Made by a program: the position numbers and the translations under genes. Shown here in pieces: positions 1-61,487 of a DNA stretch of 61,487 nt. The notes below the pieces were generated by a model. The model saw only the letters and a list, made by a program, of their open reading frames with translations, was not told the DNA's origin and made no database searches. Within the stretch, counting starts at the first letter, position 1. The number at the start of each line of letters is the position of its first letter. The stretch is taken from contig JBAYKO010000004.1 of NCBI GenBank assembly GCA_041664605.1, forward strand, positions 1 through 61,487, given 5' to 3'. The DNA is from Minisyncoccota bacterium (GTDB lineage Bacteria; Patescibacteriota; Minisyncoccia; Phycocordibacterales; UBA9973).

Positions 1-645
1 AGCTTCCCATGGCATATCTGGATGAATAAAATATTCAAATTCCATAATTTCAAATTCACGCATTCTATAAACAAAATCACGGGGAGTTATTTCATTTCTA
101 AAAGCTTTACCCATTTGAGCAATACCAAATGGAATTTTTGGAGAAAAAGAATCCATAATATTTTTGAAATTTATGAACATGCTTTGAGCTTCTTCTGGGC
201 GTAGGAAAGTTTTAATTGCTGTTTCATCTGATGCTCCAACTTTAGTCTCAAGCATTAAATTAAAATTTCTAGCACTACTTAATTTTCCACCACAATCAGC
301 ACATTTTTCTTTATCTTCAATTTGATCTTCTCTAAATCTTTTTTTACACTTATCACATTCAACTATTGGATCTACAAAATTTTCAACATGGCCAGATGCT
401 TCCCAAACACGAGGATGCATTAATATCGGAGTATCAATCAAATACATATTGTCACGAGATTTTACAAAATAATTAATCCATGAATCGCGAATATTGTTTT
501 TTAAAAGTGTTCCAAGTGGTCCATAATCAAAAGTCCCAGCTAACCCACCGTAAATTTCTGACCCCGGGTAAATAAAACCACGTCTTTTACAAAGCGATAC
601 TATCTTATTCATTAAATCATTTTTATTTTCTTCTTTTTTTGCCAT
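1..645 (-). CDS. glyQS: Glycyl-tRNA synthetase, homodimeric (alpha2) type, 5' part; runs off the window edge
   Basis: Not in the ORF track. Manual translation from ATG at 645 gives MAKKEENKNDLMNKIVSLCKRRGFIYPGSEIYGGLAGTFDYGPLG...LRPEEAQSMF...FGIAQMGKAFRNEITPR, which contains class II GlyRS motifs. Confidence 0.95.
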   Translation of the reverse strand, partial: MAKKEENKNDLMNKIVSLCKRRGFIYPGSEIYGGLAGTFDYGPLGTLLKNNIRDSWINYFVKSRDNMYLIDTPILMHPRVWEASGHVENFVDPIVECDKCKKRFREDQIEDKEKCADCGGKLSSARNFNLMLETKVGASDETAIKTFLRPEEAQSMFINFKNIMDSFSPKIPFGIAQMGKAFRNEITPRDFVYRMREFEIMEFEYFIHPDMPWEA

Positions 646-646
646 A

Positions 647-2581
647 TTATTGAACAACAGTTTCATTTCCTAAAACATAATTATTATCATGTATTAATTT
701 TGTGGTTAATTGAGAAGTTGTGCTTTCATTAGTTATATTTGTATAAGTATCAAAACCAGTTAATTTGGTTTGATATATCAAAACCGGCGCTGTTCCGACC
801 TGACTTAATGATGGCAATAATTCAATCTGGAAAGCAACTTCTTTTTCATCACCTGTTAGACCAGCACCTCTTTTAACATTTCCTATTTTCCAAACAACTT
901 CTCTTGTGCCACTGTCATAAGTAACATTTTCAGAAGCAGGTGTTACTCCTCCAACCCAATCAACATAGATCGGTAATAACGCCCTTGCTTCTGCTTGAGA
1001 AACTATGTTTGCTGAATTTGTAACAGACCAAACTATTGTATAAGTTGTTTTACTTCCTACTTTTGGAGGAATTGGCCCAGAATTATTTATTGGACCAGTA
1101 AAATAAAGTGACTGCCCAACAATTTTCAAATCAGAATTTATTTTTATTGTTTTACTTTGGAAATCATTAACTTCAGAAGATGCCCCGCCTTCACCAGATT
1201 GTTTTCCTTTAATACTTACTTCAACTACAATATTTGGATTTTCTATGAGCTTTGATCCAGACAAAAGTGGTAATGATGAAAAACGGAAACTCAGGCTACC
1301 TTTTTCTCCTGGGTCTATAGAAGTAAAATCACTTTCTGTATTTTTGTCCCAAATAATTTCATTCGTCGTAGAATTATAAAATCCTCCTGATGGAACAATA
1401 GATGATTCATCAATCGCATTGCCAGAGAATTTTGCAGTGACAACAACATCAGAAACCGCAACTGATAAATTATTTGACCATTTTACAACACCCCCAATTT
1501 CAGAATTACCATCAGCAGTGTAATCATTTTTATCTTCCCCGTTTATTAAAATCTGAGTCTCTAAGAATGGTTTTTCTAACTTCACTGTATGGATTAAAGA
1601 ACTATAAGGGACAGCAATCGTGGATTGATCGTTGCCTTTTTGTTCTCCTGTATAAACATGAAATGACTTCTCTTCACCAGCTGTCCCAACAACAATTCCT
1701 TTAATAGAAATATTTTTTTCAGACCCAGCCGAAAGATCTCCTAATGCCCATGTATTATTTCCGAGAGAAGTTTTTGGCTCTGCACTATCAAATTGAAAAC
1801 CTGGAGGATATATAACTTTCAAAATTACACCCTTGGCTGTTTTTTCTGCATTGAATGTTGTTTTTATTTTAAAATTAATTTCTTGACCTGGAGTCATTGA
1901 TGTTGGAGCATCAACCAAAAGAGAAAGTGGTGCAGAATTTATATTTACAGAATAAACTTTCTTTTTTACAAAAATAGCATTCGAACCTTGAAGTCTATAT
2001 TCTAAAGAAATATTTATATCTTTTATACTTCCTTGTTCACCAAATAAAACTAATTTTAAGTTTTCGTGAATTGTCTCACCCGCTTTAATTCCACCAATAG
2101 ATCTTCTCATTCTTTCATAATCTATATTTCCGTCGCTTCCTGTACCTTTGGCATATTCTACTAGTAAGTCACTTAGTTCAAGTGGTGAGCTATTTTTATT
2201 TGTTATTTCAATTTGAAGAGGTAATTCTTCCCCACCAGCAGTAAAGGCATTTCCTAAAATAGATATATCAATATTTTCATCTGAAACAGTAGTAGAACCT
2301 CTAAAAAGAGATACGCCAACAAAAATTAAAGACAAAGCAAAAAACCCAATTGAAAAGATAAAAAATTTTTTAAAAAGACTATTGTTTGAGCTACTTTTTT
2401 TCACTTCATTTACTATTTTTTGACCGGAATCTTTCCAGCTAGTTGGAACTGACAAAGAAACTTGTCTTAAAATTCCCTTTTTTCTCTTAGGTAAAATTTC
2501 TTGATTACTACTGTATAGTTTTTTATTTAAATCTTCGATTTTATCGGTTTCGTTTTGATTTTCTCCACTTAGATCAAGCAT
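647..2581 (-). CDS. Membrane-anchored hypothetical protein with repeated Ig-like (DUF11-like) beta-sandwich domains, CPR-type
   Basis: One N-terminal TM helix (FFIFSIGFFALSLIFVGVSL), then beta-rich repeats (W.LGDL..G.E, IIWD, VVWKIG). The start is supported by an extended -10 box 6 nt upstream. Confidence 0.7.
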   Translation of the reverse strand: MLDLSGENQNETDKIEDLNKKLYSSNQEILPKRKKGILRQVSLSVPTSWKDSGQKIVNEVKKSSSNNSLFKKFFIFSIGFFALSLIFVGVSLFRGSTTVSDENIDISILGNAFTAGGEELPLQIEITNKNSSPLELSDLLVEYAKGTGSDGNIDYERMRRSIGGIKAGETIHENLKLVLFGEQGSIKDINISLEYRLQGSNAIFVKKKVYSVNINSAPLSLLVDAPTSMTPGQEINFKIKTTFNAEKTAKGVILKVIYPPGFQFDSAEPKTSLGNNTWALGDLSAGSEKNISIKGIVVGTAGEEKSFHVYTGEQKGNDQSTIAVPYSSLIHTVKLEKPFLETQILINGEDKNDYTADGNSEIGGVVKWSNNLSVAVSDVVVTAKFSGNAIDESSIVPSGGFYNSTTNEIIWDKNTESDFTSIDPGEKGSLSFRFSSLPLLSGSKLIENPNIVVEVSIKGKQSGEGGASSEVNDFQSKTIKINSDLKIVGQSLYFTGPINNSGPIPPKVGSKTTYTIVWSVTNSANIVSQAEARALLPIYVDWVGGVTPASENVTYDSGTREVVWKIGNVKRGAGLTGDEKEVAFQIELLPSLSQVGTAPVLIYQTKLTGFDTYTNITNESTTSQLTTKLIHDNNYVLGNETVVQ

Positions 2582-2595
2582 TCTAGAATTATATC

Positions 2596-2672
2596 ACCCT
2601 GTAGTGAATTTTGGAAAAGTATAAAATACAATCTGATTAAGATCAGATTATTTCCAAAATCTACTACAGGGT
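2596..2672. repeat. Inverted-repeat element, GTAGTGA/CTACTAC family, copy 1
   Basis: Arms accctgtagtgaattttggaaa and tttccaaaatctactacagggt (22 bp, 2 mismatches), with an inner hairpin aatctgat-taag-atcagatt. Confidence 0.8.
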
Positions 2673-2733
2673 ATCATAAAAATATAGCTTCTTAAACAGA
2701 AATATGACTACTTTTAGTTTCTTTTCTTTGCTA

Positions 2734-2782
2734 TTGACAAAAGCTTTAAATAATGTAAAATGGAGCTAGAATAAGTAAATTT
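2734..2782 (+). promoter_or_regulatory. sigma70-type promoter with AGAA leader motif
   Basis: TTGACA-16-TAAAAT followed by ggaGCTAGAATAAGTAAATTT. Confidence 0.7.
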
Positions 2783-2795
2783 AAAACAGCCCAAA

Positions 2796-3404
2796 ATGAA
2801 AAAGTTAGTTGTAATTTTAATACTATTAGTTAGCACTAATTCACTAAATGCCCAATGGGGCAATCTGACAGACAGTCTACGGACTGCTTATCAAAAAGAA
2901 ACCCATAAACTTGTGATCAAAATTGTTGACACCTTTGAAGTTAAATACTATTACCCTGCAATGGCATTAGATACCAGTTTTGCTACGGATACTTCTTTGA
3001 CTAATGATAGTATTTTTGGATTCTGTCGGGCAACAAGTGAGGAAAACACCTCAAAAAAAAGTGTGGAGATATCACTTTTAACTGTCCCCGGCTATACGGC
3101 CGACCTAACTAAGGCAGTTATAAAAGCCAAACAATTAGGATATAGACCTGCCACTATTGAAGAACTGCTTTTGATAAAAGACAAAGATTTATTATCTGTA
3201 GATAAAAATATGGAAATAATCTTAGCCCCAATGTCGGGAGCAGCAAAAATTAGTAATGAGGAAGAAGATAGAGGGCAAACAATCTACGGGATCCTATGTT
3301 TAAAACTGAATCCCGCCACAAAGAAGTTTTATGTCGATATTAAGGAAGGATGCGGATTTTACATCTTTCCTGAAGTCGCCATATGTGTAGTGAAAGAGTT
3401 GTGA
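2796..3404 (+). CDS. Secreted hypothetical protein
   Basis: Signal peptide MKKLVVILILLVSTNSLNA|Q, a GYRPATIEELL motif, and its own promoter and terminator. Confidence 0.7.
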   Translation: MKKLVVILILLVSTNSLNAQWGNLTDSLRTAYQKETHKLVIKIVDTFEVKYYYPAMALDTSFATDTSLTNDSIFGFCRATSEENTSKKSVEISLLTVPGYTADLTKAVIKAKQLGYRPATIEELLLIKDKDLLSVDKNMEIILAPMSGAAKISNEEEDRGQTIYGILCLKLNPATKKFYVDIKEGCGFYIFPEVAICVVKEL

Positions 3405-3423
3405 GCGATGACACACTCTTTCC

Positions 3424-3449
3424 AAAAACCCGGAGCAATCCGGGTTTTC
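3424..3449 (+). terminator. Intrinsic terminator
   Basis: aaaaacccgga-gcaa-tccgggtttt directly after the stop codon. Confidence 0.8.
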
Positions 3450-3455
3450 TATTTT

Positions 3456-3589
3456 CCCCCACACCCACTTTGTCATTGCTTTTTATTCTGCTAATAAAAT
3501 TTGTTAACCAATCCTATTTCTTGAGAATAATTTTAATAAAAATAGTTTTATATTGAAAAAGCAGAATAATGACAAAGTGGGTGTGGGGG
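3456..3589. repeat. MITE/REP-like element with perfect 22-bp terminal inverted repeats
   Basis: cccccacacccactttgtcatt (3456-3477) and aatgacaaagtgggtgtggggg (3568-3589), plus an inner tattctgct/agcagaata pair. Confidence 0.8.
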
Positions 3590-3594
3590 TTTTT

Positions 3595-3630
3595 AACTAT
3601 TCTACAATTCTATAGAATTGTAGAATAGTT
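3595..3630. repeat. Perfect 36-bp palindrome
   Basis: aactattctacaattcta|tagaattgtagaatagtt, immediately beyond the recO stop. Confidence 0.85.
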
Positions 3631-3631
3631 T

Positions 3632-4216
3632 TTATAGCTGGGTTTCTTGTAGAGATTTATTTATTTCTAAAATTAAACTTCTTTTTTTTAATTCTACCTC
3701 TTCTATTAAATTTTTATTTATTAGAGAATCAACAAAAACAGATGAACCATTTTTATTATCTAAATATCCTAAATAAAAAAGTGTTTTTAAAACGAGAATT
3801 ATCTCTAATCCCCCCAATTCCTTTTCATTTAAATTTTCTTTTTCTAAAAAATTAAACCCTTCGATTAATTTTTCAAAAAGTTCTTCATTTTTTTCTTCTC
3901 CATGGCAAAGTCTTTTTAGTAATTTAAATATTTTAGCGACGAGTAAAAATTTCTTTTCATCTTTTACTAAATTTTCTAATAAAACCAATTTCTCGGCATT
4001 AGTAATACGCCAAAAATCTTTCCCTCTAACTATATCAATTTTAGAATAGGAAAAATCTTGAAGACTAAACTTTAGTTTGGAGGATGTTTTTCTAATACCT
4101 TGAGCAAAGACGCTTATCATCCCAAAATCACGAGTGAATATATTTATGAATTTATTAGCTTCGCCAAGATTGTTACCTGAGACTATAAATCCCTCTGTAT
4201 GGTAAATATGATGCAT
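3632..4216 (-). CDS. recO: DNA repair protein RecO
   Basis: N-terminal OB-fold pattern TEGFIV...GEANKFINIFTRDFGMISVFAQGIRK..SKLKFSLQ. Confidence 0.85.
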   Translation of the reverse strand: MHHIYHTEGFIVSGNNLGEANKFINIFTRDFGMISVFAQGIRKTSSKLKFSLQDFSYSKIDIVRGKDFWRITNAEKLVLLENLVKDEKKFLLVAKIFKLLKRLCHGEEKNEELFEKLIEGFNFLEKENLNEKELGGLEIILVLKTLFYLGYLDNKNGSSVFVDSLINKNLIEEVELKKRSLILEINKSLQETQL

Positions 4217-4221
4217 GATGA

Positions 4222-4250
4222 ATTAGGTTATAGGTTTTAGGGAATAGGTT
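4222..4250 (-). repeat. Period-7 array before the recO start
   Basis: Minus strand aacctat tccctaa aacctat aacctaa t, then tcatc ATG. Confidence 0.7.
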
Positions 4251-4261
4251 AAAGTAGAAAA

Positions 4262-7200
4262 TTAATTTTTTTTGATACTAATCTTAAATTCTAGATTATC
4301 AATTTTTACCTCCCTAAACGCTTCTTTAGAAGCGTCGGGCGATCCAGCTTCACTGGATTTAGCTTGCCCATCTGGTATACTTTCGAATTTTATTTCATTT
4401 ATAAAAGCTGATTTTTTAAGAGATTGTTCAAATTTTTGAATTAAATCTTTTCCATTTTCTGTTTCAATAAATAAAACAATAGTGTCTCCTGTTGTTAAGT
4501 TTTCTTTCTTTCTTAATTCCTGAACTTCACGGAAAAATTCACGATACAGTCCTTCTTGTTTTAGTTCTTCTGTAATTTCTGTGTCCAAAACTAAATCATT
4601 TTCTATTTTGTCATCCAAAACAACTTCTTTAACATTCATCTCATCTTTAATTAATTCTAAATATCCATTTGATAACTTTCCGTTTTCCATTTTTAACTTA
4701 AGCGAAGCGAGTGGCTGTTTAACTTTTATTCCAGCTTTTGTTCTAACATCAAGACCTTGAGAAACAATTTCTCTTGTCTTTTGCATATCTTCTATTGTTT
4801 TTTCATTTATTTCCCCTGCCTTTGACCAATCCTCTAAATGCACACTTTCTTTTCCATCAGTGCCCTTCACTTTTTGATAAATTTCTTCAGCAATAAATGG
4901 AGTAAGTGGAGCCATTAATTTTGAAAGTTCAAGTAAAATAAATTTAGTTGTAGCCATGGCGGAGTTTTTATCCTTTTCGTCACCACCTTTAAATCTATCG
5001 CGAGAACGACGAATATACCATTGAGAAAAATCTAAGATAAAATCTCTGGTATTTCTAGATGGTTCAAGTAAATGATAAGTATCTAGGTGCACTGTTGTGT
5101 CCTTAAGAAGTTTATTAAATTTTGTAATTATCCATTTATCTAAAACATTTTCTGATTTTAAAGCTAATCCTAAATCAACATCTTCGCTTGGAAACATTTC
5201 ATAAAACTTCACGATGTTGTTTAAAATGTTAAAAGTTTTTTTAACTACTTCGTCGACAGTTTTTTCATCGAAATTTTTTGAATCCCCTGCTTGGTTGACA
5301 CTATACATCCAAAATCTTAAAGCATCAACTCCATATTTATCCATCATTATCCATGGGTCAACAACGTTGCCGATATGTTTAGACATTTTTTTACCTTTTT
5401 CGTCGAGTAAATGACCAAGACAAATAACGTTTTTATAAGCTTTACCTTTTCCAACTAAAACTCCTATCGCATGGAGTGTATAAAACCAACCACGAGTCTG
5501 GTCTATGGCTTCAGAAATAAAATCTGCTGGATACCCACCTCCGTCAATCCACTCTTTGTTCTCAAATGGATAATGGTCTTGTGCAAATGGCATGGCTCCT
5601 GAATCGAACCAAACATCTAAAACTTCTTTTTCTCGAATCATTTTTCCTCCACAAGAAGAACAGAGGATTTCAAAATCATCGATATATGGTTTATGAATAT
5701 CTAATTCAAAATCATCATTGTGTGGAATTGGAATAAAATTATATTCTTGAAAATCCCCAAAACTGACAATTTCTTCTTGCCAATTTTTCCAAGTTGTCAG
5801 AGCGTCATCTCCATTTAAAATTGATGGTAAAAGTTCAAAAGCGATTCCGTGAGAAACAAATAAAATATTTTCATTTTGAAATTTTCTATCTATGTCATAA
5901 AGAAATTCTGAAATACGCTTTTTTGCGTCATAACAAGATTCGCCACCTTTTGGTGCTGTGAAAAAATCTTCTTTTTCTTTTTGCCACTTATTAAATTCTG
6001 ATTTTGGTTTTCCATTAAATTCTCCAAAATTATATTCATGTAATCTTTCATCAATGATTATTTGATCTTCTGGAAAACCAATAATACTAGCAACAATTTT
6101 TGCTGTTTCTTTTGTCCTTACAAATGGAGAAATAATTATTTTGGTAATATTTTTTTCCTTCAATTTTTCTGCCATTTCCTTAACATGAGCTATTCCATTT
6201 TCAGTTAAATGATGAGGAAAATCAGCAACACCACTACATACATTTAAAACATTGTGCTCCCCTTGCCCGTGTCTCATCCCAAAATATTTATTCCCTGATT
6301 TTTTTGTTCTTTGTTTTAAATCATCCACACTGCCAAGAACCTCCATTTTTTTACACTTCTCACAATTCCAAACAGGAAGTGGTGTTCCCCAATATCTCTC
6401 ACGGGAAATTGCCCAATCCTTTATGTCTCTTAACCATTCACCAAATCTTCCATCTTTAATATATTCTGGTTCCCAATTTATTCCTTCATTCTCTTTTACT
6501 AATTTATCACGAAGTTCTGTCATTCTGATATACCAGGAATCACGGGCATAATAAATTAAAGCTGTGTGGCAACGCCAACAGTGTGGATATGAGTGTTCAT
6601 ATTTTTCTTTTTTAAACAATAAGTTTCTTGAAGCTAAATCTTTTATTACATCAACCGCAACATCTTCATCTCTGACAAATCTTCCTTCCAAAAAACCAGT
6701 TCCAGTTAAAAATTTTCCATCAAGACCAACTAGGTGATGTTTTGGTAATCCTATTTTTGTTCCTAGTTCAAAATCATCTTGTCCATACATCACAGCTGTG
6801 TGCACAACACCGGTTCCATCTTCTGTAGTTACAAAATTTGCCGGATAAATCTTATAAGCTTTATTTAATTTTTCTTTTTCTGGACCAGAAATTGTCTCAT
6901 TTAAAAAATGATATAATGGTTCATATTCCAAACCTAAATTTATAAGGTCTTTACCCTTTATTTCTTCAATAATTTTGTATTCACCATCAATTACAGAAAG
7001 TCTTGCTTTTGCAAGAATAAAAAATTCCCCACTAATTTCAATTTTTACATAATCAATATTTTCTCCAACAGCAAGTGTAATGTTCCCCGGCAAAGTCCAT
7101 GGAGTCGTTGTCCAAGCTAAAATATATTCATTTTCTTTTCCTTTAATCTTAAATTTCACATAAACGGAAAGATCTTTTACATTTTCATAACCTTGAGCAA

Positions 7201-7777
7201 GTTCATGAGAAGAAAGTCCCGTACCACAACGTGGACACCACGGAACAATTTTGTAATCTTTGAAGAGTAAATTTTGATCATTAACTTTTTTTATAACAGC
7301 CCAAACAGATTCCATAAAAGATGCCTTATAAGTAATGTATGGATTTTCTTGGTCCAACCAAAATCCCATGCGGGTAGTAAACTCATTCCATTCAGTTAAA
7401 TATTTCCAAACACTTTCTTTACATTTTTTATTAAATTCGGCTATCCCATAATCTTCAATTTCTTTTTTTGATTTTAAACCAAGTTCTTTTTCTACTTGAA
7501 GTTCAACAGGAAGCCCGTGGGTATCCCAGCCAGCTTTTCTTCTAACATGAAAACCTTGCATTGTTTTATAACGAGGAAGAACATCCTTGAAGGCTCGAGC
7601 CTCAAAGTGGTGAATTCCTGGGTGACCATTTGCAGTTGGGGGACCTTCAAAGAAAACAAACTCTCCTTTTGGAGATTTCTTTTCTAGGCTTTTTTCGAAA
7701 ATTTTATTTTCTTGCCAAAACTTAAGAATTTTCTCTTCGTTTAAAGCAAGTTCTGATTTACCTACGTTTTCATCCAT
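4262..7777 (-). CDS. ileS: Isoleucyl-tRNA synthetase, type 2, with GXHH signature and an inserted histidine phosphatase domain
   Basis: GPPTANGHPGIHH, GWDTHGLPVE, WTTTPWTLPGN, DWAISRERYWGTPLP, DQTRGWFY, KMSKH. Insert RHGQGEHN...SPFVRT...LHE...SHG. Confidence 0.97.
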   Translation of the reverse strand: MDENVGKSELALNEEKILKFWQENKIFEKSLEKKSPKGEFVFFEGPPTANGHPGIHHFEARAFKDVLPRYKTMQGFHVRRKAGWDTHGLPVELQVEKELGLKSKKEIEDYGIAEFNKKCKESVWKYLTEWNEFTTRMGFWLDQENPYITYKASFMESVWAVIKKVNDQNLLFKDYKIVPWCPRCGTGLSSHELAQGYENVKDLSVYVKFKIKGKENEYILAWTTTPWTLPGNITLAVGENIDYVKIEISGEFFILAKARLSVIDGEYKIIEEIKGKDLINLGLEYEPLYHFLNETISGPEKEKLNKAYKIYPANFVTTEDGTGVVHTAVMYGQDDFELGTKIGLPKHHLVGLDGKFLTGTGFLEGRFVRDEDVAVDVIKDLASRNLLFKKEKYEHSYPHCWRCHTALIYYARDSWYIRMTELRDKLVKENEGINWEPEYIKDGRFGEWLRDIKDWAISRERYWGTPLPVWNCEKCKKMEVLGSVDDLKQRTKKSGNKYFGMRHGQGEHNVLNVCSGVADFPHHLTENGIAHVKEMAEKLKEKNITKIIISPFVRTKETAKIVASIIGFPEDQIIIDERLHEYNFGEFNGKPKSEFNKWQKEKEDFFTAPKGGESCYDAKKRISEFLYDIDRKFQNENILFVSHGIAFELLPSILNGDDALTTWKNWQEEIVSFGDFQEYNFIPIPHNDDFELDIHKPYIDDFEILCSSCGGKMIREKEVLDVWFDSGAMPFAQDHYPFENKEWIDGGGYPADFISEAIDQTRGWFYTLHAIGVLVGKGKAYKNVICLGHLLDEKGKKMSKHIGNVVDPWIMMDKYGVDALRFWMYSVNQAGDSKNFDEKTVDEVVKKTFNILNNIVKFYEMFPSEDVDLGLALKSENVLDKWIITKFNKLLKDTTVHLDTYHLLEPSRNTRDFILDFSQWYIRRSRDRFKGGDEKDKNSAMATTKFILLELSKLMAPLTPFIAEEIYQKVKGTDGKESVHLEDWSKAGEINEKTIEDMQKTREIVSQGLDVRTKAGIKVKQPLASLKLKMENGKLSNGYLELIKDEMNVKEVVLDDKIENDLVLDTEITEELKQEGLYREFFREVQELRKKENLTTGDTIVLFIETENGKDLIQKFEQSLKKSAFINEIKFESIPDGQAKSSEAGSPDASKEAFREVKIDNLEFKISIKKN
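4319..4357. repeat. Two-hairpin element inserted in frame near the ileS 3' end
   Basis: cgcttct-tt-agaagcg and tccag-cttca-ctgga; encodes part of SSEAGSPDASKEA; locally GC-rich. Confidence 0.65.
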
Positions 7778-7814
7778 AATATCTATATTTATAACATAAA
7801 ATTAACCATAAAAA

Positions 7815-7834
7815 AATGGCCCCGAAATGGGGCC
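7815..7834 (-). terminator. Hairpin terminator of paralog cassette 1
   Basis: ggcccc-gaaat-ggggcc with an A run on the plus strand (U-tract on the minus strand). Confidence 0.7.
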
Positions 7835-7852
7835 TGAAAAAGATAAATATTT

Positions 7853-8215
7853 TTAAAGATTTTTTTTTGGAATTATTTTCTTGAAATCAACATTGTCGAA
7901 GAGTTCATATATCTCCTCTTCTGAATAGCCTTTTTTCACTAGTTGATTCACTAATGCCCAGTAAAATACAAAAACTCTTCTTAGATCAATATTTGAAAGA
8001 AGTGTTGGAACCATACTAGGCACAAAACCAATTTTTCGTTTTAATTTTTTTGTGGGTTTTTCTGGATTAGTACTTTTGGAGATTAATTCAACAACAGCAG
8101 AAATAAAGCTTGGTGATTTAAGTTGTTTTTCTATTTCCTGAAAAGAGTTATCTTTTTCCCTTAACTCTTTTATTATTTCGTATATAAATATGAATGAAAA
8201 AAATATATTTTTCAT
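7853..8215 (-). CDS. Hypothetical protein, tandem paralog 1 of 3
   Basis: Shares MKN...F..I..II.EL and IDL...F......L.KK.YS...I..L.D..DF..IIP with the next two ORFs. Confidence 0.8.
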   Translation of the reverse strand: MKNIFFSFIFIYEIIKELREKDNSFQEIEKQLKSPSFISAVVELISKSTNPEKPTKKLKRKIGFVPSMVPTLLSNIDLRRVFVFYWALVNQLVKKGYSEEEIYELFDNVDFKKIIPKKNL

Positions 8216-8230
8216 AAGAACTTTTTTATT

Positions 8231-8271
8231 ATTTCTGACAAGACACTAACAAAAAACAAAGATTTTGTCAA
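8231..8271 (-). promoter_or_regulatory. sigma70 promoter, cassette 1
   Basis: TTGACA-17-TAGTGT, then cttGTCAGAAAT. Confidence 0.75.
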
Positions 8272-8273
8272 AT

Positions 8274-8304
8274 AAAAAAATGACCCCGCGGTGGGGTCAT
8301 TTTT
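8274..8304 (-). terminator. Terminator of cassette 2
   Basis: aaaaaaatgacccc-gcggt-ggggtcattttt. Confidence 0.8.
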
Positions 8305-8322
8305 ATGAAACTATACAAGGAA

Positions 8323-8706
8323 TCACCTGGGTAATCTTTTAGGGATAATCGAAGAGAAATCTTCAATGTCAAGCAATTTCCAGATATAATCATCTGAATA
8401 ATTTTTTGTCTTTTTTAGCACTCCAAAAATAGAGTTTAGAAAGAAAAAAGCGTTGGCAAGATCAATTCCGTACAGATTATCAAAGTCTACACTAGCAACA
8501 CTTTTGCGAGAATTATGTCTTCTGACTGATTCTTCTTTTTCATTATTACCATTAATAGTAATAAGGAGTGAGACATCACTAATGAATCTTTTGTCTGTCA
8601 GTAAACGAGGATTAATTACAGATTTTTTTATTTCTCTTTTTTGAAGTTCCTTGATTATTCCATTAAGAAAAATGAGTGCAAAAAATACATCTTTTTTATT
8701 CTTCAT
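8323..8706 (-). CDS. Hypothetical protein, tandem paralog 2 of 3
   Basis: ...GIDLANAFFFLNSIFGVLKKTKNYSDDYIWKLLDIEDFSSIIPKR. Confidence 0.8.
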   Translation of the reverse strand: MKNKKDVFFALIFLNGIIKELQKREIKKSVINPRLLTDKRFISDVSLLITINGNNEKEESVRRHNSRKSVASVDFDNLYGIDLANAFFFLNSIFGVLKKTKNYSDDYIWKLLDIEDFSSIIPKRLPR

Positions 8707-8721
8707 AAGGTACCGATTTAG

Positions 8722-8764
8722 TTATTTCTGACTAGACATTAACAAAAGGTAGTAAATTTGTCAA
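8722..8764 (-). promoter_or_regulatory. sigma70 promoter, cassette 2
   Basis: TTGACA-17-TAATGT, then ctaGTCAGAAATAA. Confidence 0.75.
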
Positions 8765-8778
8765 ATATAAAAATCAAC

Positions 8779-8808
8779 AAAAAATGGCCCTGTTTGTGGA
8801 CCATTTTT
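8779..8808 (-). terminator. Terminator of cassette 3
   Basis: aaaaaatggccc-tgtttgt-ggaccattttt (imperfect). Confidence 0.6.
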
Positions 8809-8824
8809 GAGAATGAAATAATAA

Positions 8825-9223
8825 TTATTCATCGGTAACAAAAACTGATAAGTCATCAGGAATGATTGATGAGAAATCATCAATATCCATTAATTTACAA
8901 ATATAATCATCCTTATAACTTTTCTTCTTTAATACTGATATTACATCATAAAGAAATTTGAAGGCATATTGGAAATTAACCCCATCAAAAGCGTTGAAGC
9001 AAGCTGGGAAGCAACTTTTATCAAAATTATTAATTTTTTTGATTTTTTCTTTTGACTTTTGATTCCAATCTCTGGAAGATATCATATCTGCTACAGCCAT
9101 ATAAAATGTTTCGTCCGTTGTGGACAAAAAAAGTTTATGGATTTCTTCAATTTTTTTACCTCTAATTTTAAGCTCTCTTATAACTCGAGCCAGAAAAGCG
9201 AAACCTAATACCATATTTTTCAT
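8825..9223 (-). CDS. Hypothetical protein, tandem paralog 3 of 3 (start revised from 9331 to 9223)
   Basis: MKNMVLGFAFLARVIREL aligns with the paralog starts. The longer ORF would run through its own promoter and the argS terminator. Confidence 0.8.
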   Translation of the reverse strand: MKNMVLGFAFLARVIRELKIRGKKIEEIHKLFLSTTDETFYMAVADMISSRDWNQKSKEKIKKINNFDKSCFPACFNAFDGVNFQYAFKFLYDVISVLKKKSYKDDYICKLMDIDDFSSIIPDDLSVFVTDE

Positions 9224-9240
9224 AAGAACTAATTTAAGAA

Positions 9241-9280
9241 TTTCTAACAAAATCTTACAAAAAGAGATGTGTTTTGTCAA
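9241..9280 (-). promoter_or_regulatory. sigma70 promoter, cassette 3
   Basis: TTGACA-17-TAAGAT, then tttGTTAGAAA. Confidence 0.75.
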
Positions 9281-9291
9281 ATAGAACAAAA

Positions 9292-9333
9292 AATTGTCAA
9301 CAAACTCTGCTATAGCAGAGTTTGTTGACAATT
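9292..9333 (-). terminator. Long hairpin after argS
   Basis: aattgtcaacaaactctgc-tata-gcagagtttgttgacaatt. Confidence 0.7.
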
Positions 9334-9370
9334 AGATATTTGATATCAAAGATAAATTATAAAAAACTTA

Positions 9371-11086
9371 TTACATTCTTTCTGGATTTGGAATACCTAA
9401 AATATTAAGTCCATTTTCTAGTGTAGTTTTAAATGCCTCAGTTAAAGCCAATCGATAAGATGATTCTTTGTTTTCCGTATCAATAATTTTATTATCTCGA
9501 TAATAAGCATTAAAAGCAGAAACTAATTCAAGAAGATAAGTAATTAAATAATTCGGCGCATATTCATTCCCAGCCCTTTCAACTATGTTTGGAAATTGAT
9601 TTATAACTTTTTCTAAATCCCCTGCTTCACCAAGGTTTCGCAGGGCAGGTATTTCTATTTTCATTCCCAATTTCTTGGCTTTTTCTAAAACTGAATTTGC
9701 TCGAGCAAAAGAATATTGTAAATATGGGCCAGAGTCTCCTTCAAAAGATAATGATTTTTCAAAATCAAAAATTATATCTTTTCCAATTGATTGTTTTAAA
9801 ATAGAAAACTTAATTGCCCCAATCGATACTTGTTCTGCAATTTTTTCTTTTTCGTCTTCATTAAAATCTCTATCTTCTAATTTTTTAAAAATTATTTTTT
9901 TGACTCCATCGATTAATGATTCCGCTGTAACCACTTGTCCTGTACGAGAAGACATTTTACCTGAAGGCAAACGAAGCATCCCATGTGAAATATGTTTTGT
10001 TTTTAATGCATAATCAGGAAGAATTAGCTCCATTACTTTTAACAGAACCTTGAAATAATCATTCACTTCATTTCCTGTAATAATGATTGATTTATCAAAG
10101 GAATATTTTTCCCCTTTCATTTTAGCTAAACCAAGTTCCTTTGCCTCATAAGTTGGCAATCCTTCGGAGTTTATAAAAACCCTTGTGTGTAAGCCATAAT
10201 TTTCTCCTTTAAAAATTATTGCTCCGTCGCTTTTTTCAAAAACCCCACCTATATTTTCTTCGACTAATTTTTGACCAATTGGAGCTGCTTCACTTTCAAA
10301 AAAATTATGATCAAATTTTGTTCCGAGTTTTTTGTAAATCTGATCAAAGTATTCTAAGCTCCACTTTTTACCAAGATCGTAAAGTTCATTAACTTCTTCG
10401 TCAGTTTTTTCATAGATTTTTTTATTTATATCATTAATAGAATCTTCATTGTCTTCATAAGATAGTGCTCCTTTTGAGTATGCTTCTCCTAGCCATGCTA
10501 TTTTTTCTGTAATGGAAGAATTTTTTATTTCTTCAAACTTTTCTTTCCATTCTGGATCATTCTTTATTCCCCAAATAGTTTTAGCTACATGAAGACCAAC
10601 ATCACCTTGGTAACACAATCTTTTTATTAGAGCCCCATTCCATTCAATAATCCTAGATATAGCTTCACCAACTGCATTAGTCATCAGATGTCCAGTATGA
10701 AAAAGTTTGAATGGGTTTGGATCCGTATATTCAACTAATACTGTTTGCCCTTTTAGATTTTCACCTTTTCCATAATTCTCCTTTTCTTTTAAAATTTTCT
10801 CGGTATTTTCTATAAAATATTTTTTAGATAAATAAAAATTAATAAAACCAGGGTGAGCTACTTCTATTTTTTCTATTTCCTCTGGTTTGTTTTCATTTAA
10901 AATATCAACAATTTTTTTAGCAATTTCAATTGGACTCATTTCCAATTTTTTTGCACAAACCATCGCGATATTTGTTGTAAAATCTCCATTATTAAGATTA
11001 TTTGGATGCTCTAAAATAATCTCTATATTTTCAATAGAAAGTTTTTTTAGTGCTTCTTGTATTAAATTTTCTATCTTGTTTTTCAT
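9371..11086 (-). CDS. argS: Arginyl-tRNA synthetase
   Basis: EYTDPNPFKLFHTGH (HIGH motif), KMSSRTG, FEGDSGPYLQYSFARANS. Confidence 0.97.
   Translation of the reverse strand: MKNKIENLIQEALKKLSIENIEIILEHPNNLNNGDFTTNIAMVCAKKLEMSPIEIAKKIVDILNENKPEEIEKIEVAHPGFINFYLSKKYFIENTEKILKEKENYGKGENLKGQTVLVEYTDPNPFKLFHTGHLMTNAVGEAISRIIEWNGALIKRLCYQGDVGLHVAKTIWGIKNDPEWKEKFEEIKNSSITEKIAWLGEAYSKGALSYEDNEDSINDINKKIYEKTDEEVNELYDLGKKWSLEYFDQIYKKLGTKFDHNFFESEAAPIGQKLVEENIGGVFEKSDGAIIFKGENYGLHTRVFINSEGLPTYEAKELGLAKMKGEKYSFDKSIIITGNEVNDYFKVLLKVMELILPDYALKTKHISHGMLRLPSGKMSSRTGQVVTAESLIDGVKKIIFKKLEDRDFNEDEKEKIAEQVSIGAIKFSILKQSIGKDIIFDFEKSLSFEGDSGPYLQYSFARANSVLEKAKKLGMKIEIPALRNLGEAGDLEKVINQFPNIVERAGNEYAPNYLITYLLELVSAFNAYYRDNKIIDTENKESSYRLALTEAFKTTLENGLNILGIPNPERM
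9621..9649 (-). repeat. CCTGCCC-family element in frame in argS (PALRNLGEAG)
   Basis: Minus strand cctgccctgcgaaaccttggtgaagcagg; 23/29 identical to 39336-39364. Confidence 0.8.
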
Positions 11087-11164
11087 TTATTTTCCTTTAT
11101 TTTAACATATTATTTTGATTTTTTCTTTAGATTAGTCCACACACTTAGAACTTAGTGTGCAGGA

Positions 11165-11212
11165 TTGACAAATTTTCAAAAAAATGTAATCTGTAGTCAG
11201 AATAAGTAAATT
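11165..11212 (+). promoter_or_regulatory. sigma70 promoter with AGAA leader motif (thyA)
   Basis: TTGACA-16-TAATCT, then gtaGTCAGAATAAGTAAATT. Confidence 0.75.
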
Positions 11213-11224
11213 AACATATTTAAT

Positions 11225-12148
11225 ATGAAACCAAATTACAAGTATTTATGGAACAGAACCCCTGACAAACAATACAAAAATCTCTTATTGGAAATATTGA
11301 ATGAAGGAGAAAAAGATGATGCACAATCTGGGGTACCAACAATTTCTCGGATTGCCCCAGTATCAATGCGATTTAAATTTGAAAATGGATTCCCTTTAAT
11401 TACAGAAAGAAACATGAACCCAAAAACATCAGAAAGTCTTCCTATAACAGTGTGGCAACAAGCTATTGCTGAAATCTGTGCTTTTATAAATGGAGCAAGA
11501 ACCTTAAAAGAATTTGAAGATTATGGCTGTTATTGGTGGAAAGATTTTTTAACAGAAAAAAAGTGCACAAAAAGAGGACTGGAACCAGGTGATAATGGGC
11601 CAGGATCCTATGGTGCCGCCTTTCATGATTTTCCGATGCCTGACGGAGAAACGTTTAATCAATTTGAGTTTATTATCCGTCAAATATTAGAAAATCCAAT
11701 ATTAAAAACTCATTTTATTTCTCCATGGATTCCTTATTACACTTTCAGAGTAACTGGGCATAAACAAAAAGTTGTTGTTTGTCCATGTCATGGTTGGATT
11801 TTTATTCGAATCATGAATAACAAATTAACACTGAATATGATCCAAAGATCAGGAGATGTACCAATTGGTGTTCCATCAAATATGTGCCAGTACGCTGCGC
11901 TCACAATGATGATTGCCCAAGTAACAAAAACTGTTCCATATGAATATGTGCACAGTTTTATGGATGCACACATTTATGAAAATCAAATTCCTGCCGTAAA
12001 GACAATACTAAGCAGAGAAGACCGTATTTTTCCAATAGTAGAGATGGATGATTCTATTACAAACCTTTTCGATTTCAGAAAAGAGCACTTTGTTCTTAAG
12101 GAATACAATCCCCATCCAGGGATAAAAGGAATACCTGTAACAATATAA
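11225..12148 (+). CDS. thyA: Thymidylate synthase (ThyA type, divergent)
   Basis: GPGSYGA, catalytic CPCH, QRSGDVPIGVPSN, DAHIYENQ, C-terminal YNPHPGIK. Confidence 0.9.
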   Translation: MKPNYKYLWNRTPDKQYKNLLLEILNEGEKDDAQSGVPTISRIAPVSMRFKFENGFPLITERNMNPKTSESLPITVWQQAIAEICAFINGARTLKEFEDYGCYWWKDFLTEKKCTKRGLEPGDNGPGSYGAAFHDFPMPDGETFNQFEFIIRQILENPILKTHFISPWIPYYTFRVTGHKQKVVVCPCHGWIFIRIMNNKLTLNMIQRSGDVPIGVPSNMCQYAALTMMIAQVTKTVPYEYVHSFMDAHIYENQIPAVKTILSREDRIFPIVEMDDSITNLFDFRKEHFVLKEYNPHPGIKGIPVTI

Positions 12149-12161
12149 AGGAGGTGCTGAT

Positions 12162-12629
12162 ATGAAAAAACAAGTTAATATTGATTATACTAGATTTGAT
12201 GACCAAAAAAAAGTTATGGAACAAATCATCAAGGATGGCGCTTGTCCTTTCTGTGTTGATATTGAAAAATTCAACAAAAATGAAATCGGGGTTTATCACA
12301 AAAAACCAATTTTTAAGAATGGAAAATATTGGTTGGTAACCACTAATCAATGGCCTTACCAAAATTCAAAAATTTCCTTACTCCTTATTTATAAATTTCA
12401 CGCAGAAAAAATGAGTGAAATAAAAGAAGGAGCTGGAGAAGAATTTTTTGAAATGCTCAAATGGATTGAAAAAAATTTCAATCATACTAATTGTGGTGGT
12501 GCTTTTACTACTAGAATTGGAGTTCCTAAAAAATCTGGGGCTACTGTAAAACATCTTCACACTCAATATGTGATGATTTCTAAAAAAGGTTTCAAAATTA
12601 AATTTAGTGTTAAACCAATAGAAAAATAG
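12162..12629 (+). CDS. HIT-superfamily nucleotide hydrolase/transferase (HxHxQ type)
   Basis: CPFC, NQWPY, GATVKHLHTQ; strong SD AAGGAGGTG upstream. Confidence 0.8.
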   Translation: MKKQVNIDYTRFDDQKKVMEQIIKDGACPFCVDIEKFNKNEIGVYHKKPIFKNGKYWLVTTNQWPYQNSKISLLLIYKFHAEKMSEIKEGAGEEFFEMLKWIEKNFNHTNCGGAFTTRIGVPKKSGATVKHLHTQYVMISKKGFKIKFSVKPIEK

Positions 12630-12658
12630 AAAAACCCGGCGATTCGCCGGGTTTTTTA
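12630..12658. terminator. Bidirectional terminator
   Basis: aaaaacccggcga-t-tcgccgggtttttt between convergent genes. Confidence 0.85.
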
Positions 12659-12659
12659 A

Positions 12660-13508
12660 TTAAAAACTCATATCTACAAATATTGTTTCTATTTCATACT
12701 TTTTCAGAATATCCTCACCATCTAAAACTCCATACCCTTCAGAATAAAAGAGTTTTTTAATACCCGATTCTGCAATTAAGTACGTGCAAGGACCACATGG
12801 AAATGTAGAAACATAAATACTTGCACCATTCGTAGAAATTCCATTCTTCGCAGCACTAGCAATAACTCCAGCTTCTGAATGTATAAAACTTGAAAGTTCT
12901 ATATGAATCCCTTTTTTGAAATTATTACGAGGATCACAAAACAAATGAGGAGCATGAGATGAAAGAAGGTGATGATTAAAAGTAATAATAGCGATTTCTT
13001 TTTCTTTTACTAAAACAGACCCTATGTGTCTCCAGATATCGCTACTTTTTTCAGCATGTTCTAATCCAAAACTAATCATTCTGCGATCAAAATCGTCACG
13101 AGAAATTTTTATATCAGGTGAAAGATCTTGTTGTTTGAGTGAATAATCCCTATCATGTCTTAAGAAAAAATCTTTTTCAAAAACAACATTTTTCCCTGAT
13201 AAATATTCCTCTGCAATAGCTATCATTTCCTCTTCTTTTGGAAAAATGATTTCAGAAAAAGAATCAAAATTAGTTAAAGTTGTGAAAAAATTTTCTTCAA
13301 CAACTTCTATTCTCTTGAAAATTTTCAAACTAGAAATCATTGCTTTAATAAGGAATGGATCAATAGCGTTGATATTCTTACCTAATGGACGAAACTTTTG
13401 TGAAAAAGAGCTTCCTAAAATCCCCAGGAATTCGATACCAAAATGTTTTTTAAATAAATTTATATAACTTTGGTGAATCCCGGCCACATAAACAAACATC
13501 GCTTTCAT
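12660..13508 (-). CDS. dCMP deaminase-family protein with N-terminal extension
   Basis: HSEAGVIA and FPCGPC zinc deaminase motifs, GASIYVSTFPC. Confidence 0.85.
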   Translation of the reverse strand: MKAMFVYVAGIHQSYINLFKKHFGIEFLGILGSSFSQKFRPLGKNINAIDPFLIKAMISSLKIFKRIEVVEENFFTTLTNFDSFSEIIFPKEEEMIAIAEEYLSGKNVVFEKDFFLRHDRDYSLKQQDLSPDIKISRDDFDRRMISFGLEHAEKSSDIWRHIGSVLVKEKEIAIITFNHHLLSSHAPHLFCDPRNNFKKGIHIELSSFIHSEAGVIASAAKNGISTNGASIYVSTFPCGPCTYLIAESGIKKLFYSEGYGVLDGEDILKKYEIETIFVDMSF

Positions 13509-14089
13509 TTTGGCACCTCTCCTTCTTTTTTTGTTCCCATCTCATTTGCAAAAAAATTTTCTACATACTCATTTAGGCCAGGGATTAATTTTTGACGTAT
13601 ATCCTTTACCAAATTCATGACCATTAGTCTTATTTTATTACTCGTATGAGTTGTTGCTTGTGGTTCAAGAACCTTAACCTCCCCACAAAATTCTTTCAAT
13701 TTTTCAAGATCCTCATTAGAATAAGTTTCCTGTGTTGCAATTAAAACATCTGGTTTGACTATTTTAATCATCTCCCATTTTGGAGCTTCTTCTTTTAAAA
13801 CAACAAGGCCAACATGCCTAATACGACTGATTGTGTCCATTCTTTCATCTTGTGGAATAATAGGACGAGTATCACCCTTTTTCTTTTTTATTTTGGCATC
13901 GTTGTCGACACCAACAATAAGGTAATCTGCTTGTTCTGAAGCTCTTTCAATATATTTTCCATGCCCAGGATGAAAGATATTCCAAGACCCCATTGTTAAA
14001 ACAATCGTCTGTCCCAACATTCTTTGGCACTTTACGACTGAGTTTAATTCTTCTAATGTTGTTACGATTGGCGCATTTCTTGATTTCAT
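13505..14089 (-). CDS. Cytidylyltransferase-family protein (RfaE/TagD-like)
   Basis: GSWNIFHPGH (HxGH), LIVGVDND, RPIIPQDER, TSNKI. Confidence 0.85.
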   Translation of the reverse strand: MKSRNAPIVTTLEELNSVVKCQRMLGQTIVLTMGSWNIFHPGHGKYIERASEQADYLIVGVDNDAKIKKKKGDTRPIIPQDERMDTISRIRHVGLVVLKEEAPKWEMIKIVKPDVLIATQETYSNEDLEKLKEFCGEVKVLEPQATTHTSNKIRLMVMNLVKDIRQKLIPGLNEYVENFFANEMGTKKEGEVPK

Positions 14090-14095
14090 AATTGT

Positions 14096-14145
14096 AAATT
14101 TGCTTGTTTCTGCCTTAACCTTACCATAAGAATTTTAAATTGCAA
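14096..14145 (-). promoter_or_regulatory. sigma70 promoter with AGAA leader motif
   Basis: TTGCAA-16-TAAGGT, then taaGGCAGAAACAAGCAAATTT. Confidence 0.7.
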
Positions 14146-14148
14146 CAA

Positions 14149-14182
14149 TCAAAAATCCCCACAAATTTGTGGGGATTTTTGA
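14149..14182 (-). terminator. Terminator downstream of rplK
   Basis: tcaaaaatccccacaa-at-ttgtggggatttttga. Confidence 0.85.
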
Positions 14183-14207
14183 TTGTAATTTGTCTCTTTT
14201 TTATTCA

Positions 14208-14277
14208 CTAGAACCTAGCCCCTAGAATCTAGAATCTAGAATCTAGAATCTAGAATCTAGAAGCTAGAAGCTAGCCC
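14208..14277 (+). repeat. Ten-unit CTAG heptamer tandem array overlapping the rplK stop
   Basis: ctagaac ctagccc (ctagaat)x5 (ctagaag)x2 ctagccc. Confidence 0.95.
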
Positions 14278-14696
14278 TTTATCTCTATTCCGGCTGATCT
14301 GGCACTTCCTTCTACTATTTTCATTGCCGCTTCTATATCATTTGCGTTTAGGTCTGGCATTTTCTTTTCGGCAATTTCCTTTAATTGGGCTTTGGTTATT
14401 TTTCCAGCTTTTGTAACTATGTTTTTCTTTGCTCCTTTTTCTACTCCAGCAGCCTTTAAAATAAGACCTGTTACTGGTGGAGTTTTGATTATAAAATCAT
14501 AAGTCCTATCCTCGTAAACTGTAATAACTACAGAAACTGTATCCGGCATCATTGGACGAGTTGCCTCATTGAATTTATTAACGAAATCCCCAATGTTTAC
14601 TCCTGCCTGACCAAGTGCTGGTCCAAGTGGAGGCGCAGGGGTTGCCTTGCCTGCTCCAATTTGTAACTTAATTTTTTTTGTTATTTTTTTAGCCAT
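14271..14696 (-). CDS. rplK: 50S ribosomal protein L11
   Basis: [23 protein letters not shown]...[24 protein letters not shown]. Confidence 0.98.
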
Positions 14697-14809
14697 GATT
14701 GATTTATAAGGAGCTTTGCGACTATATATTTACATAAAATCGGTTCGCTCGATCAAAATAAATTAGTAAACTATTTATTTCTCTCTCCCTGCCGATTATA
14801 AATCGTCAC

Positions 14810-14911
14810 CCAGCACTTATTTTACTTTTAATTTGTACAAAAATCTATTTTTAATCCCTAAATAATACATTATTCTATAAAAAATACTAGTTTTTGTAAA
14901 ATAAGTGCTGG
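14810..14911. repeat. CCAGCAC-family inverted-repeat element enclosing the rplK promoter
   Basis: Perfect 16-bp arms ccagcacttattttac / gtaaaataagtgctgg. TTTACA-17-TAGAAT on the minus strand (14900-14872). Confidence 0.8.
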
Positions 14912-14949
14912 ATTAAGAAAAATATATTCCGCCCTGCTTCATTATTTTT

Positions 14950-15495
14950 CTAAATTTTCTTAACTTGCAAGAAGTCCAGCTCGACAGGTGTTTCTCTACC
15001 AAACATAGATACTAGGACCTTAACTTTTCCTCTTTCTTGATCAATATCACTCACTTTACCTTCTAAATCTTTAAATGGGCCGTCTGCGATAATAATTAAT
15101 TCGCCAATCTGTAGATCAATGTTATGTTTTGCAACAGTGTTGTCCATTTTGCTAAACAAAAAGTCTACTTCCTTTTGTTCAAGTGGAACAGGATTTACTC
15201 CTGAACCAACGAAACCGGTCACGCGGGGAGTATTTCTAACTATGTACCATGTGTCGTCTGTAACTATCATATCTACTAGTACATATCCGGGATAAACTTT
15301 TTCTTCAACTTCAACTCTCTTACCTCCTTTTATTTTTATTTTTTTTTCAGTAGGAACAATGACACTAAAAATTTTATCATTCATTCCAAGTGAATCAATA
15401 CGCTGTTTTAAATTTCTCATAACAGCATTTTCGTACCCAGCATAGGTATGAATAGCGTACCAATTTCTTTCTGGTTTTTGTTCTTGTTTTGACAT
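14950..15495 (-). CDS. nusG: Transcription termination/antitermination factor NusG
   Basis: WYAIHTYAGYEN, YPGYVLVDM, RNTPRVTGFVG, KOW motif GPFKDLEG, FGRETPVEL. Confidence 0.98.
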   Translation of the reverse strand: MSKQEQKPERNWYAIHTYAGYENAVMRNLKQRIDSLGMNDKIFSVIVPTEKKIKIKGGKRVEVEEKVYPGYVLVDMIVTDDTWYIVRNTPRVTGFVGSGVNPVPLEQKEVDFLFSKMDNTVAKHNIDLQIGELIIIADGPFKDLEGKVSDIDQERGKVKVLVSMFGRETPVELDFLQVKKI

Positions 15496-15503
15496 AAATT
15501 ATT

Positions 15504-15686
15504 TTAAAAAGTTAAAAGCTTTTTTAGGAGTGTTGAGAAAATGTAATCAAAAAGCCCTAAATAATAAGCGACGAAAAGTGAAATTAAAATAACGACCAAA
15601 GTAAAAGCAATTGCTTGTTTTTTTGTTGGCCAATTTACGTGCTTAAATTCTGCTCTTGTTTCTTTTATGTAATCTTTTATACCCAT
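15504..15686 (-). CDS. secE: Preprotein translocase subunit SecE (start revised to 15686)
   Basis: YIKETRAEFKHVNWPTKK plus one TM helix; lies upstream of nusG. Confidence 0.93.
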   Translation of the reverse strand: MGIKDYIKETRAEFKHVNWPTKKQAIAFTLVVILISLFVAYYLGLFDYIFSTLLKKLLTF

Positions 15687-15860
15687 AATTTTATTATATT
15701 TATTTTCCTTACTAAAAAACCCCCACAGGGCTATATAAATACTACTTTTTTTTAAGCAAAAAGTCAACCTAACACACTTATTTTATTGTTTTTCTGTTTT
15801 TAATATAATAAGAATCAAAAAATAAAATTTCATTCATAAATAAAGTAAATATATAGGTCA

Positions 15861-15901
15861 ACTATCGAAAAACTCCCCAAATGGGGGAGTTTTTCGATAG
15901 T
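15861..15901 (-). terminator. Terminator
   Basis: actatcgaaaaactcccc-aaatg-ggggagtttttcgatagt. Confidence 0.8.
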
Positions 15902-15904
15902 AAT

Positions 15905-16729
15905 TTATTTGATTTCGTAAGTAATCGTGACATTGGAAGTGACTTTATTTTCTCCCTTTGGAATTTCTGGTACCACTCCTCCTGCGATCGGCGCCAAAGA
16001 CATCATTGCTGATTTTTCATAATAAACTGGGTAATCACCTGATTCATTAAAACTTATAACTTTCCCTAATTTTACCCCTAAGTCATGTGCAAGAATTTCT
16101 GCTTTTGTTTTTGCGTCATCAATAGCTAATTTTCTTGCCTCTGCTTTTAATCCATCTTCATTATCAATAGCGAGATCTGGTCCTGACATTTCTGTTATCC
16201 CAACTTTTGCTAATTCTTCTGTAATTTTTCCTGTGTCATCAGTATTTCTTATTTTTACTGAAATAGTTTGAGAAACTGTATACCCAGTAATAACTGATTT
16301 CCCCTCTGGACAAGGATAGGTTATACACGCTATTTTCTGATATTCATATTTTGGAACATAATTCATTCCCATTGTTTTTAAATCTTTTTCTGCTATCCCA
16401 TTTTTCCTCAACATATCTAATGCTGTGTTTGTTTTAAGAGCATTAGTTTTTTGCGCTTCAGTTATTGTTTTTGCTTCACTTCTGGCTGTAAAAGAAATGT
16501 TTGCAATATCAGGAACTGCAAAAACTTCTCCTTTACCAGAAAAAGAAATTTGATTTACTTGCCCAATTTGATTTCCAATATAATTATTTGTTTTTATTTC
16601 ATTTATTATTTTTACTATAAAATAAATTGACAAGATCGTAATAAAAATAAAAAGTGCTGAGGATATTAATTTCTTTTTTGAATGAAACATCATGTGTAGT
16701 GGCATATTGCCGTTTAAATTTTCTTCCAT
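15905..16729 (-). CDS. SIMPL/DUF541 domain protein
   Basis: SFSGKGEVFAVPDIA, ARKLAIDDAKTKAE.LA..LGVKLGKV. Confidence 0.88.
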   Translation of the reverse strand: MEENLNGNMPLHMMFHSKKKLISSALFIFITILSIYFIVKIINEIKTNNYIGNQIGQVNQISFSGKGEVFAVPDIANISFTARSEAKTITEAQKTNALKTNTALDMLRKNGIAEKDLKTMGMNYVPKYEYQKIACITYPCPEGKSVITGYTVSQTISVKIRNTDDTGKITEELAKVGITEMSGPDLAIDNEDGLKAEARKLAIDDAKTKAEILAHDLGVKLGKVISFNESGDYPVYYEKSAMMSLAPIAGGVVPEIPKGENKVTSNVTITYEIK

Positions 16730-16759
16730 AATTTTTAGGCCTAATTTTAAATAGGCAGA

Positions 16760-17287
16760 TTATTTAATTGCTAATAATTCAACATCAAAAATCAAAGTTG
16801 CATTTGGTGGAATTGGACCACTACCTTTTGGACCATAAGCAAGATCAGATGGAATAGTTAATTTTCTTTTTTCACCAATCTTCATTCCCTCTACTCCTAT
16901 ATCCCAGCCTTTAATTACATATCCTGCACCCAATGGAAATGAAAATGGCTTACCGTCATCATTATCTAAAGATGAATCAAATTTTACTCCGTTTTCAAGC
17001 CATCCAGTGTATTGCACTGAAACAGATTGCCCGATTTTTGCCCCTTCTCCGCTACCTTCTTTGAGAATTTGTATTTTTACTCCACCTTTTATTATTTCTT
17101 TTTCACTTGTATCCATAGGATTATTATTTTCTTCATTATTATTAATATTGTTAGTAACTTCAGTTTCAGTTATTTTATTTTCTTTAGTTTTATCTTCTTT
17201 AGAAAATAAATAAAAAACCAAAACAACAATTGCCAAAATTACTAAAACTGAGATTATTGATATTATATTTTCTTTTTTATTACCCAT
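16760..17287 (-). CDS. FKBP-type peptidyl-prolyl isomerase with N-terminal membrane anchor
   Basis: VQYTGWLENGVKFDSS, VIKGWDIGV.GMKIGEKRKL.IP..LAYG, IPPNATLIFDVEL. Confidence 0.95.
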   Translation of the reverse strand: MGNKKENIISIISVLVILAIVVLVFYLFSKEDKTKENKITETEVTNNINNNEENNNPMDTSEKEIIKGGVKIQILKEGSGEGAKIGQSVSVQYTGWLENGVKFDSSLDNDDGKPFSFPLGAGYVIKGWDIGVEGMKIGEKRKLTIPSDLAYGPKGSGPIPPNATLIFDVELLAIK

Positions 17288-17345
17288 ACTTTAAATTTTT
17301 CCGCTTTGTTTACCAGTCTGATGCTGGAGCGAGTTAAACTTTTAA

Positions 17346-17834
17346 TTATTTTTTATTCTCTAGATCATCTAAAATTTTAAACATCATTTTATTTTGATTT
17401 TCTAGATGAAGTAATATTGTTTCTATTTCCATTTCTGACCTAGTATTTATTTCAAAATCAGCCTCAGCTCTAGCTTCAGACCTTTTTGCTTGAAGATTTT
17501 GCCCAATCATGATTAATGGCAATAAAAAAAGTTGAATCATATTAGAAATAAACAACCAAAAAACAAAAGCTGGGTATGGATCAAATTTTAACTTCATCGG
17601 AGCAAAAATGTTCCAAAAAAGCCAAAACACTGTCCACACAAGAATGATTACAAAAAATCTCATTGAACCAACATGATTAGTCACCCAAAGAGCGAGTAGA
17701 TCTAATTTACTTAATTTCTCTAAGTGAACAATATTAGCATTTCTAATTGGCTTAGTTACTTTTTTTAACTCATCTAATGTGAGTGGATTATTACTAAATT
17801 CTAAACCCTTAAAATTATTATTATCTTTTCCCAT
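17346..17834 (-). CDS. DUF1003-family membrane protein (start revised to 17834)
   Basis: FDPYPAFVF, PLIMIGQN, AEADFEIN. The longer ORF runs through a repeat element. Confidence 0.82.
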   Translation of the reverse strand: MGKDNNNFKGLEFSNNPLTLDELKKVTKPIRNANIVHLEKLSKLDLLALWVTNHVGSMRFFVIILVWTVFWLFWNIFAPMKLKFDPYPAFVFWLFISNMIQLFLLPLIMIGQNLQAKRSEARAEADFEINTRSEMEIETILLHLENQNKMMFKILDDLENKK

Positions 17835-17843
17835 GTTGTTTAT

Positions 17844-18004
17844 TATAACAACAAACGAGGAGCAAAACAAAAACTTGTTTTTATTTTGTCCGAGTGTCGT
17901 TGTTATATAGATTTTTAATCTATATAACAACAAGAGAGGAGCGAGGCAAAAAGCTATTTTTGCTTTGTCCGAACGCCGTTGTTATATGATTTTTATATAA
18001 CAAC
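17844..18004. repeat. Tandem about 65-bp elements with TATAACAAC terminal inverted repeats (two full units plus a partial third)
   Basis: tataacaac...gaggagc...ttttgtccga...cgttgttata occurs at 17844 and at about 17922; junctions form palindromes. Confidence 0.75.
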
Positions 18005-18024
18005 TTTTAAAAAAAATACATTTT

Positions 18025-18094
18025 ATCCAGTAGTGAGACTTGGCGAGGTGTAAAGCACAACTCTAAAGAGCATTTTAAAGCTCTACTATTGGAT
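18025..18094. repeat. GTAGTGA/CTACTAC family element, copy 2
   Basis: atccagtagtgagactt...taaagctctactattggat; shares agtgagactt and taaag.tctacta with 37084-37122. Confidence 0.7.
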
Positions 18095-18154
18095 TGACAG
18101 GAAATACTAATGGAGTACCATTAAATTAGATCGTTTTCTTAATATAAATACTAT

Positions 18155-18373
18155 ATGACAGCCACAACTTTAATACTTATTATGATAAGTTTAACTAGGT
18201 GGGTTGTCAAAAAGAACCCATTTATTAACATCGAACCCTACTGTTGGGGTATTGTGAAAATAGAATTCATTGGAAAAATTAAAGAGATATTTTTCTCTAA
18301 AAAATTTTTTATTCCAATAATTATGATCCCTGCCACTATTACCAAAAGAACAGACATTATATTAAGACAATAA
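18155..18373 (+). CDS. Possible small hypothetical protein (uncertain)
   Basis: ORF followed by a hairpin at about 18372-18395. No recognisable motif; competing short ORFs exist on the minus strand. Confidence 0.25.
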   Translation: MTATTLILIMISLTRWVVKKNPFINIEPYCWGIVKIEFIGKIKEIFFSKKFFIPIIMIPATITKRTDIILRQ

Positions 18374-18411
18374 ACCCTGACATAGATCAGGGTTTATTAT
18401 TTGTAAATTTT

Positions 18412-18558
18412 TTAATTAAATCCGAAAAATCCTTTTATCGCAGCCCAAATTGCAGCAAAAGTAATTCCATAGTGATAAAGAATAAAAATAATTATTGCAA
18501 TTACTACTAATGCGACGAGAATACTTGACCCTCCTTGTAATTTTTTATCTGTTTTCAT
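18412..18558 (-). CDS. Small single-TM, pilin-like protein (48 aa), not in the ORF track
   Basis: MKTDKKLQGGSSILVALVVIAIIIFILYHYGITFAAIWAAIKGFFGFN; extended -10 TGaTATAAT upstream; hairpin downstream. Confidence 0.7.
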   Translation of the reverse strand: MKTDKKLQGGSSILVALVVIAIIIFILYHYGITFAAIWAAIKGFFGFN

Positions 18559-18564
18559 ATGTTT

Positions 18565-18676
18565 ATCCAGCACTAAATTTTATTAGCACTTATTAAGATT
18601 TTAAATAATAATACTTAAATTGATTATATCAATTAGGGTAAAAAAAACTAGGCAAGTATAAAATTTAGTGCTGGAT
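18565..18676. repeat. CCAGCAC-family element with perfect 19-bp arms enclosing a promoter
   Basis: atccagcactaaattttat / ataaaatttagtgctggat; TGaTATAAT on the minus strand at 18631-18623. Confidence 0.85.
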
Positions 18677-18739
18677 GAATTTTAACACTAAACACAATTT
18701 GTGTCTGTGTATAAATTATTTCTTATTAAATTTCTTTTT

Positions 18740-19903
18740 TCATTTTTCTCTTTTCCACTCTCTCCTATCTTTGCCTTTGTAATATTTTTTGTTTTTTAAT
18801 TTTTCTGGAAGTAAACTTTCTTTGGTGTACTGTTCATATCCTTTACCATAGCCAATATTTTCCATTAATTTAGTTACTGGATTTCGAATACTTTTTGGAA
18901 TTGGCAAATTTCCATATTTTTTTACATCTTCTTTGGCTCCCAAATAGGCCTCGTAAGCGTCTCTATTTTTCGGAGCAACCGAAAGATAAACCACACCGTG
19001 AGCTAGATTTTCTCCACACTCAGGCATTCCAATTATTTCAACTGCCCTAAAAACATCGTTTGCAACAACAAGGGCTGTTGGTTGAGCCATACCAATATCT
19101 TCTGAGGCAAAAACTACCATTCGGCGGGCTATAAATTTTGGATCTTCACCGGCATCCAACATTCGACACATATAATAAAGTGCTGCGTCTGGTTGAGAAG
19201 CGCGCATACTTTTTATAAAAGCACTGATTGTATTGTAATGTTCGTCACCCTTTTTGTCATAACGTAAAAATTTTGACTGCAGTGTATTTTTTAAATTTTC
19301 TAGTGTAATATCTGAATAAAGTCCGGCAGTATTTTCTATCATCGCAATCGCTTGCCTTGCGTCCCCCGCTGACATAAATACGAGCCAATCCATTGCGTCT
19401 TTTTTTAATTTAAAACCTGTTCGCTTTATAATTTTTTTCATGTCTTCGTCAGAAAATTCTTCCAGAACAAAAACACGACAACGAGAAAGAAGTGGTGAGA
19501 TCACTTCAAAACTTGGATTCTCTGTAGTTGCCCCAATTAAAGTTAATTTTCCACTCTCAACATGTGGTAAAAGAAAATCTTGTTGTGCTTTATTAAAACG
19601 ATGAATTTCGTCAAGAAATAAAATTCGCGGACCTAAAAGTTCCCCTCTTGTTTCTAATATTTTTTTAATATCATCTTTGCCAGCTGAAACGGCAGAAAGT
19701 TCGTGATAATCAGCGTTCAGAGCCTTGGCATAAATTCTAGCTAGGGTAGTTTTTCCAATTCCTGGCGGCCCCCAAAGAATAAAAGAAAAAAGATGCTTAT
19801 TTTTTATAGCAATTGAAAGAGGTTTATTTGGACCAACTAAATGTTCCTGCCCGACAAATTCAGACAAATTTTTAGGCCTAATTTTTGACGCTAGAGGTTC
19901 CAT
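18740..19903 (-). CDS. rarA: Replication-associated recombination protein A (MgsA/RarA AAA+ ATPase)
   Basis: [55 protein letters not shown]. Confidence 0.96.
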
Positions 19904-19933
19904 TCGCTCATTTTAACATAATCTAAAATATAT

Positions 19934-21226
19934 TTATTTCCTTTTTTTACTTAACAAAAATCCATTTTTATAACCAGAATATATATCATTATCATGATAC
20001 TTTGGAATAACTTTATCATTTACAAAATCAACGTCGTAAATAGCAGCTGGTTCATCTGGCCCAACAGCATCTATCCTGGCTATTTTAGAAATTTTTTGAA
20101 CCCAACCTTTAATTACACCAGAGCTACAAGCATTACCAATTAATTGTCCATTTTCGGTAAAACTTTCTTCTATTTCGGAATTAAGTTGATCAATTTTTTC
20201 TTTTCCAAAATAATCACTTTCATTTCCTGTACCACCCAAAGAGAAACCATCTTCATTACTATGTGCTGAAATAACCCCAAAAGAAACTTTTTTACCACTA
20301 TCTTCTTTTGCTTTCAAAATTTGGTTAATTAATTCAAAATCTGAACCACATTCAATTATTCTAAAATTTAATTTATCTTTTTTATGATTATATATTTTCC
20401 CCCAAATTTTTTGTTGATTATCAAACGCCCCATTATAATCACTTTCAGCAAAGGCTAAAACCCCCATCCCTTTTTGTTGATCAATATCATTAAGTTGATT
20501 AACTAACATCTCTTTTGGATATCTTTGAAAATTAGTAATACCAAATTTTTCATGTAATTTTTTAACACAACCAGGTATTTCATTTTCTAAGTCTTGCATT
20601 ACTTCAAATGATTTAGTCCCTTGGTCAAAGGATTCTCCTTTAATAAATTTTTTAGAATGTTCTCCACTATTGATATAATCCCATCTCTTTCCTTCTGCCC
20701 ATGCTTTTGATATTGCATCTTCATCAAAAACAATCCTTTTAAATTGTGCTATATCAAAATCTTCTATCCCGAATCTTTCTCTGGCTGAAACTCTCCATTG
20801 TTCTTTTCTTTGGTTAAATTCAAAATTCTTGTCTTTTTCTAATTTTTTATCTTCCCCTTCAACAGAAACATTATTTTCTACTTTTTCAACATTCTTTTCT
20901 ACTTCCGGTTTTTCAATTTCATCTTTTATTTTATCCTTTGTCTCTTGTACTAAATTTTCTGCTTCGTTATTTATTTGGTTTAAAGACTCACCAATATTTA
21001 AATTAACTTTTGAAGCAATAATATCGTCCTGATCAAATTCTTTTGAATTTTCAATTTGCCCAATTTTTTTATCTTGGTTTTTTAATAATGAAATATCTTG
21101 ATCAATTTTTAGATTAATCTCTTTTGATAATTCTTCTACTGTTTGGGTATCTTCAATATTACTAACTGGTGTGTCTTTTATTACTTCTATTCCCTGCTGT
21201 GTTTTGTCTAAATTATCTAGTGGCAT
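19934..21226 (-). CDS. Hypothetical protein; acidic coiled-coil N-terminus, possible clan CD (caspase-like) protease domain at the C-terminus
   Basis: SFGVISAHS and LIGNACSSG resemble a His-Cys dyad pattern; by-eye inference only. Confidence 0.55.
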   Translation of the reverse strand: MPLDNLDKTQQGIEVIKDTPVSNIEDTQTVEELSKEINLKIDQDISLLKNQDKKIGQIENSKEFDQDDIIASKVNLNIGESLNQINNEAENLVQETKDKIKDEIEKPEVEKNVEKVENNVSVEGEDKKLEKDKNFEFNQRKEQWRVSARERFGIEDFDIAQFKRIVFDEDAISKAWAEGKRWDYINSGEHSKKFIKGESFDQGTKSFEVMQDLENEIPGCVKKLHEKFGITNFQRYPKEMLVNQLNDIDQQKGMGVLAFAESDYNGAFDNQQKIWGKIYNHKKDKLNFRIIECGSDFELINQILKAKEDSGKKVSFGVISAHSNEDGFSLGGTGNESDYFGKEKIDQLNSEIEESFTENGQLIGNACSSGVIKGWVQKISKIARIDAVGPDEPAAIYDVDFVNDKVIPKYHDNDIYSGYKNGFLLSKKRK

Positions 21227-21228
21227 AT

Positions 21229-21375
21229 TTAAAATGACTTTCTTATTTTTTCTATTTTCTTTTGTTCTAAATCTTTTTTAAAAGACTTAATAAGCTCTGA
21301 TTTCTTTTTTGAAAGTTCAGTAATTTTTGTTTTGAACTCACTGTATATGTCTTTGATTTTTCCCTTATCATTCAT
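21229..21375 (-). CDS. Small basic coiled-coil protein (48 aa), not in the ORF track
   Basis: MNDKGKIKDIYSEFKTKITELSKKKSELIKSFKKDLEQKKIEKIRKSF; TGgTATAGT 6 nt upstream; stop sits 2 nt before the next start. Confidence 0.7.
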   Translation of the reverse strand: MNDKGKIKDIYSEFKTKITELSKKKSELIKSFKKDLEQKKIEKIRKSF

Positions 21376-21410
21376 ATTAAAACTATACCAAAAATTATGG
21401 TTTTGGTCAT

Positions 21411-21460
21411 TTGCTATTTTTTAAAAAAGTGCTAAATTGAAGGCAGAAATAGTACTAAAT
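21411..21460 (+). promoter_or_regulatory. sigma70 promoter with AGAA leader motif
   Basis: TTGCTA-16-TAAATT, then gaaGGCAGAAATAG. Confidence 0.65.
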
Positions 21461-21468
21461 ATATTCAT

Positions 21469-22005
21469 ATGGCAAAAATTGAAGTAAAAGGAAATTTTGA
21501 TCTTCCTAATCTTATTAATTATCCTGCTTTTAGAGAGCATGGTGCTTATATCCACGCATTTAAGTTATGGTACAACATAACTCAAGAGTACGATGAGGAA
21601 CTTCTTAAATTGAATAGAACTGCTACCCTTTTGGAATTATGTTCTAAAAATGGCAATGATCTTATCAAGACAATACAGGAAGTATGCGAGCATGATCCAG
21701 AGTTAAGAAATAGAATTGCCCAAATAGGTGACATAGAGCATGGAAAGTTCTTTAATGGCATAAAGATTGGCGACACTTTGGTCGACTACACTATCTGTAA
21801 AAAATGTGGGTTCGAACACCATTTCAAAAGATTCCCCTGGGTAAATTGTCAGCACTGTGGTTGTAAACAAATGAATCACATTCACACTGACCCATATCCT
21901 GATGAAGTTATGACTGATAAATTCGAAATACAAATTTATGAATGTAAGGAGTGCCATAAAAGAATTGAGGCAGAATTCTTAAAAGGAAAAGTGATGTCAG
22001 TTTAA
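21469..22005 (+). CDS. Hypothetical protein with C-terminal zinc-ribbon motifs
   Basis: CKKC, CQHC and CKEC pairs; own promoter and terminator. Confidence 0.7.
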   Translation: MAKIEVKGNFDLPNLINYPAFREHGAYIHAFKLWYNITQEYDEELLKLNRTATLLELCSKNGNDLIKTIQEVCEHDPELRNRIAQIGDIEHGKFFNGIKIGDTLVDYTICKKCGFEHHFKRFPWVNCQHCGCKQMNHIHTDPYPDEVMTDKFEIQIYECKECHKRIEAEFLKGKVMSV

Positions 22006-22029
22006 AAAACCCCCCGAATAGGGGGTTTT
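22005..22029. terminator. Bidirectional terminator
   Basis: aaaaaaccccc-cgaata-gggggtttt. Confidence 0.8.
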
Positions 22030-22082
22030 GGTTTTTAATTTATTCCTGACATTTACATTTTGCAAAATGTTTAAATGTCACT

Positions 22083-23189
22083 TTACTTCTTCTTTATTAA
22101 ACTTTTATATGTTTGGCTTCGGCCACCGTTTGTAGATTTTATTTGTTCATAAGTTGGAATTTGATAAACCTGCAAACGAGAATCCAAGAAATCTGAGAAA
22201 ACCATAGTTTTTCCGTCAGGAGAAACGGCTAAGGCAGTTGGTTGATTTCCCCCAATAATCACATCCAATAATTTCCCTGTTTCTGTATCAAAAAGCTCTA
22301 CTGTTCCCCAGTCTGGGCCAGGTACATAATAATTAGTCGAAGAAAAATTGTGTCCGCGACAAGAAACATAAAGAATTTTTTTATCAGGACTTAAAGCAAT
22401 AGTGTTTGGATGACTTTCAGTAGAGGCAAATTTTATAACACTATCGTCTTTTAAATTAACTTTGTAAATTGCATTACGCCCCATATCAGAAACAAAAAGC
22501 ACACCTTTATCTTCATCAACAACAAAATGACGCATTGCATATCCACCAGAATAAATTATTTTTTTAACCCCAGTTATTAAATTTATTTTTTGAATCTGCC
22601 CTTTATCAAATCCAGCTACATAAAGAAAATTTCCATCTTTTGTAATATAAAGTCCGCGTGGAGTTTTGACTGTTGAAATTTTTCTGATTAATTTTCCAGT
22701 ACCTAAATCTATTTCTGAAACATTATTACTTATCCAATTTGAAGCATAAAGTTTTTTGCCATCAGGTGAAAGTTCCACAACCTTTGTCCAATTTCCACCA
22801 GTTTTAAAACTACGCAAGGCTTTTTTATTAATTGCATCAATTTCAAAAACTTTGGCTGTTTCCATTTGACTAGCATAAACCCTGGTTCCATCTTTATTAA
22901 AAACAACTTCCACGGCTGGGTAATTGTTTAAATTAAATGAAGTGATTTTTTTACCAGTTATTGAATCAAAAACGCTAACTCCTTGTTTTTTATTAGAAAG
23001 TGAAGTCACCCAAATTTCTTTTCCGTCGGGAGAAAATATCGCCCCTTTTGGAGCTCCGGGAACTTTTATATTTAAAAGTTTTTTTGGTAAATTCTCTAAG
23101 TTTAAATTTTGATTTTGTGCCAAAACAAAATTCCCAGCAAAAAATAAGCTAAATAAAAACAGAGTAGAAATTAAATATTTTTTAATCAT
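22083..23189 (-). CDS. Secreted YncE/YVTN-like beta-propeller protein
   Basis: Signal peptide and repeated SPDGK..YV/W blades. Confidence 0.85.
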   Translation of the reverse strand: MIKKYLISTLFLFSLFFAGNFVLAQNQNLNLENLPKKLLNIKVPGAPKGAIFSPDGKEIWVTSLSNKKQGVSVFDSITGKKITSFNLNNYPAVEVVFNKDGTRVYASQMETAKVFEIDAINKKALRSFKTGGNWTKVVELSPDGKKLYASNWISNNVSEIDLGTGKLIRKISTVKTPRGLYITKDGNFLYVAGFDKGQIQKINLITGVKKIIYSGGYAMRHFVVDEDKGVLFVSDMGRNAIYKVNLKDDSVIKFASTESHPNTIALSPDKKILYVSCRGHNFSSTNYYVPGPDWGTVELFDTETGKLLDVIIGGNQPTALAVSPDGKTMVFSDFLDSRLQVYQIPTYEQIKSTNGGRSQTYKSLIKKK

Positions 23190-23679
23190 ATTTTTTAATC
23201 ATATTTTTAACTAATTTAGGTATATTATCATTTATATATTTTATTGTTTTAAAAGTATATTTATCAACAGCTTTTTTGTTTGTTTTCCAATTTTTTACCA
23301 TATCGTCAATATCCCAAATAGAAGTTTTTTTATTTAGCGCAACATCATTAAATAGTTTAGCTTTTTTATAATCAAAATTTTCTTTTAAAAAATCGATTTG
23401 ATTTTTTGCCATACAGATTACTAAATCAAATTTTTTTAAAGTTATTTTATTTATTTTGTGTGGTCGATGTTTTAAACTTTTTGCCCCCAACTTTTTCAAA
23501 TTTTCTAAAATTTCAGGAAAAACTTTTACTTTTGGGTCAGCATAAATTCCAGCCGACTGAATTTTCCAGTTTCGAATTTTATTTTCTCTTAAATATTTTT
23601 GTAATAAAACCTCAGCCGAAAAACTCCGAAAAATATTTCCATTACAAACAAAAAGAATTTTTGGGAATTTTTTAATCAT
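23182..23679 (-). CDS. Low-molecular-weight protein tyrosine phosphatase / ArsC family
   Basis: ILFVCNGNIFRS P-loop, SAG, WDIDD. Confidence 0.85.
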   Translation of the reverse strand: MIKKFPKILFVCNGNIFRSFSAEVLLQKYLRENKIRNWKIQSAGIYADPKVKVFPEILENLKKLGAKSLKHRPHKINKITLKKFDLVICMAKNQIDFLKENFDYKKAKLFNDVALNKKTSIWDIDDMVKNWKTNKKAVDKYTFKTIKYINDNIPKLVKNMIKKYD

Positions 23680-24236
23680 TATGTTAATTTTACCACTAAT
23701 CCAATAATTAAAATTCCAAAACTGTTAAACAAAAAAGAAATTAATAAAAAAACTTTTGTATTTACTTTTGATAACCCAAGCATAGTAATACCTATTTCAT
23801 CTGGAATTGGTGAAGCAATAATAATAGCTCCTAAAAACGGAAGGAACCAATGAAACAATTTAGTTTTAAAAATATGGGGTAGTCTTTTTTTTCCTGAAAC
23901 ACCCACAATATAATTTATATCTCTCGAGACCCTGTCTTTAATAAAACGAAAAATAAGATAATCCCCAAAAACAGCACCCATTCCACCAAAAATAGCAACA
24001 ATAATAATATTAGTTTCTATTGCAAAGTCACTAAGAAGTACAATTGATGGAGTAGTTGTAAAAACTGAAGTAAAAAACATACCAGAAATAAATATTCCAA
24101 AATATTCAAATTCTCCAAATCTTTCAATAAATTGATGAATCAATCCTGTTTTTATTAAAACAATAGTTATAATAATACTTATTGATATAAGTAAAATATC
24201 TATTAAAAGATGTCTTCTTGTTCTTTCCATAATCAA
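23679..24236 (-). CDS. Integral membrane protein (VTT/SNARE-like)
   Basis: Several TM helices; GAVFGDYLIFRF, SPIPDEIG. Confidence 0.7.
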   Translation of the reverse strand: MIMERTRRHLLIDILLISISIIITIVLIKTGLIHQFIERFGEFEYFGIFISGMFFTSVFTTTPSIVLLSDFAIETNIIIVAIFGGMGAVFGDYLIFRFIKDRVSRDINYIVGVSGKKRLPHIFKTKLFHWFLPFLGAIIIASPIPDEIGITMLGLSKVNTKVFLLISFLFNSFGILIIGLVVKLT

Positions 24237-25654
24237 AATTTATCCAATAAAACTAATAAGCTAAAAAATCCGAAGAAAATAAAAATTACTGTGATAATAA
24301 TTTTTCTAATCCAGTTTGGACGAAAAACTCTTGGAAGTTCTTTATGGTTAAGCCAGAAAACTAAACCAATATGAACAAACATAGCAAAGGCATTAATTAC
24401 CGCACCTAGTATTATTAAAGTCTTTGGCTCAGAAATATTAAACAAAAATAAAATTATCCCAAAAAGAATTTGCCCCCATATAAAAGCATAGTAAATTTTT
24501 GAGAGATTAATTTTTCCACTCTCCCCTCCTTTTAATTTTTTAATGGCCACATTTTCCGCCATTATTCGCGATGTTGAATCCATAATTCCAAGTTGAGTCT
24601 GAAATAACATAACAGAAACTACAACTAAAAACAGTGTCCCTATAATAGGAAATAATTTTTGCCCAATAGCTCCACCTTCATTAATAACAAAATTAATTCC
24701 TTCTGAATTGCCTGCTAACCCATGAGTTGTGGCGTAAGATAAAAGCATAAGTAAAAGCATAGAAACAATTCCCAAAAACCAAAAAATGAAAGCGTGTTCA
24801 ATGCTTATTATCCTCCACCATTTTTTAAAATTAGAAACATTTTCTTCACTTATCTCACAATCTGTTCCAGCTAGTGAGATTTCATTTTCTCTTCTATGAG
24901 AAAACAGGCTAGCAATTTTTTGGGAATGCGCCCCCATACCATAACCTTTTTCTTTGATATAAATTGATTGAGTTAAGTTCAAATTTCCACCTGCACCAGA
25001 ATAGGCAAAGGCACCTAAAAAAGTAGCAATAGCTATTCCTTCAGGTAAAAATCTATAATTATTTCCTATTCCAATTATTCCATTAAATAAAGCTACCCAG
25101 TCTGTCTTTACGCTTACAACAATGGCCAACAAAAAAATAAAAGGAATTCCAATCAAGAGAGTGGTTTTAGTAATTCGCTCTACTACTCCGTAAACAGTTT
25201 TTCCAACACTTAAAATCAAACCAATTAAGACTAAAAATAAAATAGCTAGCCATTTAAAATCCTCTATCCCAATGACACTTCCCATTACTTTGGCTGAGGC
25301 AGCAATAATCCCCGGTAAACCAAAGCCAATAAAAGTTGAAATAATAAACCAATAAACTGCTGGTTTAAAAAATTTATAAATTCCCACAAAGACACTCTCG
25401 CCTTTTACAAGAGCATATCTTTCAATTTCCATGTTTATAAAATATTGAAAAGTAATTCCCAAAATAGCTCCCCATGTAATTCCCAAACCGTAATTAGCAG
25501 TTAGGTATGGCCACAAAATAACTTCTCCAGAACCTAGTCCAAGAGCAAGAATAATAAAACTAGGACCAATAAGTTTTTTTAGAGGTATTGGTTTGGGAAA
25601 AGGTTTTTTAATCATTAATATTGAAAATATACCAAATTTTCGGCTTTTAATCAT
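24233..25654 (-). CDS. Nramp-family (APC superfamily) transporter; alternative start at 25615
   Basis: GPSFIILALGLGSGEVILWP, QYFINMEIERY, multiple TM helices. Confidence 0.85.
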   Translation of the reverse strand: MIKSRKFGIFSILMIKKPFPKPIPLKKLIGPSFIILALGLGSGEVILWPYLTANYGLGITWGAILGITFQYFINMEIERYALVKGESVFVGIYKFFKPAVYWFIISTFIGFGLPGIIAASAKVMGSVIGIEDFKWLAILFLVLIGLILSVGKTVYGVVERITKTTLLIGIPFIFLLAIVVSVKTDWVALFNGIIGIGNNYRFLPEGIAIATFLGAFAYSGAGGNLNLTQSIYIKEKGYGMGAHSQKIASLFSHRRENEISLAGTDCEISEENVSNFKKWWRIISIEHAFIFWFLGIVSMLLLMLLSYATTHGLAGNSEGINFVINEGGAIGQKLFPIIGTLFLVVVSVMLFQTQLGIMDSTSRIMAENVAIKKLKGGESGKINLSKIYYAFIWGQILFGIILFLFNISEPKTLIILGAVINAFAMFVHIGLVFWLNHKELPRVFRPNWIRKIIITVIFIFFGFFSLLVLLDKF

Positions 25655-25661
25655 CTTTAAA

Positions 25662-25697
25662 ATCTATTCGCTTATTCGTTCGAATAAGCGAATAGAT
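25662..25697. terminator. Perfect 17-bp hairpin after the helicase stop
   Basis: atctattcgcttattcg-tt-cgaataagcgaatagat. Confidence 0.6.
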
Positions 25698-25699
25698 TT

Positions 25700-27322
25700 T
25701 TATTCAATCAAACCAAATTTTTGCAAACGAGCTATGATTGAACCAGTTTTTCTACCAAATTCTTTGGCAATTTCATCAAAAAATACTTCTTCACTAAAAA
25801 GCTTCTTTAATTTTTTATCATCACTTTCTGACCACGGTTTAAAAGCATTAGGAAAAGTTTTTCTAATTTCATCAAATCCATGACCACCTGTTTTCTTTTT
25901 GTCCCCCACTTTATGTACTTTACGAGATTTTTTAATCTTTGAATCACTTACATATCCACCAGAAGCTCGCACAAAATTCTCATGCATTTTTTTAATTTCA
26001 TCTGAAGAAATTTTAGCAAAAACTCTTTCAGCTTCTTTTGATTCATCTCTAAATCTCCTATCTTGAAAAAGAACCTCTGGATGAACTTGAAAAGCCTTTT
26101 CATTAAGACCTATGATATAAAGCCCTGAAAGTCTTCTGACACGAGAAAGAGCAACATAACCCTGTCCATATTCAAAAACCCCTGATAAGTCCATTATAGC
26201 TCCATCCATGCTCATTCCTTGGCTCTTGTGGACAGTAATCGCCCAAGCGAGACGGAGTGGCACTTGAATAATCTTGGCTTTAATTTTTCCATTTTCTTCC
26301 ACAACCCATTCCATAGGCTCAACTGTTATATTTCTATTATTCTTAATTTTCACTATTGGATGCTCGTCATTTTGATCAAAACCAATCACGGTTCCTAGTG
26401 TCCCATTAACAAATCCATCCTTCTGACTGTTTTTTGTAAACATAACTTCTGCTCCAACTTTTAAAATTAAATTTTCTGGCGACAAACATCCCTTTTTTAA
26501 AACAGCTGCTAAAAATTCATTCCCATCAGAAGACATTTGAAAAGTTACAGTTCTGTTTTCGATTTTAGAAAGAGTTTCATTGTTTACAAAATCAACATCA
26601 ATATTATGAGAAAAAAGCTTGGGTATATTTTCTGGAAAAGTTTTGACTTGATCAATTTTCCTTTTCTCAATTTTTTGTAAATGATTTTTATTAAAAGTAT
26701 TTTGGCGAATTGCCGAAAGAATAGAAAGAAAATCTTCATCATCTTGACGATATTGTTCCGTAATATAGCAAACTAAAGGTTTGGCTCTTTCCCATGCGGA
26801 ACAATCATAAGCAAAATTTGATTTTGATTTTTCTTCACTAAACATTTCCTGTTGTAAAAAATCTTCATCATTTGGAACATTTTTAACTATCGGAGGTAAT
26901 TGGAAAAAATCACCAACAAAAATTATTTGTAGTCCACCAAAAGCTTCAGAATTTTGTTTAACTTCTCTACAAACTGCATCAACCATTGAGAGTGTGTCAG
27001 CTGACAACATAGAAACTTCATCAATAATTAAAACTTTCGTACGACGAATTCTTTTTACAATATATTCAATACTGGCAATCTTATCTAAATCATATTTATT
27101 AAATTTCCTTTTAATCCCTATTCCACTCCAAGAATGAATGGTCATTCCTCCAATATGAGTCGCTGCAATTCCAGTCGAAGCAGTGATTGCAGTTTCAACT
27201 CCATTTGTCCGCAAAAAGTTCACATACTCATTTATAGTATAGGTTTTTCCAGCCCCCGGCTCGCCAGTTAAAAATACATTGGCTCCAGTCTTTAAAATTT
27301 CGAGTGCTTGTTTTTGGGTCAT
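25700..27322 (-). CDS. PIF1-family SF1B DNA helicase
   Basis: TGEPGAGKT, IIDEVSM, FGGLQIIFVGDFFQLPP, EQYRQ, LAWAITVHKSQG, YVALSR. Confidence 0.93.
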   Translation of the reverse strand: MTQKQALEILKTGANVFLTGEPGAGKTYTINEYVNFLRTNGVETAITASTGIAATHIGGMTIHSWSGIGIKRKFNKYDLDKIASIEYIVKRIRRTKVLIIDEVSMLSADTLSMVDAVCREVKQNSEAFGGLQIIFVGDFFQLPPIVKNVPNDEDFLQQEMFSEEKSKSNFAYDCSAWERAKPLVCYITEQYRQDDEDFLSILSAIRQNTFNKNHLQKIEKRKIDQVKTFPENIPKLFSHNIDVDFVNNETLSKIENRTVTFQMSSDGNEFLAAVLKKGCLSPENLILKVGAEVMFTKNSQKDGFVNGTLGTVIGFDQNDEHPIVKIKNNRNITVEPMEWVVEENGKIKAKIIQVPLRLAWAITVHKSQGMSMDGAIMDLSGVFEYGQGYVALSRVRRLSGLYIIGLNEKAFQVHPEVLFQDRRFRDESKEAERVFAKISSDEIKKMHENFVRASGGYVSDSKIKKSRKVHKVGDKKKTGGHGFDEIRKTFPNAFKPWSESDDKKLKKLFSEEVFFDEIAKEFGRKTGSIIARLQKFGLIE

Positions 27323-27323
27323 T

Positions 27324-27358
27324 ATGGTAGGTTATAGGTTAGAGTTTATAGGTTTTAG
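27324..27358 (-). repeat. Period-7 array before the helicase start
   Basis: ctaaaac ctataaa ctctaac ctataac ctaccat aATG. Confidence 0.75.
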
Positions 27359-27447
27359 TAAAAATTACCTTACTTTATTTTCCATATAAAAAACTATACC
27401 AAAAAATTAGATTTTAGGCATTTTTAGTATAGTTTTTTACGAGTTTT

Positions 27448-30400
27448 TTATTTATGTACTGTAACAGATGCACTACCAACATTCTGCATTGCATCATAGG
27501 CTTTAATTAAAATAATGTGATCACCAGCTGTAACTTTTCTACTATTCCATGTATAGCTATATGAAGGACTATAATCGGTAGATTTTTTAACACCATCAAC
27601 CCAAAATTCTACCTTAACCACTCCAATATTATCAGTAACATTAGCAGTTATTGGAGTACTATTTCCAATAGTAGATCCGTTGGTTGGGCTAGTAATGATA
27701 ACTACTGGAGGAGTGGTGTCAGTAAGAGGTTGTGTTGTTGCCGAAGCTGATGACGATTGAGCAGAATTATTCCCTGCTAAATCGTAAGCAGACACTGTGT
27801 ATGAGTAAGTAGTTCCAGCTATTAGTCCTGTATTAGAGTATGAATTAGTTGCTGAGGTACCAATTTGAGTACCACTTCTATATATCTTGTATCCAGTTAC
27901 TCCTACATTGTCAGTTGAAGCTGTCCAAGATAAATTAATTTGAGTTTGAGAAATAGCTGTTGCTGTTAAGTTGGTTGGAGTAGTTGGAGCTGTAGTATCT
28001 AAGGTAATGGTAACACCATCACTTAAACTATTACTAACATTCCCCATCGCGTCTTTTGCCCAAGCATAAAGTGTTTTTGTTCCAGCTGTTGTAAAGATAT
28101 ATGAAGAAGGTGCACTTAATATCCAACCAGTAGCACCAGATAATGGTTTAGTATTTGTTTCAGTTAGTTTGTAACCAATAACTCCAATATTATCTGAAGC
28201 AGTAAAAGTAGTAATTGGAACCGTCAGTGATAAAGAAGTTGCAGGAATTGTAAAAGTATTCACTACAGGAAGAGTTGTGTCAGGTTGTGCAACAACATAA
28301 GTACCTTGAGCAGTAGCAAATTGACTTGGATCATTTGTTTTAACTAATTTTACAATAAAATTATAAGAGCCTGCTTCTTGATCAAGTGGAGATTTCATAG
28401 ACACAACAACGGAAAAAGTTGCTCCCGGAGCTAAGTCAAAACTAATTGGAGACATAGTGCCACTACTATTTCCATAATTTAAATAAGTAAAACCAAGTGG
28501 GACTGATTCAGTAGTAAATGTAAAATTATTTGTTACGAGAGAATTATTAGTAATAAGAACAATATAATTCGATGTTTGACCAGGAGCAGCTGTTTTGGTT
28601 GATGAACTAAAAAGAAAATCAATATTACTCATATTATTTTCATTTGAATTTGAATTAAAAACCACATAAGTAGCTGTAGCAGAAGCACTACCTCCATTTG
28701 TAGAAGAATCATGGAGAGTTACATCAAAATTATAGAATCCATCTACTGTGTTAAAAAGCGAAGTAACTGGTAAAGTGAAAGTACTAGAAGCTCCAGAAGC
28801 TAATGGAATACTAGGAATACTTGTTGCATAAGCAAAACCCGAAGGTAAGCTTTGACTAATATTAAAATTAGCTGTTGCACATGCTGGAGAATTATTATTG
28901 GTAACTGTAACTGAATAATAAAGTGTTTGAGTAGAATAACCATTTTGACTTAGTGGAGAAATATTAATAGTAGGATTATATTTTGCACATAAAGGATGGT
29001 CAACAGTAACTTGCAAAGTTACTGAACTAGATGTGTGAGAATTTTGAGTTATTGTAATTCCATTAATCAAATCATAAAAAGAAGCACCATCAGTCAAAGC
29101 TCCATCTCGAAAATCTAAAGAAGAATTACTATTTGTGCCAGGAGTAGTATCAAGAAAAAATTGTCCATTATGGCCAGATATATGAATACTAGCACCACTA
29201 GTCATAGTAGTAGGTAAAATTGTATCTATCCCAATAGGTTGACGATATCCAATATAATAAGAATCATCTGTGTTCTCTTTTGGAATTTTAAGCACCTGAG
29301 TCCCCGTTGATTCTGTTTCTAATTTTTGAATAGTATATGTGCCACTAGTTGTGACATCTTGAATATTAATACTAGGGATCACATTTAATGCTACTTTATT
29401 AGGGGAATTAGAAAGAGAAAGACTACTACCCTGACCGTTTCCCATAACATCAAATGGGTCACCATATACAGATACAACACAATTTCCAGATGTACTAATT
29501 GCATCAATTCCACAATCATATGTCGAAGAATGACCCAACCCCAAATTGTGTCCAATTTCATGATAAATAGTACTTTTAGTAAGAGGAATCATAACCGTAT
29601 TATCAATACTATTTTTTTGGATTGATATTATACTCAAATCGCCTCCAGCTTCAGCTACTCCAGTCCATGAATTACAAGATGACCATGGAGGAATAATATA
29701 AGAAACAAATTCATAATCACCTAAGTTATAACCAAGGGCTGTAGCTGCAGCAGTAGCAGGTGCTGTAATTTCTCGATAAGACAAACTCCCCCCACAAAGA
29801 TCAGCTTTTGAATATGGCACAGTAACCCAAGGAGTAACAGCCCCAGAGAAAGAAAACTTATTATTGGAATCTTCTTCATAAAAAGTTTTTAAAGAATCAT
29901 TTGTTTCACTAAAATAAATATCGGAAAGTTGAGAAGAGGTTAAATCTTGATTTGTATAATCAGTAAAAGTAAATGGAATAACAAGAGTTTTGTGATCCCC
30001 TAAAGAAGATTGTCCACTAGTTGGAGGAGAAGTTGTTTCAATAATTGAATCGTCACTTACGGCAATATCAAATTGATAAACTATTCCATTTATTGTAATT
30101 TCAGATCCTGGTTCTAAATTTAATTTTCCTTTAGCTGTATGTATTTCATATTTTTTTCCAGTAACGTCAGTAATGTAATTTTTTTCTTTTAAATAACCAG
30201 TTTTTATATTTTCTTCAATTATCTTTTCAAATTTACCTTTAACACTTTTGTTCTGTTCTATTAAAATTTTAACAGATGCAGGTAGTTTATCGTATATCCC
30301 TTTCGGTAAAGAATTTTTTAAAAACTTATTAGTATTATCTTTAATTAAACCTTTCATTACTTCTGTTCTTTCTTGAAGAACAGAAGTAAGACTAGCTAGT

Positions 30401-30669
30401 GCTGTAGCTTTTTGTGTTTCTGAGGCAGACTGATAAGCCTTAATTTCTTTCAGTAAATCGTTATTTAATTTTTCTATGTTAGATTTATTATTTTGTGAAT
30501 TTGATCCTTGAGTAGCATAAGTTTTTTGAATACCCACCAAACATAGTGATGTAAAAAAAAGAGCAGTAATTATAAATACTACCCAGTGCATTTTTGAATA
30601 AAAAGAATTGTCGTGCCAATTACTATACCAGCGACTACTTCTGAGTAAATGATTATGAATTTTTTTCAT
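27448..30669 (-). CDS. Large secreted/anchored metzincin-type metalloprotease (M11/M6-like) with NEW3-like, fibronectin III and Ig-like domains
   Basis: HEIGHNLGLGH, YGDPFDVMG; APTTPTNLTATA..TQINLSWTASTDNVGVTGY (FN3); PVVIITSPTNG...KVEFWVDG (Ig-like). Confidence 0.85.
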   Translation of the reverse strand: MKKIHNHLLRSSRWYSNWHDNSFYSKMHWVVFIITALFFTSLCLVGIQKTYATQGSNSQNNKSNIEKLNNDLLKEIKAYQSASETQKATALASLTSVLQERTEVMKGLIKDNTNKFLKNSLPKGIYDKLPASVKILIEQNKSVKGKFEKIIEENIKTGYLKEKNYITDVTGKKYEIHTAKGKLNLEPGSEITINGIVYQFDIAVSDDSIIETTSPPTSGQSSLGDHKTLVIPFTFTDYTNQDLTSSQLSDIYFSETNDSLKTFYEEDSNNKFSFSGAVTPWVTVPYSKADLCGGSLSYREITAPATAAATALGYNLGDYEFVSYIIPPWSSCNSWTGVAEAGGDLSIISIQKNSIDNTVMIPLTKSTIYHEIGHNLGLGHSSTYDCGIDAISTSGNCVVSVYGDPFDVMGNGQGSSLSLSNSPNKVALNVIPSINIQDVTTSGTYTIQKLETESTGTQVLKIPKENTDDSYYIGYRQPIGIDTILPTTMTSGASIHISGHNGQFFLDTTPGTNSNSSLDFRDGALTDGASFYDLINGITITQNSHTSSSVTLQVTVDHPLCAKYNPTINISPLSQNGYSTQTLYYSVTVTNNNSPACATANFNISQSLPSGFAYATSIPSIPLASGASSTFTLPVTSLFNTVDGFYNFDVTLHDSSTNGGSASATATYVVFNSNSNENNMSNIDFLFSSSTKTAAPGQTSNYIVLITNNSLVTNNFTFTTESVPLGFTYLNYGNSSGTMSPISFDLAPGATFSVVVSMKSPLDQEAGSYNFIVKLVKTNDPSQFATAQGTYVVAQPDTTLPVVNTFTIPATSLSLTVPITTFTASDNIGVIGYKLTETNTKPLSGATGWILSAPSSYIFTTAGTKTLYAWAKDAMGNVSNSLSDGVTITLDTTAPTTPTNLTATAISQTQINLSWTASTDNVGVTGYKIYRSGTQIGTSATNSYSNTGLIAGTTYSYTVSAYDLAGNNSAQSSSASATTQPLTDTTPPVVIITSPTNGSTIGNSTPITANVTDNIGVVKVEFWVDGVKKSTDYSPSYSYTWNSRKVTAGDHIILIKAYDAMQNVGSASVTVHK

Positions 30670-30776
30670 ATTAAATTAATTGTTAAATATTAATAAATAA
30701 CGATATATAAATTATATCATGTTTGTTCTAGTACTATATAAAAATTGGGTATAAAATAAAACTATTATATATAGTA

Positions 30777-31154
30777 TTATTTAGAAATAATAGTTGAATA
30801 TCTCATCATAACTTGATGATCAATAAACAAAAAAGCCGAGTTGGCTTCTTCGCTGTTATCTTTATAATCTATTCCATCTAAAGCTTCCCACAAAGAAAGT
30901 AGGTTTTGTTTCATGGTTACCTCGTCGTCTGTATTAGATAATTCTATTACTAAGCTTGTTGCATTATAAAGATCTTTAATTGTCCAAGCCTCACTTACTT
31001 TTTTAACAGCAAGAGCAAATTTTTCTTTAAGTAATTTTCTTTCTGTTTCATTTTTTACCAGAGAAATATTGTCGAAAATAGAAATAAAACCTGGAATTAT
31101 ATTTTTGGGTTGTTTTTCATTTTGATTATTTAATTCAATTTTATTTTTTACCAT
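30777..31154 (-). CDS. Hypothetical protein
   Basis: ORF only; predicted helical. Confidence 0.55.
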   Translation of the reverse strand: MVKNKIELNNQNEKQPKNIIPGFISIFDNISLVKNETERKLLKEKFALAVKKVSEAWTIKDLYNATSLVIELSNTDDEVTMKQNLLSLWEALDGIDYKDNSEEANSAFLFIDHQVMMRYSTIISK

Positions 31155-31174
31155 AATATAGATCTCAACTATTG

Positions 31175-31246
31175 GGTGCCTGGAGAGAATCGGACTCTCG
31201 ATACCTGTTCCACAAACAGGAGTTTTACCACTAAACTACAGGCACC
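31175..31246 (-). tRNA. tRNA-His(GTG)
   Basis: G-1 GTGCCTG acceptor pairs with CAGGCAC; C73; anticodon arm CCTGT-TTGTGGA-ACAGG; atypical T-loop TCCGATT. Confidence 0.9.
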
Positions 31247-31270
31247 ATGTAATACTTTACAAAGTATTTA

Positions 31271-31771
31271 TTATTTAATTTTCAAATTTTTTTTAAATCT
31301 ATTTTCTTCTTCTTTATGATGGTGCACAAGATGATGACAATTATGACAAAGCCATGCAAGATTCTTTATTAAATTATTTTTTCTATCCTTGTCTATATGA
31401 TGCACAGAAAGGACTCTTCTATCATTTATTTTACATAGCATACATATTTCAACAATCTTATTTCTTGAAAGTACGCTTCTGTAAGCATATAAACCATTTT
31501 TCCAATTAATGTGTTTCGGACCAACAAATTCCTGATTTCGCCAAAGTGTCTGGCAAGATTTACTACAAAAAAACTTTCCGCTTTTTGAAACCCTTAAGGC
31601 CTTTTTTGTTTTATAAGCTTCCTTTCCACAAACATTACATTTGATTATTTTACCAGTTCGCATTCCTTTATATTGACATTCTGAAGAACAATAAATTCCA
31701 TAACCACGTAATAACCAAGATGGTTTTGTGTAAAAGCTTTTATCACAAATTTTACATTTTACATTTGGCAC
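31271..31771 (-). CDS. HNH endonuclease with two N-terminal zinc-finger repeats
   Basis: CKIC...YCSSEC and CNVC...FCSKSC; CMLC...VHHIDKDRKNN...NLAWLCHNCHHLVH. Confidence 0.9.
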   Translation of the reverse strand: MPNVKCKICDKSFYTKPSWLLRGYGIYCSSECQYKGMRTGKIIKCNVCGKEAYKTKKALRVSKSGKFFCSKSCQTLWRNQEFVGPKHINWKNGLYAYRSVLSRNKIVEICMLCKINDRRVLSVHHIDKDRKNNLIKNLAWLCHNCHHLVHHHKEEENRFKKNLKIK

Positions 31772-31827
31772 ATTTAAATTTTATCAAAAAACAAAATTAA
31801 TGTAAACAAAATAGATTCATAACTTTT

Positions 31828-31866
31828 TCCACAAACTTCAGTGTTAACCGTTACACCATAGGCACC
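31828..31866 (-). pseudogene. 5' half of a second tRNA-His, truncated after the anticodon loop
   Basis: GGTGCCTATGGTGTAACGGTTAACACTGAAGTTTGTGGA; the required ACTTC 3' stem strand is absent. Confidence 0.85.
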
Positions 31867-31933
31867 ATATGTAAAAACAGTCTGTTGACTGCCTTTAATT
31901 TATAGCAAATTTATCGGTAATAAGTAAAGCCAA

Positions 31934-32494
31934 TTAAAATTCGTAAATGTATAAGTTTTTACACAAACCAGAATTAGAGTTTTTTAAAATAACTTTCTCT
32001 CTGTAATTTTTAGAGGAAAATTGAAAATCACATGAAACAACTAATGTCCCACTTTTTAATTCTTTTTCTAGTTTTGGTAATAGCTTATCCATTATTTCCG
32101 GAAAAAGATAAACAAAAATTCTATCTGCTTCTTTTAAGTCAATTTCAAAAAAATTTTTATCTATAATTTTTATTTTTTTATCTTTTTTTGTAAAAAAATT
32201 CTTAATTCTTAATAACAAAAGTGGGGTCGGAGCAATTTCTACTCCAACACAATTGATATTCTTAAACTCTTTTTTACAATCAAATAAGACTCTGCCATCA
32301 CCACAACCCAAATCATAAAGTGTCTGCCCATCTTCTAGTTTTAAATTGGTGATAATTTTACTAATGATTTTTTTTGATACAGGTACAAAAGGAACTTTAA
32401 TTCTAAAAGAAAAATATAAACTGTATGTAAAAAACACAAAAAATATTAAAAGACCAAGTAATAAAATAATTTCTATAATAAATAAAATATTCAT
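31934..32494 (-). CDS. Small class I SAM-dependent methyltransferase with N-terminal TM helix
   Basis: VPFVP, YDLGCGDGR, VGVEI, VYLFPE, VVSCDF. Confidence 0.85.
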   Translation of the reverse strand: MNILFIIEIILLLGLLIFFVFFTYSLYFSFRIKVPFVPVSKKIISKIITNLKLEDGQTLYDLGCGDGRVLFDCKKEFKNINCVGVEIAPTPLLLLRIKNFFTKKDKKIKIIDKNFFEIDLKEADRIFVYLFPEIMDKLLPKLEKELKSGTLVVSCDFQFSSKNYREKVILKNSNSGLCKNLYIYEF

Positions 32495-32499
32495 ATTTG

Positions 32500-32583
32500 T
32501 GCGCGGGAGAAGACTCGAACTTCCAAGCCATTGCTGGCACTACCACCTCAAGGTAGCGCGTCTACCAGTTTCGCCACCCGCGC
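32500..32583 (-). tRNA. tRNA-Leu(GAG)
   Basis: GCGCGGG acceptor, CTACC-TTGAGGT-GGTAG, long variable arm, GGAAG-TTCGAGT-CTTCT. Confidence 0.95.
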
Positions 32584-32663
32584 ATAATTAAAAGCGCTAT
32601 CATTATACGAAAAAGTCAGATTTACTTCAAATTTAAAAATCCTCCGACTTATTCGGAGGACTT

Positions 32664-33158
32664 TTATTCTTCTACTTCTTCTTTTCCTATAATTTCTATT
32701 GCTTTCTCTTCGGCTTCAGGTATTTCGTCTTCTTCAATTATATCTTTATTACCTCCTTGGGAAACAACAGTTGCTTTCATTTTTCTTTTTGCTTCTTTAG
32801 CTGCTTTTTCTCTAATATAATAAAGTTTTGATCTTCTTGTTTTTGCTTTCTTTATAATTTCAACTTTATCTATAAGTGGAGAGTATAGTGGAAATATTCT
32901 TTCAACTCCAATACCGCTTGAAACTTTTCGTATTGTAATTGTAGCACCTGCTTCTTTGCCATGTTTTCTTGCAAGAACAATCCCCTCAAAAGCCTGTAGG
33001 CGAAATTTAATAGTTTTTTCAGTTTTTTTGTTTGCCTTGGTCGATATTTTTTCTTCTTTAATTTTGGACCAAACTCGAATAGTATCCCCTGCTTTTATAG
33101 CTAGAGCCTTTCTTTCTTCAGTATTTACTGGTGTTAATTTTTTAATTGAAATTGCCAT
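32664..33158 (-). CDS. rplS: 50S ribosomal protein L19
   Basis: GDTIRV, RLQAFEGIVLA, RKVSSGIGVERIFPLYSP, RRSKLYYIRE. Confidence 0.97.
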   Translation of the reverse strand: MAISIKKLTPVNTEERKALAIKAGDTIRVWSKIKEEKISTKANKKTEKTIKFRLQAFEGIVLARKHGKEAGATITIRKVSSGIGVERIFPLYSPLIDKVEIIKKAKTRRSKLYYIREKAAKEAKRKMKATVVSQGGNKDIIEEDEIPEAEEKAIEIIGKEEVEE

Positions 33159-33197
33159 GTAAGAGCTAATTTATCATAATTCTCATTTTAGAGCAAG

Positions 33198-33959
33198 TTA
33201 TTCTTCAGATTCTACTAATTTAAAGGCTTCTTCGAAATCATCTGGTAAAGGAGCTGTTATTTTCAACTTTTTTCTATCTTCTAAAGAAAATTGCAAAGAA
33301 TATGCATGAAGAGCTACTCTATTAAAACCAAGTGCATAAGGTTTTGAGGAAGTATAAAGGGAATCAGAAACAATCGGATTATTTATATATTTTAAATGAG
33401 CCCTGATTTGATGCGTCCGACCAGTTTTTGGATATACATCTATAAATGAAAATTTTTCTTTGTTATTTTCAAATCTAGCTAAAACTTTATATTGTGTCAC
33501 AGCGTCTCTTTTTTCTCCTCTTATACCTCTCATTGCAGACCACATTCTAAAATCATTTTTACTTCTGGCTATTGGAGCATCAATTGTCCCTTCATCGTTT
33601 TTCACAAAACCCCAAACAAAAGCTTTATAAATTTTCTTCATTGTTCTTTTTTGAAACTGCTCTTTTAAAAAAAGAAATGACTTTTGATTTTTTGCTATAA
33701 CCAAAACACCAGATGTTTCTTTATCTAATCGATGAACTATTCCTGGACGATAAATTTTTACTTCCTTGTTATTTTTTAAGTCAGAAATTATAACTGGTTC
33801 TCCGACTTCCTTCATTTCTGGATATTTTTCTAAAATAAAATCCGCTAATGTTTTTTCATTAGTTTTTCCATCCCCATGAACCATAAGCCCTGCTGGTTTA
33901 TTTATCACGAGAACATTTTCATCTTCATATAAAGTCCAGTCTGAAATAGAATTTCCCAT
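33198..33959 (-). CDS. RluA-family pseudouridine synthase
   Basis: VINKPAGLMVH, RPGIVHRLDKETSG, TGRTHQIRAH, LHAYSL. Confidence 0.95.
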   Translation of the reverse strand: MGNSISDWTLYEDENVLVINKPAGLMVHGDGKTNEKTLADFILEKYPEMKEVGEPVIISDLKNNKEVKIYRPGIVHRLDKETSGVLVIAKNQKSFLFLKEQFQKRTMKKIYKAFVWGFVKNDEGTIDAPIARSKNDFRMWSAMRGIRGEKRDAVTQYKVLARFENNKEKFSFIDVYPKTGRTHQIRAHLKYINNPIVSDSLYTSSKPYALGFNRVALHAYSLQFSLEDRKKLKITAPLPDDFEEAFKLVESEE

Positions 33960-33963
33960 AAAA

Positions 33964-34236
33964 TTAATTTTTACTTGATTTTATTAAAATCTCTTGATCT
34001 ATTTTCTGAAATCTTTCTTGTTCAATCCCATCAATAATCACATTACCTAAAAACATATCTTTCGGTCTTGCCCAAATAAACCCGTCTTCAAGATGGATAT
34101 AAACAACCATTTTCTCCATTGTCTCACTGTGAAAAACCTCGCAAAGAACCTTAGCTTTTGTTCCTTTGTAATGCTTATAGACTTCACCAATTTCAAGTTC
34201 TTTCATAATTAAATATTTTTGCTTATTTCTTTCCAT
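33964..34236 (-). CDS. DUF1653-family protein
   Basis: GEVYKHYKG, HSETMEKMVVY, WARPKDMF. Confidence 0.8.
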   Translation of the reverse strand: MERNKQKYLIMKELEIGEVYKHYKGTKAKVLCEVFHSETMEKMVVYIHLEDGFIWARPKDMFLGNVIIDGIEQERFQKIDQEILIKSSKN

Positions 34237-34673
34237 TCATCACTCAATAAAATAGAATCTTTTAATTTTTCAAGTAAACAAGTTTTTTCTAGATATGTCA
34301 TTTGTGATAATTGTTCTAAAATTTTTTTTAATTTATCATCTAATTCAACGATCTTAATTAAAGTATTAATTTTTTCATCAATATCGTTTCTTATCTCAAC
34401 AACATAAAAACTTTTATTTAAAAGATGGTCTCTAAATGCCAACTGAAAAAATTCATCATCTTTTGTTATTTTATTTTTTACAATAGTATGGGTTGTAGTA
34501 TTATTATCTCTTGAATGAACACAGAAACTTGATTGAATTCCATTTTTCATAATTTCATCAACTATATTTTTAAAATCATCAGTCGCTTCTTATAAAACAA
34601 AACTATTATTATCCTGAAACAGGATAGCACCAATCAATTTATCATTATTAAATACTCGATAATTCATCTTCAT
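34209..34673 (-). pseudogene. Hypothetical gene with an in-frame TAA at codon 28 (34590-34592)
   Basis: ATG at 34673 overlaps the upstream TGA (ATGA) and is in frame with ORF 34209..34550: MKMNYRVF...SFVL*EATDDFKNIVDEIMKNG. Confidence 0.7.
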
Positions 34674-35803
34674 AGTTTAATAATTCCTCCGTTATTTTGA
34701 TAAAACTTTTCATCTCTGATCTTATTACCATAAAAATTAAGAGAATTAGTTCTCTTCTGGAGAGCTTTATAAACATCAAAGTTAGGGTCTTTTGTTTTAA
34801 TAATAGTTTCTATAATTTGAATATCTTTTATATTTAAGTTTTGAATATTTCCACTAAAGTAAACCTCGCAAATTACCGCCCAATATTCAGTAGCTTTATT
34901 ATATAATTCATTTTTTTTGTCTTCACTATTTATTGATTCAACATAACTTGATAGATATCTATCTTCTGATTGAACACGGTCCAAGATATAAAGTAAAAAA
35001 TCTAACCTTTGTTCAATAGAAAGATTATTTATACACTCCCAACTATTACAATGACCAGCCTCATGAGAGAAAGCTGTATTTATGTTTTCCGAAAAATTAA
35101 ATCTAAAAGATGGTTCAAAAAATATTATTTTTGAATTATCATTTGTTAAAGCCCAAGCTTTTTGATCATCGTTAATTCCATAACTTTTTGGAATTTCTTC
35201 TGTCATATTTTCTTGTTTTATTTCTGTAATTTCGCTATTTATCCAATTTTTTGGATAAGTTTGTTCTAAAATTTTATGAAACACTTCAGCAGGTAATGTG
35301 TCTTTACCACAAACTAGATTAGACACAGATATTGGTTTATCTTCCTTTTCTGATATTTCTGGATTGAATCTTTTTTCGATTGTATCAATATTTGCTAAGT
35401 ATTCATCTTCTATTTTTAATGAATGAAAACTAATATCAAGTAAGGAAAAATTATTAATTGTTGGTTCAATTCCTTTTTTTTGCACTTTTATTTCTTCAAT
35501 ATAAATATTATTATTTGGAATATACTTATAACATTCCTCACCTATAAGATTTTTTATCTTAATGATTTTATCTTCAATAGATATTTGTTCTTTTTCTTTA
35601 TTTTTTAGTTTATCATCAATTATTTCTTTTATATTTTTTAAATCTTTATAATTAAAATAATTCTTTCCAACCCCTACAGCAATAGTAAGGGAAAAAATAC
35701 CGATAACAGAATAAAAAACTACTCTAATAGCTTTTGGTATTGAATAATAAGCTTCCATCCAACTATTAAGTATAGTTTCAGATTTATTTATCTTTTCTTT
35801 CAT
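34670..35803 (-). CDS. Membrane-anchored hypothetical protein with HExxH zinc-peptidase-like motif
   Basis: N-terminal TM helix; FSHEAGH and a downstream ATEYWA. Confidence 0.65.
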   Translation of the reverse strand: MKEKINKSETILNSWMEAYYSIPKAIRVVFYSVIGIFSLTIAVGVGKNYFNYKDLKNIKEIIDDKLKNKEKEQISIEDKIIKIKNLIGEECYKYIPNNNIYIEEIKVQKKGIEPTINNFSLLDISFHSLKIEDEYLANIDTIEKRFNPEISEKEDKPISVSNLVCGKDTLPAEVFHKILEQTYPKNWINSEITEIKQENMTEEIPKSYGINDDQKAWALTNDNSKIIFFEPSFRFNFSENINTAFSHEAGHCNSWECINNLSIEQRLDFLLYILDRVQSEDRYLSSYVESINSEDKKNELYNKATEYWAVICEVYFSGNIQNLNIKDIQIIETIIKTKDPNFDVYKALQKRTNSLNFYGNKIRDEKFYQNNGGIIKL

Positions 35804-35832
35804 AATTAAATAATATCAAATTTTAAATATTG

Positions 35833-35904
35833 TGCCCCTGGCAGGAATCGAACCCACATCAACGCCTTAGAAGAGCGCTGCTCTATCCATTGAGCTACAA
35901 GGGC
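35833..35904 (-). tRNA. tRNA-Arg(TCT)
   Basis: GCCCTTG/CAGGGGC acceptor, loop CTTCTAA, T-loop TTCGATT. Confidence 0.9.
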
Positions 35905-35998
35905 TTTTAAGATGTTTTAAATTTTAGCATGAAACCATAAGCCTTTCAATGGGTTTGTGTATTTTGCCATTTTCTGTTAAATTATAAACAATTATGTT

Positions 35999-36074
35999 GG
36001 GCGGTTAGCTCAGTTGGTAGAGCGCTTCATTTACACTGAAGATGTCAGGGGTTCGAGCCCTCTACCGCCCACCA
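35999..36074 (+). tRNA. tRNA-Val(TAC)
   Basis: GGGCGGT...CTTCA-TTTACAC-TGAAG...ACCGCCC-A-CCA. Confidence 0.96.
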
Positions 36075-36079
36075 AATAA

Positions 36080-36108
36080 TAAAAACCTTCAAAAGAATTG
36101 GAGGTTTT
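36080..36108. terminator. Bidirectional terminator
   Basis: aaaaaccttc-aaaagaatt-ggaggtttt. Confidence 0.6.
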
Positions 36109-36125
36109 TATTATTATTATTAATT

Positions 36126-37070
36126 TTATTTAATCCCTTCTAAAGCAAGACCTATGACTGTCGCATAAGTTAGTGAATTTTTAAAACTAATAGCTGGTAG
36201 ATGTTCATTGAAATTACCAACATTTTCCCAAACATTTGCCAATTCAACTTCTATTCTCAGACTAGTTTTTAAATAATCAACTAAACCAATTAGATTTGCA
36301 CTTCCACCACATAATATTATTTTTTCTATTTTTTGATTTTGTCTTCCTTTCCCCCCGCCTGCATCAGCTATGCCAAAAGCATTGCGGGCAGGATCTTTCA
36401 CTAAATGCCAACTGACAAAATATCTATTTAATTCATCTCTTAAAATAGAAACCCCTTCAATTAGTGTTGTATACAACTGTCTATTTTCTTCATCATTTTT
36501 CAAACCATGTATCATTTTTATTTTTTCAGCATCTGAAAATGTTATTCCAAATTTTTTTTTGATCATTGTTGTTAGAAAAAATCCACCAATAGCAGACTTT
36601 GTACTAAACTCTATAAATTTATTATTTACAATAAAGATATCTGAATCCATTTCACCAAAATCAACAACCATATAGTTACTAAAATCATCTTCCTTTAATA
36701 CACATTTTTTTATGGCTTCACTCTTTTTTTCAGTTCCCGTAATTTTAATACCAGCTTCCTTAAAGGCTTTTAAAATACTGTCATCTAGAATTGTTGTTTT
36801 TATAGAATTTACTTTTGTTTCTTTTTTGAAAGTTTTTAAAATGTTTACTAGTTCAGTTTTATTTTTAACCTCCCCCATTTCAATCACTCCCGCCGGAATT
36901 TTTTTTACTCCATATTTTCCTAAAACAATGTTTTTTACCCCGCCATGGCGTGGGTTACCTTCTTTCTTTAACTCAATAAATTTTAAAGAAGTATCTGAAA
37001 TATCAACCCCAAAAGATGAGTTCTTTAAAAAAACTGGTGTAAAAAATTTTTTGTATAGAATACTACTCAT
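36126..37070 (-). CDS. pilM: PilM-like actin-family pilus assembly protein, carrying two in-frame palindromic insertions
   Basis: FGVDISDTSLKFIEL, VVDFG, ILCGGSANLIGL, TYATVIGLAL. Inserts NPRHGGV and PARNAFGIADAGG. Confidence 0.8.
   Translation of the reverse strand: MSSILYKKFFTPVFLKNSSFGVDISDTSLKFIELKKEGNPRHGGVKNIVLGKYGVKKIPAGVIEMGEVKNKTELVNILKTFKKETKVNSIKTTILDDSILKAFKEAGIKITGTEKKSEAIKKCVLKEDDFSNYMVVDFGEMDSDIFIVNNKFIEFSTKSAIGGFFLTTMIKKKFGITFSDAEKIKMIHGLKNDEENRQLYTTLIEGVSILRDELNRYFVSWHLVKDPARNAFGIADAGGGKGRQNQKIEKIILCGGSANLIGLVDYLKTSLRIEVELANVWENVGNFNEHLPAISFKNSLTYATVIGLALEGIK
36354..36392 (-). repeat. CCTGCCC-family element in frame in pilM
   Basis: Minus strand cctgcccgcaatgcttttggcatagctgatgcaggcggg. 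Confidence 0.75.
36937..36956. repeat. Short GC palindrome in frame in pilM
   Basis: accccgccatggcgtgggtt, encoding NPRHGGV. Confidence 0.6.
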
Positions 37071-37083
37071 TTAAGTGTATTAT

Positions 37084-37122
37084 ACCCCGCAGTGAGACTT
37101 TTCTAAAGTTCTACTACGGAGT
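37084..37122. repeat. GTAGTGA/CTACTAC family element, copy 3
   Basis: accccgcagtgagacttttctaaagttctactacggagt, directly upstream of the TATAAT of pilM. Confidence 0.7.
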
Positions 37123-37142
37123 TATACGATTTTTTAAACTAA

Positions 37143-37736
37143 CTAGCTATTACTTTTTTTGTAAAAAGTAAAAAGTAAAGGGAGAAAAGAAACAAAAATA
37201 ATGACGAGCACAATAGGAAAAATGTATTTATCCACATCTTTAATATAATTTCCTAAAAAATATCCCCCAAAGATCATTATCGCTGTCCAGAAAAATCCAC
37301 CTAAAATATTCCAAAAAATAAAGGTTTTATACTTCATTTTACCAACTCCAGCCATTATCGGTGTAAAAGTTCTCACTATTGGAACAAAACGAGCAAGTGT
37401 TACTGCTTTGTTTCCATATTTTTCAAAAAATTCTGTGGTTTTATCTATATTTTTTTTATTCCAAAAAAATGAGTTTGGCTTGGAAAAAATTTTGGGACCA
37501 ATTTTTTTACCAAAATAATACCCGAAAGAATCACCAAGAAAAGCCATCAAAAAAGACCCTAAAAATAAAATTAAAATATTAAAATGCCCAGCCGAGACCA
37601 AGACTCCGGCAGTAAAAAGTAATGAATCCCCCGGAAGAAAAAATCCAAAGAATAGACCAGACTCCGCAAAAACGAATAATAAAATTCCGATTAATCCAAT
37701 TGTTTCTATTAAAGGTATTATTTCAAAAAAATGCAT
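37143..37736 (-). CDS. DedA/VTT-family membrane protein
   Basis: FAESGLFFGFFLPGDSLLFTAG, GDSFGY, LARFVPIVRTF. Confidence 0.93.
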   Translation of the reverse strand: MHFFEIIPLIETIGLIGILLFVFAESGLFFGFFLPGDSLLFTAGVLVSAGHFNILILFLGSFLMAFLGDSFGYYFGKKIGPKIFSKPNSFFWNKKNIDKTTEFFEKYGNKAVTLARFVPIVRTFTPIMAGVGKMKYKTFIFWNILGGFFWTAIMIFGGYFLGNYIKDVDKYIFPIVLVIIFVSFLPLLFTFYKKSNS

Positions 37737-37737
37737 T

Positions 37738-37779
37738 TGATTAGGTTATAGGTTATAGGTTATAGGGTATAGGTTATAG
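37738..37779 (-). repeat. Period-7 array before the dedA-like start
   Basis: ctataac ctatacc ctataac ctataac ctataac ctaatca aATG. Confidence 0.9.
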
Positions 37780-37787
37780 TAAAAAAT

Positions 37788-38162
37788 CTAAAAATTACGA
37801 AACCTTATACTTCCTGGGTGACCGAAGGTTTCAATTAAAAATTCTTTATCAGTACCAAAAGAAAGTAATTTTACATCAAAATTTTCCATTAAAAACTCCT
37901 TTAGTTTTAAAAACAATTCATTTGCTTTGTTTTTTTCTAGTAAATTATTTGATAAATGAGCGAATGGAAACAAAATAATTTTATTTTTCCCGACATCTTT
38001 GGACATTTTTTCTATTTCTACTCCCACTTTTCCAATATCATCAATTTTGTCGTCTGTTTCAAAACTTATTTGAGCAACAATACAATTATCAAAAATTGAT
38101 TTATCTTCTGATTCATAATTTTGAACTTCAAATTTTTTACAATGATTTAATATGATTTTCAT
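37788..38162 (-). CDS. Free-standing archaeal-type threonyl-tRNA synthetase editing domain
   Basis: MKIILNH, IILFPFAHLS, FGTDKEF..ETFGHP match the archaeal ThrRS N-terminal editing domain pattern (YPYAHLS, FGWYK.F, KGHP). Confidence 0.8.
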   Translation of the reverse strand: MKIILNHCKKFEVQNYESEDKSIFDNCIVAQISFETDDKIDDIGKVGVEIEKMSKDVGKNKIILFPFAHLSNNLLEKNKANELFLKLKEFLMENFDVKLLSFGTDKEFLIETFGHPGSIRFRNF

Positions 38163-38800
38163 ATTTTACTAAAAATATTTATTCTTCTTTCTCCCCAAAG
38201 TTTATAGTTATTTTCTTCTAAAAATTCTTTTACTTTTTTGATATTTTTTTTAGGTTTCATATTTTTATTGAAATCAGACAAAGAATTAAACGACCATTCT
38301 GTTTTACTAAAAAATTCTTTTTTATTTTTAATTTTAGAATCTTTCATAATAAGTTTATATGTTTTTTCTTTCTTGTCTCTCTCATCACCATCAAAACAAT
38401 CAAACATAATTTCTGCATCAAAAAATGGTCCATGGAATCCAGGTTCTATTATAACGATATTTCCCCCCTCTTTCAAAACCCTGTTGACTTCTATTAAGGC
38501 TTTTTTGGGTGATTTCATATGGTGTAAAGAAAGAGTAAAAATCACAACATCAAAACTTTTTAATTTAAATGCTAAATTTTCAGCATTTAAAATTATATAT
38601 TTTATATTTTTTGAACTAAAATTTTTTCTCGCTGAAAGAATATTCTTTTTGTCAGGATCTATGGCGATAATTTTTACTCCTTTGTTTTTAGAAATTTGCT
38701 TTGTTCTAAATCCATCACCACAACCAATTTCTAAAACTCTTTTATTTTTTAGATCAATTTTTTTGAATAATATTTTTAAAAAATTATCTTTTATTTTCAT
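38159..38800 (-). CDS. Class I SAM-dependent methyltransferase
   Basis: VLEIGCGDG, IIAIDP, FDVVIFTLSLHH, RVLKEGG. Confidence 0.9.
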   Translation of the reverse strand: MKIKDNFLKILFKKIDLKNKRVLEIGCGDGFRTKQISKNKGVKIIAIDPDKKNILSARKNFSSKNIKYIILNAENLAFKLKSFDVVIFTLSLHHMKSPKKALIEVNRVLKEGGNIVIIEPGFHGPFFDAEIMFDCFDGDERDKKEKTYKLIMKDSKIKNKKEFFSKTEWSFNSLSDFNKNMKPKKNIKKVKEFLEENNYKLWGERRINIFSKI

Positions 38801-38883
38801 CAGTTTCTTTATTGTCTTCTATCTACGCCATAGCGTAGATTGCTTTATGAACTTTATAACTTTATGAACCTTTTACTAATTAT

Positions 38884-39264
38884 TTATTTTGCTTTAGTTC
38901 CAACTGGAATTTCATCATTCGGTTCAAGTAAGGAAAATTTTCCATCATCAGTAGACACCGCCAAAATCATTCCTTGGCTTTCTAATCCCTTAATTATTCT
39001 TGGTTCTAAATTCACTACAAACATACATTTTTTACCAACTAAAACTGAAATATCTGGAAAAAATTCTGAAATACCAGAAACTATCTGCCTTGGTTTATCC
39101 TCAGCCATATCAACTTCTAGTTTTAGTAATTTATCCGTCTCTGGAACTTTCTCAACTGATAAAATCTTCCCAACCCTTAGATCTAATTTACTAAAATCAT
39201 CTATTGTAATCAGATTTGATTTTTTTGAATTATCTTCTATTTTATTTTTATTTTCTTCTTCCAT
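38884..39264 (-). CDS. Stand-alone tRNA-binding OB-fold domain (MetRS C-terminal/Trbp111/CsaA-like)
   Basis: ITIDDFSKLDLRVGKI, TDKLLKLEVD, RQIVSGI, NLEPR..KGLESQGMIL. Confidence 0.92.
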   Translation of the reverse strand: MEEENKNKIEDNSKKSNLITIDDFSKLDLRVGKILSVEKVPETDKLLKLEVDMAEDKPRQIVSGISEFFPDISVLVGKKCMFVVNLEPRIIKGLESQGMILAVSTDDGKFSLLEPNDEIPVGTKAK

Positions 39265-39270
39265 ATATTT

Positions 39271-39729
39271 TTATTTGAATTTATTTTTATCAAGATAACG
39301 CTGAAGGATAATGGCTGCGGCCAAATCATCTACTTCTTGCCCTGCGTAGCCTTGGCGGAGGAGGGTTTTTTTATCATTTATCTTTTTTATTTTTTTTGCA
39401 TTATTCCTTTCTTTTCCGTCTCTGCCTCGAGCCTCAACTGAAGTCATAAATTCTTTTTCAAAAACGATTGGCAGATTTGTCTCATTTTCCAATAATTCTC
39501 TGAAAGAAATTATACTCTCCATTATTTTATTTTGCTCACCATTTCCGTTTTCTGATTCCCCTATAACTATTTCCCCTATTTCCTCTTTCTGGCAAATTTT
39601 CTTAATATTTTCCAAAAGGTTACTATCATTTTTTAATATTTCTTTTGGAAAAGCTAGTGTTCCTCCTTCATCGGAAGTAGCAATACCAACCCTCTTTGTA
39701 CCAAAATCAATACCTAAAAATCTTGTCAT
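39271..39729 (-). CDS. ruvX: RuvX/YqgF Holliday junction resolvase-like nuclease (start revised to 39729)
   Basis: RFLGIDFGTKRVGIATSD, IVIGES, EFMTSVEA, DDLAAAIILQRYLD. Confidence 0.93.
   Translation of the reverse strand: MTRFLGIDFGTKRVGIATSDEGGTLAFPKEILKNDSNLLENIKKICQKEEIGEIVIGESENGNGEQNKIMESIISFRELLENETNLPIVFEKEFMTSVEARGRDGKERNNAKKIKKINDKKTLLRQGYAGQEVDDLAAAIILQRYLDKNKFK
39336..39364 (+). repeat. CCTGCCC-family element in frame in ruvX, opposite orientation (LLRQGYAGQ)
   Basis: cttgccctgcgtagccttggcggaggagg; 23/29 identical to the argS copy. Confidence 0.8.
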
Positions 39730-39807
39730 ATAGGTATATACTAACATGTTTATACACCTCTTTAAAATATTGTTTTGATATTAATTTTTTGTTACAATTA
39801 ACACATT

Positions 39808-40053
39808 ATGATGAACACATTATCACAAAACCCTTGGTTTTTATTACTAGCATTACTTTGGATATTACCATGGAAGGGATATGCTCTTTGGACTGCCTCA
39901 AAAAAGAGTCATAGAGTTTGGTTTGTAGTGCTTCTTTTGGTAAACACCATAGGAATACTAGATATCTTTTATATCTTCTATGTTGCAAAAAGAAATTGGA
40001 AAGATATTAAAAGAATAGTAATGAAACCAAAAACAGAAAACTCAAAAGATTAG
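39808..40053 (+). CDS. Small membrane protein (DUF5652-like)
   Basis: LWILPWKGYALW.A......WF..LL.VNT.GIL.I.YIF; extended -10 TGtTACAAT. Confidence 0.8.
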   Translation: MMNTLSQNPWFLLLALLWILPWKGYALWTASKKSHRVWFVVLLLVNTIGILDIFYIFYVAKRNWKDIKRIVMKPKTENSKD

Positions 40054-40074
40054 AAATTAAAAAAATCCTCCGAC

Positions 40075-40509
40075 CTAACGTCGGATGATTTTTTTAATAT
40101 TATCTATTATTATCCACGCTGACATATTTCCAAAACCTTTTTTATTAATATTAAATGGTTTTATTTTTGCGGGGTCAGAAAGAAAAATTAATAAACAGTA
40201 TTTTTTATCTTTAAATCTTTCAAAAAACTTTCTATTTTTTTCTTTCTCTATACCAATATACTCTCCGTATTTATTTAAAATTTCTTTTACTTTCTTTTGA
40301 TTTAAGTCAGAAAATTGCAAAACTTTTGAAACTTTTGCCTTAATAGTTACTGATTCGCCGGAATTTTTAAAATAAACAATATCTCCATTTTTTATTTTAT
40401 CCCAGGGAGAACATTTGTTTTTATACCATCGAGATTCTATTGTTTTTTCTTTATTCAAAATCTTAGGCAAAAGTCCCCAAGATTTTTTTATAATAGCAAT
40501 ATGATACAT
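40075..40509 (-). CDS. ASCH/PUA-like domain protein
   Basis: IL..EKTIESR, GDIVYFK. Confidence 0.75.
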   Translation of the reverse strand: MYHIAIIKKSWGLLPKILNKEKTIESRWYKNKCSPWDKIKNGDIVYFKNSGESVTIKAKVSKVLQFSDLNQKKVKEILNKYGEYIGIEKEKNRKFFERFKDKKYCLLIFLSDPAKIKPFNINKKGFGNMSAWIIIDNIKKIIRR

Positions 40510-40520
40510 ATTATTAATTT

Positions 40521-41732
40521 CTATTCATATCTTAAGGCTTCAATTGGATTTAATTTTGAAGCTCTTCTGGCTGGATAATAACCAAAAATAATTCCTATTA
40601 CTGTTGAGACACCGAAAGCAAGTAGCACAGAAGAAAAGGAAACTTGTGTTTTTATTATTCCTAAAGATGTAATAGTAAAAGAAACTAGCCACCCCAAAAT
40701 GACACCCGCCAAACCACCAGAGAAAGTTAAGACAATGGCTTCTATTAAAAATTGATTATTAATATCTCTTCTCTTTGCCCCAACCGCTTTTCTTAAACCA
40801 ATTTCACGAGTTCTCTCTGTTACAGTAGTTAGCATCATATTCATAATCCCAATTCCACCAACTAAAAGAGAGATGCCGGCAATAGAAGCTAAAAATATTG
40901 TGAAAGTATCAATAACTTGAGTTAGTGTACTTAATATATCTGCTTGAGACATTACAGAAAAATCAGCTTCTTCAACATTATGTTTTCGTAATAAAGCATC
41001 AGTTAACTCTTGTTTAACAATTGCCATTTGATCTTTATCTACTACCGCAACAGACATCGAAGATAGGTAATCAGCCCCTGCTAAAACTTTTTGCATAGTA
41101 CTTAATGGAACAATTACTATATCGTCTGGATTAACAAAACCAGAACCACCTTTTGTTTCTAAAATTCCAATAACTTTAAAATTTACTTTGTTTATGCGAA
41201 TTGTTTTATTTATTGGATCATCTTCATCAAAAAGATCAGTCGCGGTGGTAGAACCCAAGACAGCAACTTTTGCTAAACTTCTTTCATTAGCTTCACTTAT
41301 AAAATTACCAGTTTGAGTATCAGTATTATGAACAGTTCCGTAATTACTAGTTGTTCCCGTAACAGTAGTGTTAGTATTATTTCCACTTTGAGAAATAATT
41401 TGAAAACGCCTCTGAAGTTCTGGGGAGATATTAGTAATACCAGAAATTTGTAAAAGTACATCAACATCTTCACTTTTTAAGTTCTGAGCAGAACCACGAC
41501 CAGAGGAAACTATCCCTCGTCCTGGTTGAATAACTCCTGGATAAACATAAATCAAATTAGATCCTAACCCTTCGATACTCGCTTGTATTGAAGATTGAGC
41601 GCCTTGCCCAATTGCCGTCATAGCAATAACAGATGCTATCCCAATAACAATACCGAGCATAGTAAGTCCGGTTCTAGCCTTGTTTGCCGACAATGATGTA
41701 AATGTTTCTCTAAATATATCTGTTAATTTCAT
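40521..41732 (-). CDS. ABC transporter permease, MacB/FtsX family (start revised to 41732)
   Basis: LTMLGIVIGIASVIAM, ISLLVGGIGIMNMML.TVTERTREIGLRKAVGA, LNPIEALRYE. Confidence 0.95.
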   Translation of the reverse strand: MKLTDIFRETFTSLSANKARTGLTMLGIVIGIASVIAMTAIGQGAQSSIQASIEGLGSNLIYVYPGVIQPGRGIVSSGRGSAQNLKSEDVDVLLQISGITNISPELQRRFQIISQSGNNTNTTVTGTTSNYGTVHNTDTQTGNFISEANERSLAKVAVLGSTTATDLFDEDDPINKTIRINKVNFKVIGILETKGGSGFVNPDDIVIVPLSTMQKVLAGADYLSSMSVAVVDKDQMAIVKQELTDALLRKHNVEEADFSVMSQADILSTLTQVIDTFTIFLASIAGISLLVGGIGIMNMMLTTVTERTREIGLRKAVGAKRRDINNQFLIEAIVLTFSGGLAGVILGWLVSFTITSLGIIKTQVSFSSVLLAFGVSTVIGIIFGYYPARRASKLNPIEALRYE

Positions 41733-41750
41733 TTTTTTCTTTACTAACAA

Positions 41751-41778
41751 CTAGAGCCTAGCCACTAGTACCTAATTA
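41751..41778 (+). repeat. Period-7 CTAG array anchored on the ATPase stop
   Basis: ctagagc ctagcca ctagtac ctaatta. Confidence 0.75.
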
Positions 41779-42474
41779 TATTATTCTTCTTGTATGATTC
41801 CTCCCATCTTCGAATATCTGACCATCTTTAATAAAAATAATTCTCTCTGCGTGTTCTGCTACATCTCTTTCATGAGTTATAAGAATTATTGTTCTTCCTT
41901 GTTCTCTATTTAATCTTTGAAAAGTTTCCAATACAACTTCCCCTGTTTTTGTGTCTAAATTTCCAGTTGGCTCGTCAGCTAAAATTAAAGTTGGATTATT
42001 TACTAGTGCTCTTGCGATAGCAACGCGTTGAATTTGTCCCCCAGAAAGTTGATTGGATAAATGATTAAAATGACTTTCATCAAATCCTGCTGAATATAGT
42101 GATTCTTTGGCTCTTTGTTCTTTTTCTTCTTCTCCTACTCCTTTATAAACAAGTGGTAACATTACATTTCTCAAGACAGTAGTTCTTGGTAATAGATTAA
42201 ATGATTGAAAAACAAATCCAATTTTATTTTTTCTAATATCTGCTAATTCATCGTCAGATAAAGTAGAAACATCTTTTCCGTCTAAAAAATATTTTCCATC
42301 TGTTGGAGTATCAAGTGCTCCTAAAATATGCATCATTGTAGATTTTCCAGAACCAGACGGCCCCATAATCGCAACAAATTCCCCGTCTTCAATAGAAAAA
42401 CTAACATCATCTAATGCACGAAGTTCTTCAACTCCTGTTTTATATATTTTTGTAATATTTTTTACTTCAATCAT
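41776..42474 (-). CDS. ABC transporter ATP-binding protein (MacB/LolD-like)
   Basis: GPSGSGKST, LSGGQIQR, ILADEPTGNLD, ITH. Confidence 0.96.
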   Translation of the reverse strand: MIEVKNITKIYKTGVEELRALDDVSFSIEDGEFVAIMGPSGSGKSTMMHILGALDTPTDGKYFLDGKDVSTLSDDELADIRKNKIGFVFQSFNLLPRTTVLRNVMLPLVYKGVGEEEKEQRAKESLYSAGFDESHFNHLSNQLSGGQIQRVAIARALVNNPTLILADEPTGNLDTKTGEVVLETFQRLNREQGRTIILITHERDVAEHAERIIFIKDGQIFEDGRNHTRRII

Positions 42475-42476
42475 TT

Positions 42477-42511
42477 GAATTAGGTTCTAGTTTCTAGTAG
42501 CTAGGTTCTAG
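42477..42511 (-). repeat. Period-7 CTAG array before the ATPase start
   Basis: ctagaac ctagcta ctagaaa ctagaac ctaattc aaATG. Confidence 0.85.
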
Positions 42512-42522
42512 TCTTTAATAGA

Positions 42523-44295
42523 CTATTTAGAAGAACTTCTTGTTGCTGGTCCACCTCCAAACATACTTGGAGCTTGTGTTGTTGTCTTAGTTTTAGATGT
42601 TGCTGGGATAATGGTTTTTTGGATAATTTGATCTCCTTCATTAAGACCAGAGACAATTTCTGTATCAGTATCATTAGAAATACCTATCTCTACTGTTTGT
42701 TGTGTTGGAATCTCTGAAGATGCAATTCCTTGAACTGTTTTGCTTGTATTTTTCTCAGTAGCAATTAATGGTACTGTAAATATTTCAATATAATTAGATC
42801 CGTTTAAAGATTTTACAGAATTATTTGGAACAATTAAAACATCTTGCCTAATATCTGTAATGATTGACGCACTAACACTCATTCCAGATTTTACTCTGTC
42901 ATCCTGTGTGTCAAAAATTATTTTTACATTATAAGTAACAACGCCCTGACTATTTGTTCCAATAGAATCTATTTCTGAAACCTCACCTGTAATAGATAGG
43001 TCTTCTATTGCATCAAATGTTAAGGTTGTTTTTTGTCCAATTTTTATTTTAGCAATATCGATTTCATTAAGAGAAATTTCTGCAATTTTTTGTTTTGTTA
43101 TTAAAGTTCCCACTGTTCCGCCGTTTAAAACACTGTCTGATTTTTTAACATCAATAGAAGCGATTGTCCCATCAAAAGGAGCTCGTATTGAATAGTCAGC
43201 TAATTTATCTTTTGCATCTTGTAGAGTATTTTGTTTTTGTTCGATACTTAGTTTCTTTGATTCAACATCAATTTCATCAGCTCCGTCTTTCAAATCAGCC
43301 AGTGATTGGGTTTTTTCTGGAACTGTATATTTAGTATTATTGTAGATTGTGTTTTTAATATTTAAAAGACTAGTCAAATTTGTATTTGTTTTTGTGGTAT
43401 ATCCACTAAGAGATGTTAGGTGAGTGTAGGATACTGCAATAGGAGTTAGATCAAGACTGGTTTTTCTGTCTTGATAAAATTGGATTAAGTTTGTAGAACT
43501 CTTAACAGCTTCTGCAATTAATTTTGTTGTATCGTAAGTTTCATTAATTAAATTCTCTACTACTATAGTATCTGAATATCTTGTAGTGTTTTTATAATCA
43601 GAAAAATTTTTATCGTAAGCTGTTTTTGCAAGATTAAATTTATTTACTGCATCTTCTTTATATTGATATGATTTTCCATCATCATTATTTACTAAACGAG
43701 CTTCACTGGCATAATAGTCTGCGTTCCATTGGCCTGTATTACCACTTAAATCACCTGAAAATAAAATACCATCAACCCCAGTAATTACATTTGGGAGGTC
43801 TATAAAAGCATTGGCAACAGCATTAAAACCATCATCATACCCTTTTATTAAATCGTTCTGTGCTTGAGTTAATGCGTTTTGTGCTTGAAGTAAGGAGAGT
43901 GCGTCAGCTGGCTTTTGAAGTTTTTCTAAATCAAGTAACGCCGTTTTAAGGCTTAATTCAGCGTCTCTAACAGTCTTTCTGGCATCCTTACTGTTTAATT
44001 GAATAACCAAATCTCCAGCCTTAACTTCTTGTCCATTTTTTACATTAATAGACAAAACATCTCCTCCTACTTTTGATTTAAGGCTAATTTGATTTTCAAC
44101 AGAAACTTGACCAGTTCCCGAAACAGAAGCAATAATAGTTCCTTTTTTAACATTAGATACAATATAACGAGTTTGATCTTCTCTATTTCCCTTAAAAATA
44201 AAATAGAGCCCCCCAACAACCACTATTAATATAATAATGCTAATAATTTTATGTTTTACAATAAATTTTTTTGTCTTTTTAATTAAATTTTTCAT
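42523..44295 (-). CDS. Membrane fusion protein (HlyD/MacA-like periplasmic adaptor) with long coiled coil
   Basis: N-terminal TM helix, IRAPFDGTI, GVVTYNV, VKSGMSV, IGISND..TEI.SGL.EGD. Confidence 0.92.
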   Translation of the reverse strand: MKNLIKKTKKFIVKHKIISIIILIVVVGGLYFIFKGNREDQTRYIVSNVKKGTIIASVSGTGQVSVENQISLKSKVGGDVLSINVKNGQEVKAGDLVIQLNSKDARKTVRDAELSLKTALLDLEKLQKPADALSLLQAQNALTQAQNDLIKGYDDGFNAVANAFIDLPNVITGVDGILFSGDLSGNTGQWNADYYASEARLVNNDDGKSYQYKEDAVNKFNLAKTAYDKNFSDYKNTTRYSDTIVVENLINETYDTTKLIAEAVKSSTNLIQFYQDRKTSLDLTPIAVSYTHLTSLSGYTTKTNTNLTSLLNIKNTIYNNTKYTVPEKTQSLADLKDGADEIDVESKKLSIEQKQNTLQDAKDKLADYSIRAPFDGTIASIDVKKSDSVLNGGTVGTLITKQKIAEISLNEIDIAKIKIGQKTTLTFDAIEDLSITGEVSEIDSIGTNSQGVVTYNVKIIFDTQDDRVKSGMSVSASIITDIRQDVLIVPNNSVKSLNGSNYIEIFTVPLIATEKNTSKTVQGIASSEIPTQQTVEIGISNDTDTEIVSGLNEGDQIIQKTIIPATSKTKTTTQAPSMFGGGPATRSSSK

Positions 44296-44416
44296 ACAAA
44301 AGTTACGCGAATTAGTTTAATAAGTCATATATACACATAACTATAACCCCAACTTAATATAAAAGCAAAAATAAAAAAATCTCCACTTAATGAAAACTTA
44401 ATGTTTAAAAACTAGC

Positions 44417-44860
44417 TTAAATTCCTTTCTTTGAAATAAGATCTGAGACTAATTTATATATTTTTTGATACGCATTTTCATAATAAATCTCATCATTAGA
44501 AAATCCTGTTGGGTTTTCAACCTGCCACCATATTACACTTTTGTCATTTTTTAAAAAATCCGGAATAAATGGCTCTTCTGCCATAGAAACCACGATATCA
44601 AACTGATCAATCATTTCTGGTAATAATTTTTTTGTCACTTTATCATCAAGATTCATTCCATGAGATTTCATCACATTTAAAAAAGATAAATTTTGTTTAA
44701 ACAAATCTTTTAAAACTTGTCCTTCTGGTTCGTCTACTGCCCCAACATAAGTTCCAACAGAAAAAGCATCATTACTTTTTGTAATTTGATTATAAATGGC
44801 TTCTGCTGTTTGGCTTCTAAACCAATTTCCTTTGCAAATAAATAAGACTTTTTTGTTCAT
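44417..44860 (-). CDS. Low-molecular-weight phosphatase / ArsC family
   Basis: VLFICKGNWFRSQTAE, WQVENP. Confidence 0.85.
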   Translation of the reverse strand: MNKKVLFICKGNWFRSQTAEAIYNQITKSNDAFSVGTYVGAVDEPEGQVLKDLFKQNLSFLNVMKSHGMNLDDKVTKKLLPEMIDQFDIVVSMAEEPFIPDFLKNDKSVIWWQVENPTGFSNDEIYYENAYQKIYKLVSDLISKKGI

Positions 44861-44866
44861 AATTTT

Positions 44867-45643
44867 TTAGAGATATGGTTCGCCATTTAACATTTCTTCT
44901 GCAAAATCAGAATGATTTTTTAATGCCCATTTATGACTTATTGTTTTTAAATCATCTAGTGTCAAACCAAGATCTTTAATAAACGGTTTTATTTGTTTAA
45001 TAGCAAAAGCCCAAGCGTTCCTTTCTGATCTAAAATAAATATCAATTTGTTCTTTGGTTAAATACTTGTGATCATCTAGGCTTCTTGTACTCGTAGGAAA
45101 TTCTTTTAATTTAACTTTAGATAATTCATCATTAGAGTGACCTATTTCATGTAATGCAATAATTATTCCAATTGGGGTACTTAAGTCACCCCTAAAAACA
45201 ACAGAGTTTGTCTCATGTTCATAATTTCCTCCCCCTTCACCATTAGATTTTGCAGGTTCTGGTGGAACTTTTGCAAAAAATTCTGAATTATTATAAATTA
45301 TTTTTTTGAAATTAATTTCTGAATTTTTATTTTTTAAAACAAAATTTTCTAAAGTTTTATATTTTTGTGGTTCTAAACGCATCACTTCAAGAAGATGTTG
45401 TTTTTCCTTTGAAAACTTAGAAATTTCTTCAGTATCATGAAAAAACAAATCTTCTGGTCCTTTTCCATAAGAAACTTCTAAATTTAAATTTTCGTTTTTA
45501 GACTCAAATTTATTTTCTTCAATTTGTTTTAATTCACCAATTGGTTTATTTAATTTCAACATTAAAATATCAAAATCTTCTTTTGATGTTCCTTCGTTTT
45601 CCAATTTTATTTTATTTTTATTTAATTCAATTTTTTCAGACAT
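44867..45643 (-). CDS. Hypothetical protein with HExxH motif
   Basis: IALHEIGH and SERNAWAFA. Confidence 0.65.
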   Translation of the reverse strand: MSEKIELNKNKIKLENEGTSKEDFDILMLKLNKPIGELKQIEENKFESKNENLNLEVSYGKGPEDLFFHDTEEISKFSKEKQHLLEVMRLEPQKYKTLENFVLKNKNSEINFKKIIYNNSEFFAKVPPEPAKSNGEGGGNYEHETNSVVFRGDLSTPIGIIIALHEIGHSNDELSKVKLKEFPTSTRSLDDHKYLTKEQIDIYFRSERNAWAFAIKQIKPFIKDLGLTLDDLKTISHKWALKNHSDFAEEMLNGEPYL

Positions 45644-45644
45644 A

Positions 45645-46421
45645 TTATTTACTATTTTTCCAAAGATTATTAAATATGACTTTGTAATTATTGGCTAAAT
45701 GTTGATTAACTATTTTAATACCAACTAAATTATTATTTTCCATCGATAAAATACTAACAATATCTCCGATAATATACAAAGCAAATTTATCAACAGAGTT
45801 TCCAGAAGATAAATGTTTTATTTCCAATCCTTTTCTTGATTTGTAATAGTCTGACTTTTTCTTTTCCAGAATAGAATTATTTATTAGTAATTTAGTTTTT
45901 ATATTTTTTTCTTGTCTAATTTTTTTAACTTTTCCATGCCAATCCTGACTAAAAACAAAACGCCAATCATCTTGCCAAACAAACTCATCTCTAATAATTA
46001 GCATGGTTTCCCCCAATTGAGATTGACGCAACATTGAAGTATAAATTTTTCTTAACCCATCTTGCCCTTCAAACACAACAATTTCTGGAATATTTATAAT
46101 TTTTCTATTTAATGTTTTCAAATTTAGGTCTATTTCATCTAAAACTTTTTTCTTTTTTTCCAGTTCTACTTCTTCATTTTTTATTAATTGTTTTAAAGAA
46201 TCTAAATCTTCAGCAATAAACTGTTTTATATCATTCTTATAAGAGGTACCAACTAGTCCTTTGCTTATTAAACTACTTAGTGCTGTATATGCACTACTTC
46301 TAGAGAGGTGACACTTTTTAGCAATACTTGTTGCATTCAATGGCGAATTTAATAAAAGCACAGAATAAATTGATGATTCATGATCTCTTAATCCTAATGA
46401 TTTTAATTTTTCTTCTAACAT
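45645..46421 (-). CDS. TrmB-family transcriptional regulator
   Basis: N-terminal wHTH (LGL...E..IY..LL...A..IAK...LSRSSAY..L..L..KGLV); VVFEG.DGL; C-terminal PLD-like sensor pattern (YIIGDIVSI). Confidence 0.9.
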   Translation of the reverse strand: MLEEKLKSLGLRDHESSIYSVLLLNSPLNATSIAKKCHLSRSSAYTALSSLISKGLVGTSYKNDIKQFIAEDLDSLKQLIKNEEVELEKKKKVLDEIDLNLKTLNRKIINIPEIVVFEGQDGLRKIYTSMLRQSQLGETMLIIRDEFVWQDDWRFVFSQDWHGKVKKIRQEKNIKTKLLINNSILEKKKSDYYKSRKGLEIKHLSSGNSVDKFALYIIGDIVSILSMENNNLVGIKIVNQHLANNYKVIFNNLWKNSK

Positions 46422-46456
46422 TGTTATTTTTGATTAAATTTTTATGAAAAAAATAC

Positions 46457-46477
46457 TGTCGTCGTAATTGTACGACA
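46457..46477. promoter_or_regulatory. Palindromic operator candidate between the divergent TrmB and radical SAM genes
   Basis: GTCGTA-attg-TACGAC; downstream TATACT (46502-46507) and SD AAGGAGG. Confidence 0.55.
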
Positions 46478-46542
46478 ACTGGTACATTTTTGCAAGTATA
46501 ATATACTTAGCTTAGAAGTTCATTAAAAACAAGGAGGATATT

Positions 46543-47967
46543 ATGAATACCAAGGCACCAATTATTCAACAACATGAATTATTACCTAATTGTAATAATA
46601 ATTGCGGTTTTTGTTACAATCCAGAAAGATGCTGGAAACAAACTTTTACACCTCGCAAAGAGGACGAAAATCTTAATCTGAAAATTACCGAGCTTTCTAT
46701 TAGTAAAGGTATTATGGCTAGTTGTTTAACTGGCGGAGAACCAACACTTGTACCTAAGCATTTACTAAATCTTCTGCAAATTTATAAAAATGTAGGATGT
46801 TACAAAAGTATTAATTCAAACGGCAGATTAATTGATAAATCTTTAGCAAAAAAACTAAAAGATGTAGACCTAAACTCTGCATTAATATCAATACATGGGG
46901 TTGGCCAATTACACAACTACATGGTTGGTGATAATAATGCATTTATTGAAACAAAGAATGGTATAGCTAATCTTATGGAAGCTGGCATTCATGTTGTTCC
47001 AAATTTTGTTGCTACTGCTAAAAACATTCATGGACTAGAAGATGTAGGGATAATGTTACTTAAAATGGGTTTAAACTTTATGACAGTTACGCCATTTTTA
47101 CCCTCATGGGCAACACCTGAGCATGAACAATACATCATGCAGACAGAAAATTATAGGAAATATTTTGAAGTCATAAGTAAAATTGGGAAACTGGGAATGA
47201 AAATTGACTCTACCCTACCAATTCCACCATGTGTGCTTATAAAATTCTTTCCTGATAATTGGGTTGATTATTTAGAAGTTCTTTCGCCACGAGTTTGTAT
47301 GGCAGGAAAATCTTTTGGAGTAATATCTCCCGATGGAATGTTTCGTTCTTGTATTCAGGCACCATATTTCGAAACTTATGGCGGAAATGTTGTTGATGAA
47401 TATGAAAAAAGTTGGAAAAGAAGCAATAAATGGGCAGATTTAAAACTTTTGCCAAAAGAATGCTTAGAGTGTAAAGCACTTTCAGTTTGTGGAGGAGGCT
47501 GTAGGACAAGTTGTCTTTGGGAAAACAATGGTTCACCCTTTGGAAAAACTATGTATATGGATAAACCATTATCAGAAACCGAAGCACAATATTTCATTAA
47601 ACGTACAGAGGTCAAAATTGAATCAAAAAATGGACCATATGCTTGGCAACCACAAATCAAGATGAGAGATGAAGGCTGGGGTATAATAATTTTTAATTCC
47701 AACAATCAATCATTTTGCTTGCTCGCTTCAGAATTTAGAAAATATCTAAAAACTGAAAGTTTAGATATACAAGATAAACATACAACTGAAGTACTTTTAT
47801 CTTTTGGAGCAATAAATAAGACAGATAAAATTTCTAATATTACTGTGATACCGAATGAAATTAAATCACTTCCCGCAAACATCATATTTCCAAGATTAGC
47901 AGATGGCTTAACAAATGACATAGTACGTGAATTAAGGAGTGATACGGGAGAAAGATTAAGGTTTTAA
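46543..47967 (+). CDS. Radical SAM/SPASM domain protein with a C-terminal extension
   Basis: CNNNCGFC, TGGEP; SPASM CMAG...ISPDG...C and CLEC..LSVCGGGC...C. Confidence 0.92.
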   Translation: MNTKAPIIQQHELLPNCNNNCGFCYNPERCWKQTFTPRKEDENLNLKITELSISKGIMASCLTGGEPTLVPKHLLNLLQIYKNVGCYKSINSNGRLIDKSLAKKLKDVDLNSALISIHGVGQLHNYMVGDNNAFIETKNGIANLMEAGIHVVPNFVATAKNIHGLEDVGIMLLKMGLNFMTVTPFLPSWATPEHEQYIMQTENYRKYFEVISKIGKLGMKIDSTLPIPPCVLIKFFPDNWVDYLEVLSPRVCMAGKSFGVISPDGMFRSCIQAPYFETYGGNVVDEYEKSWKRSNKWADLKLLPKECLECKALSVCGGGCRTSCLWENNGSPFGKTMYMDKPLSETEAQYFIKRTEVKIESKNGPYAWQPQIKMRDEGWGIIIFNSNNQSFCLLASEFRKYLKTESLDIQDKHTTEVLLSFGAINKTDKISNITVIPNEIKSLPANIIFPRLADGLTNDIVRELRSDTGERLRF

Positions 47968-47971
47968 TTTT

Positions 47972-48006
47972 AAACCCCTCACATTAAATTTTAATGTGAG
48001 GGGTTT
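47972..48006. terminator. Bidirectional terminator
   Basis: aaacccctcacattaa-att-ttaatgtgaggggttt. Confidence 0.85.
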
Positions 48007-48039
48007 TTATTTGAAATATTCTTCAAGAGAAATTATTAT

Positions 48040-48441
48040 TTAGAAACTAACTTTTTCTTCAACAGAAATAGTTTTTATTGTTATTGCATCTACTTTTACA
48101 GATAGATTTGTTGTCTTATTAGCGACAATTGCTTGTATGTTTATTAGTTTAAACCCTATTCCTGACTCAATTGGTTTTATTTCACAAGTATTACTTTCTA
48201 TGGATATATTCTCATTGCCTGCGTAATTTATATTTTCGGCAAGTTTTAATTTAGCATAATCCAAACATCCAAGTGCTAGGGAAAAACTTTTATCTTTTTC
48301 CACAATAGACCCAGAATCTAGTCTACTCCAAAAACTAGCGTTAGAAGATACTGATGCAATTAAAAAAATAATAATTGATAAAATTATTGAAGTTATTAAA
48401 GCAATAAAACCATTATTTTTTTGTTTTTTATAATATTTCAT
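48040..48441 (-). CDS. Minor pilin-like protein (PilX-like)
   Basis: KQKNNG|FIALITSIILS class III signal without E5. Confidence 0.75.
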   Translation of the reverse strand: MKYYKKQKNNGFIALITSIILSIIIFLIASVSSNASFWSRLDSGSIVEKDKSFSLALGCLDYAKLKLAENINYAGNENISIESNTCEIKPIESGIGFKLINIQAIVANKTTNLSVKVDAITIKTISVEEKVSF

Positions 48442-48455
48442 TTGATTTTATAAAA

Positions 48456-49016
48456 TTAAGGTAATACATAATAAAATATGGTTGAAGAATTAATTGATTG
48501 AGATATCACACTTTGTAAATTTAAAGAAACTTTAATCGTTGGTTTTGACTGAACTGCATCAAAATATTCTACATTAAAATTAGTAACCTTAACAGAATCA
48601 TTTGTAATGGGAACAGGAGTCCCGTTGTTTAAACTTAAATTTACCTTTTCAGAAGTTAGTGTAAATGAAGCAGGATAAACACCGGAAACTAACCCCGAAA
48701 AAGAAAGAGTATGGTCTGGGGTTCCAATAATTGGGCTCGTTACAGCAGTTGATTGATTAATAATCCATTGTATTTTTTTATCAACCATTTCCTGGTTTGC
48801 GATTATTTCTTTTCTTGCCAAAGATGCGTTATCAGCTTTTGCAATTGAATTAAAAAAAGTTATAGATATAACTAAAAAAACAGATAGCATTCCTGAATAC
48901 AAGACAGTTTCCATTAGACTAAATCCAGCACCAAATTTATTCTCTGAATAAATTTGGTGCTGGATAAACCCATACTCTGACTTTGTTTTATTTTTTGTTT
49001 TTTTAAAAATAAACAT
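48456..49016 (-). CDS. Minor pilin-like protein with a palindromic insertion in the leader
   Basis: YGF-IQHQIYSENKFGAG|FSLMETVLY. Confidence 0.8.
   Translation of the reverse strand: MFIFKKTKNKTKSEYGFIQHQIYSENKFGAGFSLMETVLYSGMLSVFLVISITFFNSIAKADNASLARKEIIANQEMVDKKIQWIINQSTAVTSPIIGTPDHTLSFSGLVSGVYPASFTLTSEKVNLSLNNGTPVPITNDSVKVTNFNVEYFDAVQSKPTIKVSLNLQSVISQSINSSTIFYYVLP
48923..48965. repeat. CCAGCAC-family palindrome in frame in a prepilin leader
   Basis: atccagcaccaaatttattc-tct-gaataaatttggtgctggat; perfect 20-bp arms. Confidence 0.9.
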
Positions 49017-49027
49017 GATTTAAATAC

Positions 49028-50485
49028 TTATTGTGAAGTAATAATTCGAAGTGAATCATTAGAACGGACAGAAACATAGATTACATTGTCTTCATAATCT
49101 ATACCCGACGCAACCTGAGGAAAATTAAAGGAACTCCAAAGAGTGGGGTTTATCGGGTCAGTAATATTCCAAACTTGAAATTCATTATTTGGATCATCTG
49201 TCGCCAAAAACATTAAGTAGTCTTTTATAAAAAGATCATTGATACTTGAGTTAAAATTTTTAGATTCAATAGTTAGTGGGTTAGTTGGGGTAGATATATC
49301 AAGAGTATATAATTCATGATGATCAACATGATTTCCTCCAACTGTTCTTCCAAGATAAAGTTTGGGAAAAACTAAACACAAAGACTTTCCATCTTCTGTA
49401 TTACCATTGGCATCAAAATCATTAATTGTCGTAATACTTGCAGGATTATTTACATCTAAAATTTTTAATTCTTTATCATCATTGGATAACGAAAGATAAG
49501 CAATATTATCCTTAACTATAATTGCATTAACATCGCCATTAATTTCATAACTACCTAATTCTTGTGGATTTGATGGTATAGAAACATCAATAATATGAAA
49601 TTCTGGCCCATTCGCTTGATTGGTTCCAATATAAATTTTTTGAGAATCATAAAATATAGAATTCCCAACAGCCCCACTCCCCGAAACACCAATCAAGTGA
49701 AATGATGCATAAAGAGTTGGCGAGTTTATATTGGACACATCTATTATTTGGAGTTGATTGCTTGTTGATTTATTAGCAACATATGCGTAATTTCTAGCAA
49801 CATCAACAGCATTCAAGCCTGTACCAGTATTTACACTGGAAACAATAAACGGACTATTTCCATTTGTTGCATCAACAATATAAAAATCTGCTTTTTTATT
49901 ATCTGAAGCTTCTGTCGATAAATATACAATTTTATTTACAACATCTAAATCTGTCGCCGAATTTCCAGCGCCCAAATCAACAGATCCTAATGTTTGAGGG
50001 TGCAACCAATCACCAGCAAGCCCTGTACCTCCAGTATCTCCACCCGTTGCGGAAACATCAAACCAATCTGATACAATGCTTAATAATTCTACTTCTAAAT
50101 CCTTATGTGATTCTGATTCCCAATCAACAACACTTTTAATTGTTTTCTCATCTTTATTGATTGTTGTTATTTGAATTTTTCTAGTAAAAATATCGTTTTC
50201 ATCTTGGTCCCCTAATAATTCCCATTTTCCATTTGTAAAAGAGAGTCCATAAATTCCATCTGGTGTAGATTTCCAGTTATTTTCTAAGACAGATTTTACC
50301 CCAACAATACCCTCTTTACTTAAAACTCTTGCAGTGAATTCATTTTCTCTGTCTGTTAAGATTTTCTGACCACTCCAGAATAGAATGACAGAAAAACCAA
50401 TAGCAGTTGATAATAGAAAAAGAGCTATAACTATTTCTATCATACTGCTTCCTTTTTCATTTTTTTGATTTTGATTTTTATTCAT
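49028..50485 (-). CDS. Minor pilin-like protein with C-terminal LVIVD-repeat beta-propeller
   Basis: EKG|SSMIEIVIAL; repeats LQIIDVSNINSP, FHIIDVSIPSNP, LKILDVNNP. Confidence 0.82.
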   Translation of the reverse strand: MNKNQNQKNEKGSSMIEIVIALFLLSTAIGFSVILFWSGQKILTDRENEFTARVLSKEGIVGVKSVLENNWKSTPDGIYGLSFTNGKWELLGDQDENDIFTRKIQITTINKDEKTIKSVVDWESESHKDLEVELLSIVSDWFDVSATGGDTGGTGLAGDWLHPQTLGSVDLGAGNSATDLDVVNKIVYLSTEASDNKKADFYIVDATNGNSPFIVSSVNTGTGLNAVDVARNYAYVANKSTSNQLQIIDVSNINSPTLYASFHLIGVSGSGAVGNSIFYDSQKIYIGTNQANGPEFHIIDVSIPSNPQELGSYEINGDVNAIIVKDNIAYLSLSNDDKELKILDVNNPASITTINDFDANGNTEDGKSLCLVFPKLYLGRTVGGNHVDHHELYTLDISTPTNPLTIESKNFNSSINDLFIKDYLMFLATDDPNNEFQVWNITDPINPTLWSSFNFPQVASGIDYEDNVIYVSVRSNDSLRIITSQ

Positions 50486-50501
50486 AATTCTTATTTTTTT
50501 A

Positions 50502-50984
50502 CTACCAATTTAAGGCACCCTCACTGTTAACATCAATTGTTCTAGAAGCTTGCCCTTCACTTAAAGTAAAAGACCCAGACTGAATTGGTTTTCCAGAAAC
50601 TGGAGAAAAAACTATTTCATTTAAACCATTTATATTAATTGATTCATTGCGCTCATATGTTTCGTCATAGATTAAATCACGATTATTAAAATCTATCCCT
50701 TTAAAAATCACTATGTGTTCTGGTTGAATGGATACACCAAATTTGTTTTCAAAATTATTAGACATGGCAAGATTTTCTGCTCGGCGTAATATACTTACCA
50801 AGGTTCTTGTTTCAAAAGTAACAAAATATCTTCGATAAAAATCAATAGTAAATGGTAGTGACACAGCAGCTAAAAGACCTAAGATAGCTAACGTTATTAC
50901 TATTTCAATTAAAGTAAATCCAACACCAAGTTTCTTTTTTGAAAAAATTTGGTGCTGGATAAACCCTTTTTGTTTTTTATACAT
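50502..50984 (-). CDS. Prepilin-type protein (FimT/GspH-like), start revised to 50984, with a leader insertion
   Basis: MYKKQKGF-IQHQIFSKKKLGVG|FTLIEIVITLAIL. Confidence 0.85.
   Translation of the reverse strand: MYKKQKGFIQHQIFSKKKLGVGFTLIEIVITLAILGLLAAVSLPFTIDFYRRYFVTFETRTLVSILRRAENLAMSNNFENKFGVSIQPEHIVIFKGIDFNNRDLIYDETYERNESININGLNEIVFSPVSGKPIQSGSFTLSEGQASRTIDVNSEGALNW
50918..50960. repeat. CCAGCAC-family palindrome in frame in a prepilin leader
   Basis: atccaacaccaa...ttggtgctggat; 43 nt, the same length as the 48923 copy. Confidence 0.85.
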
Positions 50985-50994
50985 AATTCTTGTT

Positions 50995-52071
50995 TTACAG
51001 ACCTTGGGTAACTTTATAAATAGGAGTGACAATAGAAAGGGCGATAAAACCAACTGAAAGTCCCATAAAAAGAAGTAGTGCTGGCTCAATTAATGTCGTT
51101 ATATTTTTTATTTGTTCATCAACTTCACTTTCATAATATTCTGCAAGATAAAACATATTTTCTTCTAATTGACCTGAGGACTCCCCAACTTTTATCATTC
51201 CTATAAACATGGGTGGAAAATATTTTGGTTCTGTTTGTAAATAATTAGAAAGTGTTTCTCCCCTGTTTATATATTCAATTAATTTTTCCATTTTTTGTTT
51301 ATATAAAAGATTATTAAAAGTTCCAGAAGATACAGAAATAGCGTCAACTAAATTCATTCCGCTTTTTAAAAGAATTCCTATTGATCTTGAAAAATTCGTT
51401 AAAGTAAGATCAGTTATTGTTTTAGAAATAAGTGGTAAAGAGAGAAGAAATTTATGGTAAATAAAACGAACTTTTTTAACCCTAAACATAAACTTAAGTC
51501 CTATAACAAATGAAACAAGAGAGATAGCAGAAATAACACCATAATGTTTAAGGAAATCTAAAAGACCTATGACGATTCTTGTTGTAATTGGAAGTTCAAC
51601 TTTCAAACTAGTAAATATTGGCAATATTTTTGGAAAAATAAAAACAACTAAAAAAGCAGTCATGCTTAGGGTTATACAAAGAAGAACCATTGGATAAATC
51701 ATTGCTGAACGAACTTTTCCTTTAGTATCTTTTTGTTTTTTTAATTCGGTAGCAATATAAAGTAAACTCTCAGAAAGATTACCGCTCGATTCTCCAACTT
51801 TAACTATACTTATAAAAAAATCACCAAAAATATCGTGAAATTCATTTAGAGCACCAGCAAAAGATTGCCCTTTATTAACACTTCCTATTATTTCATTAAT
51901 TACTTTGACAAAATATTTAGAATCAGTTTGTTTAGTTAAAAGACCAAGAATTGTTCCTATTGGAATACCGCTCTTAATACCAACAGAAAGATTTCTCGCA
52001 AAGTTTATTTTCTCTTGCAAGCTAACGCTATTCATAAAACTATTAATCTTTTTCTTTTTCTTTTTTTCCAT
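50995..52071 (-). CDS. pilC: Type II secretion F / PilC inner membrane platform protein
   Basis: VKVGESSGNL, SAMIYP, IKVGESSGQL, LIEPALLL. Confidence 0.93.
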   Translation of the reverse strand: MEKKKKKKINSFMNSVSLQEKINFARNLSVGIKSGIPIGTILGLLTKQTDSKYFVKVINEIIGSVNKGQSFAGALNEFHDIFGDFFISIVKVGESSGNLSESLLYIATELKKQKDTKGKVRSAMIYPMVLLCITLSMTAFLVVFIFPKILPIFTSLKVELPITTRIVIGLLDFLKHYGVISAISLVSFVIGLKFMFRVKKVRFIYHKFLLSLPLISKTITDLTLTNFSRSIGILLKSGMNLVDAISVSSGTFNNLLYKQKMEKLIEYINRGETLSNYLQTEPKYFPPMFIGMIKVGESSGQLEENMFYLAEYYESEVDEQIKNITTLIEPALLLFMGLSVGFIALSIVTPIYKVTQGL

Positions 52072-52100
52072 TCTATAGTTTTTATCTGTTTTGAATAATC

Positions 52101-53342
52101 TTATTCGTAAGTTATCCTCAAAACTTCTTCCACTGTAGTTACTCCTTGAAAAGCTTTTTGTAATCCATCTTCTAGCATTGTCTGCATTCCTTTTGTCATG
52201 GCCATTTGTTTTATTTGACTAGCATCAGCGTTTGCAATAATTAATTTTCTTATTTCATCATTAACTTCTAACACTTCGTGTATTCCGGTTCTTCCTGTAT
52301 AACCTGTTTTATTACACTTATCGCAACCGTCTCCTACTGTGTAAGTTTTTTCGTTTTTTATTTCATAACTTGGATCATGCCCTAGATTTTCCCTAAGTAC
52401 CATAGTTAGTGCATTTTTTTCAGAATCATCAAGAGTATGTTCTTTTCTACAACCATCACAAACTTTTCTAACTAACCTTTGCCCAATAACAACATTTAAA
52501 GTTGATGCAATTAAAAATGGTTCAATATCCATATCAACTAAACGAGGGAATGTTGTAGCTGCATCATTTGTGTGTAAAGTTGAAAACATTAAGTGTCCTG
52601 TTAAAGCAGCATTAACAGCAATACCTGCAGTTTCTTTATCTCTTATTTCTCCAACCATGATTATATCTGGATCTTGTCTTAAAATAGCACGGAGTCCATT
52701 TCCAAAATTTAATCCTGCTTGCACATTAACTGGCATTTGAGTAATCCCAGAAACGGAATATTCGATAGGATCTTCAATAGTAATAATTGAACGTTCTCTT
52801 ACATTTAATTTTTTTAGAAGTGTATAAAGTGTAGTAGATTTTCCAGAACCCGTAGGACCATTTGCTAAAATCATACCGTAAGGTTTTTTTACAGCCTTTT
52901 CAATAATATCAATCTGTTCAGGAGTAAAACCAAGTTCGACTAAAGTAAATTGTGTTGTTTCAGCTAAAACTCTCATAACAACATTTTCTCCATAATAAGT
53001 TGGAGCAATCGAAACACGAACATCAACTTCCGCAGAATCTTCTACTTTAGATTTAAATCTACCATCTTGAGGAATATGATGAATATCTATTTTGAGATCA
53101 GATAAAACTTTTATTCTAGAAACTACTTCTGCTTGAAGTTCTTTAGAAAAAAAGAAGCTATCAATCAAAATTCCATCCACTCTAAAACGTGCAACCACCC
53201 TGTCTGACATTGGTTCAAGGTGAACATCTGAAGCCCTAACTACATAAGCATATTCTATTAATAGATCAACAAAATCAATTACAGAAATTTTGTCCACTCC
53301 TTTATTAATTTCATTTTCAATAGATAATTTAAGATTTTCCAT
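52101..53342 (-). CDS. pilB: GspE/PilB-family assembly ATPase (lacks the N-terminal domain)
   Basis: ASDVHLEP, PQDGRF, GPTGSGKSTT, TIEDPIE, LRQDPDIIMVGEIRD, TGHLMFSTLHTND, tetra-Cys motif. Confidence 0.93.
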   Translation of the reverse strand: MENLKLSIENEINKGVDKISVIDFVDLLIEYAYVVRASDVHLEPMSDRVVARFRVDGILIDSFFFSKELQAEVVSRIKVLSDLKIDIHHIPQDGRFKSKVEDSAEVDVRVSIAPTYYGENVVMRVLAETTQFTLVELGFTPEQIDIIEKAVKKPYGMILANGPTGSGKSTTLYTLLKKLNVRERSIITIEDPIEYSVSGITQMPVNVQAGLNFGNGLRAILRQDPDIIMVGEIRDKETAGIAVNAALTGHLMFSTLHTNDAATTFPRLVDMDIEPFLIASTLNVVIGQRLVRKVCDGCRKEHTLDDSEKNALTMVLRENLGHDPSYEIKNEKTYTVGDGCDKCNKTGYTGRTGIHEVLEVNDEIRKLIIANADASQIKQMAMTKGMQTMLEDGLQKAFQGVTTVEEVLRITYE

Positions 53343-53507
53343 ATTACCCTAATTATAACAGATGAAAACCGAGCAAACAACTTATAAATATTTGCTTTTT
53401 ATACCGATATGTTATTATTTAAGAGTAATTTGATTTAGAGTTTTTAACTACTTCTAAATTCAAAGGTCGATTATAAATAAAAATCGAAATTTATAAAAAA
53501 TTTTTTT

Positions 53508-53987
53508 ATGTCAAAACAAAAAGGTTTTACTTTGATTGAACTTTTAGTAGTTATTGGTATCATTGCCATTTTGGCTGCAGTTGTTATTGTTGCTGTTAAC
53601 CCAGCTAGACAATTCGCTCAGACAAGAAATGCGCAAAGAACTGCTAGTGTCTCTACTATTCTAAATGCTATTGGGCAAAGAATTTCTGATAATAAAGGAA
53701 TCTTTGAAACAAACTGTGCAGCTGGTGTTATGCCAACAACTACCATAGCAATCCCCGCAACTGCAAAAAATATGTCTTCAACAGCTGGTGATTATGATAT
53801 TGCCCCATGTCTTGTTCCAACATATGTTTCAGCAATGCCTTTTGATCCGAGTGCTACTGATGCTCATTACACAAGCAACACAGACTATGATAGTGGCTTC
53901 ACTATACTAAAAAACGGTGATACTGGTCGCGTAACAATCGCTGCTCCAGGAGCTGAATTGTCTATAACAATCTCAGCAGAAAGATAA
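53508..53987 (+). CDS. Type IV pilin (major-pilin-like)
   Basis: KQKG|FTLIELLVVIGIIAILAAVVIVAVNP. Confidence 0.93.
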   Translation: MSKQKGFTLIELLVVIGIIAILAAVVIVAVNPARQFAQTRNAQRTASVSTILNAIGQRISDNKGIFETNCAAGVMPTTTIAIPATAKNMSSTAGDYDIAPCLVPTYVSAMPFDPSATDAHYTSNTDYDSGFTILKNGDTGRVTIAAPGAELSITISAER

Positions 53988-54016
53988 TTTTTTAAATTAA
54001 AAATATATCTAGATAT

Positions 54017-54048
54017 TAAAAACACCCCGATTTTAGCGGGGTGTTTTT
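54017..54048. terminator. Bidirectional terminator
   Basis: aaaaacaccccg-attttag-cggggtgttttt. Confidence 0.8.
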
Positions 54049-54059
54049 AATAATTTTTT

Positions 54060-54383
54060 TTAAAACCCCAATTTATCCATTTCATTCAAAATTGATCCAT
54101 AAAGCTCATCTTTATGTTCATTCCATGCTTGAGTTAGAGCATCTTTAAAATTTTCAAGTGCTTCTTCTTTATAACCAGATTTAAAATATAATCTTGCTCT
54201 TCTTAAATTTAATTCAATTACAGCATTTGGATTTTTGTCTTTTTCAACTTGTTTTTCTTGTTCAATTATCCATTCATTTAATAAATTTTTAGTTTCAAAA
54301 TCCCCCACTCCTTTTTCTTTAAGTAGGTTAATAAGGTGCTGTTCTTTATTTTCTATATTTTCAAAAGATAGTTTTTCTTCCAT
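54060..54383 (-). CDS. Hypothetical helical (TPR-like) protein
   Basis: RRARLYFKSGYKEEALENFKDAL. Confidence 0.6.
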   Translation of the reverse strand: MEEKLSFENIENKEQHLINLLKEKGVGDFETKNLLNEWIIEQEKQVEKDKNPNAVIELNLRRARLYFKSGYKEEALENFKDALTQAWNEHKDELYGSILNEMDKLGF

Positions 54384-54414
54384 TGGCGGAGGTAAGACTA
54401 AATTATTTATAATG

Positions 54415-54501
54415 CGGAGAGGGCGAGATTCGAACTCGCGAGCCCCTTTCGAAGCTTCTAGTTTTCAAGACTAGCGCCTTCAACCACTCAGCCACCTCTC
54501 C
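54415..54501 (-). tRNA. tRNA-Ser(TGA)
   Basis: GGAGAGG/CCTCTCC acceptor, G73, CTAGT-CTTGAAA-ACTAG, long variable arm. Confidence 0.95.
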
Positions 54502-54727
54502 GCATTATAAACAATTTTCTATTAATTTTTTAAAAGCTTCTCTATATATTACATACATAATTATATATGTATGTTTTCAATAATAGTTAAATTAGACCTA
54601 AAAGTAAAGCTTTTTATTATATGTTTATTTTTATTTTTGCAAAAAGTAATACAGATGATACCATTTATGAGTGGGAATTTTTAGTCTAATTTTCCGACAA
54701 TTATCATTTAGTATATAAATTGAAAAT

Positions 54728-55477
54728 ATGAAAAATATAAAATCATTAGTCGCTTTATTTTTACTAGTTGGTTTGTTTGTTCCAGCTATTATGTTTGCTG
54801 AGGATCAAGTAGGAGCTTCTACAAAAATGATCGGTTTTTGTTCAAAAATAACAACAAAAGAAAAAACTTTTGAAGATAACACTTTATCAAAAGAACAAAA
54901 ATCACTTAATAGAAAAGAGTCCCAGAATATAATTTGGGATGCAAAAAAAACTTTAACTGAAAGTAAGAAAGACAAAACAAGAGCTTTTGTTGATGAAAAA
55001 AGAGAACTTAATTTCTCGAATGTAGAAGTTCGTGCAAAAACTGATGCACAAAAACAAGCAGTTGAAACTTATAAAACAACTATTAAAACAGCAATAGAAA
55101 ATAGGAGAACTATAATAGACTCAGCTATAAATAATTGGAGAACAACTGTTGAAAAAAATACCTTGGCAAGAAGAGCATCAGTTAATACAATTTGGACAAC
55201 ATTCAAAACAACTGTTGATTCAGCTTTATTAAAAGCAAAAACAGATTGCGCAACTGGGACAAAGCAAGATATTATAAAAACAACATTCAATGAGACTGTT
55301 AGAGTTGCAAGAGAAAAAATGGAAACAGACAGAAAAGCATTATTTAACGTTTCAGCTCAAGTAGAATCCTTGAACCAAATAAAGAGAGATATTATAAAAA
55401 AGGCACAAGATGACTTTAAGGCAGTAGTTGAAAAAGCAAAAGCTGACTTAAAAATAGCTTTTCCAAACAAAAAATAA
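54728..55477 (+). CDS. Secreted coiled-coil hypothetical protein
   Basis: Signal peptide ...VPAIMFA|E; K/E/A-rich helical body. Confidence 0.75.
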   Translation: MKNIKSLVALFLLVGLFVPAIMFAEDQVGASTKMIGFCSKITTKEKTFEDNTLSKEQKSLNRKESQNIIWDAKKTLTESKKDKTRAFVDEKRELNFSNVEVRAKTDAQKQAVETYKTTIKTAIENRRTIIDSAINNWRTTVEKNTLARRASVNTIWTTFKTTVDSALLKAKTDCATGTKQDIIKTTFNETVRVAREKMETDRKALFNVSAQVESLNQIKRDIIKKAQDDFKAVVEKAKADLKIAFPNKK

Positions 55478-55493
55478 CTAAATTTTTTAATTT

Positions 55494-55520
55494 CAAAAAA
55501 TCCGCATTTGCGGGTTTTTT
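55494..55520 (+). terminator. Terminator
   Basis: aaaaaatccgc-attt-gcgggtttttt. Confidence 0.75.
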
Positions 55521-55558
55521 GTATAGCCTTTTAAATTAATATTTGTTAAAATCTAGAC

Positions 55559-56032
55559 ATGAATGAAAAGAAAATATTTGAATGGAATTCTTATGAATTC
55601 ATTCATAAAGAAAAAAAGGTTGATTGGTATTGGGCATTAGGAATAATCGCCATATCGGGAACTATTATTTCAATAATTTATAAAAATTATATTTTTGCAA
55701 TTTTTATAGTTCTGGCTTCTACAGCTCTCGCCTTTTTTGGATCAAAACCACCTGAAATAATAACAATCAAAATAGATAGGAAAGGAATAAAAATACAAGA
55801 CTTGCTTTATTCATATAAAAACATAAAATCATTTTGGGTAAATAAAAGTGAAGACAAATTGATTCTTGATTCAAGTAGAGCTTTTATGCCAATAATGGTT
55901 ATACCAACCAAAGATATTAATGGTGTTGAAATTGAAGAAGACGAATTAAGAGATTTTCTTTTGCAGTTTTTAAAGGAAGAAGAAACAAAAGAACCAATGT
56001 CCCAAAAATTTATGGATTATTTGGGATTTTAA
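55559..56032 (+). CDS. CPR-type two-TM protein with a PH-like cytoplasmic domain
   Basis: EW...E..HKEK..DWYW, two TM helices, Y..IKSFWV, ending ..DYLGF. Confidence 0.75.
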   Translation: MNEKKIFEWNSYEFIHKEKKVDWYWALGIIAISGTIISIIYKNYIFAIFIVLASTALAFFGSKPPEIITIKIDRKGIKIQDLLYSYKNIKSFWVNKSEDKLILDSSRAFMPIMVIPTKDINGVEIEEDELRDFLLQFLKEEETKEPMSQKFMDYLGF

Positions 56033-56116
56033 ATAAGTGGATTTTTAAATATAAAACTGTTAATCTGATAAAGATAACAGTTTTATTTTTAATATATTAA
56101 ATTAATAATATAAAAT

Positions 56117-56183
56117 GCCCTCATAGTTCAAAGCCGACGCAAAAGTCGGCTCTCCGACGCAATAGTCGTCGGAGCGGATAGAA
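56117..56183 (+). pseudogene. tRNA-Arg 5' fragment with a 43-nt D-loop insertion, truncated by the GIY-YIG gene
   Basis: GCCCTCATAGTTCAA-[insert 56132-56174]-CGGATAGAA; 24-bp direct repeat with 56449-56472. Confidence 0.85.
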
Positions 56184-56184
56184 T

Positions 56185-56454
56185 ATGAATAACCAACTAT
56201 GTGTTTATATTTTAAAAAATAAATCCAACAAATATTATGTTGGTAGTACAGACAATCTAGATCGTAGATTACATCAGCACAAAATGGGATATACTCAAAC
56301 AACTCGAAACATGAAATCTTTTCAATTAGTTTTAAAACAAGATTATTCTTCTTTAGAAATGGCAAGAAAAATAGAGAGAAAAATTAAAAAATTAAAAAGA
56401 AAAGATTATATTGAAAAAATGATTAAAGAAGGTTATATTAAATTGGTTATATAA
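56185..56454 (+). CDS. Small stand-alone GIY-YIG nuclease
   Basis: CVYILKN...YYVGSTDNLDRRLHQH...ARKIERKIKK.K. Confidence 0.92.
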   Translation: MNNQLCVYILKNKSNKYYVGSTDNLDRRLHQHKMGYTQTTRNMKSFQLVLKQDYSSLEMARKIERKIKKLKRKDYIEKMIKEGYIKLVI

Positions 56455-56457
56455 AAT

Positions 56458-56532
56458 GCCCTCATAGTTCAACGGATAGAACGTAACTTTGCGGAAGTTA
56501 TGATCCAGGTTCGATTCCTGGTGAGGGCACCA
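56458..56532 (+). tRNA. tRNA-Arg(GCG)
   Basis: GCCCTCA/TGAGGGC-A-CCA, TAACT-TTGCGGA-AGTTA, CCAGG-TTCGATT-CCTGG. Confidence 0.93.
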
Positions 56533-56535
56533 TAA

Positions 56536-56644
56536 ATAGTTCAAAGCCGACGCAACAGTCGGCTCTCCGACACCATGGTCGTCGGAGTGGATAGAACGTA
56601 ACTTTGCGGAAGTTATGATGTAGGTTCGATTCCTACCGAGAGGA
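56536..56644 (+). pseudogene. tRNA-Arg(GCG)-like remnant lacking the 5' acceptor strand, with a 43-nt D-loop insertion
   Basis: ATAGTTCAA-[insert 56545-56587]-TGGATAGAAC, identical anticodon arm, different T arm and 3' end CGAGAGG with no pairing partner. Confidence 0.8.
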
Positions 56645-56671
56645 CAATAATGTAATGATATCATCAGTATC

Positions 56672-56719
56672 TTTACAATGAAATCACAATATGGTAGATT
56701 GAGCACAGAAAAGCAAATT
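56672..56719 (+). promoter_or_regulatory. sigma70 promoter with AGAA leader motif
   Basis: TTTACA-17-TAGATT, then gagCACAGAAAAGCAAATT. Confidence 0.65.
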
Positions 56720-56732
56720 AATAATAAGCATT

Positions 56733-57233
56733 ATGACAGGAGGAACAGCACTTGAGATTTATTTCAATCCTGATGATATTGAAATATATATTGGTAAAGA
56801 AAAAGATAAAAATGATGTTTGGGGACTTTGTTTGTCTCGTGGACCAAGATCAGATCACCATCCATTTAAACTTCTCTTATCTTCAAATGAAAATTCTAAT
56901 TTAACCAAAGGAAAAACTTTGGAAATACTGAGAGATACACTTAACTCAGCAAAGGAGTTCGGTGATAAAATATTTACAAGTAATGATTATGGTCTACTTA
57001 AGATTCTGGTTGGTTGCGGAGATTCCAAATCAAAAAATGAATATGTGAGAAAAATTGCCCCAGTTCTTGAAGATTCAGATATTAAAAGAATTATGACTGA
57101 ATTAGAAGATGAAGAAAAATGCAGTTCCTCAACATATCAATGGAAAATTTGGAAATATCGTTACCATAAAAAATCAATATGCAGGTGGAAAAAGAAAGCA
57201 AACCGTCGCCATTCCAAAAAATCAACAGAATAA
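56733..57233 (+). CDS. Hypothetical protein
   Basis: ORF with its own promoter and terminator. Confidence 0.65.
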   Translation: MTGGTALEIYFNPDDIEIYIGKEKDKNDVWGLCLSRGPRSDHHPFKLLLSSNENSNLTKGKTLEILRDTLNSAKEFGDKIFTSNDYGLLKILVGCGDSKSKNEYVRKIAPVLEDSDIKRIMTELEDEEKCSSSTYQWKIWKYRYHKKSICRWKKKANRRHSKKSTE

Positions 57234-57254
57234 AATCATTAAACTTATTTATTT

Positions 57255-57281
57255 AAAAACCCTCACAATGTGAGGGTTTTT
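57255..57281. terminator. Bidirectional terminator
   Basis: aaaaaccctcac-aat-gtgagggtttt. Confidence 0.8.
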
Positions 57282-57291
57282 ATTTTTTAAT

Positions 57292-57552
57292 TTATTTTTT
57301 TGCCCAATCTTTTATTTCTTCATATGGAGCTTCGCCACAAATCCATTTTCCAGTCTTTGTATTTATTAAAAATGGAACTCCCCCACAAAAACCTTTATCT
57401 AATTCTTCAAGTTGTTTTAGATTTTCTTTATTGTGCCAGATTTCTAATCTATCTATTTTTACTCCTTTTTCTTTTTCTAATTTTTTAGTAAGAATTTGCA
57501 TATCCTCGCAATGAGGACATTCTTCTCCATAAAATTCTTTTAAGTGAGACAT
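57292..57552 (-). CDS. Thioredoxin/glutaredoxin-like protein
   Basis: FYGEECPHC, GVPF cis-Pro motif. Confidence 0.85.
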   Translation of the reverse strand: MSHLKEFYGEECPHCEDMQILTKKLEKEKGVKIDRLEIWHNKENLKQLEELDKGFCGGVPFLINTKTGKWICGEAPYEEIKDWAKK

Positions 57553-57619
57553 AAATATTGGTTAAAAGTAGAAAGTTTATAAAGTTCATCAAGTAGAAAA
57601 ATCTAAGGCTAAATTCAAT

Positions 57620-57880
57620 TTAGATTTTTTTAACCATCCTTGCTAGACGAGATTTTTTTCTTGAAGCAGTGTTCTTTTTGATAGTTCCCTTTTTTGCAGC
57701 TTTATCAATTGCTTTATAAGCAATACTTAAAAGTTTTTTTGCTTCGTCTTTATTTTTAGCTAAAACCGTCTTTGTGATATTTTTTGTAGCTTCTTTTACT
57801 CTCTTTTTTCTTTTATCATTATGAGACTTTTTTGTCTCAGAAGATCTTAGTGCTTTTTTTGCTGATTTTGTAATAGGCAT
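57620..57880 (-). CDS. rpsT: 30S ribosomal protein S20
   Basis: MPITKSAKKALR, IDKAAKKGTIKKNTASRKKSRL. Confidence 0.97.
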   Translation of the reverse strand: MPITKSAKKALRSSETKKSHNDKRKKRVKEATKNITKTVLAKNKDEAKKLLSIAYKAIDKAAKKGTIKKNTASRKKSRLARMVKKI

Positions 57881-57883
57881 AAT

Positions 57884-57925
57884 GGATTAGTTTCTAGTGA
57901 CTAGTTTCTAGGTTCTAGGTTCTAG
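57884..57925 (-). repeat. Period-7 CTAG array before the rpsT start
   Basis: ctagaac ctagaac ctagaaa ctagtca ctagaaa ctaatcc attATG. Confidence 0.9.
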
Positions 57926-57999
57926 AAAACAAAATTAATTTGTATAAACAAAATCATACCAAAATACCCAAAAAAGGCAAATTTTGATATGATAAAAAT

Positions 58000-58581
58000 A
58001 TGATCTCAAGAATTGAAGGAAAACTTATATTAAAAACTGAGAAAATTGCCGTAATTGACGTATCTGGTGTTGGCTATAAAATTAATATCGGCATAGATAC
58101 TTTTTCTCATTTAAAAGACAAGGAAGGGCAAAACCTGGCTTTCTGGACCCATTTGGCAGTCAAAGAAGACTCTATGGAGCTTTATGGATTTGAAGACAGA
58201 GAGCAATTACAGTTTTTTGAAATGCTTTTAAATGTTTCCGGAATTGGACCAAAATCGGCAATTTCAATTATCGGAATTGGTTCTATTGAAAGTCTGAAAA
58301 AGGCTATTGGATCTGGTGATGCTTCTTATTTAAACAAAGTTTCTGGAATTGGAAAAAAGATCGCTGAAAAAATAATTTTTGAACTTAAAGATAAGTTAAA
58401 TACTTATGGATATGAAAGCGGGCAAAAGGCAGAATTACAGTCTGAATCAGACGCGGTCGAAGTATTGCGTTCCCTTGGTTATGGAATGAGTGAAGCAAGA
58501 GATGCATTGAAAAAAGTTTCTCCAGAAATCGAAGGTATTAGTGCAAAAATAAAAGAAGCCCTGAAAATCCTTTCTGGGTAG
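58000..58581 (+). CDS. ruvA: Holliday junction branch migration protein RuvA
   Basis: IDVSGVGY, LYGF, LLNVSGIGPKSA, VSGIGKK.AEKI..ELK, L.SLGY. Confidence 0.97.
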   Translation: MISRIEGKLILKTEKIAVIDVSGVGYKINIGIDTFSHLKDKEGQNLAFWTHLAVKEDSMELYGFEDREQLQFFEMLLNVSGIGPKSAISIIGIGSIESLKKAIGSGDASYLNKVSGIGKKIAEKIIFELKDKLNTYGYESGQKAELQSESDAVEVLRSLGYGMSEARDALKKVSPEIEGISAKIKEALKILSG

Positions 58582-58685
58582 AAAGGATTTTCAGTATTAT
58601 GAAGCAAGTATTATGTATTATGGAAAAAACCAAAAAATAAATTCGTCTCATTCATGAATCCTAATGTTTTAATTAAAAAAATCAT

Positions 58686-58723
58686 CAATACTCAAACTTA
58701 GCGACCGCTAAGTTTGAGTATTG
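58686..58723 (+). terminator. Long hairpin after ruvA
   Basis: caatactcaaacttagcg-ac-cgctaagtttgagtattg. Confidence 0.7.
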
Positions 58724-58740
58724 TATTGGTAGTTTAGATA

Positions 58741-58775
58741 TTTAATACTTAATACATTATACTTAATACATATTT
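58741..58775 (+). repeat. Period-7 array (CTTAATA type) before the mutM start
   Basis: tttaata cttaata cattata cttaata catattt ATG. Confidence 0.7.
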
Positions 58776-59690
58776 ATGCCAGAATTACCAGAAGTACAGA
58801 CCACAGTAAGTGGACTAAAGAAAGTTTTACCAAAACTTAAGATAAATGATTTTTGGAGTGATTTACCTCAAAAAAATCACAAACAAAAAGAGACAATAAA
58901 AAATGCCTCTTATTTTAATTTTTTTAAAAAAGAAATAGTTGGCAAAAAAATTATTGATGTAAAAAGAAAAGCAAAAAATATTTTAATTTTTCTAGATAAT
59001 AACAAAACTATTTTAATTCATATGAAAATGACTGGTCACTTACTTTATGGAAATTATGAAAAAACTAAAGATAGCTGGAAACCAAAAGAAAAAGGACCAC
59101 TCCAAGATCCATACAATAGATTTATTCACGCCGTTTTTATTTTATCAGGTAAAAAACATTTAGCTTTTTCTGATACAAGAAAATTTGGAAAAATTACACT
59201 CCTTGATTCTAATAAATTAGAAGAGTCAAAAGATTTAAAAAATTTAGGCCCGGAACCACTTGAAAAAAATTTCACTTTTCCAAAATTTTTAGAAAGAATT
59301 AATAAAAAACCTAATTGGAAAATAAAACAAGCACTAATGGACCAGTCTTTAATTTCAGGAATTGGAAATATTTATTCCGATGAAATTTTATTTTTCGCCG
59401 GCATCAATCCAGAAGAAAGAGTGACGGATATAGAAAACAAAGAGTTTAGAAAGATGTTTGAAGGAATAAAAACAATTTTAAGTAAAGGAATAAAATTTGG
59501 AGGTGATTCAATGTCTGATTATAGGAATATTGATGGTAAAAAAGGTAATTTCCAATACCACCATTTGGCTTATCAGAGAACTGGAGAAAAATGTAGTAAA
59601 AGAGGGTGTATAGGTGTTATAATAAGAAAAAAAGTTGGTGGAAGAAGTGCACATTTTTGCTCTTGCCACCAGAAGTTAAGAGTTAGGTAG
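58776..59690 (+). CDS. mutM: Formamidopyrimidine-DNA glycosylase (Fpg/Nei)
   Basis: MPELPEV, IHMKMTG, DTRKFG, LGPEPL, GIGNIYSDE, C-terminal zinc finger. Confidence 0.96.
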   Translation: MPELPEVQTTVSGLKKVLPKLKINDFWSDLPQKNHKQKETIKNASYFNFFKKEIVGKKIIDVKRKAKNILIFLDNNKTILIHMKMTGHLLYGNYEKTKDSWKPKEKGPLQDPYNRFIHAVFILSGKKHLAFSDTRKFGKITLLDSNKLEESKDLKNLGPEPLEKNFTFPKFLERINKKPNWKIKQALMDQSLISGIGNIYSDEILFFAGINPEERVTDIENKEFRKMFEGIKTILSKGIKFGGDSMSDYRNIDGKKGNFQYHHLAYQRTGEKCSKRGCIGVIIRKKVGGRSAHFCSCHQKLRVR

Positions 59691-59729
59691 TGAGTATTGT
59701 GTAGTAAGTATTAAGTATAATTTAATTTT

Positions 59730-59764
59730 CTAGAAACTAGAACCTAGCCACTAGAAACTAATTA
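59730..59764 (+). repeat. Period-7 CTAG array before a small ORF
   Basis: ctagaaa ctagaac ctagcca ctagaaa ctaatta ATG. Confidence 0.9.
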
Positions 59765-59941
59765 ATGATGTTTAATTCAGATGCAGGAAAATTATTAAAA
59801 TGGGCAATTCTTGTACTTATAACAATGTGGATTGTTTGGTATATAACAGGAGGACCAGAAAGGACTGAAACAGCAAAAGGGATATTAATAAAACCTCCTA
59901 CTCCTCTTGATAGCGGACAAATTTACGGACCAAAAATTTAG
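59765..59941 (+). CDS. Small single-TM protein (58 aa), not in the ORF track
   Basis: MMFNSDAGKLLKWAILVLITMWIVWYITGGPERTETAKGILIKPPTPLDSGQIYGPKI. Confidence 0.75.
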   Translation: MMFNSDAGKLLKWAILVLITMWIVWYITGGPERTETAKGILIKPPTPLDSGQIYGPKI

Positions 59942-60034
59942 ATATGGATTTACTAAAAGAATTAAAATGGCTAATAATTTTACTTGTTATTATTTGGATA
60001 TTAGTCTTTTTTGTTTTTCGTATAAACTTCTCTT

Positions 60035-60523
60035 CTATAAATTTAAAATTCTAAACAAGGCAACCCCTAACGCCACAGATACATTTAATGACTCTTTTTT
60101 GCCTGACATTTTAATTTCTGCCACAATATCACATTCATTTAAAAGATTTTTAGGTAATCCAATAACTTCATTTCCAACAACAAAAGCTGTTTTGTTTTTT
60201 GTTTTAACTTTTTTATAGTCTATAGAATTTTCTGATTGTTCAATTGCAATAATTAAGAAACCTTCCCTCCTTAATCTGCGAATAATGGCGGACAGGCTTT
60301 TTTTAATTTCCCATGGTACCATTTCTTCCGCACCAAGGGCAGATTTTTCTAAATCACTTCTTTTTTTACCAAAACGATCAATGGGTGCCGGAGTATAACC
60401 AACCAAATAGATTTTAGAAATCCCTACAGCATCAGCTGTTCTAAACATCGCCCCAACATTTTGAGCAGAGCGAATATTGTTGAATATTAAAATATTTTCC
60501 GGAGTGGGTTGATTTTTAGTCAT
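60035..60523 (-). CDS. TrmH/SpoU-family (SPOUT) RNA methyltransferase
   Basis: NIRSAQNVGAMFRTADA, VVGNEVIGL, ESLNVSVA.GV. Confidence 0.93.
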   Translation of the reverse strand: MTKNQPTPENILIFNNIRSAQNVGAMFRTADAVGISKIYLVGYTPAPIDRFGKKRSDLEKSALGAEEMVPWEIKKSLSAIIRRLRREGFLIIAIEQSENSIDYKKVKTKNKTAFVVGNEVIGLPKNLLNECDIVAEIKMSGKKESLNVSVALGVALFRILNL

Positions 60524-60566
60524 ATTTCTTATAATATTATCACATTAACTACATATGCGTAGTTTA

Positions 60567-60720
60567 TCCGCTCATAGCTGTTTTGGTAGGTCGAAAGCCA
60601 AATAGGCAAAAGCAAGTTATGTTTAAAAATTAAATAAAACACATTCGATCATATGCTGTTTTGGTAGGTCGATAACCCAAGATAAAAATAGTAGTAATTT
60701 ACAAAATTAAATAAAATACA
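60567..60720 (+). repeat. Two degenerate 77-nt tandem units upstream of tRNA-Lys, starting like the tRNA
   Basis: Unit starts at 60567 and 60644, tRNA at 60721; shared gctgttttggtaggtcga and aaaattaaataaaa(c/t)aca. Confidence 0.75.
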
Positions 60721-60721
60721 T

Positions 60722-60794
60722 CCGCTCATAGCTCAGCTGGTAGAGCACCTGCCTTTTAAGCAGAGGGTCGTAGGTTCGATTCCTACTGAGCGGA
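60722..60794 (+). tRNA. tRNA-Lys(TTT)
   Basis: CCGCTCA/TGAGCGG acceptor, loop CTTTTAA, GTAGG-TTCGATT-CCTAC. Confidence 0.93.
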
Positions 60795-60801
60795 CAATAT
60801 A

Positions 60802-60835
60802 AAGAAAAATCTCCCGTTTGGGAGATTTTTCTTTA
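60802..60835. terminator. Bidirectional terminator
   Basis: aaagaaaaatctccc-gttt-gggagatttttcttt. Confidence 0.85.
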
Positions 60836-60853
60836 TATTCATAATTATTGTTT

Positions 60854-61285
60854 TTATTTAAAATCAACTTCAAACTGATACATTCCCATTCCACACATTC
60901 CTTGTAATTTTCCTGCTTCAGGATTATCTATTGTAATATCTTTTGTTCCAGAATTTAAAAGCATTTCTCCAACACCTATACTTGGAATTCTAATATAGGC
61001 GGAACAATCAAATGTTCCTTTTGTTTCAAATCGTAAAATAGTTGGGATTCCTGCTTTGGCAACAGTTACTCTTGGTGTGTAGCCACCTTTTACTTTTATT
61101 TCAATAATCTGTTTTCCATCAACAATTTTTACATTATCAGTTGTCTCGCCTTGTGTTTGAGAATTATTAGAATTTTGGTTATTTGGTATTTGATTATCAG
61201 AAGATGATTTTCCACTAAAAAGAAAAATCATTCCACCAATAAAAACAATTACTATAATAAGAGGGATTAAATTCTTTTTGTCCAT
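60854..61285 (-). CDS. Cupredoxin-domain membrane protein
   Basis: N-terminal TM helix; GGYTP, AGIPT.L.F, CGMGM. Confidence 0.85.
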   Translation of the reverse strand: MDKKNLIPLIIVIVFIGGMIFLFSGKSSSDNQIPNNQNSNNSQTQGETTDNVKIVDGKQIIEIKVKGGYTPRVTVAKAGIPTILRFETKGTFDCSAYIRIPSIGVGEMLLNSGTKDITIDNPEAGKLQGMCGMGMYQFEVDFK

Positions 61286-61321
61286 ATTTTTCTTATTTTA
61301 TTTGTCTCATAAAAGACGTGG

Positions 61322-61487
61322 TTAAAAATTAAAAATTGGTGAAATAAGACCAACTATCACCAAGCTATTAATAAGGTTAAAAATTGCAAACATGATTACA
61401 ATAAGCCCAGCCGATTTAAAAAATATTCCTGCCTTAGAGCTTTTTTGAATACTAAAAGAACTAAAACTAATCAGGGCAAGCACTGGC
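61322..61487 (-). CDS. 3' end of a multi-TM protein, probably of the TauE/SafE- or DsbD_2-like heavy-metal-associated family (partial)
   Basis: Manual translation: PVLALISFSSFSIQKSSKAGIFFKSAGLIVIMFAIFNLINSLVIVGLISPIFNF*; adjacent to the cupredoxin gene. Confidence 0.6.
   Translation of the reverse strand, partial: PVLALISFSSFSIQKSSKAGIFFKSAGLIVIMFAIFNLINSLVIVGLISPIFNF

Follow-up and report, generated by a model that had tools for sequence, protein, structure and literature searches.

A promoter class with AGAA at a fixed distance from the -10 hexamer, associated with accessory genes in a Minisyncoccota genome

The start element of bacterial promoters, Y-1 R+1 Y+2 or, in Terrabacteria, YRR, is centered 7–8 bp after the -10 hexamer and is reported to set the transcription start site and to raise promoter strength; the same study describes purine (AG)-rich initial transcribed regions in Firmicutes and Thermotoga (Kuo et al. 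2025, NAR; PMC12641261). In early sigma-A promoter families of low-GC Gram-positive bacteria and phages, TTGACA and a TRTG-extended -10 are combined with a +1 AGAAAGGAGG. We compared with these systems a window of 61,487 nucleotides (contig JBAYKO010000004.1, assembly GCA_041664605.1) from an uncultured Minisyncoccota bacterium of groundwater, in which an earlier note had listed eight promoters with a -35, a 16–17 nt spacer, a -10, and AGAA from the seventh base after it. This architecture holds at all eight sites, each read on its own strand, with a TAnnnT -10 followed by exactly 6 nt and AGAA; the sites had been located correctly, but the coordinates were displaced from the A of AGAA by about 3 nt, in the 5' direction on the plus strand and into the leader on the minus strand. 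The class consensus begins with TTGACA(AA) and a 16–17 bp spacer, often with terminal TG; the TAnnnT -10 that follows is weak, and the discriminator, 6 nt long, has G at -3 and C/T at -1. As in the published start element, a pyrimidine-purine-purine triplet, here C/T-A-G, is centered 7 bp after the -10, and YRR is the form over-represented in Terrabacteria. Unlike that element, which is degenerate and 3 bp long, AGAA comprises four nearly invariant bases within one promoter class, G at -3 is favored too, and the start sites are predicted from sequence.

The first promoter with its leader (2734..2795, plus strand) consists of TTGACA (2734–2739), 16 nt, TAAAAT (2756–2761), ggagct, and AGAATAAGTAAATT from 2768, with a leader of 28 nt. 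The unit behind it (2796..3448) comprises a gene for a secreted-looking 202-aa orphan (2796–3404), for which only 2 distant homologs were found among 1.84e9 representatives, and an intrinsic terminator (3425–3448), and is inserted between RecO and a 644-aa gene that are adjacent in relatives. The next three units (7818..9223, minus strand) are tandem paralogous orphans of 132, 127, and 120 aa (8825–9223, 8323–8706, and 7853–8215), each with its own terminator (8808–8780, 8304–8276, and 7834–7818), that fill a variable slot between ArgRS and IleRS and have no homolog in 5.8e9 proteins. Their promoters, all with TTGACA and a 17-nt spacer, are those of the 132-aa gene (9224..9280; TTGACA 9280–9275, TAAGAT, tttgtt, AGAAATTCTTAAATT from 9245, leader 22 nt), the 127-aa gene (8707..8764; TTGACA 8764–8759, TAATGT, ctagtc, AGAAATAACTAAAT from 8729, leader 23 nt), and the 120-aa gene (8216..8271; TTGACA 8271–8266, TAGTGT, cttgtc, AGAAATAAT from 8236, leader 21 nt).

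Two units encode enzymes of nucleotide metabolism. On the plus strand, TTGACA (11165–11170), 16 nt, TAATCT, gtagtc, and AGAATAAGTAAATT from 11199 (promoter and leader 11165..11224, leader 26 nt) precede a unit (11225..12656) made up of thyA (11225–12148), a familyless 155-aa gene (12162–12629) with GGAGG just upstream, and a bidirectional terminator (12630–12656). This terminator, read as 12656–12630, is shared with the facing unit (12630..14089, minus strand), which encodes a cytidylyltransferase-like protein (13505–14089) and a dCMP-deaminase-like protein (12660–13508) behind TTGCAA (14145–14140), 16 nt, TAAGGT, taaggc, and AGAAACAAGCAAATT from 14111 (14090..14145, leader 22 nt). The remaining two units, both on the plus strand, are a Cys-rich 178-aa orphan (21469–22005; unit 21469..22037, terminator about 22006–22037) behind TTTGCT (21410–21415), 17 nt, TAAATT, gaaggc, and AGAAATAGTACTAAAT from 21445 (21410..21468, leader 24 nt), and a 166-aa orphan (56733–57233; unit 56733..57288, terminator about 57255–57288) behind TTTACA (56672–56677), 17 nt, TAGATT, gagcac, and AGAAAAGCAAATT from 56707 (56672..56732, leader 26 nt). 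Terminators are thus present behind all units, as had been noted, and no relatedness of the orphans to one another was found. Two more exact copies of the promoter lie just outside the window, upstream of 140- and 119-aa orphans; both have the non-consensus -10 TATTCT.

The window contains the string TTGACA-N16/17-TAnnnT-N6-AGAA 5 times; 100 dinucleotide shuffles gave 0.00. In the 75.4 kb that we sampled from this one genome, TTGACA-N16/17-TAnnnT occurs at 10 sites, 7 of which have AGAA at offset 6 (binomial P of about 4e-13) and 9 of which have AG there, the lone exception being intragenic. Among intergenic exact-TTGACA sites with a protein-coding gene downstream, AGAA is present in 7/7. The sites at 8236, 8729, and 9245 are not independent, as they lie upstream of tandem paralogs with 31–39% protein identity; after collapsing them, P is 2e-9. 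The 4-mer AGAA is frequent in this sequence (about 1% of positions), and the -10 register could have been moved by one base when the list was drawn up, so that the pattern might be put down to chance or to A/T-rich composition combined with hand-picked registers. We rejected this reading, to which we give next to no probability, given the shuffles, the binomial P, an AGAA peak among promoter-like sites that is confined to offset 6, and the two copies in sequence that had not been seen when the pattern was proposed. Over the whole window, AAGYAAATT, the extension of the motif in some leaders, shows no over-representation, with 10 matches against 8.85 expected.

The three paralog promoters retain TTGACAAA, the T-A...T of the -10, and GT(C/T)AGAAAT, although the proteins are only 31–39% identical, and this preservation of AGAAAT through deep divergence indicates that it is under selection. 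When the consensus positions are disregarded, most promoter pairs are no more alike than background (mean identity 0.37, with 0.32 expected), so that the class is defined by functional positions and not by overall homology. These values argue against the possibility that a single promoter-leader cassette of about 60 bp was copied before unrelated genes, or that genes were replaced behind a retained promoter, with AGAA simply inherited. One pair behaves differently: the promoters at 2768 and 11199 are identical at 38/49 positions (78%), their 63% identity at non-consensus positions equals that of the truly homologous paralog promoters (54–68%), the genes downstream are non-homologous, and common descent of this one pair is likely. 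The TATTCT shared by the two sites outside the window points the same way. Such reuse is documented: putative mobile promoters have been described (Matus-Garcia, Nijveen and van Passel 2012; PMC3575422), for which an identity of 80% or more was required over 50 nt or more in the region from -150 to -50 relative to the start codon, and the pair at 2768 and 11199 resembles them as similar promoters before non-homologous genes of one genome. It stays just under the published threshold, however, most class members share functional positions only, neither flanking repeats nor mobile-element genes were seen, and the AGAAAT of the paralogs was kept despite their divergence. As an account of the whole class, reuse therefore seems to us unlikely.

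We estimate at roughly 0.6 the probability that the sites form a -35-dependent class of canonical sigma-70/sigma-A promoters and that AGAA represents the transcription start with the first transcribed bases. The leaderless genes of the window are informative in this respect: the A of their ATG is the seventh base after the -10, the same distance as that of AGAA. In 7/70 genes, the ATG follows a strong -10 hexamer after exactly 6 nt (background, about 0.7 per offset); in the leaderless class, too, the start is therefore the seventh base after the -10. RNA polymerase would begin at the A in the seventh position after the -10, and C/T-A-G would act as the start element, fixing the choice of start site and strengthening it. 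The transcript would open with purines and continue into an A/U-rich, unstructured leader of 21–28 nt that has no Shine-Dalgarno sequence, and its first AUG would presumably be translated. With a promoter and an intrinsic terminator each, the units would form compact, probably strong, autonomous expression cassettes. Among the options that the earlier note had left side by side, an initiator element is thus the best supported, through the leaderless ATG distance, the published Y-1 R+1 R+2 (PMC12641261), and the unrelated low-GC and phage families.

As the note had described, four leaders continue with (T/C)AAG(T/C)AAATT, namely, as TAAGTAAATT (2768 and 11199), CAAGCAAATT (14111), and AAGCAAATT (56707), and 4/10 copies of AAGYAAATT in the window sit 5–7 nt after the predicted start, a position that is non-random. 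This placement, the 14-nt exact identity that links the 202-aa orphan with thyA, and the presence of pyrimidine-deoxynucleotide genes in 2/4 units could be taken to mean that a dedicated trans-acting factor binds AGAA(A)YAAGYAAATT at +1 to +15 and co-regulates the cytidylyltransferase/dCMP-deaminase operon, thyA, and some of the orphans; the site would be either a DNA operator that overlaps the start or a target in the 5'-UTR for an RNA-binding protein or small RNA. We consider such a regulon doubtful. The leader contains no dyad or clear repeat symmetry (AATTTACTTATTCT is, by direct reading, the reverse complement of AGAATAAGTAAATT), no stable, conserved, or shared RNA structure and no Rfam match were found in the leaders, the leader is missing at thyA of 55 other Patescibacteria and of the nearest relatives, the remaining six class members have only AGAA and loosely A/T-rich sequence, and no candidate regulator was identified. 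With no conserved structure, Rfam match, or dyad, and no conservation of the motif in relatives, a dedicated translation leader, which had been proposed along with the regulon, is likewise not supported. The 14-nt identity of AGAATAAGTAAATT between two unrelated genes and the AAGYAAATT of four leaders exceed what start-site selection needs.

In lambdoid phages and Escherichia coli, -10-like elements of initially transcribed regions are established sites of sigma-dependent pausing. By analogy, a -10-like (T/C)AAATT at about +9 to +15, some 21 bp after the true -10, might re-engage sigma and make the polymerase pause as the short leader emerges. Hexamers (T/C)AAAT(T/C) at +8 to +15 in 6/10 leaders are compatible with such a pause, as is a direct repeat read in 2768 and 11199, with GTAAAAT/GTAATCT at the -10 and GTAAATT at +8. 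TAnnnT-like hexamers are, however, common in sequence of 30% GC, their position varies, and the hexamer is absent from 8236, the clearest member of the T-tract subfamily; we regard this explanation as very improbable.

The sites had been described as accessory-gene promoters, and this assignment is borne out. The class is found mainly on lineage-specific orphans and two nucleotide-metabolism operons, occurs preferentially on genes that belong to no Pfam family (Fisher P = 0.005; 0.02 with paralogs collapsed), and is lacking in relatives; three of the units are located at breaks in gene order that is conserved in relatives, namely, the 202-aa gene, the paralog trio, and, outside the window, the 140-aa gene. 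Core genes of conserved order mostly have -10-only promoters, and several are leaderless. These leaderless or -10-only (extended -10) core promoters of Patescibacteria, in the window and in its relatives, share with the AGAA class the polymerase and a distance of 7 from the -10 to the start, the +1 A of the leaderless ones being the A of ATG; in contrast, the AGAA class combines a consensus -35 with a weak -10 and a leader of 21–28 nt. This architecture is distinct, belongs to a minority of promoters, and is linked to accessory genes. The pattern is real but is an ordinary kind of promoter feature and not a new system; what is specific to this genome is a promoter class, -35-dependent, leadered, and terminator-bounded, on inserted orphans.

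Phage morons are autonomous insertions of promoter, gene, and terminator. The present units resemble them as single genes or small operons with their own promoter and intrinsic terminator, three of which separate genes that in relatives are neighbors or less far apart. They could thus be moron-like cassettes imported from a phage or mobile element with such a promoter consensus, and very similar promoter arrays before small ORFs on phage contigs, along with the gene-order breaks, agree with this origin. The GC3 of the driven genes is raised, at 0.245 (similar to L11, NusG, and SecE) against 0.187 for the rest (P = 0.001); this is the only hint of foreign origin, and high expression would account for it equally well. 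Unlike morons, the units lie outside any prophage, scattered singly and not in an island, with no integrase found nearby. The orphans gave no matches to phage families or phage genomes and are almost without homologs anywhere, the full motif had 0 matches in 2.9 million viral contigs, and the leaders, unlike the phage examples, have no Shine-Dalgarno sequence. A common donor, which the note had also suggested, is disfavored by these results and by the mutual unrelatedness of the orphans, and we find it quite improbable.

The promoter type itself recurs elsewhere. Phage and low-GC (Firmicutes-like) contigs carry arrays of near-identical TTGACAaa..TGnTATAAT/TATACT-N6-AGAAA or AGTAA promoters, each upstream of a small ORF, and other, non-ascertained promoters on these contigs again show the AGAA peak at offset 6. 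A sample of about 150 promoter-like sites, drawn from Patescibacteria other than this one and from further phyla, showed no such peak. Compared to these arrays, which lead into strong Shine-Dalgarno sequences, have -10 hexamers near consensus, and on phages are clustered, the present promoters have leaders without a Shine-Dalgarno sequence and weak -10 hexamers (TAATCT, TAGTGT, and TATTCT), and are scattered singly in a Patescibacteria chromosome. The conservation of AGAA in the class is stricter than a 3-bp start element and base composition predict.

Three further sites in the window are related to the class to different degrees. Upstream of the radical SAM gene (46480..46542, plus strand), AGAAG lies 6 nt after TATACT; the spacing and the poor -35 noted for this site (46514) are as described, but membership is ambiguous, with a better TATAAT further upstream and a GGAGG Shine-Dalgarno sequence in the leader. 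Besides the eight listed sites, a related -35 promoter upstream of a 72-aa ORF (18094..18154, plus strand; TTGACA, 16 nt, TACCAT, taaatt, AGATCG) has A-G at the class position, but not AGAA. In the related secE-nusG promoter (15687..15767, minus strand; TTGACT, 17 nt, TAGTAT, ttatat, AGCCC), bases seven and eight after the -10 are likewise A-G.

Eight promoters in the window, each read on its own strand, consist of a -35 element, a spacer of 16-17 nt, a TAnnnT -10 hexamer, exactly six further bases, and AGAA, as the earlier note had proposed. Named by the first A of AGAA, these sites are 2768 (upstream of a 202-aa orphan), 11199 (thyA), 21445 (178-aa orphan), and 56707 (166-aa orphan) on the forward strand and 8236, 8729, and 9245 (a tandem trio of paralogues of 120, 127, and 132 aa) and 14111 (an operon with cytidylyltransferase-like and dCMP-deaminase-like genes) on the reverse strand. 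The survey covered 75.4 kb of the organism, namely, the window with 9.35 kb to its left (locus L020) and 4.56 kb to its right (locus L023); the left extension contains two further exact copies, before orphans of 140 and 119 aa, for ten class members. The -35 elements are near consensus, usually TTGACAAA, with exact TTGACA in five of the eight window sites and a match at 4-5 of 6 positions in the other three. The -10 elements are weak (3-5 of 6 positions against TATAAT), with T-12, A-11, and T-7 present in 10 of 10 members, and at most of the ten sites TG lies one or two bases 5' of the hexamer. Class sites are intergenic, co-oriented with the downstream gene, and 21-28 nt from its ATG; a preceding terminator directly adjoins most of them, and an intrinsic terminator closes every unit. 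The site at the radical SAM gene (46514), which had been listed as fitting the spacing with a poor -35, proved ambiguous, its leader carrying a Shine-Dalgarno sequence, and was excluded from the class.

A chance-level or hand-picked pattern was rejected, the observation being real and statistically strong. The full motif, TTGACA-N16/17-TAnnnT-N6-AGAA, is not equally frequent at random, occurring 5 times in the window compared to 0.00 in 100 shuffles, and among 76 promoter-like sites of the window with a good -35, AGAA lies at offset 6 in six and at any other offset in three at most. The shorter pattern TTGACA-N16/17-TAnnnT has ten matches in the 75.4 kb, seven of which have AGAA at offset 6; two of the remaining three, one preceding the 72-aa ORF at 18155 and the other an RNA-like region of L020, have AG at this offset, and the single match lacking AG is intragenic. 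Sites 8236, 8729, and 9245 are not independent because all head tandem paralogues, and the AGAA statistics hold after the paralogues are collapsed into one. Scanning with a position-weight matrix for degenerate -35 elements added no member to the known ten.

The canonical transcription start lies at the seventh base past the -10 hexamer, and the first A of AGAA occupies this position at all sites. With the predicted start numbered +1, the base preceding AGAA (-1) is always C or T, +1 is A, and +2 is G in 10 of 10 members, with G favored at -3; the same Y-A-G triplet is present in the promoters of secE, the 72-aa ORF, and the ncRNA-like region. In addition, the distance from the end of a strong -10 hexamer to the ATG is exactly 6 nt for 7 of 70 window genes, compared to about 0.7 at each other offset, which points to a leaderless class whose transcripts begin with the A of ATG, equally far from the -10. 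The best reading of these sequence features is that AGAA comprises the transcription start and first transcribed bases of complete sigma-A promoters, which form a lineage-specific class. Kuo et al. (2025) described a "start" element (Y-1 R+1 Y+2, with a YRR form in Terrabacteria) centered 7-8 bp past the -10, which sets the start position and makes the promoter stronger, and found the initial transcribed regions of Firmicutes and Thermotoga to be AG-rich (PMC12641261). The C/T-A-G triplet of the AGAA class fits the YRR form, in position as well as in sequence. Known start-site rules account for AGAA, with no new mechanism involved.

The leaders are 21-28 nt long, 80% A+U, and lack a Shine-Dalgarno sequence, with no GGAGG-like element at a distance of 5-12 nt from the start codon in any of the ten. 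Long-range Shine-Dalgarno pairing of AGAAA with the 16S 3' tail was considered and rejected because AGAAA lies 17-24 nt from the start codon; such pairing is also disfavored by the canonical GGAGG sites present elsewhere in the window, where Shine-Dalgarno elements precede the genes at 12162, 13508, and 46543. A riboswitch or attenuator leader was likewise rejected, the Rfam matches in the window being tRNAs only and no stable conserved fold being apparent; the folding energy of eight of the ten leaders is no better than that of shuffled sequences.

In four leaders, AGAA is followed by (Y)AAGYAAATT, in agreement with the earlier note; this long form is carried by thyA and the dCMP-deaminase operon, a possible functional link, but also by two orphans without an assigned function. 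The AAGYAAATT string is not over-represented in the whole window (10 matches against 8.85 expected), and 4 of the 10 copies sit 5-7 nt past a predicted start. Its presence in the four leaders could be explained by common descent or by a role in the leader, as an operator, or in a sigma-dependent pause. Direct reading of AGAATAAGTAAATT against its reverse complement AATTTACTTATTCT revealed no dyad or repeat symmetry typical of an operator, and a CodY-like box was rejected because the half-box resemblance is confined to one site. The leader motif is absent at thyA in 55 other Patescibacteria loci and at the genes of the three nearest relatives. We consider it improbable that AGAA(A)YAAGYAAATT is a genuine cis-regulatory element defining a lineage-specific regulon, combined with two-tier expression in the lineage. 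Under that reading, the element might act as a start-site operator or as a 5'-end RNA element of mRNAs without a Shine-Dalgarno sequence, and the putative regulon might join pyrimidine-deoxynucleotide genes to orphans in an uncultured Paceibacteria-type organism. The two tiers might comprise leaderless core genes with -10-only promoters as opposed to -35-dependent, leader-carrying accessory genes; if so, the two sets could be switched independently.

Core genes, in contrast, mostly have promoters of the -10-only type, 6-10 nt before the ATG, or leaders consisting of 7-nt tandem repeats. In many core genes, a strong, often TG-extended -10 ends 6 nt before the ATG with no -35, and this fixed distance implies that their mRNAs would be leaderless; examples are found at 2582-2617 (-), 19904-19935 (-), 17835-17860 (-), 55525-55558 (+), and 57970-57999 (+), and in loci L026-L105 and L186-L188 of relatives. 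Similar leaderless-type promoters precede thyA and many other genes of other Patescibacteria. Promoters of this phylum are little known, and our full-text search on leaderless transcription in Patescibacteria or the Candidate Phyla Radiation found no paper treating the subject directly. Here, one genome presents two architectures, the -10-only, often leaderless core promoter versus a full -35/-10/start/leader cassette found at lineage-specific orphans together with a small number of nucleotide-metabolism genes.

The AGAA class forms autonomous and probably strongly expressed cassettes, mainly for accessory genes. The first gene lacks a Pfam family in 8 of the 10 AGAA units versus 13 of 44 other units (Fisher P = 0.005; 0.02 with paralogues collapsed). 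The family of the paralogue trio has no homologue among 5.8 billion proteins, the 202-aa protein has two distant homologues among 1.84 billion representatives, and searches of Pfam, PHROGs, NCBIfam, and PDB sequences yielded nothing useful on orphan function. Genes behind -35-type promoters (2796-3404, 7853-9223, 11225-14089, 21469-22005, and 56733-57233, and also 18155-18373) have a mean GC3 of 0.245 versus 0.187 for the others (P = 0.001), near that of L11, NusG, and SecE; with values equal to those of these three genes, high expression and foreign origin are equally possible. If confirmed, the cassettes would predict start sites and highly expressed accessory genes in metagenome-assembled genomes and would provide a natural strong promoter-leader module for such organisms.

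The three nearest syntenic relatives, obtained by exact-protein look-up, encode IleRS 63-66% identical to that of the window. The gene order shared with them runs from nucleotide genes through ArgRS, a variable slot, IleRS, RecO, and a 644-aa gene to a class II aminoacyl-tRNA synthetase (probably ProRS), peptidase M16, and an AI-2E transporter, and the breaks in this order hold the 202-aa orphan, the paralogue trio, and the 140-aa orphan. The AGAA class was not found in these relatives, where leaderless promoters precede even their own orphans, and about 150 promoter-like sites of other lineages show no AGAA peak at offset 6.

The paralogue promoters retain TTGACAAA, the T-A...T of the -10, and GT(C/T)AGAAAT, although the proteins have diverged to 31-39% identity, which argues for selection on these positions. 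In most promoter pairs, identity outside the consensus positions is at background (mean 0.37 compared to 0.32 expected), so the class is defined by function rather than by overall homology. The promoters of the 202-aa orphan and thyA are identical at 38 of 49 positions (78%; 63% at non-consensus positions), as similar as truly homologous paralogue promoters, and hence likely share common descent. The published definition of putative mobile promoters requires upstream regions to share at least 80% identity across 50 nt or more (PMC3575422); apart from the tandem trio, the genes downstream of our sites are non-paralogous, as in that case, but the best non-paralogous pair, orphan and thyA, narrowly misses the threshold, and the other pairs are near background. 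Diverged paralogy of all the orphans was rejected since, apart from the tandem trio, the driven genes have no mutual similarity.

The units resemble phage morons in having their own promoter and terminator but do not lie in a prophage, their neighbors being housekeeping genes. A phage origin of the gene set, raised in the earlier note, was not borne out by searches of three orphans against phage genomes, which gave no match, and the orphans belong to no PHROG family (one marginal match, of the 120-aa paralogue to a family of unknown function, E = 0.0034). For the window as a whole, a phage origin was rejected because a near-identity search of phage genomes was empty and the genes are cellular housekeeping ones.

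We also scanned metagenome and viral contigs for TTGACAAA..TAnnnT-N5-Y-AGAA. Most of the matches listed resemble genuine low-GC promoters, with TGnTATAAT followed by AGAAAGGAGG..ATG, and come mainly from unrelated low-GC organisms or phages; some phage contigs among them carry arrays of near-identical promoters of this kind before small ORFs. The matches listed contributed no additional sequence from this organism. Other, non-ascertained promoters on their contigs also have an AGAA peak at offset 6 (15 of 103 promoters in the metagenome loci and 23 of 357 in the viral loci), so position-fixed AGAA recurs in strong sigma-A promoters and is not specific to this genome. The full motif had 12 scattered, chance-level matches in a collection of 185,579 species genomes that does not include this organism, and no match in viral contigs.

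The window has a G+C content of 30% and encodes IleRS, ArgRS, thyA, L11, NusG, SecE, S20, RuvA, type IV pilus genes, and six tRNAs among its housekeeping content. Exact-protein look-up placed the window on groundwater metagenome contigs, and among public RNA runs none was found to contain the organism. Searches for close relatives with ArgRS, thyA, and IleRS reached identities of only about 64-67%; for thyA and IleRS, this is the upper limit against any other sequence, the best matches being from Patescibacteria or Paceibacteria genomes. The IleRS (4262-7777, minus strand) contains an inserted histidine-phosphatase domain (His_Phos_1, residues 501-658); this fusion is present in all 120 best homologues listed, from Paceibacteria-type genomes, which makes it a clade-wide feature. 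When a footprint of strain variation was sought, the promoters were 100% identical across all public copies. Two contigs that split the window in one metagenome overlap in 136 nt alone (46533-46668), in the divergent promoter region ahead of the radical SAM gene, and the last ~200 nt of the window (61274-61487) differ at 11 positions from another assembly, coinciding with a contig end; both may be assembly joins or strain-variable points.

Several other elements were observed nearby. Arrays of 7-nt tandem repeats, which have 3-9 copies and few G residues on the mRNA strand, include TAGGTTA on the forward strand, that is, AACCTAT on the gene strand (4224-4251, 27328-27358, and 37742-37779), CTAGAAA/CTAGAAC (42481-42512, 57888-57925, and 59730-59760), ATACTTA (58738-58769), and 7-9 copies of CTAGAAT (14208-14274), the last located after L11 and not before a gene. 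Most of these arrays, for which we know of no described function, directly precede core-gene start codons (RecO, PIF1 helicase, VTT-domain protein, ABC ATPase, S20/RuvA, and Fpg). In a relative (locus L186), TAATTAG repeats precede RecO and five copies of AATTAAG precede the class II aminoacyl-tRNA synthetase, probably ProRS, so the position seems to be conserved and the repeat unit not.

In L020 (19665-20200), ~7.1-7.6 kb beyond window position 1 and on the minus strand in window orientation, TTGACA-16-TATACT with AG at the seventh base precedes a G+C-richer region of ~500 nt that has no ORF longer than 48 aa and ends in a terminator. The region folds far better than shuffles (z = -6.0) and matches no Rfam family, tRNA, or tmRNA; located between TatD and the 119-aa orphan that precedes S6, it is a candidate for a structured non-coding RNA. 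In the secE-nusG promoter (AGCCCTGTGGGGGTTTTTT), a short G+C-rich hairpin with a T-run (15718-15732, minus strand) starts at the predicted +1. This hairpin is a possible leader attenuator, distinct from the strong terminator at 15861-15901 that belongs to the upstream gene. Just 5' of the thyA -35, in the region separating thyA from the divergent ArgRS gene, the element CACAC-ACTTAG-A-ACTTAG-TGTG (11100-11165) combines a direct repeat with short inverted arms on its flanks and may be a protein-binding site. Finally, two tandem duplications of ~80% identity were detected, one of 79 nt x1.9 upstream of a DUF1003 gene (17844-17995) and one of 77 nt x2.2 upstream of a SpoU methylase gene (60566-60733), the latter abutting a tRNA gene (60722-60794).

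Follow-up and report, generated by a model that had tools for sequence, protein, structure and literature searches.

The period-7 arrays that mark gene boundaries in a contig of a Minisyncoccota bacterium form the arms of a quasi-palindromic module with the layout [stop]-(NNNCTAG)n-linker-(CTAGNNN)n-CTAATYN-[ATG]. Sense and antisense arrays represent the opposite arms of a single inverted module, which spans the spacer from the stop codon of one gene to the start codon of the gene that follows. An arm consists of 3-10 heptads phased on CTA(G), and the stop-side arm, an inverted copy, often contains the stop codon itself. We describe these arrays in a window, by which we mean the whole stretch of 61,487 nucleotides that was analysed, and in related contigs of the candidate phyla radiation (CPR), where ~75-nt multi-copy modules lie within ribosomal-protein operons. 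The original prediction had portrayed the arrays of the window as pointing into gene boundaries; the two-arm inverted module and its occurrence in other CPR lineages are additions to it. Heptamers abutting start codons are the subject of two prior reports, neither with an explanation. The phenomenon is thereby extended to the CPR, and heptamer repeats prove able to build a defined two-arm module from stop to start.

Period-7 arrays at the gene boundaries of the window

The window comes from a genome with a GC content of 30% and few Shine-Dalgarno (SD) sites. A self-match scan of the window returned eight period-7 arrays, compared with 0.53 in dinucleotide shuffles, and periods 5, 6 and 8-12 occurred at chance level only. 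Period 7 alone is over-represented, and the arrays proposed originally are real. TRF placed period-7 arrays at 4224-4251, 14208-14274, 27328-27358, 37742-37779, 42481-42512, 57888-57925, 58738-58769, 59693-59718 and 59730-59760. Their 3-10 units are contiguous and share CTA/TAG as the phased trinucleotide, and all arrays lie outside ORFs except for overlaps with stop codons. The units are CTAGAAN, CTATAAC and TTAATAC; none is TAACTGA. The gene names given earlier agree with NCBIfam (recO, ileS, rplK, a RecD/Pif1-like helicase, dedA, an ABC ATPase, rpsT, ruvA and mutM). Searches of Rfam returned only tRNAs in the window at the gathering score, and no meaningful match in the related contigs L029, L168, L180 and L150 at E<=1.

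Table 1. Heptad arms, the two-armed module and hairpins of the window. Arm units are written on the coding strand unless stated.
Feature	Position	Strand	Details
Start-proximal arm 5' of recO	4220..4251	-	CTATTCC CTAAAAC CTATAAC CTAATTC, then ATC-ATG; ATG at 4216; ileS stop 10 nt upstream
Terminator-like 19-bp palindromic hairpin	14145..14186	-	3' UTR, after the rplK array
Stop-proximal arm after rplK	14205..14277	-	10 heptads; NTTCTAG on the coding strand, CTAGAAN on the + strand
Start-proximal arm 5' of RecD/Pif1-like helicase	27323..27358	-	CTAAAAC CTATAAA CTCTAAC CTATAAC CTACCAT A-ATG; imperfect; ATG at 27322
Start-proximal arm 5' of dedA	37738..37779	-	CTATAAC CTATACC CTATAAC x3 CTAATCA, then A-ATG; ATG at 37736; predicted folding energy 0 kcal/mol
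Stop-proximal arm after ABC ATPase	41744..41778	-	TAA-TTAGG TACTAG TGGCTAG GCTCTAG TTGTTAG; TAA stop at 41776-41778; likely permease ATG 12 nt beyond
Start-proximal arm 5' of ABC ATPase	42477..42511	-	CTAGAAC CTAGCTA CTAGAAA CTAGAAC CTAATTC, then AA-ATG; ATG at 42474
Start-proximal arm 5' of rpsT	57884..57925	-	CTAGAAC x2 CTAGAAA CTAGTCA CTAGAAA CTAATCC, then ATT-ATG; ATG at 57880
GTATTAT-type heptads after ruvA stop	58595..58622	+	Inverted partner of 58741-58775
17-bp palindromic hairpin	58686..58723	+	Middle of the ruvA-mutM spacer
TTAATAC-type heptads, 4-5 units	58741..58775	+	End at mutM ATG (58776); predicted pairing with 58595-58622
Two-armed module, mutM to ORF59765 (58 aa)	59688..59764	+	Fills the spacer; degenerate stop-proximal arm from mutM TAG (AGTTAGG TAGTGAG TATTGTG TAGTAAG ...), linker TAATTTT, start-proximal arm CTAGAAA CTAGAAC CTAGCCA CTAGAAA CTAATTA-ATG

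Six of the eight arrays, CTA-phased in the sense of the coding strand, end 0-4 nt 5' of an ATG, and the other two are inverted and abut a stop codon. These six are the very sense arrays that had been placed directly before recO, the helicase, dedA, the ABC ATPase, rpsT and ORF59765; a seventh stands at ssb, just outside the window. When eight arrays were placed at random across the intergenic DNA (6.4 kb), a mean of 0.2 were start-adjacent, and six were reached in 0 of 20,000 trials. Four of the start-adjacent arrays occupy spacers of 74-132 nt, with room for placement anywhere. Orientation is tied to the gene rather than to replication; only 1.8 kb separates rpsT on the minus strand from ORF59765 on the plus strand, and each has its own sense arm. 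The anticipated boundary and orientation bias is therefore borne out, as is the CTAAT ending of five of the six start arrays, the imperfect helicase array being the exception with CTACCAT.

Other parts of the original prediction need qualification. Antisense arrays do overlap the stops of rplK and of the ABC ATPase, with the orientation call at the latter depending on the palindromic terminal unit CTAATTAG. The rplK array holds five identical ATTCTAG units (CTAGAAT on the + strand), the last unit supplying the TAG stop (14271-14273); on its own, CTAGAAT already comes close to a palindrome (TCTAGA+1), and the array is self-complementary, with a long hairpin predicted. Variant heptads follow ruvA as expected. 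Of the CTTAATA-type heptads said to flank mutM on both sides, those before its start stand, but 59688-59715 is the degenerate arm of the module that it forms with 59730-59764. Stops in all three frames, likewise foreseen, are found in seven of eight CTA arrays on the array strand and in the same number on the opposite strand, but not in the TTAATAC-type arrays around mutM.

Anatomy, copies and conservation of the module

Most copies in the window are single arms. Both arms are present in two spacers, mutM-ORF59765 (CTAG type) and ruvA-mutM (TTAATAC type), and another two-armed CTAG module lies between rpsF and ssb, just outside the window. Relative to their flanking ORFs, 20 full modules are in sense and 4 in antisense orientation, and their ends fall within ~10 nt of the stop and at -5 to +4 nt of the start. 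These ends are inverted (AATTAGG ... CCTAATT) and are not of the GTAG type. L029 contains five modules in 8 kb, with arrays at gene junctions within the spc ribosomal operon (S14-S8-L6-L18-S5-L15-SecY-Adk). Within multi-copy modules, different heptads follow one another in fixed order.

Module copies across loci and contigs are 88-95% identical, in genomes whose coding DNA is ~70% identical. Module identity reaches 93% and 89% at two orthologous junctions, compared with 58% and 51% at flanking third codon positions; synonymous sites are near saturation where orthologous modules stay 93% identical, and the S14-S8 copies have derived features in common. The module is about as conserved as the second codon positions of a ribosomal-protein gene. 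Its conservation while third codon positions diverge therefore points to purifying selection, as measured in the related lineage (L029/L168/L150) rather than in this genome, where 9-10 arms occur in ~75 kb and arm-to-arm similarity is inseparable from the common heptad. In folding predictions, three two-armed spacers did better than every or almost every one of 200 shuffles (z = -3.7, -3.1 and -2.2); the other spacers were not significant. Compensatory changes in the predicted stems were seen in 0 of 20 pairs, and the 3-nt spacers of both arms are conserved, yet not complementary.

This conservation bears on the view that the arrays are functionless heptanucleotide microsatellites produced by local replication slippage, which we consider very unlikely. 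Slippage would account for the confinement of arrays to intergenic DNA, because 7 is no multiple of 3, and for the identical-unit runs at rplK (five CTAGAAT) and dedA (three CTATAAC). Heptamer SSRs are over-represented in many bacterial genomes, according to a statement in PMC4692102 that cites Mrazek 2007, and long homogeneous CTAGAAC/CTAGAAG arrays occur away from genes in many phyla. It leaves unexplained, however, the fixed order of different units, the constant CTAAT end, ATG adjacency in long spacers and the conservation of orthologous junctions. Unit number, proposed earlier for comparison among strains, was constant in five assemblies of a single population, a weak test (contigs from JGI 3300037810, ERZ27249449, SRR6484324 and SRR18595301). 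The earlier idea of slippage anchored on gene ends thus fits local expansion at rplK and dedA, but not the fixed-order modules.

The multiplicity of copies also invites a second reading, unlikely in our judgement, in which the module would be a dispersed repeat of the selfish, non-autonomous kind, similar to REPIN/BIME or MITE, its inverted arms being terminal repeats and single arms decayed copies. Copies would survive only where they are harmless, exactly between stop and start in compact SD-independent operons, where a palindromic insert could fold away and the stops within it would prevent read-through. The number and high identity of copies over loci and contigs, together with their inverted ends, speak for such a repeat. 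So does the distribution, which is patchy among relatives, yet extends to Paceibacterota, Saccharibacteria and further bins. Among 118 metagenome arrays, 37 are stop-adjacent and 30 start-adjacent, roughly equal frequencies that also count for this reading; start-adjacent arrays number 0 of 40 in Gammaproteobacteria, which are SD-dependent, compared with 12 of 76 in Bacteroidota, Acidobacteriota, CPR and Cyanobacteriota (p=0.008). On the other side stand the 20:4 orientation bias, the single arms that still adjoin ATG in long spacers, and orthologous copies with common derived features whose identity, despite near-saturated synonymous sites, is unexpected of decaying copies. No transposase or RAYT gene was noticed among the annotated genes of ~75 kb. 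A MITE fits poorly: inverted ends are present, but no target-site duplication is visible at nine copies, the flanking bases showing no direct repeat. If selfish, the module would give CPR genomes a family of REPIN-like elements, of which we know of no report.

Candidate roles at cistron boundaries

Our preferred explanation, offered tentatively, is that the module is a transcribed spacer element of some CPR (Patescibacteria) that acts on SD-independent initiation or on coupling. We infer that it is transcribed within the mRNA and that it affects translation, possibly through a trans-acting factor, at the cistron boundary of a genome that rarely uses SD sites. An A-rich leader without AUG and with stops in all frames would hand ribosomes to the adjoining AUG, be they ribosomes terminating upstream or freshly loaded ones, the latter perhaps recruited by a factor recognising CUA/UAG triplets that recur every 7 nt. 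Spacers with both arms may fold so that stop and start come together, which would lead to translational coupling, and unit number would drift through replication slippage.

SD-like sequence is present in only ~10 of 60 upstream regions, and GGAG, GAGG and AGGA are absent from those of the six array-bearing genes. The operon-internal sites, at rpsF-ssb and HlyD-ABC and in the spc operon, count for the preferred explanation because a promoter is unexpected at such junctions. Also on its side are the placement and orientation of the sense arrays, the 20:4 bias and the conservation of the full modules, the folding of three two-armed spacers, start adjacency in SD-poor phyla (12 of 76 arrays) against none in Gammaproteobacteria (0 of 40), and the earlier proposals for the TAACTGA and Nostoc heptamers. 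At rpsT, an extended -10 promoter (TTGCCT-16-TGgTATGAT, 57980-57953) is predicted upstream of the arm, which is therefore in the predicted 5' UTR. Predicted leader folding energy does not differ between array-bearing and other genes (p=0.44). A pure start-site function fails to explain why, in metagenomes, arms abut stops no less often than starts. Among three relatives at ~64% IleS identity, two are without arrays and the third has the unit TAATTAG at recO, so that the element is dispensable and its unit not fixed.

The original prediction had put forward a translational insulator, a protein-binding array and slippage, and each fits part of the evidence. On insulation, the upstream ORFs already end before the start-proximal arrays, and a need for the stops is not evident. 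As for protein binding, recognition at the DNA level is possible because the CTAG core is palindromic, and the heptads might be double-strand DNA sites for a dimeric protein, one heptad per dimer, on the model of omega (ParB) of plasmid pSM19035; at gene boundaries it would repress globally or have an architectural role. The contiguous heptads with palindromic core, direct and inverted and usually 4-6 per arm, suit this reading, as does conservation that extends to non-complementary spacer bases, and heptad arrays as protein sites have precedent (PMC9499535). We nevertheless find it rather improbable: most copies are operon-internal, the spc operon included, with no obvious promoter for an operator to control, orientation tracks the gene, and it is the ATG, not a -10 box, that stands at a strict distance of 0-4 nt.

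The least probable of the readings weighed here makes the start-proximal arm the promoter of a leaderless or near-leaderless mRNA, with the penultimate heptad (TAGAAC, TATAAC, TAGAAA) as -10 and CTAATYN as discriminator. The heptad units resemble TATAAT, the leaderless-type motif TGnTAnnAT stands exactly 6 nt 5' of the ATG at five genes of this genome, and one L029 gene has TGaTATAAT-CTAATT-ATG. However, the hexamer-to-ATG spacing in the arrays is 7-10 nt and not a sharp 6, and most units have neither the TG extension nor a T at -7. Arrays also occur at internal spc operon junctions, stop-proximal arms are left unexplained, and like arrays abut ATGs in Bacteroidota and Acidobacteriota; the Bacteroidota promoter consensus is different.

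Returning to the transcribed spacer element, a bolder version, which we rate as doubtful, is that two arms of CUAG-phased heptads form a dedicated, host-selected intercistronic RNA element read by an oligomeric RNA-binding protein or by the ribosome. Shunt-like termination-reinitiation or recruitment would then replace SD pairing inside operons, ribosomal-protein operons included, in CPR and other SD-poor bacteria. The arrays bear on the translation of internal cistrons in bacteria largely without SD sites (CPR, Bacteroidota, Cyanobacteria), and they offer gene callers a practical marker of true start codons in CPR genomes.

Comparison with known systems

Parallels exist among protein-bound heptads and dispersed repeats. 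The unit of omega (ParB) is (A/T)ATCAC(A/T). This ribbon-helix-helix protein of plasmid pSM19035 binds as one dimer per heptad and needs at least 4 contiguous 7-bp repeats, direct and inverted (PMC9499535). The arrays described here likewise have at least 4 contiguous 7-bp units in both orientations, but they lie at dozens of chromosomal cistron boundaries, whereas those of omega are found at promoters and centromeres of a plasmid. In the Bacillus hut leader, the HutP site has a 12-17 nt linker with a set of three XAG motifs, separated by 4-nt spacers, on either side (PMC2425495). On the mRNA, CTAG-type arms similarly read as UAG plus a 4-nt spacer, 4-5 times, with a linker of 14-16 nt between arms; in contrast, CTATAAC-type arms lack UAG on the mRNA strand, the units at the outer ends are inverted rather than direct, and the site is no terminator of a regulated operon.

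The REP/BIME/REPIN elements of proteobacteria are also short, extragenic and located within transcription units, with two kinds of arm inverted around a linker and non-random orientation to genes. They are multi-copy, as the module is in the related contigs, and can form hairpins, which are predicted for some spacers here. In the module, unlike these, there is no GTAG-type end, no RAYT gene was seen in ~75 kb, the arms are made of heptads rather than being palindromes singly, and the ends are in contact with start and stop codons, a placement not described for REPs.

The Nostoc recO heptamers and the TAACTGA repeats of Beggiatoaceae are the closest precedents. In Nostoc PCC 7120, recO and recF carry STRR-type heptamers, with eight GAC(C/T)AAT units running over the start codon of recO; reporter data hint at a regulatory effect, and the role proposed for these heptamers is the same as for TAACTGA (bioRxiv 10.1101/2022.06.06.494920). 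In this window recO bears an array as well, but unit and phylum differ, and the Nostoc heptamers overlap a promoter and LexA/NtcA boxes, with no inverted second arm described. The TAACTGA direct repeats are found in marine Beggiatoaceae and some Cyanobacteria and Bacteroidetes, and a translational role has been proposed for them (MacGregor 2015, PMC4679880). They too are contiguous 7-nt direct repeats (2-6 copies there), almost all intergenic, mostly forward and ending ~1 nt before a start codon without a ribosome-binding site; they occur in ribosomal-protein operons, and their unit contains stop codons (PMC4679880). What distinguishes the arrays described here is the unit (CTAGAAN/CTATAAC, its CTAG core being a palindrome and its last copy a distinct CTAATYN), the CPR host, and the inverted two-arm modules, which also abut stops and whose copies are conserved across genomes.

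Heptad arrays at start and stop codons

We show that the period-7 arrays are real and oriented with respect to gene boundaries, as the original prediction held. Period 7 is the sole over-represented period in the window, eight arrays being found by TRF and a self-match scan where shuffles give 0.53, and other periods are not equally common, periods 5, 6 and 8-12 staying at chance level in the self-match scan against shuffles. CTA/TAG is the phased trinucleotide. Six coding-strand arrays end 0-4 nt 5' of an ATG (recO, the helicase, dedA, the ABC ATPase, rpsT and a 58-aa ORF), five of them with CTAATYN as the final unit, and a seventh start-adjacent array lies beyond the window, between rpsF and ssb. 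When eight arrays were placed randomly in the intergenic DNA, 6.4 kb in all, a mean of 0.2 became start-adjacent, and six were reached in 0 of 20,000 placements. This adjacency is not just a product of short spacers, since it persists in four spacers that measure 74-132 nt, each with its array against the ATG. At stop codons, two arrays occur in inverted orientation, one overlapping the TAG of rplK (10 units) and one containing the TAA of the ABC ATPase (5 units). The proposal that three-frame stops arise on both strands holds for most CTA arrays.

The sense and antisense arrays are two halves of one design, which on the coding strand runs [stop]-(NNNCTAG)n-linker-(CTAGNNN)n-CTAATYN-(0-4 nt)-ATG. 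Both arms, of the CTAG type, are found in the mutM-ORF59765 and rpsF-ssb spacers; the start-proximal arm stands alone at recO, dedA, the ABC ATPase, rpsT and the helicase, and the stop-proximal arm alone at rplK and at the ABC ATPase stop. The ruvA-mutM spacer is arranged likewise, with TTAATAC units around a central hairpin. The elements are more organised than first seen. The array downstream of mutM, originally taken for a separate variant, does exist but is actually the degenerate stop-proximal arm of a two-armed module.

A/T strand composition, considered as the cause of orientation, fails to explain the inverted stop-proximal arms, because A-richness is found on both sides of genes, before starts as well as after stops. 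Nor are the arrays islands in a CTAG-depleted genome, CTAG outside them occurring at expectation (O/E 0.95). The 5' flank AATTAATTTT adjoins three arrays; as a conserved flank it was discarded, the motif being at chance in the window (111 matches vs 100 expected).

The window (61.5 kb, 30% GC) carries ileS, recO, secE-nusG-rplK, a RecD/Pif1-like helicase gene, dedA, an HlyD-ABC-permease operon, rpsT, ruvA and mutM. Its sequence recurs on the JGI contig Ga0376277_0001214 (110 kb) and in a further three assemblies, all of one population, and no variation in unit number was found among them, the arrays being identical in every assembly; the samples concerned are JGI 3300037810, ENA ERZ27249449, SRR6484324 and SRR18595301. 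Identity to the best IleS homologues, labelled Candidatus Paceibacterota/Nomurabacteria, is no higher than 64%. A histidine-phosphatase domain (PF00300, phosphoglycerate-mutase-like) is inserted mid-enzyme in IleS, and the domain list is identical in the best 120 homologues, all Paceibacterota-type. Downstream of rplK come the array, a terminator hairpin and then a cytidylyltransferase-like gene; rplA (L1) is not the next gene. Some Parcubacteria are known to lack L1, which would fit this neighbourhood.

Features of the window and of two other loci, with their coordinates
Feature	Position	Remarks
Degenerate stop-proximal arm	59688-59715	module ends at 59764
rpsF-ssb array	L128:21488-21524	locus just outside the window
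ileS	4262-7777 (-)	inserted domain at residues ~495-664
secE-nusG-rplK cluster	13505-15767
TGnTAnnAT exactly 6 nt 5' of ATG	start codons 2581, 19903, 55559, 58000 and others	five genes, ruvA among them
Repeated upstream region	8215-8275	gene 7853-8215 (120 aa)
Repeated upstream region	8706-8766	gene 8323-8706 (127 aa)
Repeated upstream region	11165-11224	gene 11225-12148 (307 aa, listed as thymidylate synthase)
Tandem repeat	17844-17995	period 79 nt, 1.9 copies
Tandem repeat	60566-60733	period 77 nt, 2.2 copies; extends into tRNA-Lys (60722-60795)
CAATTAC array, x4-5	L123:13141-13177	relative; within ileS coding region

Copies and conservation of the module

A GTDB genome scan with three CTAKAAN units returned, among the matches listed, mostly long homogeneous arrays from many phyla, high-GC genomes included; given this spread, the unit by itself is no sufficient definition of the element. 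In Shewanella, Pseudoalteromonas and Vibrio (L005, L054, L072, L090, L103 and other loci), long homogeneous arrays, either (CTAGAAC)n or (CTAGAAG)n, reach 22 units and in none of 40 cases adjoin a start codon, and are therefore ordinary microsatellites. At least three CTAGAAN heptads also occur in 32 IMG/VR contigs (L253-L284), several of them giant-virus MAGs, and the specific CPR arm CTAGAAACTAGAACCTAAT had no exact match in viral contigs. Two related metagenome contigs of ~60% GC (L141 and L167) carry CTAGAAG-type arrays that end CTAATNN-ATG before gene starts of almost the same sequence, ATGCC[AT]GAAAACGTAGGACA. Arrays of this unit that abut a start thus persist in GC-rich genomes also, these ones being possibly Acidobacteriota-like.

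Three low-GC CPR loci among the matches listed (L029, L069 and L086) resemble the window in having mixed units that end in CTAAT, and in the first two these ends abut ATG. L029 is a spc ribosomal-protein operon (S14-S8-L6-L18-S5-L15-SecY-Adk) with modules of ~75 nt in five spacers within 8 kb. Copies 88-95% identical are found elsewhere in L029 and in L150, L168 (two copies), L180, L196, L199 and L222, and their alignment (A3) has a fixed heptad order: AATTAGG TTCTAG TTTCTAG GTTCTAG - RGAATTNAAAATCA - CTAGCAA CTAGTCA CTAGCNC CTAGCAN CTAATC. Pure slippage, by which the arrays would be tandem expansions and nothing else, could draw on the homogeneous arrays and on heptamer SSRs, which are described as over-represented in bacteria generally (PMC4692102); with this fixed order and the ATG adjacency in long spacers against it, we regard it as highly improbable.

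A sequence model of the module copies (R1; at least 40 bits, full-length, low-GC contigs) has 28 matches, 20 in the orientation of the flanking genes, 4 against it and 4 ambiguous, with the 5' end at most ~10 nt from a stop codon and the 3' end offset from a start codon by -5 to +4 nt. The window's arrays match this model only as single arms, at 16-23 bits. In relatives at ~64% IleS identity, arrays are absent in two of three, and the third has a TAATTAG array 5' of recO. The CAATTAC unit repeated within the ileS of one relative has a stop codon in no frame, as required of a heptad array inside an ORF.

At the S14-S8 junction, compared between L029 and L168, the S8 gene (82% amino acid identity) is 84/92/58% identical at codon positions 1/2/3 and the module 93% (80/86). 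At a second junction (L150 vs L222; flanking gene 77% identical in amino acids), the corresponding values are 81/88/51% and 89% (74/83), and the 27-nt stop-proximal arm is identical across three genomes. That a non-coding module should be as conserved as second codon positions points to purifying selection acting on its sequence as such, in this related lineage; the window's own lineage is known from one population. The S14-S8 copies have in common an insertion of 2 nt, together with a CTAGAAN unit, both absent from other copies, and are therefore inherited, not independent insertions. In this regard, a selfish REPIN/MITE-like element seems unlikely. The module resembles BIME/REPIN sequences in layout, with two arms, two types and a linker; it has no GTAG end, no RAYT gene was seen in ~75 kb of genome, and nine copies show no target duplication.

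Action at the RNA or the DNA level

Several observations count for a role in RNA. Array orientation tracks the gene even where adjacent genes switch strand, and copies are located within operons. In two-armed spacers the stop-proximal end is predicted to pair with the start-proximal end, with folding z-scores of -3.7 and -2.2 (L029), -3.1 (rpsF-ssb) and -4.75 (ruvA-mutM, including the central hairpin); the rplK array is self-complementary and is followed by a terminator hairpin. Additionally, among the matches listed, ATG adjacency was seen in 0 of 40 arrays in Gammaproteobacteria vs 12 of 76 elsewhere (p=0.008), and it is confined to lineages with few Shine-Dalgarno sites. SD-like sequence precedes only ~10 of 60 ATG-start genes in the window.

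In five genes an extended -10 box, TGnTAnnAT, is separated from the ATG by exactly 6 nt, which suggests that this genome often makes leaderless mRNAs. A near-identical upstream region shared by three genes, consisting of TTGACAAA, ~17 nt, a TGTTAnTGT-like -10 and then GTCAGAAATAA, resembles a conserved promoter followed by a leader. That the arrays themselves form part of a leaderless promoter is the least probable of the readings weighed here; a predicted extended -10 promoter stands upstream of the rpsT arm, which again counts for RNA.

Other results are neutral or speak against RNA. RNAalifold found no compensatory pairs in nine modules, the 3-nt spacers are conserved yet non-complementary between arms, and single arms have no predicted structure. 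In a sample of 118 metagenome arms ending CTAAT, 37 lie against a convergent stop and 30 against a start, and start-adjacent arms have a median gap of 42 nt on the other side. A DNA-level heptad operator, for which the heptad arrays of the omega/ParB sites of pSM19035 (PMC9499535) offer a likeness in layout only, we consider quite unlikely, with the orientation and operon evidence in view. Selection for an unstructured leader is unsupported as a general explanation, since folding energy from -45 to +18 around the ATG showed no difference between array-bearing and other genes.

The best-supported mechanism, which we favour tentatively, is a transcribed cistron-boundary element that would aid Shine-Dalgarno-independent initiation or coupling. 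Conceivably CUAGAAA might pair with a UUUCUA(G) tail of the 16S rRNA, or CUAAUC with the 790 loop; none of the loci retrieved contains a 16S 3' end.

Comparison with known systems

Apart from tRNAs, no Rfam family matched the window at gathering score, L029, L168, L180 and L150 gave no meaningful match at E<=1, and searches of the searchable literature for the unit sequences returned nothing relevant. In layout only, CTAG-type modules on the mRNA strand resemble HutP sites, which are bipartite, (XAG-N4)x3 flanking a 12-17 nt linker (PMC2425495). In Nostoc PCC 7120, GAC(C/T)AAT x8 overlaps the start codon of recO, and at least 13 genes have arrays of this sort (bioRxiv 10.1101/2022.06.06.494920). 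The nearest precedent is provided by MacGregor's TAACTGA repeats, which are forward-oriented, are present in ribosomal operons and, in their largest class, end 1 nt 5' of a start codon, with no RBS (PMC4679880). Start-codon heptamer repeats are thus a kind already known, and the window's elements are a variant of that kind.

Follow-up and report, generated by a model that had tools for sequence, protein, structure and literature searches.

Why should a bacterial chromosome keep the first 39 nt of a tRNA-His gene, follow them with a gene for an HNH endonuclease and then supply a complete tRNA-His gene of a different sequence? This order of parts is found on the minus strand of contig JBAYKO010000004.1 of a Minisyncoccota bacterium (assembly GCA_041664605.1), of which we analysed a stretch of 61,487 nt, hereafter the window. 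Most homing endonucleases known to date come from introns, inteins and phage genomes. Based on comparison with other genomes, we consider it probable that the region at about 31827-31174 is a free-standing homing-endonuclease cassette, made up of a promoter, the HNH gene and a tRNA-His gene, which invades the resident tRNA-His gene and replaces it.

Layout of the locus

A preliminary description of this DNA had placed a half tRNA-His, an HNH gene and a complete tRNA-His at 31175-31866, and all three parts were recovered on the minus strand (Table 1). On one side the locus is flanked by genes for a methyltransferase, L19, RluD and tRNA-Leu, and on the other by ORFs of 125 and 1073 aa. Neither the ORF list nor Pfam searches revealed an integrase or recombinase among the neighbouring ORFs, as had been stated earlier. 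An Rfam search (cmscan, E <= 10) of positions 30500-33000 returned two tRNAs and no intron, riboswitch or other RNA family; in particular, no group I or group II intron model matched near the element. The HNH gene, an intergenic ORF beside a tRNA gene with a promoter of its own and no intron model at this threshold, thus has the properties of a free-standing endonuclease gene.

Table 1. Features of the tRNA-His/HNH locus in the window, listed in the direction of transcription
Feature	Position	Strand	Basis
Probable -10 box (TGCTATAAAT) of the tRNA-His gene formerly resident here	31898..31907	-	Read from the sequence; presumed function
5' half of the former resident tRNA-His (G-1 to position 38)	31828..31866	-	Unique 38-mer; nhmmer tRNA-His profile
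TCCACA-box position, degenerate here (TTATGA)	31817..31822	-	Box in 38/81 loci
HNH promoter TTTACA, 17 nt, TG-TAAAAT	31778..31806	-	Promoter scan, 10/12 matches, extended -10
HNH endonuclease gene, 166 aa, GTG start	31271..31771	-	ORF; sub-threshold Pfam; homologues; AlphaFold model
Complete tRNA-His(GTG), different sequence type	31174..31246	-	ARAGORN; Rfam tRNA 63.5 bits

The truncated and the complete tRNA-His gene

The half, GGTGCCTATGGTGTAACGGTTAACACTGAAGTTTGTGGA, comprises G-1, the acceptor strand GTGCCTA, a paired D arm (GTGT/ACAC), the anticodon-stem strand GAAGT and the loop TTGTGGA; the AAAAG directly 3' of it is unable to pair with GAAGT. Its 38-mer occurs once in the window and in none of 100 shuffled sequences. 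The half was not reported by Rfam cmscan (E <= 10) and was confirmed instead by exact search and by nhmmer, in which it matches positions 1-39 of the tRNA-His profile. A matching 3' half (ACTTC...TAGGCAC) is absent from the 61-kb window, where the sole match is the complement of the half itself, and nhmmer found neither a 3' piece of the old tRNA nor a repeat downstream. The likely -10 of the former gene is still present 5' of the half. A TGNTATAAT-like box also lies 5' of intact HNH-free tRNA-His genes in the relatives L212 and L213 and 5' of the halves in L005, L010, L015 and L018.

The complete gene, called by ARAGORN at 31245-31174 and with G-1 at 31246 and C73 at 31175, begins 25 nt past the HNH stop codon and is the only intact tRNA-His in the window. 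Its T-loop, TCCGATT, has C at position 55. Over the 39 positions of the half the two genes differ at 10-11 (acceptor position 7, D arm, anticodon stem), which bears out the earlier claim that the replacement differs in sequence, including the D arm and the anticodon stem. The further claim that the halves cannot be spliced together also holds, since the stem of the old half is not complementary to the 3' half of the present tRNA.

The same locus without the HNH gene

A search with the D-arm string of the half retrieved 119 metagenomic loci, 113 of which are intact tRNA-His genes, and HNH is absent from 86 of the 88 such loci having at least 700 nt of upstream sequence. Six relatives, chosen solely by L19 or methyltransferase similarity and therefore blind to HNH, share the synteny of tRNA-Val/Arg, RluD, L19, tRNA-Leu ... 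tRNA-His with the window; every one of them has an intact tRNA-His and none has HNH. The methyltransferase relatives L081-L084 and L090 have no tRNA-His within the fetched flanks and hence are uninformative. Comparison of the orthologous locus, which the preliminary description had proposed as a check, thus finds in HNH-free relatives an intact tRNA-His of the half's type (6/6; 38/39 for the best metagenomic genes). The half is identical to the intact HNH-free metagenomic genes L172, L156 and L152 at 38 of 39 positions and to the tRNA-His of the syntenic relative L085 at 36 of 38. In other words, the HNH gene shows presence/absence polymorphism, being carried by 303 species and missing from these relatives and from nearly all of the ordinary tRNA-His loci.

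The D arm of the complete tRNA-His, TAGTTTAGTGGTAAAAC, occurs in 26 of 80 HNH loci (25 times in the downstream tRNA and once, in L025, in the half) and in none of the other loci compared. As an indirect check on the refuting condition given in the preliminary description, a new-type tRNA in relatives free of HNH, this D arm was looked for there and is found in 0/6 syntenic relatives and in 0/111 HNH-free metagenomic tRNA-His genes, the latter being a set selected for the old type. Non-canonical T-loops are present in 37 of 79 HNH-linked tRNA-His genes (47%), as against 0/111 of the HNH-free ones. Comparison with other genomes backs two parts of the original proposal, namely that the insertion is in, or directly at, the tRNA-His gene resident there and that a different tRNA-His came with it.

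A family linked to tRNA-His

What had been taken for a single swap is actually one instance of a large, conserved family. It comprises 742 database clusters, all from Patescibacteria, with 55-71% identity to the window's protein. Among 80 species loci collected by HNH profile search, tRNA-His(GTG) directly adjoins HNH on the same strand in 79; in the remaining one the contig ends at the HNH stop codon. The tRNA lies downstream in 73 loci (72 by ARAGORN, L059 by nhmmer) and upstream in six, none of which has a tRNA-His downstream of HNH. In 35 loci the HNH stop codon overlaps positions 13-15 of the tRNA, and otherwise the gap is 2-25 nt. The cassette's tRNA-His is probably transcribed with the HNH gene or right behind it. 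Literature searches turned up no report that links HNH genes with tRNA-His in CPR bacteria.

Half tRNA-His genes recur in the family. Including the window, 5' halves were detected by nhmmer in 17-18 of 81 loci, ending at profile positions 33-43 and placed approximately -95 to -56 relative to the start of HNH. The proposed survey for half/HNH/tRNA triplets thus yielded 16-17 other species, and the breakpoint is always the same, in the anticodon loop. The halves fall into four or more D-arm types whose stems are compensated (GTGT/ACAC, GCTT/AAGC, GTTT/AAAC, GCTC/GAGC) and are 53-82% identical to the tRNA of their own locus as against 74-95% to intact tRNA-His genes elsewhere. Several D-arm types, together with a closer match elsewhere than in the own locus, indicate repeated events on different resident genes. 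In L060 and L045 a 3' fragment (T arm and acceptor strand) of an ordinary-type tRNA-His is preserved just downstream of the cassette tRNA, which means that the complete tRNA lies inside the old gene.

A phage vector was considered as well and found no support: the close HNH family is absent from the viral contigs of IMG/VR, where only two weak HNH-domain matches were obtained, and from 50,697 phage genomes. The new-type D-arm string, where it occurs in viral contigs, falls in other tRNAs of phage arrays (Gly, Ile, Pro, Met and Gln among those checked). Multi-zinc-ribbon HNH relatives form 2,324 clusters at E <= 1e-10. Distant P0413-like relatives, in which some 30-40% of the sequence signal is shared (HNH profile, E about 1e-29), do lie inside tRNA arrays on viral contigs.

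The HNH protein and its promoter

The protein consists of two CxxC...CxxxC zinc ribbons resembling TRASH/FCS domains, followed by a zinc-finger HNH motif of the McrA/IscB type (HH...N...H with CxxC/CxxC). Pfam scores for HNH lie below the curated cut-offs (HNH_3, 18.5 bits against 24.8; HNH, 15.3 against 21.4) and hence the domain is divergent; the TRASH match is sub-threshold too. NCBIfam matched the IscB HNH region. H124, H125, N137, N144, H146 and H150, as well as C110, C113, C142 and C145, are invariant in 27 homologues, a catalytic motif that points to membership in the HNH (beta-beta-alpha-metal) superfamily with a Cys4 zinc site. With the AlphaFold model (pLDDT 86), Foldseek retrieved McrA, the Gme HNH nicking endonuclease and IscB, for the HNH part only; the probability was 0.97-0.99 for McrA and Gme HNH, and no match reached E <= 0.001. 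PDB sequence and fold searches recognised the HNH domain alone and gave no convincing structural relative of the two N-terminal zinc ribbons.

The promoter ends 7 nt 5' of the GTG start, so that the window's HNH mRNA is probably leaderless. The same arrangement with fixed spacing recurs in the family, the -35 in 59 and the -10 in 46 of 81 loci. Upstream of it, between -62 and -42 from the start codon and mostly at -53 to -49, 38 of the 81 loci have TCCACA, with 0.37 expected by chance; the window does not match at this position. Read on the opposite strand, TCCACA gives TGTGGA, the sequence of the tRNA-His anticodon loop, and such a box near the promoter suggests a sequence read by the nuclease.

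A palindrome, TTGTGG-N6-8-CCACAA, was evaluated as a conserved RNA hairpin and set aside as the principal interpretation, since many loci have the right arm (the box) without the left one. In some loci this palindrome resembles the terminator of the upstream gene.

Possible mobility and co-inheritance

HNH identity correlates only weakly with the identity of host markers (Spearman 0.14-0.34). Among the pairs of similar hosts listed, tRNA-His identity is mostly 88-99% when the HNH genes are at least 75% identical and 56-70% when they are about 60% identical, with exceptions both ways (L021/L063 and L004/L041 at 63-68%; L062/L071 at 88% with HNH at 64%). As a tendency, then, the type of tRNA-His seems to go with the lineage of HNH and not with the markers of the host. 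In L058, sliding-window comparison places the flanks nearer to L071 (about 73% versus 67%), and HNH and the tRNA nearer to L066 (about 75% versus 58%), a mosaic pattern among these three loci. Since the host genomes of discordant pairs are merely 70-80% identical at the DNA level, recombination boundaries are blurred.

A model of invasion and replacement

Comparison between genomes bears out the HNH/tRNA-His linkage, the constant breakpoint, the relics of multiple types, the HNH-free alleles and the discordance between cassette and host. From these patterns we infer nuclease activity, its target and cut site, the repair pathway, the entry of donor DNA and the sparing of the cassette's tRNA. 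In a cassette-free genome, the HNH nuclease would recognise the resident tRNA-His gene and break it, and repair from cassette-bearing DNA would copy in the HNH gene with its linked tRNA-His. The left junction would form at the anticodon-loop sequence TTGTGG, so that the first 37-38 nt of the old gene would persist as a dead half; the remainder would usually be lost. The cassette tRNA-His would then take over the essential function and, because it does, the cell would survive and the cassette would be hard to lose. As the same cassette sits beside tRNA-His in hundreds of related candidate-phyla species, it looks like a natural gene drive directed at an essential tRNA. The preliminary description had the nuclease cut at the anticodon; for such a putative cut the signs are indirect, namely the constant breakpoint of the relics in the anticodon loop and the anticodon-loop box beside the promoter.

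How the cassette's own tRNA would be spared is less simple than originally thought. According to the preliminary description, recoding makes the new tRNA resistant to cleavage. Yet related HNH genes lie directly upstream of ordinary half-type tRNA-His genes (L008, L012, L030, L077, L153, L180), and the tRNA is upstream of HNH in six loci; recoding is thus an incomplete account and cannot be the whole story.

We also rejected a variant in which the element carries a 5' half only and reuses the resident 3' half: the window's 3' half is unpaired with the old half, and the old 3' fragments of L060 and L045 are kept beyond a complete tRNA.

Alternative explanations

The HNH gene could have been domesticated by the host to work with tRNA-His in a mostly vertically inherited HNH/tRNA-His operon, the half and the box being regulatory rather than scars; its product could be a regulator or a processing factor that binds the anticodon-loop sequence. 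We regard this as unlikely, although a number of observations fit it. HNH copies are intact in all 81 loci examined, and their third-codon divergence indicates purifying selection. A purely selfish element passing through gain, decay and loss should leave broken copies, so the intact ones count against it, with the caveat that the sample was picked by conserved peptide patterns and favours intact genes. In nearly every locus the gene presumably shares a transcript with an essential tRNA gene or overlaps it, TCCACA stands at a fixed distance from the promoter in many loci, and synteny is kept (L19, RluD and PduO upstream in 25-30 loci). Moreover, in the clade of L005, L010, L015 and L018 the half is 97-100% identical, as against 65-75% for HNH third positions and 57-74% for the flanks; here it behaves like a constrained sequence, conserved as in a working tRNA, and unlike a decaying relic. 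However, the absence of HNH from all the syntenic relatives and from nearly all ordinary tRNA-His loci implies that the gene is dispensable. The variety of halves, together with the 3' fragments, speaks for resident genes having been broken more than once, the cassettes are not related to one another in the way their hosts are, and the half is kept in only 17-18 of 81 loci.

Descent from a mobile intron with an endonuclease gene at the canonical tRNA intron site (37/38), which lost splicing before a tRNA copy was fixed downstream, seems very improbable. It would account for a breakpoint exactly after the anticodon loop, both here and in the LAGLIDADG/tRNA-Leu case described below, and rRNA genes of CPR bacteria have been reported to contain insertions that carry endonuclease genes. 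What speaks against it, besides the lack of group I/II intron matches at E <= 10, is that the ORF is followed not by a 3' exon but by a complete tRNA that has a different 5' half of its own, and that no pairing is possible between the old half and the 3' half of today's tRNA.

Finally, it is hardly probable that tRNA-His was first duplicated in tandem and that the upstream copy then received a bare HNH gene in its anticodon loop and lost its 3' half, so that the downstream tRNA would be the old second copy and not brought by the element. The same part order would result, and L044 (full tRNA-His, then half, then HNH) and the HNH-free L211 (an intact tRNA-His preceded, at a distance of 75 nt, by a tRNA-His 5' fragment) are compatible with it. 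However, no second adjoining tRNA-His is seen among the matches listed of the 119 metagenomic loci, a second full-length copy is missing from all six syntenic relatives (L211 has just the fragment), the half diverges by 18-47% from the downstream tRNA of its own locus, the downstream type largely tracks the HNH lineage and not the host, and the old 3' fragments of L060 and L045 lie beyond the complete tRNA.

Wider implications

Under the homing-cassette reading, an essential tRNA gene present as a single copy on the bacterial chromosome appears to be replaced through the action of a small nuclease gene, and this across hundreds of species in a phylum of tiny genomes. If true, this would explain why tRNA-His sequences in these bacteria depart from the organism tree and why odd T-loops are frequent. 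It would also represent a natural gene drive of the 'rescue' type, where one and the same element destroys an essential gene and provides a substitute for it, and the compact 166-aa zinc-ribbon HNH enzyme may recognise a defined tRNA-gene sequence.

The layout is not confined to tRNA-His. At tRNA-Leu(GAG), 12 loci have a partial tRNA up to the anticodon loop, a LAGLIDADG endonuclease gene and a complete tRNA, apparently an independent replicate. This parallel suggests that tRNA genes are a general landing site in these bacteria, which bears on tRNA-based phylogeny, on the annotation of MAGs (half-tRNAs and tRNA-overlapping ORFs) and on the tolerance of minimal genomes to selfish DNA. It is tempting to speculate, if only tentatively, that cassettes of endonuclease and tRNA constitute a general, multi-family gene drive of CPR that overwrites essential tRNA genes and co-opts the target remains. 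Examples may be HNH/tRNA-His, LAGLIDADG/tRNA-Leu(GAG) and a distant HNH relative at tRNA-Pro. Such a drive may carry unusual tRNA alleles to fixation, as the T-loops would indicate, and the half with the inverted box may serve as an operator of the nuclease, a homology arm for the next homing or a small RNA.

Comparison with known systems

Nanoarchaeum equitans has split tRNA genes. The window resembles these in that a tRNA-His 5' half ending past the anticodon loop stands as a separate piece; unlike in N. equitans, no 3' half or complementary joining leader is present within the 61 kb, a complete tRNA-His is available and the organism is a bacterium. Group I introns with homing-endonuclease ORFs in bacterial tRNAs share the insertion point in the anticodon loop and the endonuclease ORF, whereas here no ribozyme core was detected and the downstream sequence is a complete tRNA and not a completing 3' exon. 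Integrase-mediated islands and prophages likewise target a tRNA gene, restore its function and leave a partial tRNA copy at one end. In contrast, this element, of about 650 bp, has no recombinase, its relic is an upstream 5' half rather than a 3' direct repeat at the far end, and the restored tRNA is wholly different and not a repeat of the target.

Phage tRNA clusters contain HNH endonuclease genes, for example the F-Tfl nicking enzymes of T5, and these too are embedded among tRNA genes. The P0413-like relatives in such clusters are not tied to tRNA-His, unlike the window's HNH, and we know of no half-tRNA relic described for them. I-TevI represses itself via an operator resembling its own homing site. 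A presumed target copy (the box and, in some loci, the half) similarly appears to lie just 5' of the endonuclease promoter, although the window itself is without the box.

The preliminary description had pointed to free-standing homing endonucleases near tRNA genes of phage T4, and SegB is indeed such an enzyme (PMC2330249). This GIY-YIG endonuclease recognises a tRNA-gene motif and cleaves genomes lacking SegB, and it is co-inherited with neighbouring tRNA genes, displacing the recipient's markers (PMC2330249). Our system differs in having a zinc-ribbon HNH fold rather than GIY-YIG and in residing on a CPR chromosome rather than in a phage, with a close family absent from phage collections. 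Furthermore, HNH is tied to one essential single-copy tRNA, which its ORF often overlaps, and the target gene stays behind in truncated form, always broken at the same point. As in the intronless homing of SegB and T-even phages, a stand-alone endonuclease gene lies beside tRNA genes, and the apparent joint inheritance of HNH and tRNA-His type would correspond to that of SegB and its tRNA genes.

A tRNA-His locus with a probable homing-endonuclease cassette

On the sequence comparisons described below, the best-supported reading of this locus, which we consider fairly probable, is that a putative free-standing homing-endonuclease cassette carrying its own tRNA-His overwrites the resident gene and leaves the 5′ half of it behind. 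The preliminary description of a tRNA-His half, an HNH gene and a complete tRNA-His was accurate, since all of these parts, the end of the half and the sequence differences were found in the window.

Features of the tRNA-His locus and its surroundings in the window
Feature	Position	Strand	Basis
tRNA-Leu(GAG)	32499-32583	minus	
Promoter-like TGCTATAAAT	31907-31898	minus	read from sequence
tRNA-His 5′ half	31866-31828	minus	unique 38-mer
Promoter TTTACA-17-TGATAAAAT, ending 7 nt before the GTG start	31806-31778	minus	promoter scan
HNH ORF, 166 aa	31771-31271	minus	ORF list
Complete tRNA-His(GTG), HNH stop 25 nt before	31246-31175	minus	ARAGORN; Rfam 63.5 bits
Terminator-like hairpin	30554-30608	minus	sub-threshold Rfam 'sbrA' match
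1073-aa ORF	27448-30669		

The half (GGTGCCTATGGTGTAACGGTTAACACTGAAGTTTGTGGA) comprises G-1, the acceptor strand, a paired D arm, the 5′ strand of the anticodon stem and the loop TTGTGGA, where it ends; the bases that follow do not pair with the anticodon stem strand. Its 38-mer occurs once in the window (0 of 100 shuffles), and a search of the window found no 3′ half to partner it. The half and the complete tRNA-His differ at acceptor position 7, in the D arm and throughout the anticodon stem; T-loop position 55 of the complete gene is C rather than U. Elsewhere in the window, the 'sbrA' match is a hairpin followed by a U run. Because it lies within the annotated start of the 1073-aa ORF, the true start of that ORF may be further downstream.

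In the encoded protein, two CxxC...CxxxC zinc ribbons, with weak TRASH and FCS-type matches, are followed by a C-terminal HNH domain that has a Cys4 site of its own. The domain falls short of the curated Pfam thresholds for HNH; among 27 homologues the catalytic His, Asn, His and Cys columns do not vary, and sequence searches of NCBIfam and PDB align it with the HNH regions of IscB and group II maturases. A confident structure model (pLDDT 86) matches McrA, the Gme HNH nicking endonuclease and IscB in the HNH part only, with no structural match at E <= 0.001. The family is large and uniform: 742 clusters (90% identity) of 160-175 aa that are 55-71% identical, with all named sources being Patescibacteria/Parcubacteria. 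At E <= 1e-30, a profile search of 1.84 billion representatives gave 41 clusters; relaxing the cut-off to E <= 1e-10 gave 2,324, many of them with additional zinc-ribbon repeats.

The HNH gene and tRNA-His as a recurrent module

One genome per species was scanned with a profile, which detected relatives in 303 stretches; 80 loci were retrieved. tRNA-His(GTG) directly adjoins the HNH gene on the same strand in 79 of them (73 downstream, 6 upstream); in the remaining locus the HNH stop is the contig end. HNH genes are intact in all 81 loci including the window, a sample biased towards intact genes. The HNH stop codon coincides with tRNA positions 13-15 in 35 loci, and non-overlapping genes are 2-25 nt apart. 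Judging by this very tight spacing, transcription of tRNA-His must in most loci pass through the HNH gene. The six loci with an upstream tRNA have none downstream; the upstream tRNA of one (L004) and the downstream tRNA of another locus (L046) are almost the same in the first 40 nt shown, and the neighbouring HNH genes are related.

The common upstream layout is a -35 TTTACA, 17 nt, a -10 GATAAAAT, about 7 nt and the start codon. About 9 nt 5′ of the -35 element, 38/81 loci have the box TCCACA(A/G) (0.37 expected), in which TCCACA is the reverse complement of the tRNA-His anticodon loop; the box is missing from the region upstream of the window's own HNH gene. Two loci (L232, 1-747; L053, about 265-1139) have a tandem pair of family HNH genes followed directly by tRNA-His, which in L232 is overlapped by the second gene, the distant family member P0392. 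This arrangement suggests repeated arrivals at one site.

Probable relics of resident genes

A tRNA-His 5′ half precedes the HNH gene in 17-18 of the 81 loci, counting the window. All of these halves occupy about -95 to -56 relative to the HNH start codon and break off within the anticodon loop or immediately past it. The TTGTGG of such a half and the box together make an inverted repeat, with the TTGTGG as its left arm. Several sequence types with co-varying D stems (GTGT/ACAC, GCTT/AAGC, GTTT/AAAC, GCTC/GAGC) are represented. The halves are only 53-82% identical to the downstream tRNA of their own locus and 74-95% identical to the intact HNH-adjacent tRNA-His of some other locus. In the window, L011 and L030, which have related HNH genes, the halves share a D arm and have three different acceptor stems. 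Intact genes elsewhere carry two of these (GGTGCCTA and GGGGATTA) as well, and for the third (GGAGCTTA) there are near matches only. Repeated truncation of different working tRNA-His genes would fit these sequences better than decay of one ancient copy. In two loci (L060, L045), a 3′ fragment of ordinary type, consisting of the T arm and acceptor strand, lies 17-50 nt past the complete tRNA, so that the old tRNA-His gene encloses the HNH gene and the complete tRNA.

Several features are at odds with a simple selfish relic: conservation of the half in one clade, the intact HNH genes, the loci with upstream tRNAs and the tRNAs of ordinary type. In the clade (L005, L010, L015, L018), identity is 97-100% in the half (-95 to -57 from the HNH start), 65-75% at HNH third codon positions, 66-79% in the spacer and 57-74% in the flanks, and the six bases after the GTGG of the half drift from AACTCT to TTATAT. 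Unlike a simple selfish relic, this half looks constrained. Either it is under selection up to G37, in which case an operator, a homology arm or an RNA are candidate functions, or four related cassettes recently reached their four hosts in separate events.

Empty sites and apparent exchange of the module

The preliminary description had predicted that relatives would carry an intact old-type tRNA and no HNH gene, and this held: six relatives (L085, L087, L210-L213), selected by L19 or methyltransferase similarity only, all have an intact tRNA-His without HNH, in five cases of the half's type. They share with the window the order tRNA-Val/Arg, RluD, L19, tRNA-Leu(GAG) and tRNA-His on the same strand. 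A query with the 21-nt D-arm string from the 5′ half in the window retrieved 119 metagenomic loci (113 intact tRNA-His, 5 cut by contig ends, 1 unclear), with best matches identical to the half at 38/39 positions. Only 2 of the 119 have HNH, directly upstream; among the 88 with sufficient sequence on that side, 86 lack it. Of the 80 HNH loci, 26 contain the window-type D arm TAGTTTAGTGGTAAAAC; it was absent from the other loci compared, which were a biased sample for this question.

Three HNH-free tRNA-His genes (L111, L119, L172), among the best matches to the half, combine a half-type 5′ part with the GAGAG/CTCTC T stem that elsewhere characterizes the window-type tRNA, and could be chimeras or an ancestral form. 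In the HNH-free relative L211 (about 13880-14030), a 24-nt 5′ fragment GGTGGCTATGGTGTAACGGTAACA, followed by a degenerate anticodon region, lies 75 nt upstream of an intact tRNA-His with an identical 5′ end. Loss of a cassette may have left this fragment as a scar, or it may stem from a local duplication.

HNH identity is weakly correlated with that of L19, RluD and PduO on the same contig (Spearman 0.14-0.34). Among the host-similar pairs listed, HNH identity of at least 75% mostly goes with 88-99% for tRNA-His, and about 60% with 56-70%. The exceptions are L021/L063 (HNH 75%, tRNA 63%), L004/L041 and L004/L047 (77-79%, 63-68%) and L062/L071 (64%, 88%). The clearest discordant pair is L058/L071 (L19 95%, HNH 63%, tRNA 56%). 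In sliding-window comparisons, L058 and L071 are about 73% identical in both flanks and about 58% in HNH plus tRNA, whereas L058 and L066 are about 67% and about 75% identical, respectively. We take this pattern as evidence for apparent module exchange, with an overall genome identity of only 70-80% and no sharp recombination map.

T-loops and possible immunity of the carrier

The canonical TTCRA T-loop is found in 42/79 HNH-linked tRNA-His genes, 111/111 HNH-free ones and 74/85 other tRNAs in the same loci, leaving non-canonical loops in 37/79, 0/111 and 11/85 (examples from the fetched loci and the window: TCCGATT, TGCAAAT, ATCGTCC, AGCATAA). The odd loops may reflect resistance, hitch-hiking of a poor allele or relaxed constraint. 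A T-loop change is a plausible route to resistance by analogy, since phage T4 SegB recognizes a T-loop motif of tRNA genes (PMC2330249). Some HNH genes adjoin tRNAs of ordinary type, and thus carrier immunity cannot depend on a single recoded tRNA type.

Other endonuclease/tRNA pairs

In 12 of the HNH loci (L001, L022, L029, L042, L044, L047, L051, L054, L058, L059, L071, L077), an ORF of about 225 aa, scoring above the Pfam LAGLIDADG_3 threshold, lies 2-20 nt upstream of tRNA-Leu(GAG) on the same strand (for example, at -1322..-648 relative to the HNH start in L001), overlapping it in L047. A partial tRNA-Leu, A(A/T)TTGGTAGACGCTANNNCCTTGAGGT, ending at the anticodon loop, precedes the ORF in 8/12 loci and is more similar in sequence to the endonuclease-free tRNA-Leu of the window than to the tRNA-Leu downstream of the ORF. 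By its arrangement, this is an independent second case of tRNA fragment, endonuclease gene and complete tRNA, with an endonuclease family unrelated to HNH. The window's tRNA-Leu(GAG) has no LAGLIDADG gene upstream, where L19 ends at 32664. Because it is also of the type truncated in invaded loci, it looks like an uninvaded site for the LAGLIDADG element.

Endonuclease genes were also seen beside other tRNAs. P0406, a distant HNH relative of 161 aa (L234, 2425-3048), overlaps the start of tRNA-Pro(TGG), and a CGAGC...TTTGGGAT piece about 45 nt upstream of its start may, on a weak match, be a degenerate tRNA-Pro 5′ half that stops at the anticodon loop. Zinc-ribbon HNH genes resembling another distant member, P0413, occur within tRNA arrays on viral contigs (L233, L235-L238), such as Tyr/Ile, HNH, Thr/Phe or Ala/Thr, HNH, Gln...; in L233 the ORF end includes a T-arm-like GGGTTCAAATCCC piece. 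Small GIY-YIG ORFs on either side of the methyltransferase homologue in two relatives (L083, 3020-3283 and 5122-5400; L084, 1612-2010 and 3714-3992) may be further free-standing endonuclease genes in the neighbourhood.

Comparison with known systems

We found no description of an HNH/tRNA-His cassette in the searchable literature. The proposed cassette would work like the intronless homing of T-even phages, SegB being the nearest case. It differs in enzyme family, host, target and the relic left behind.
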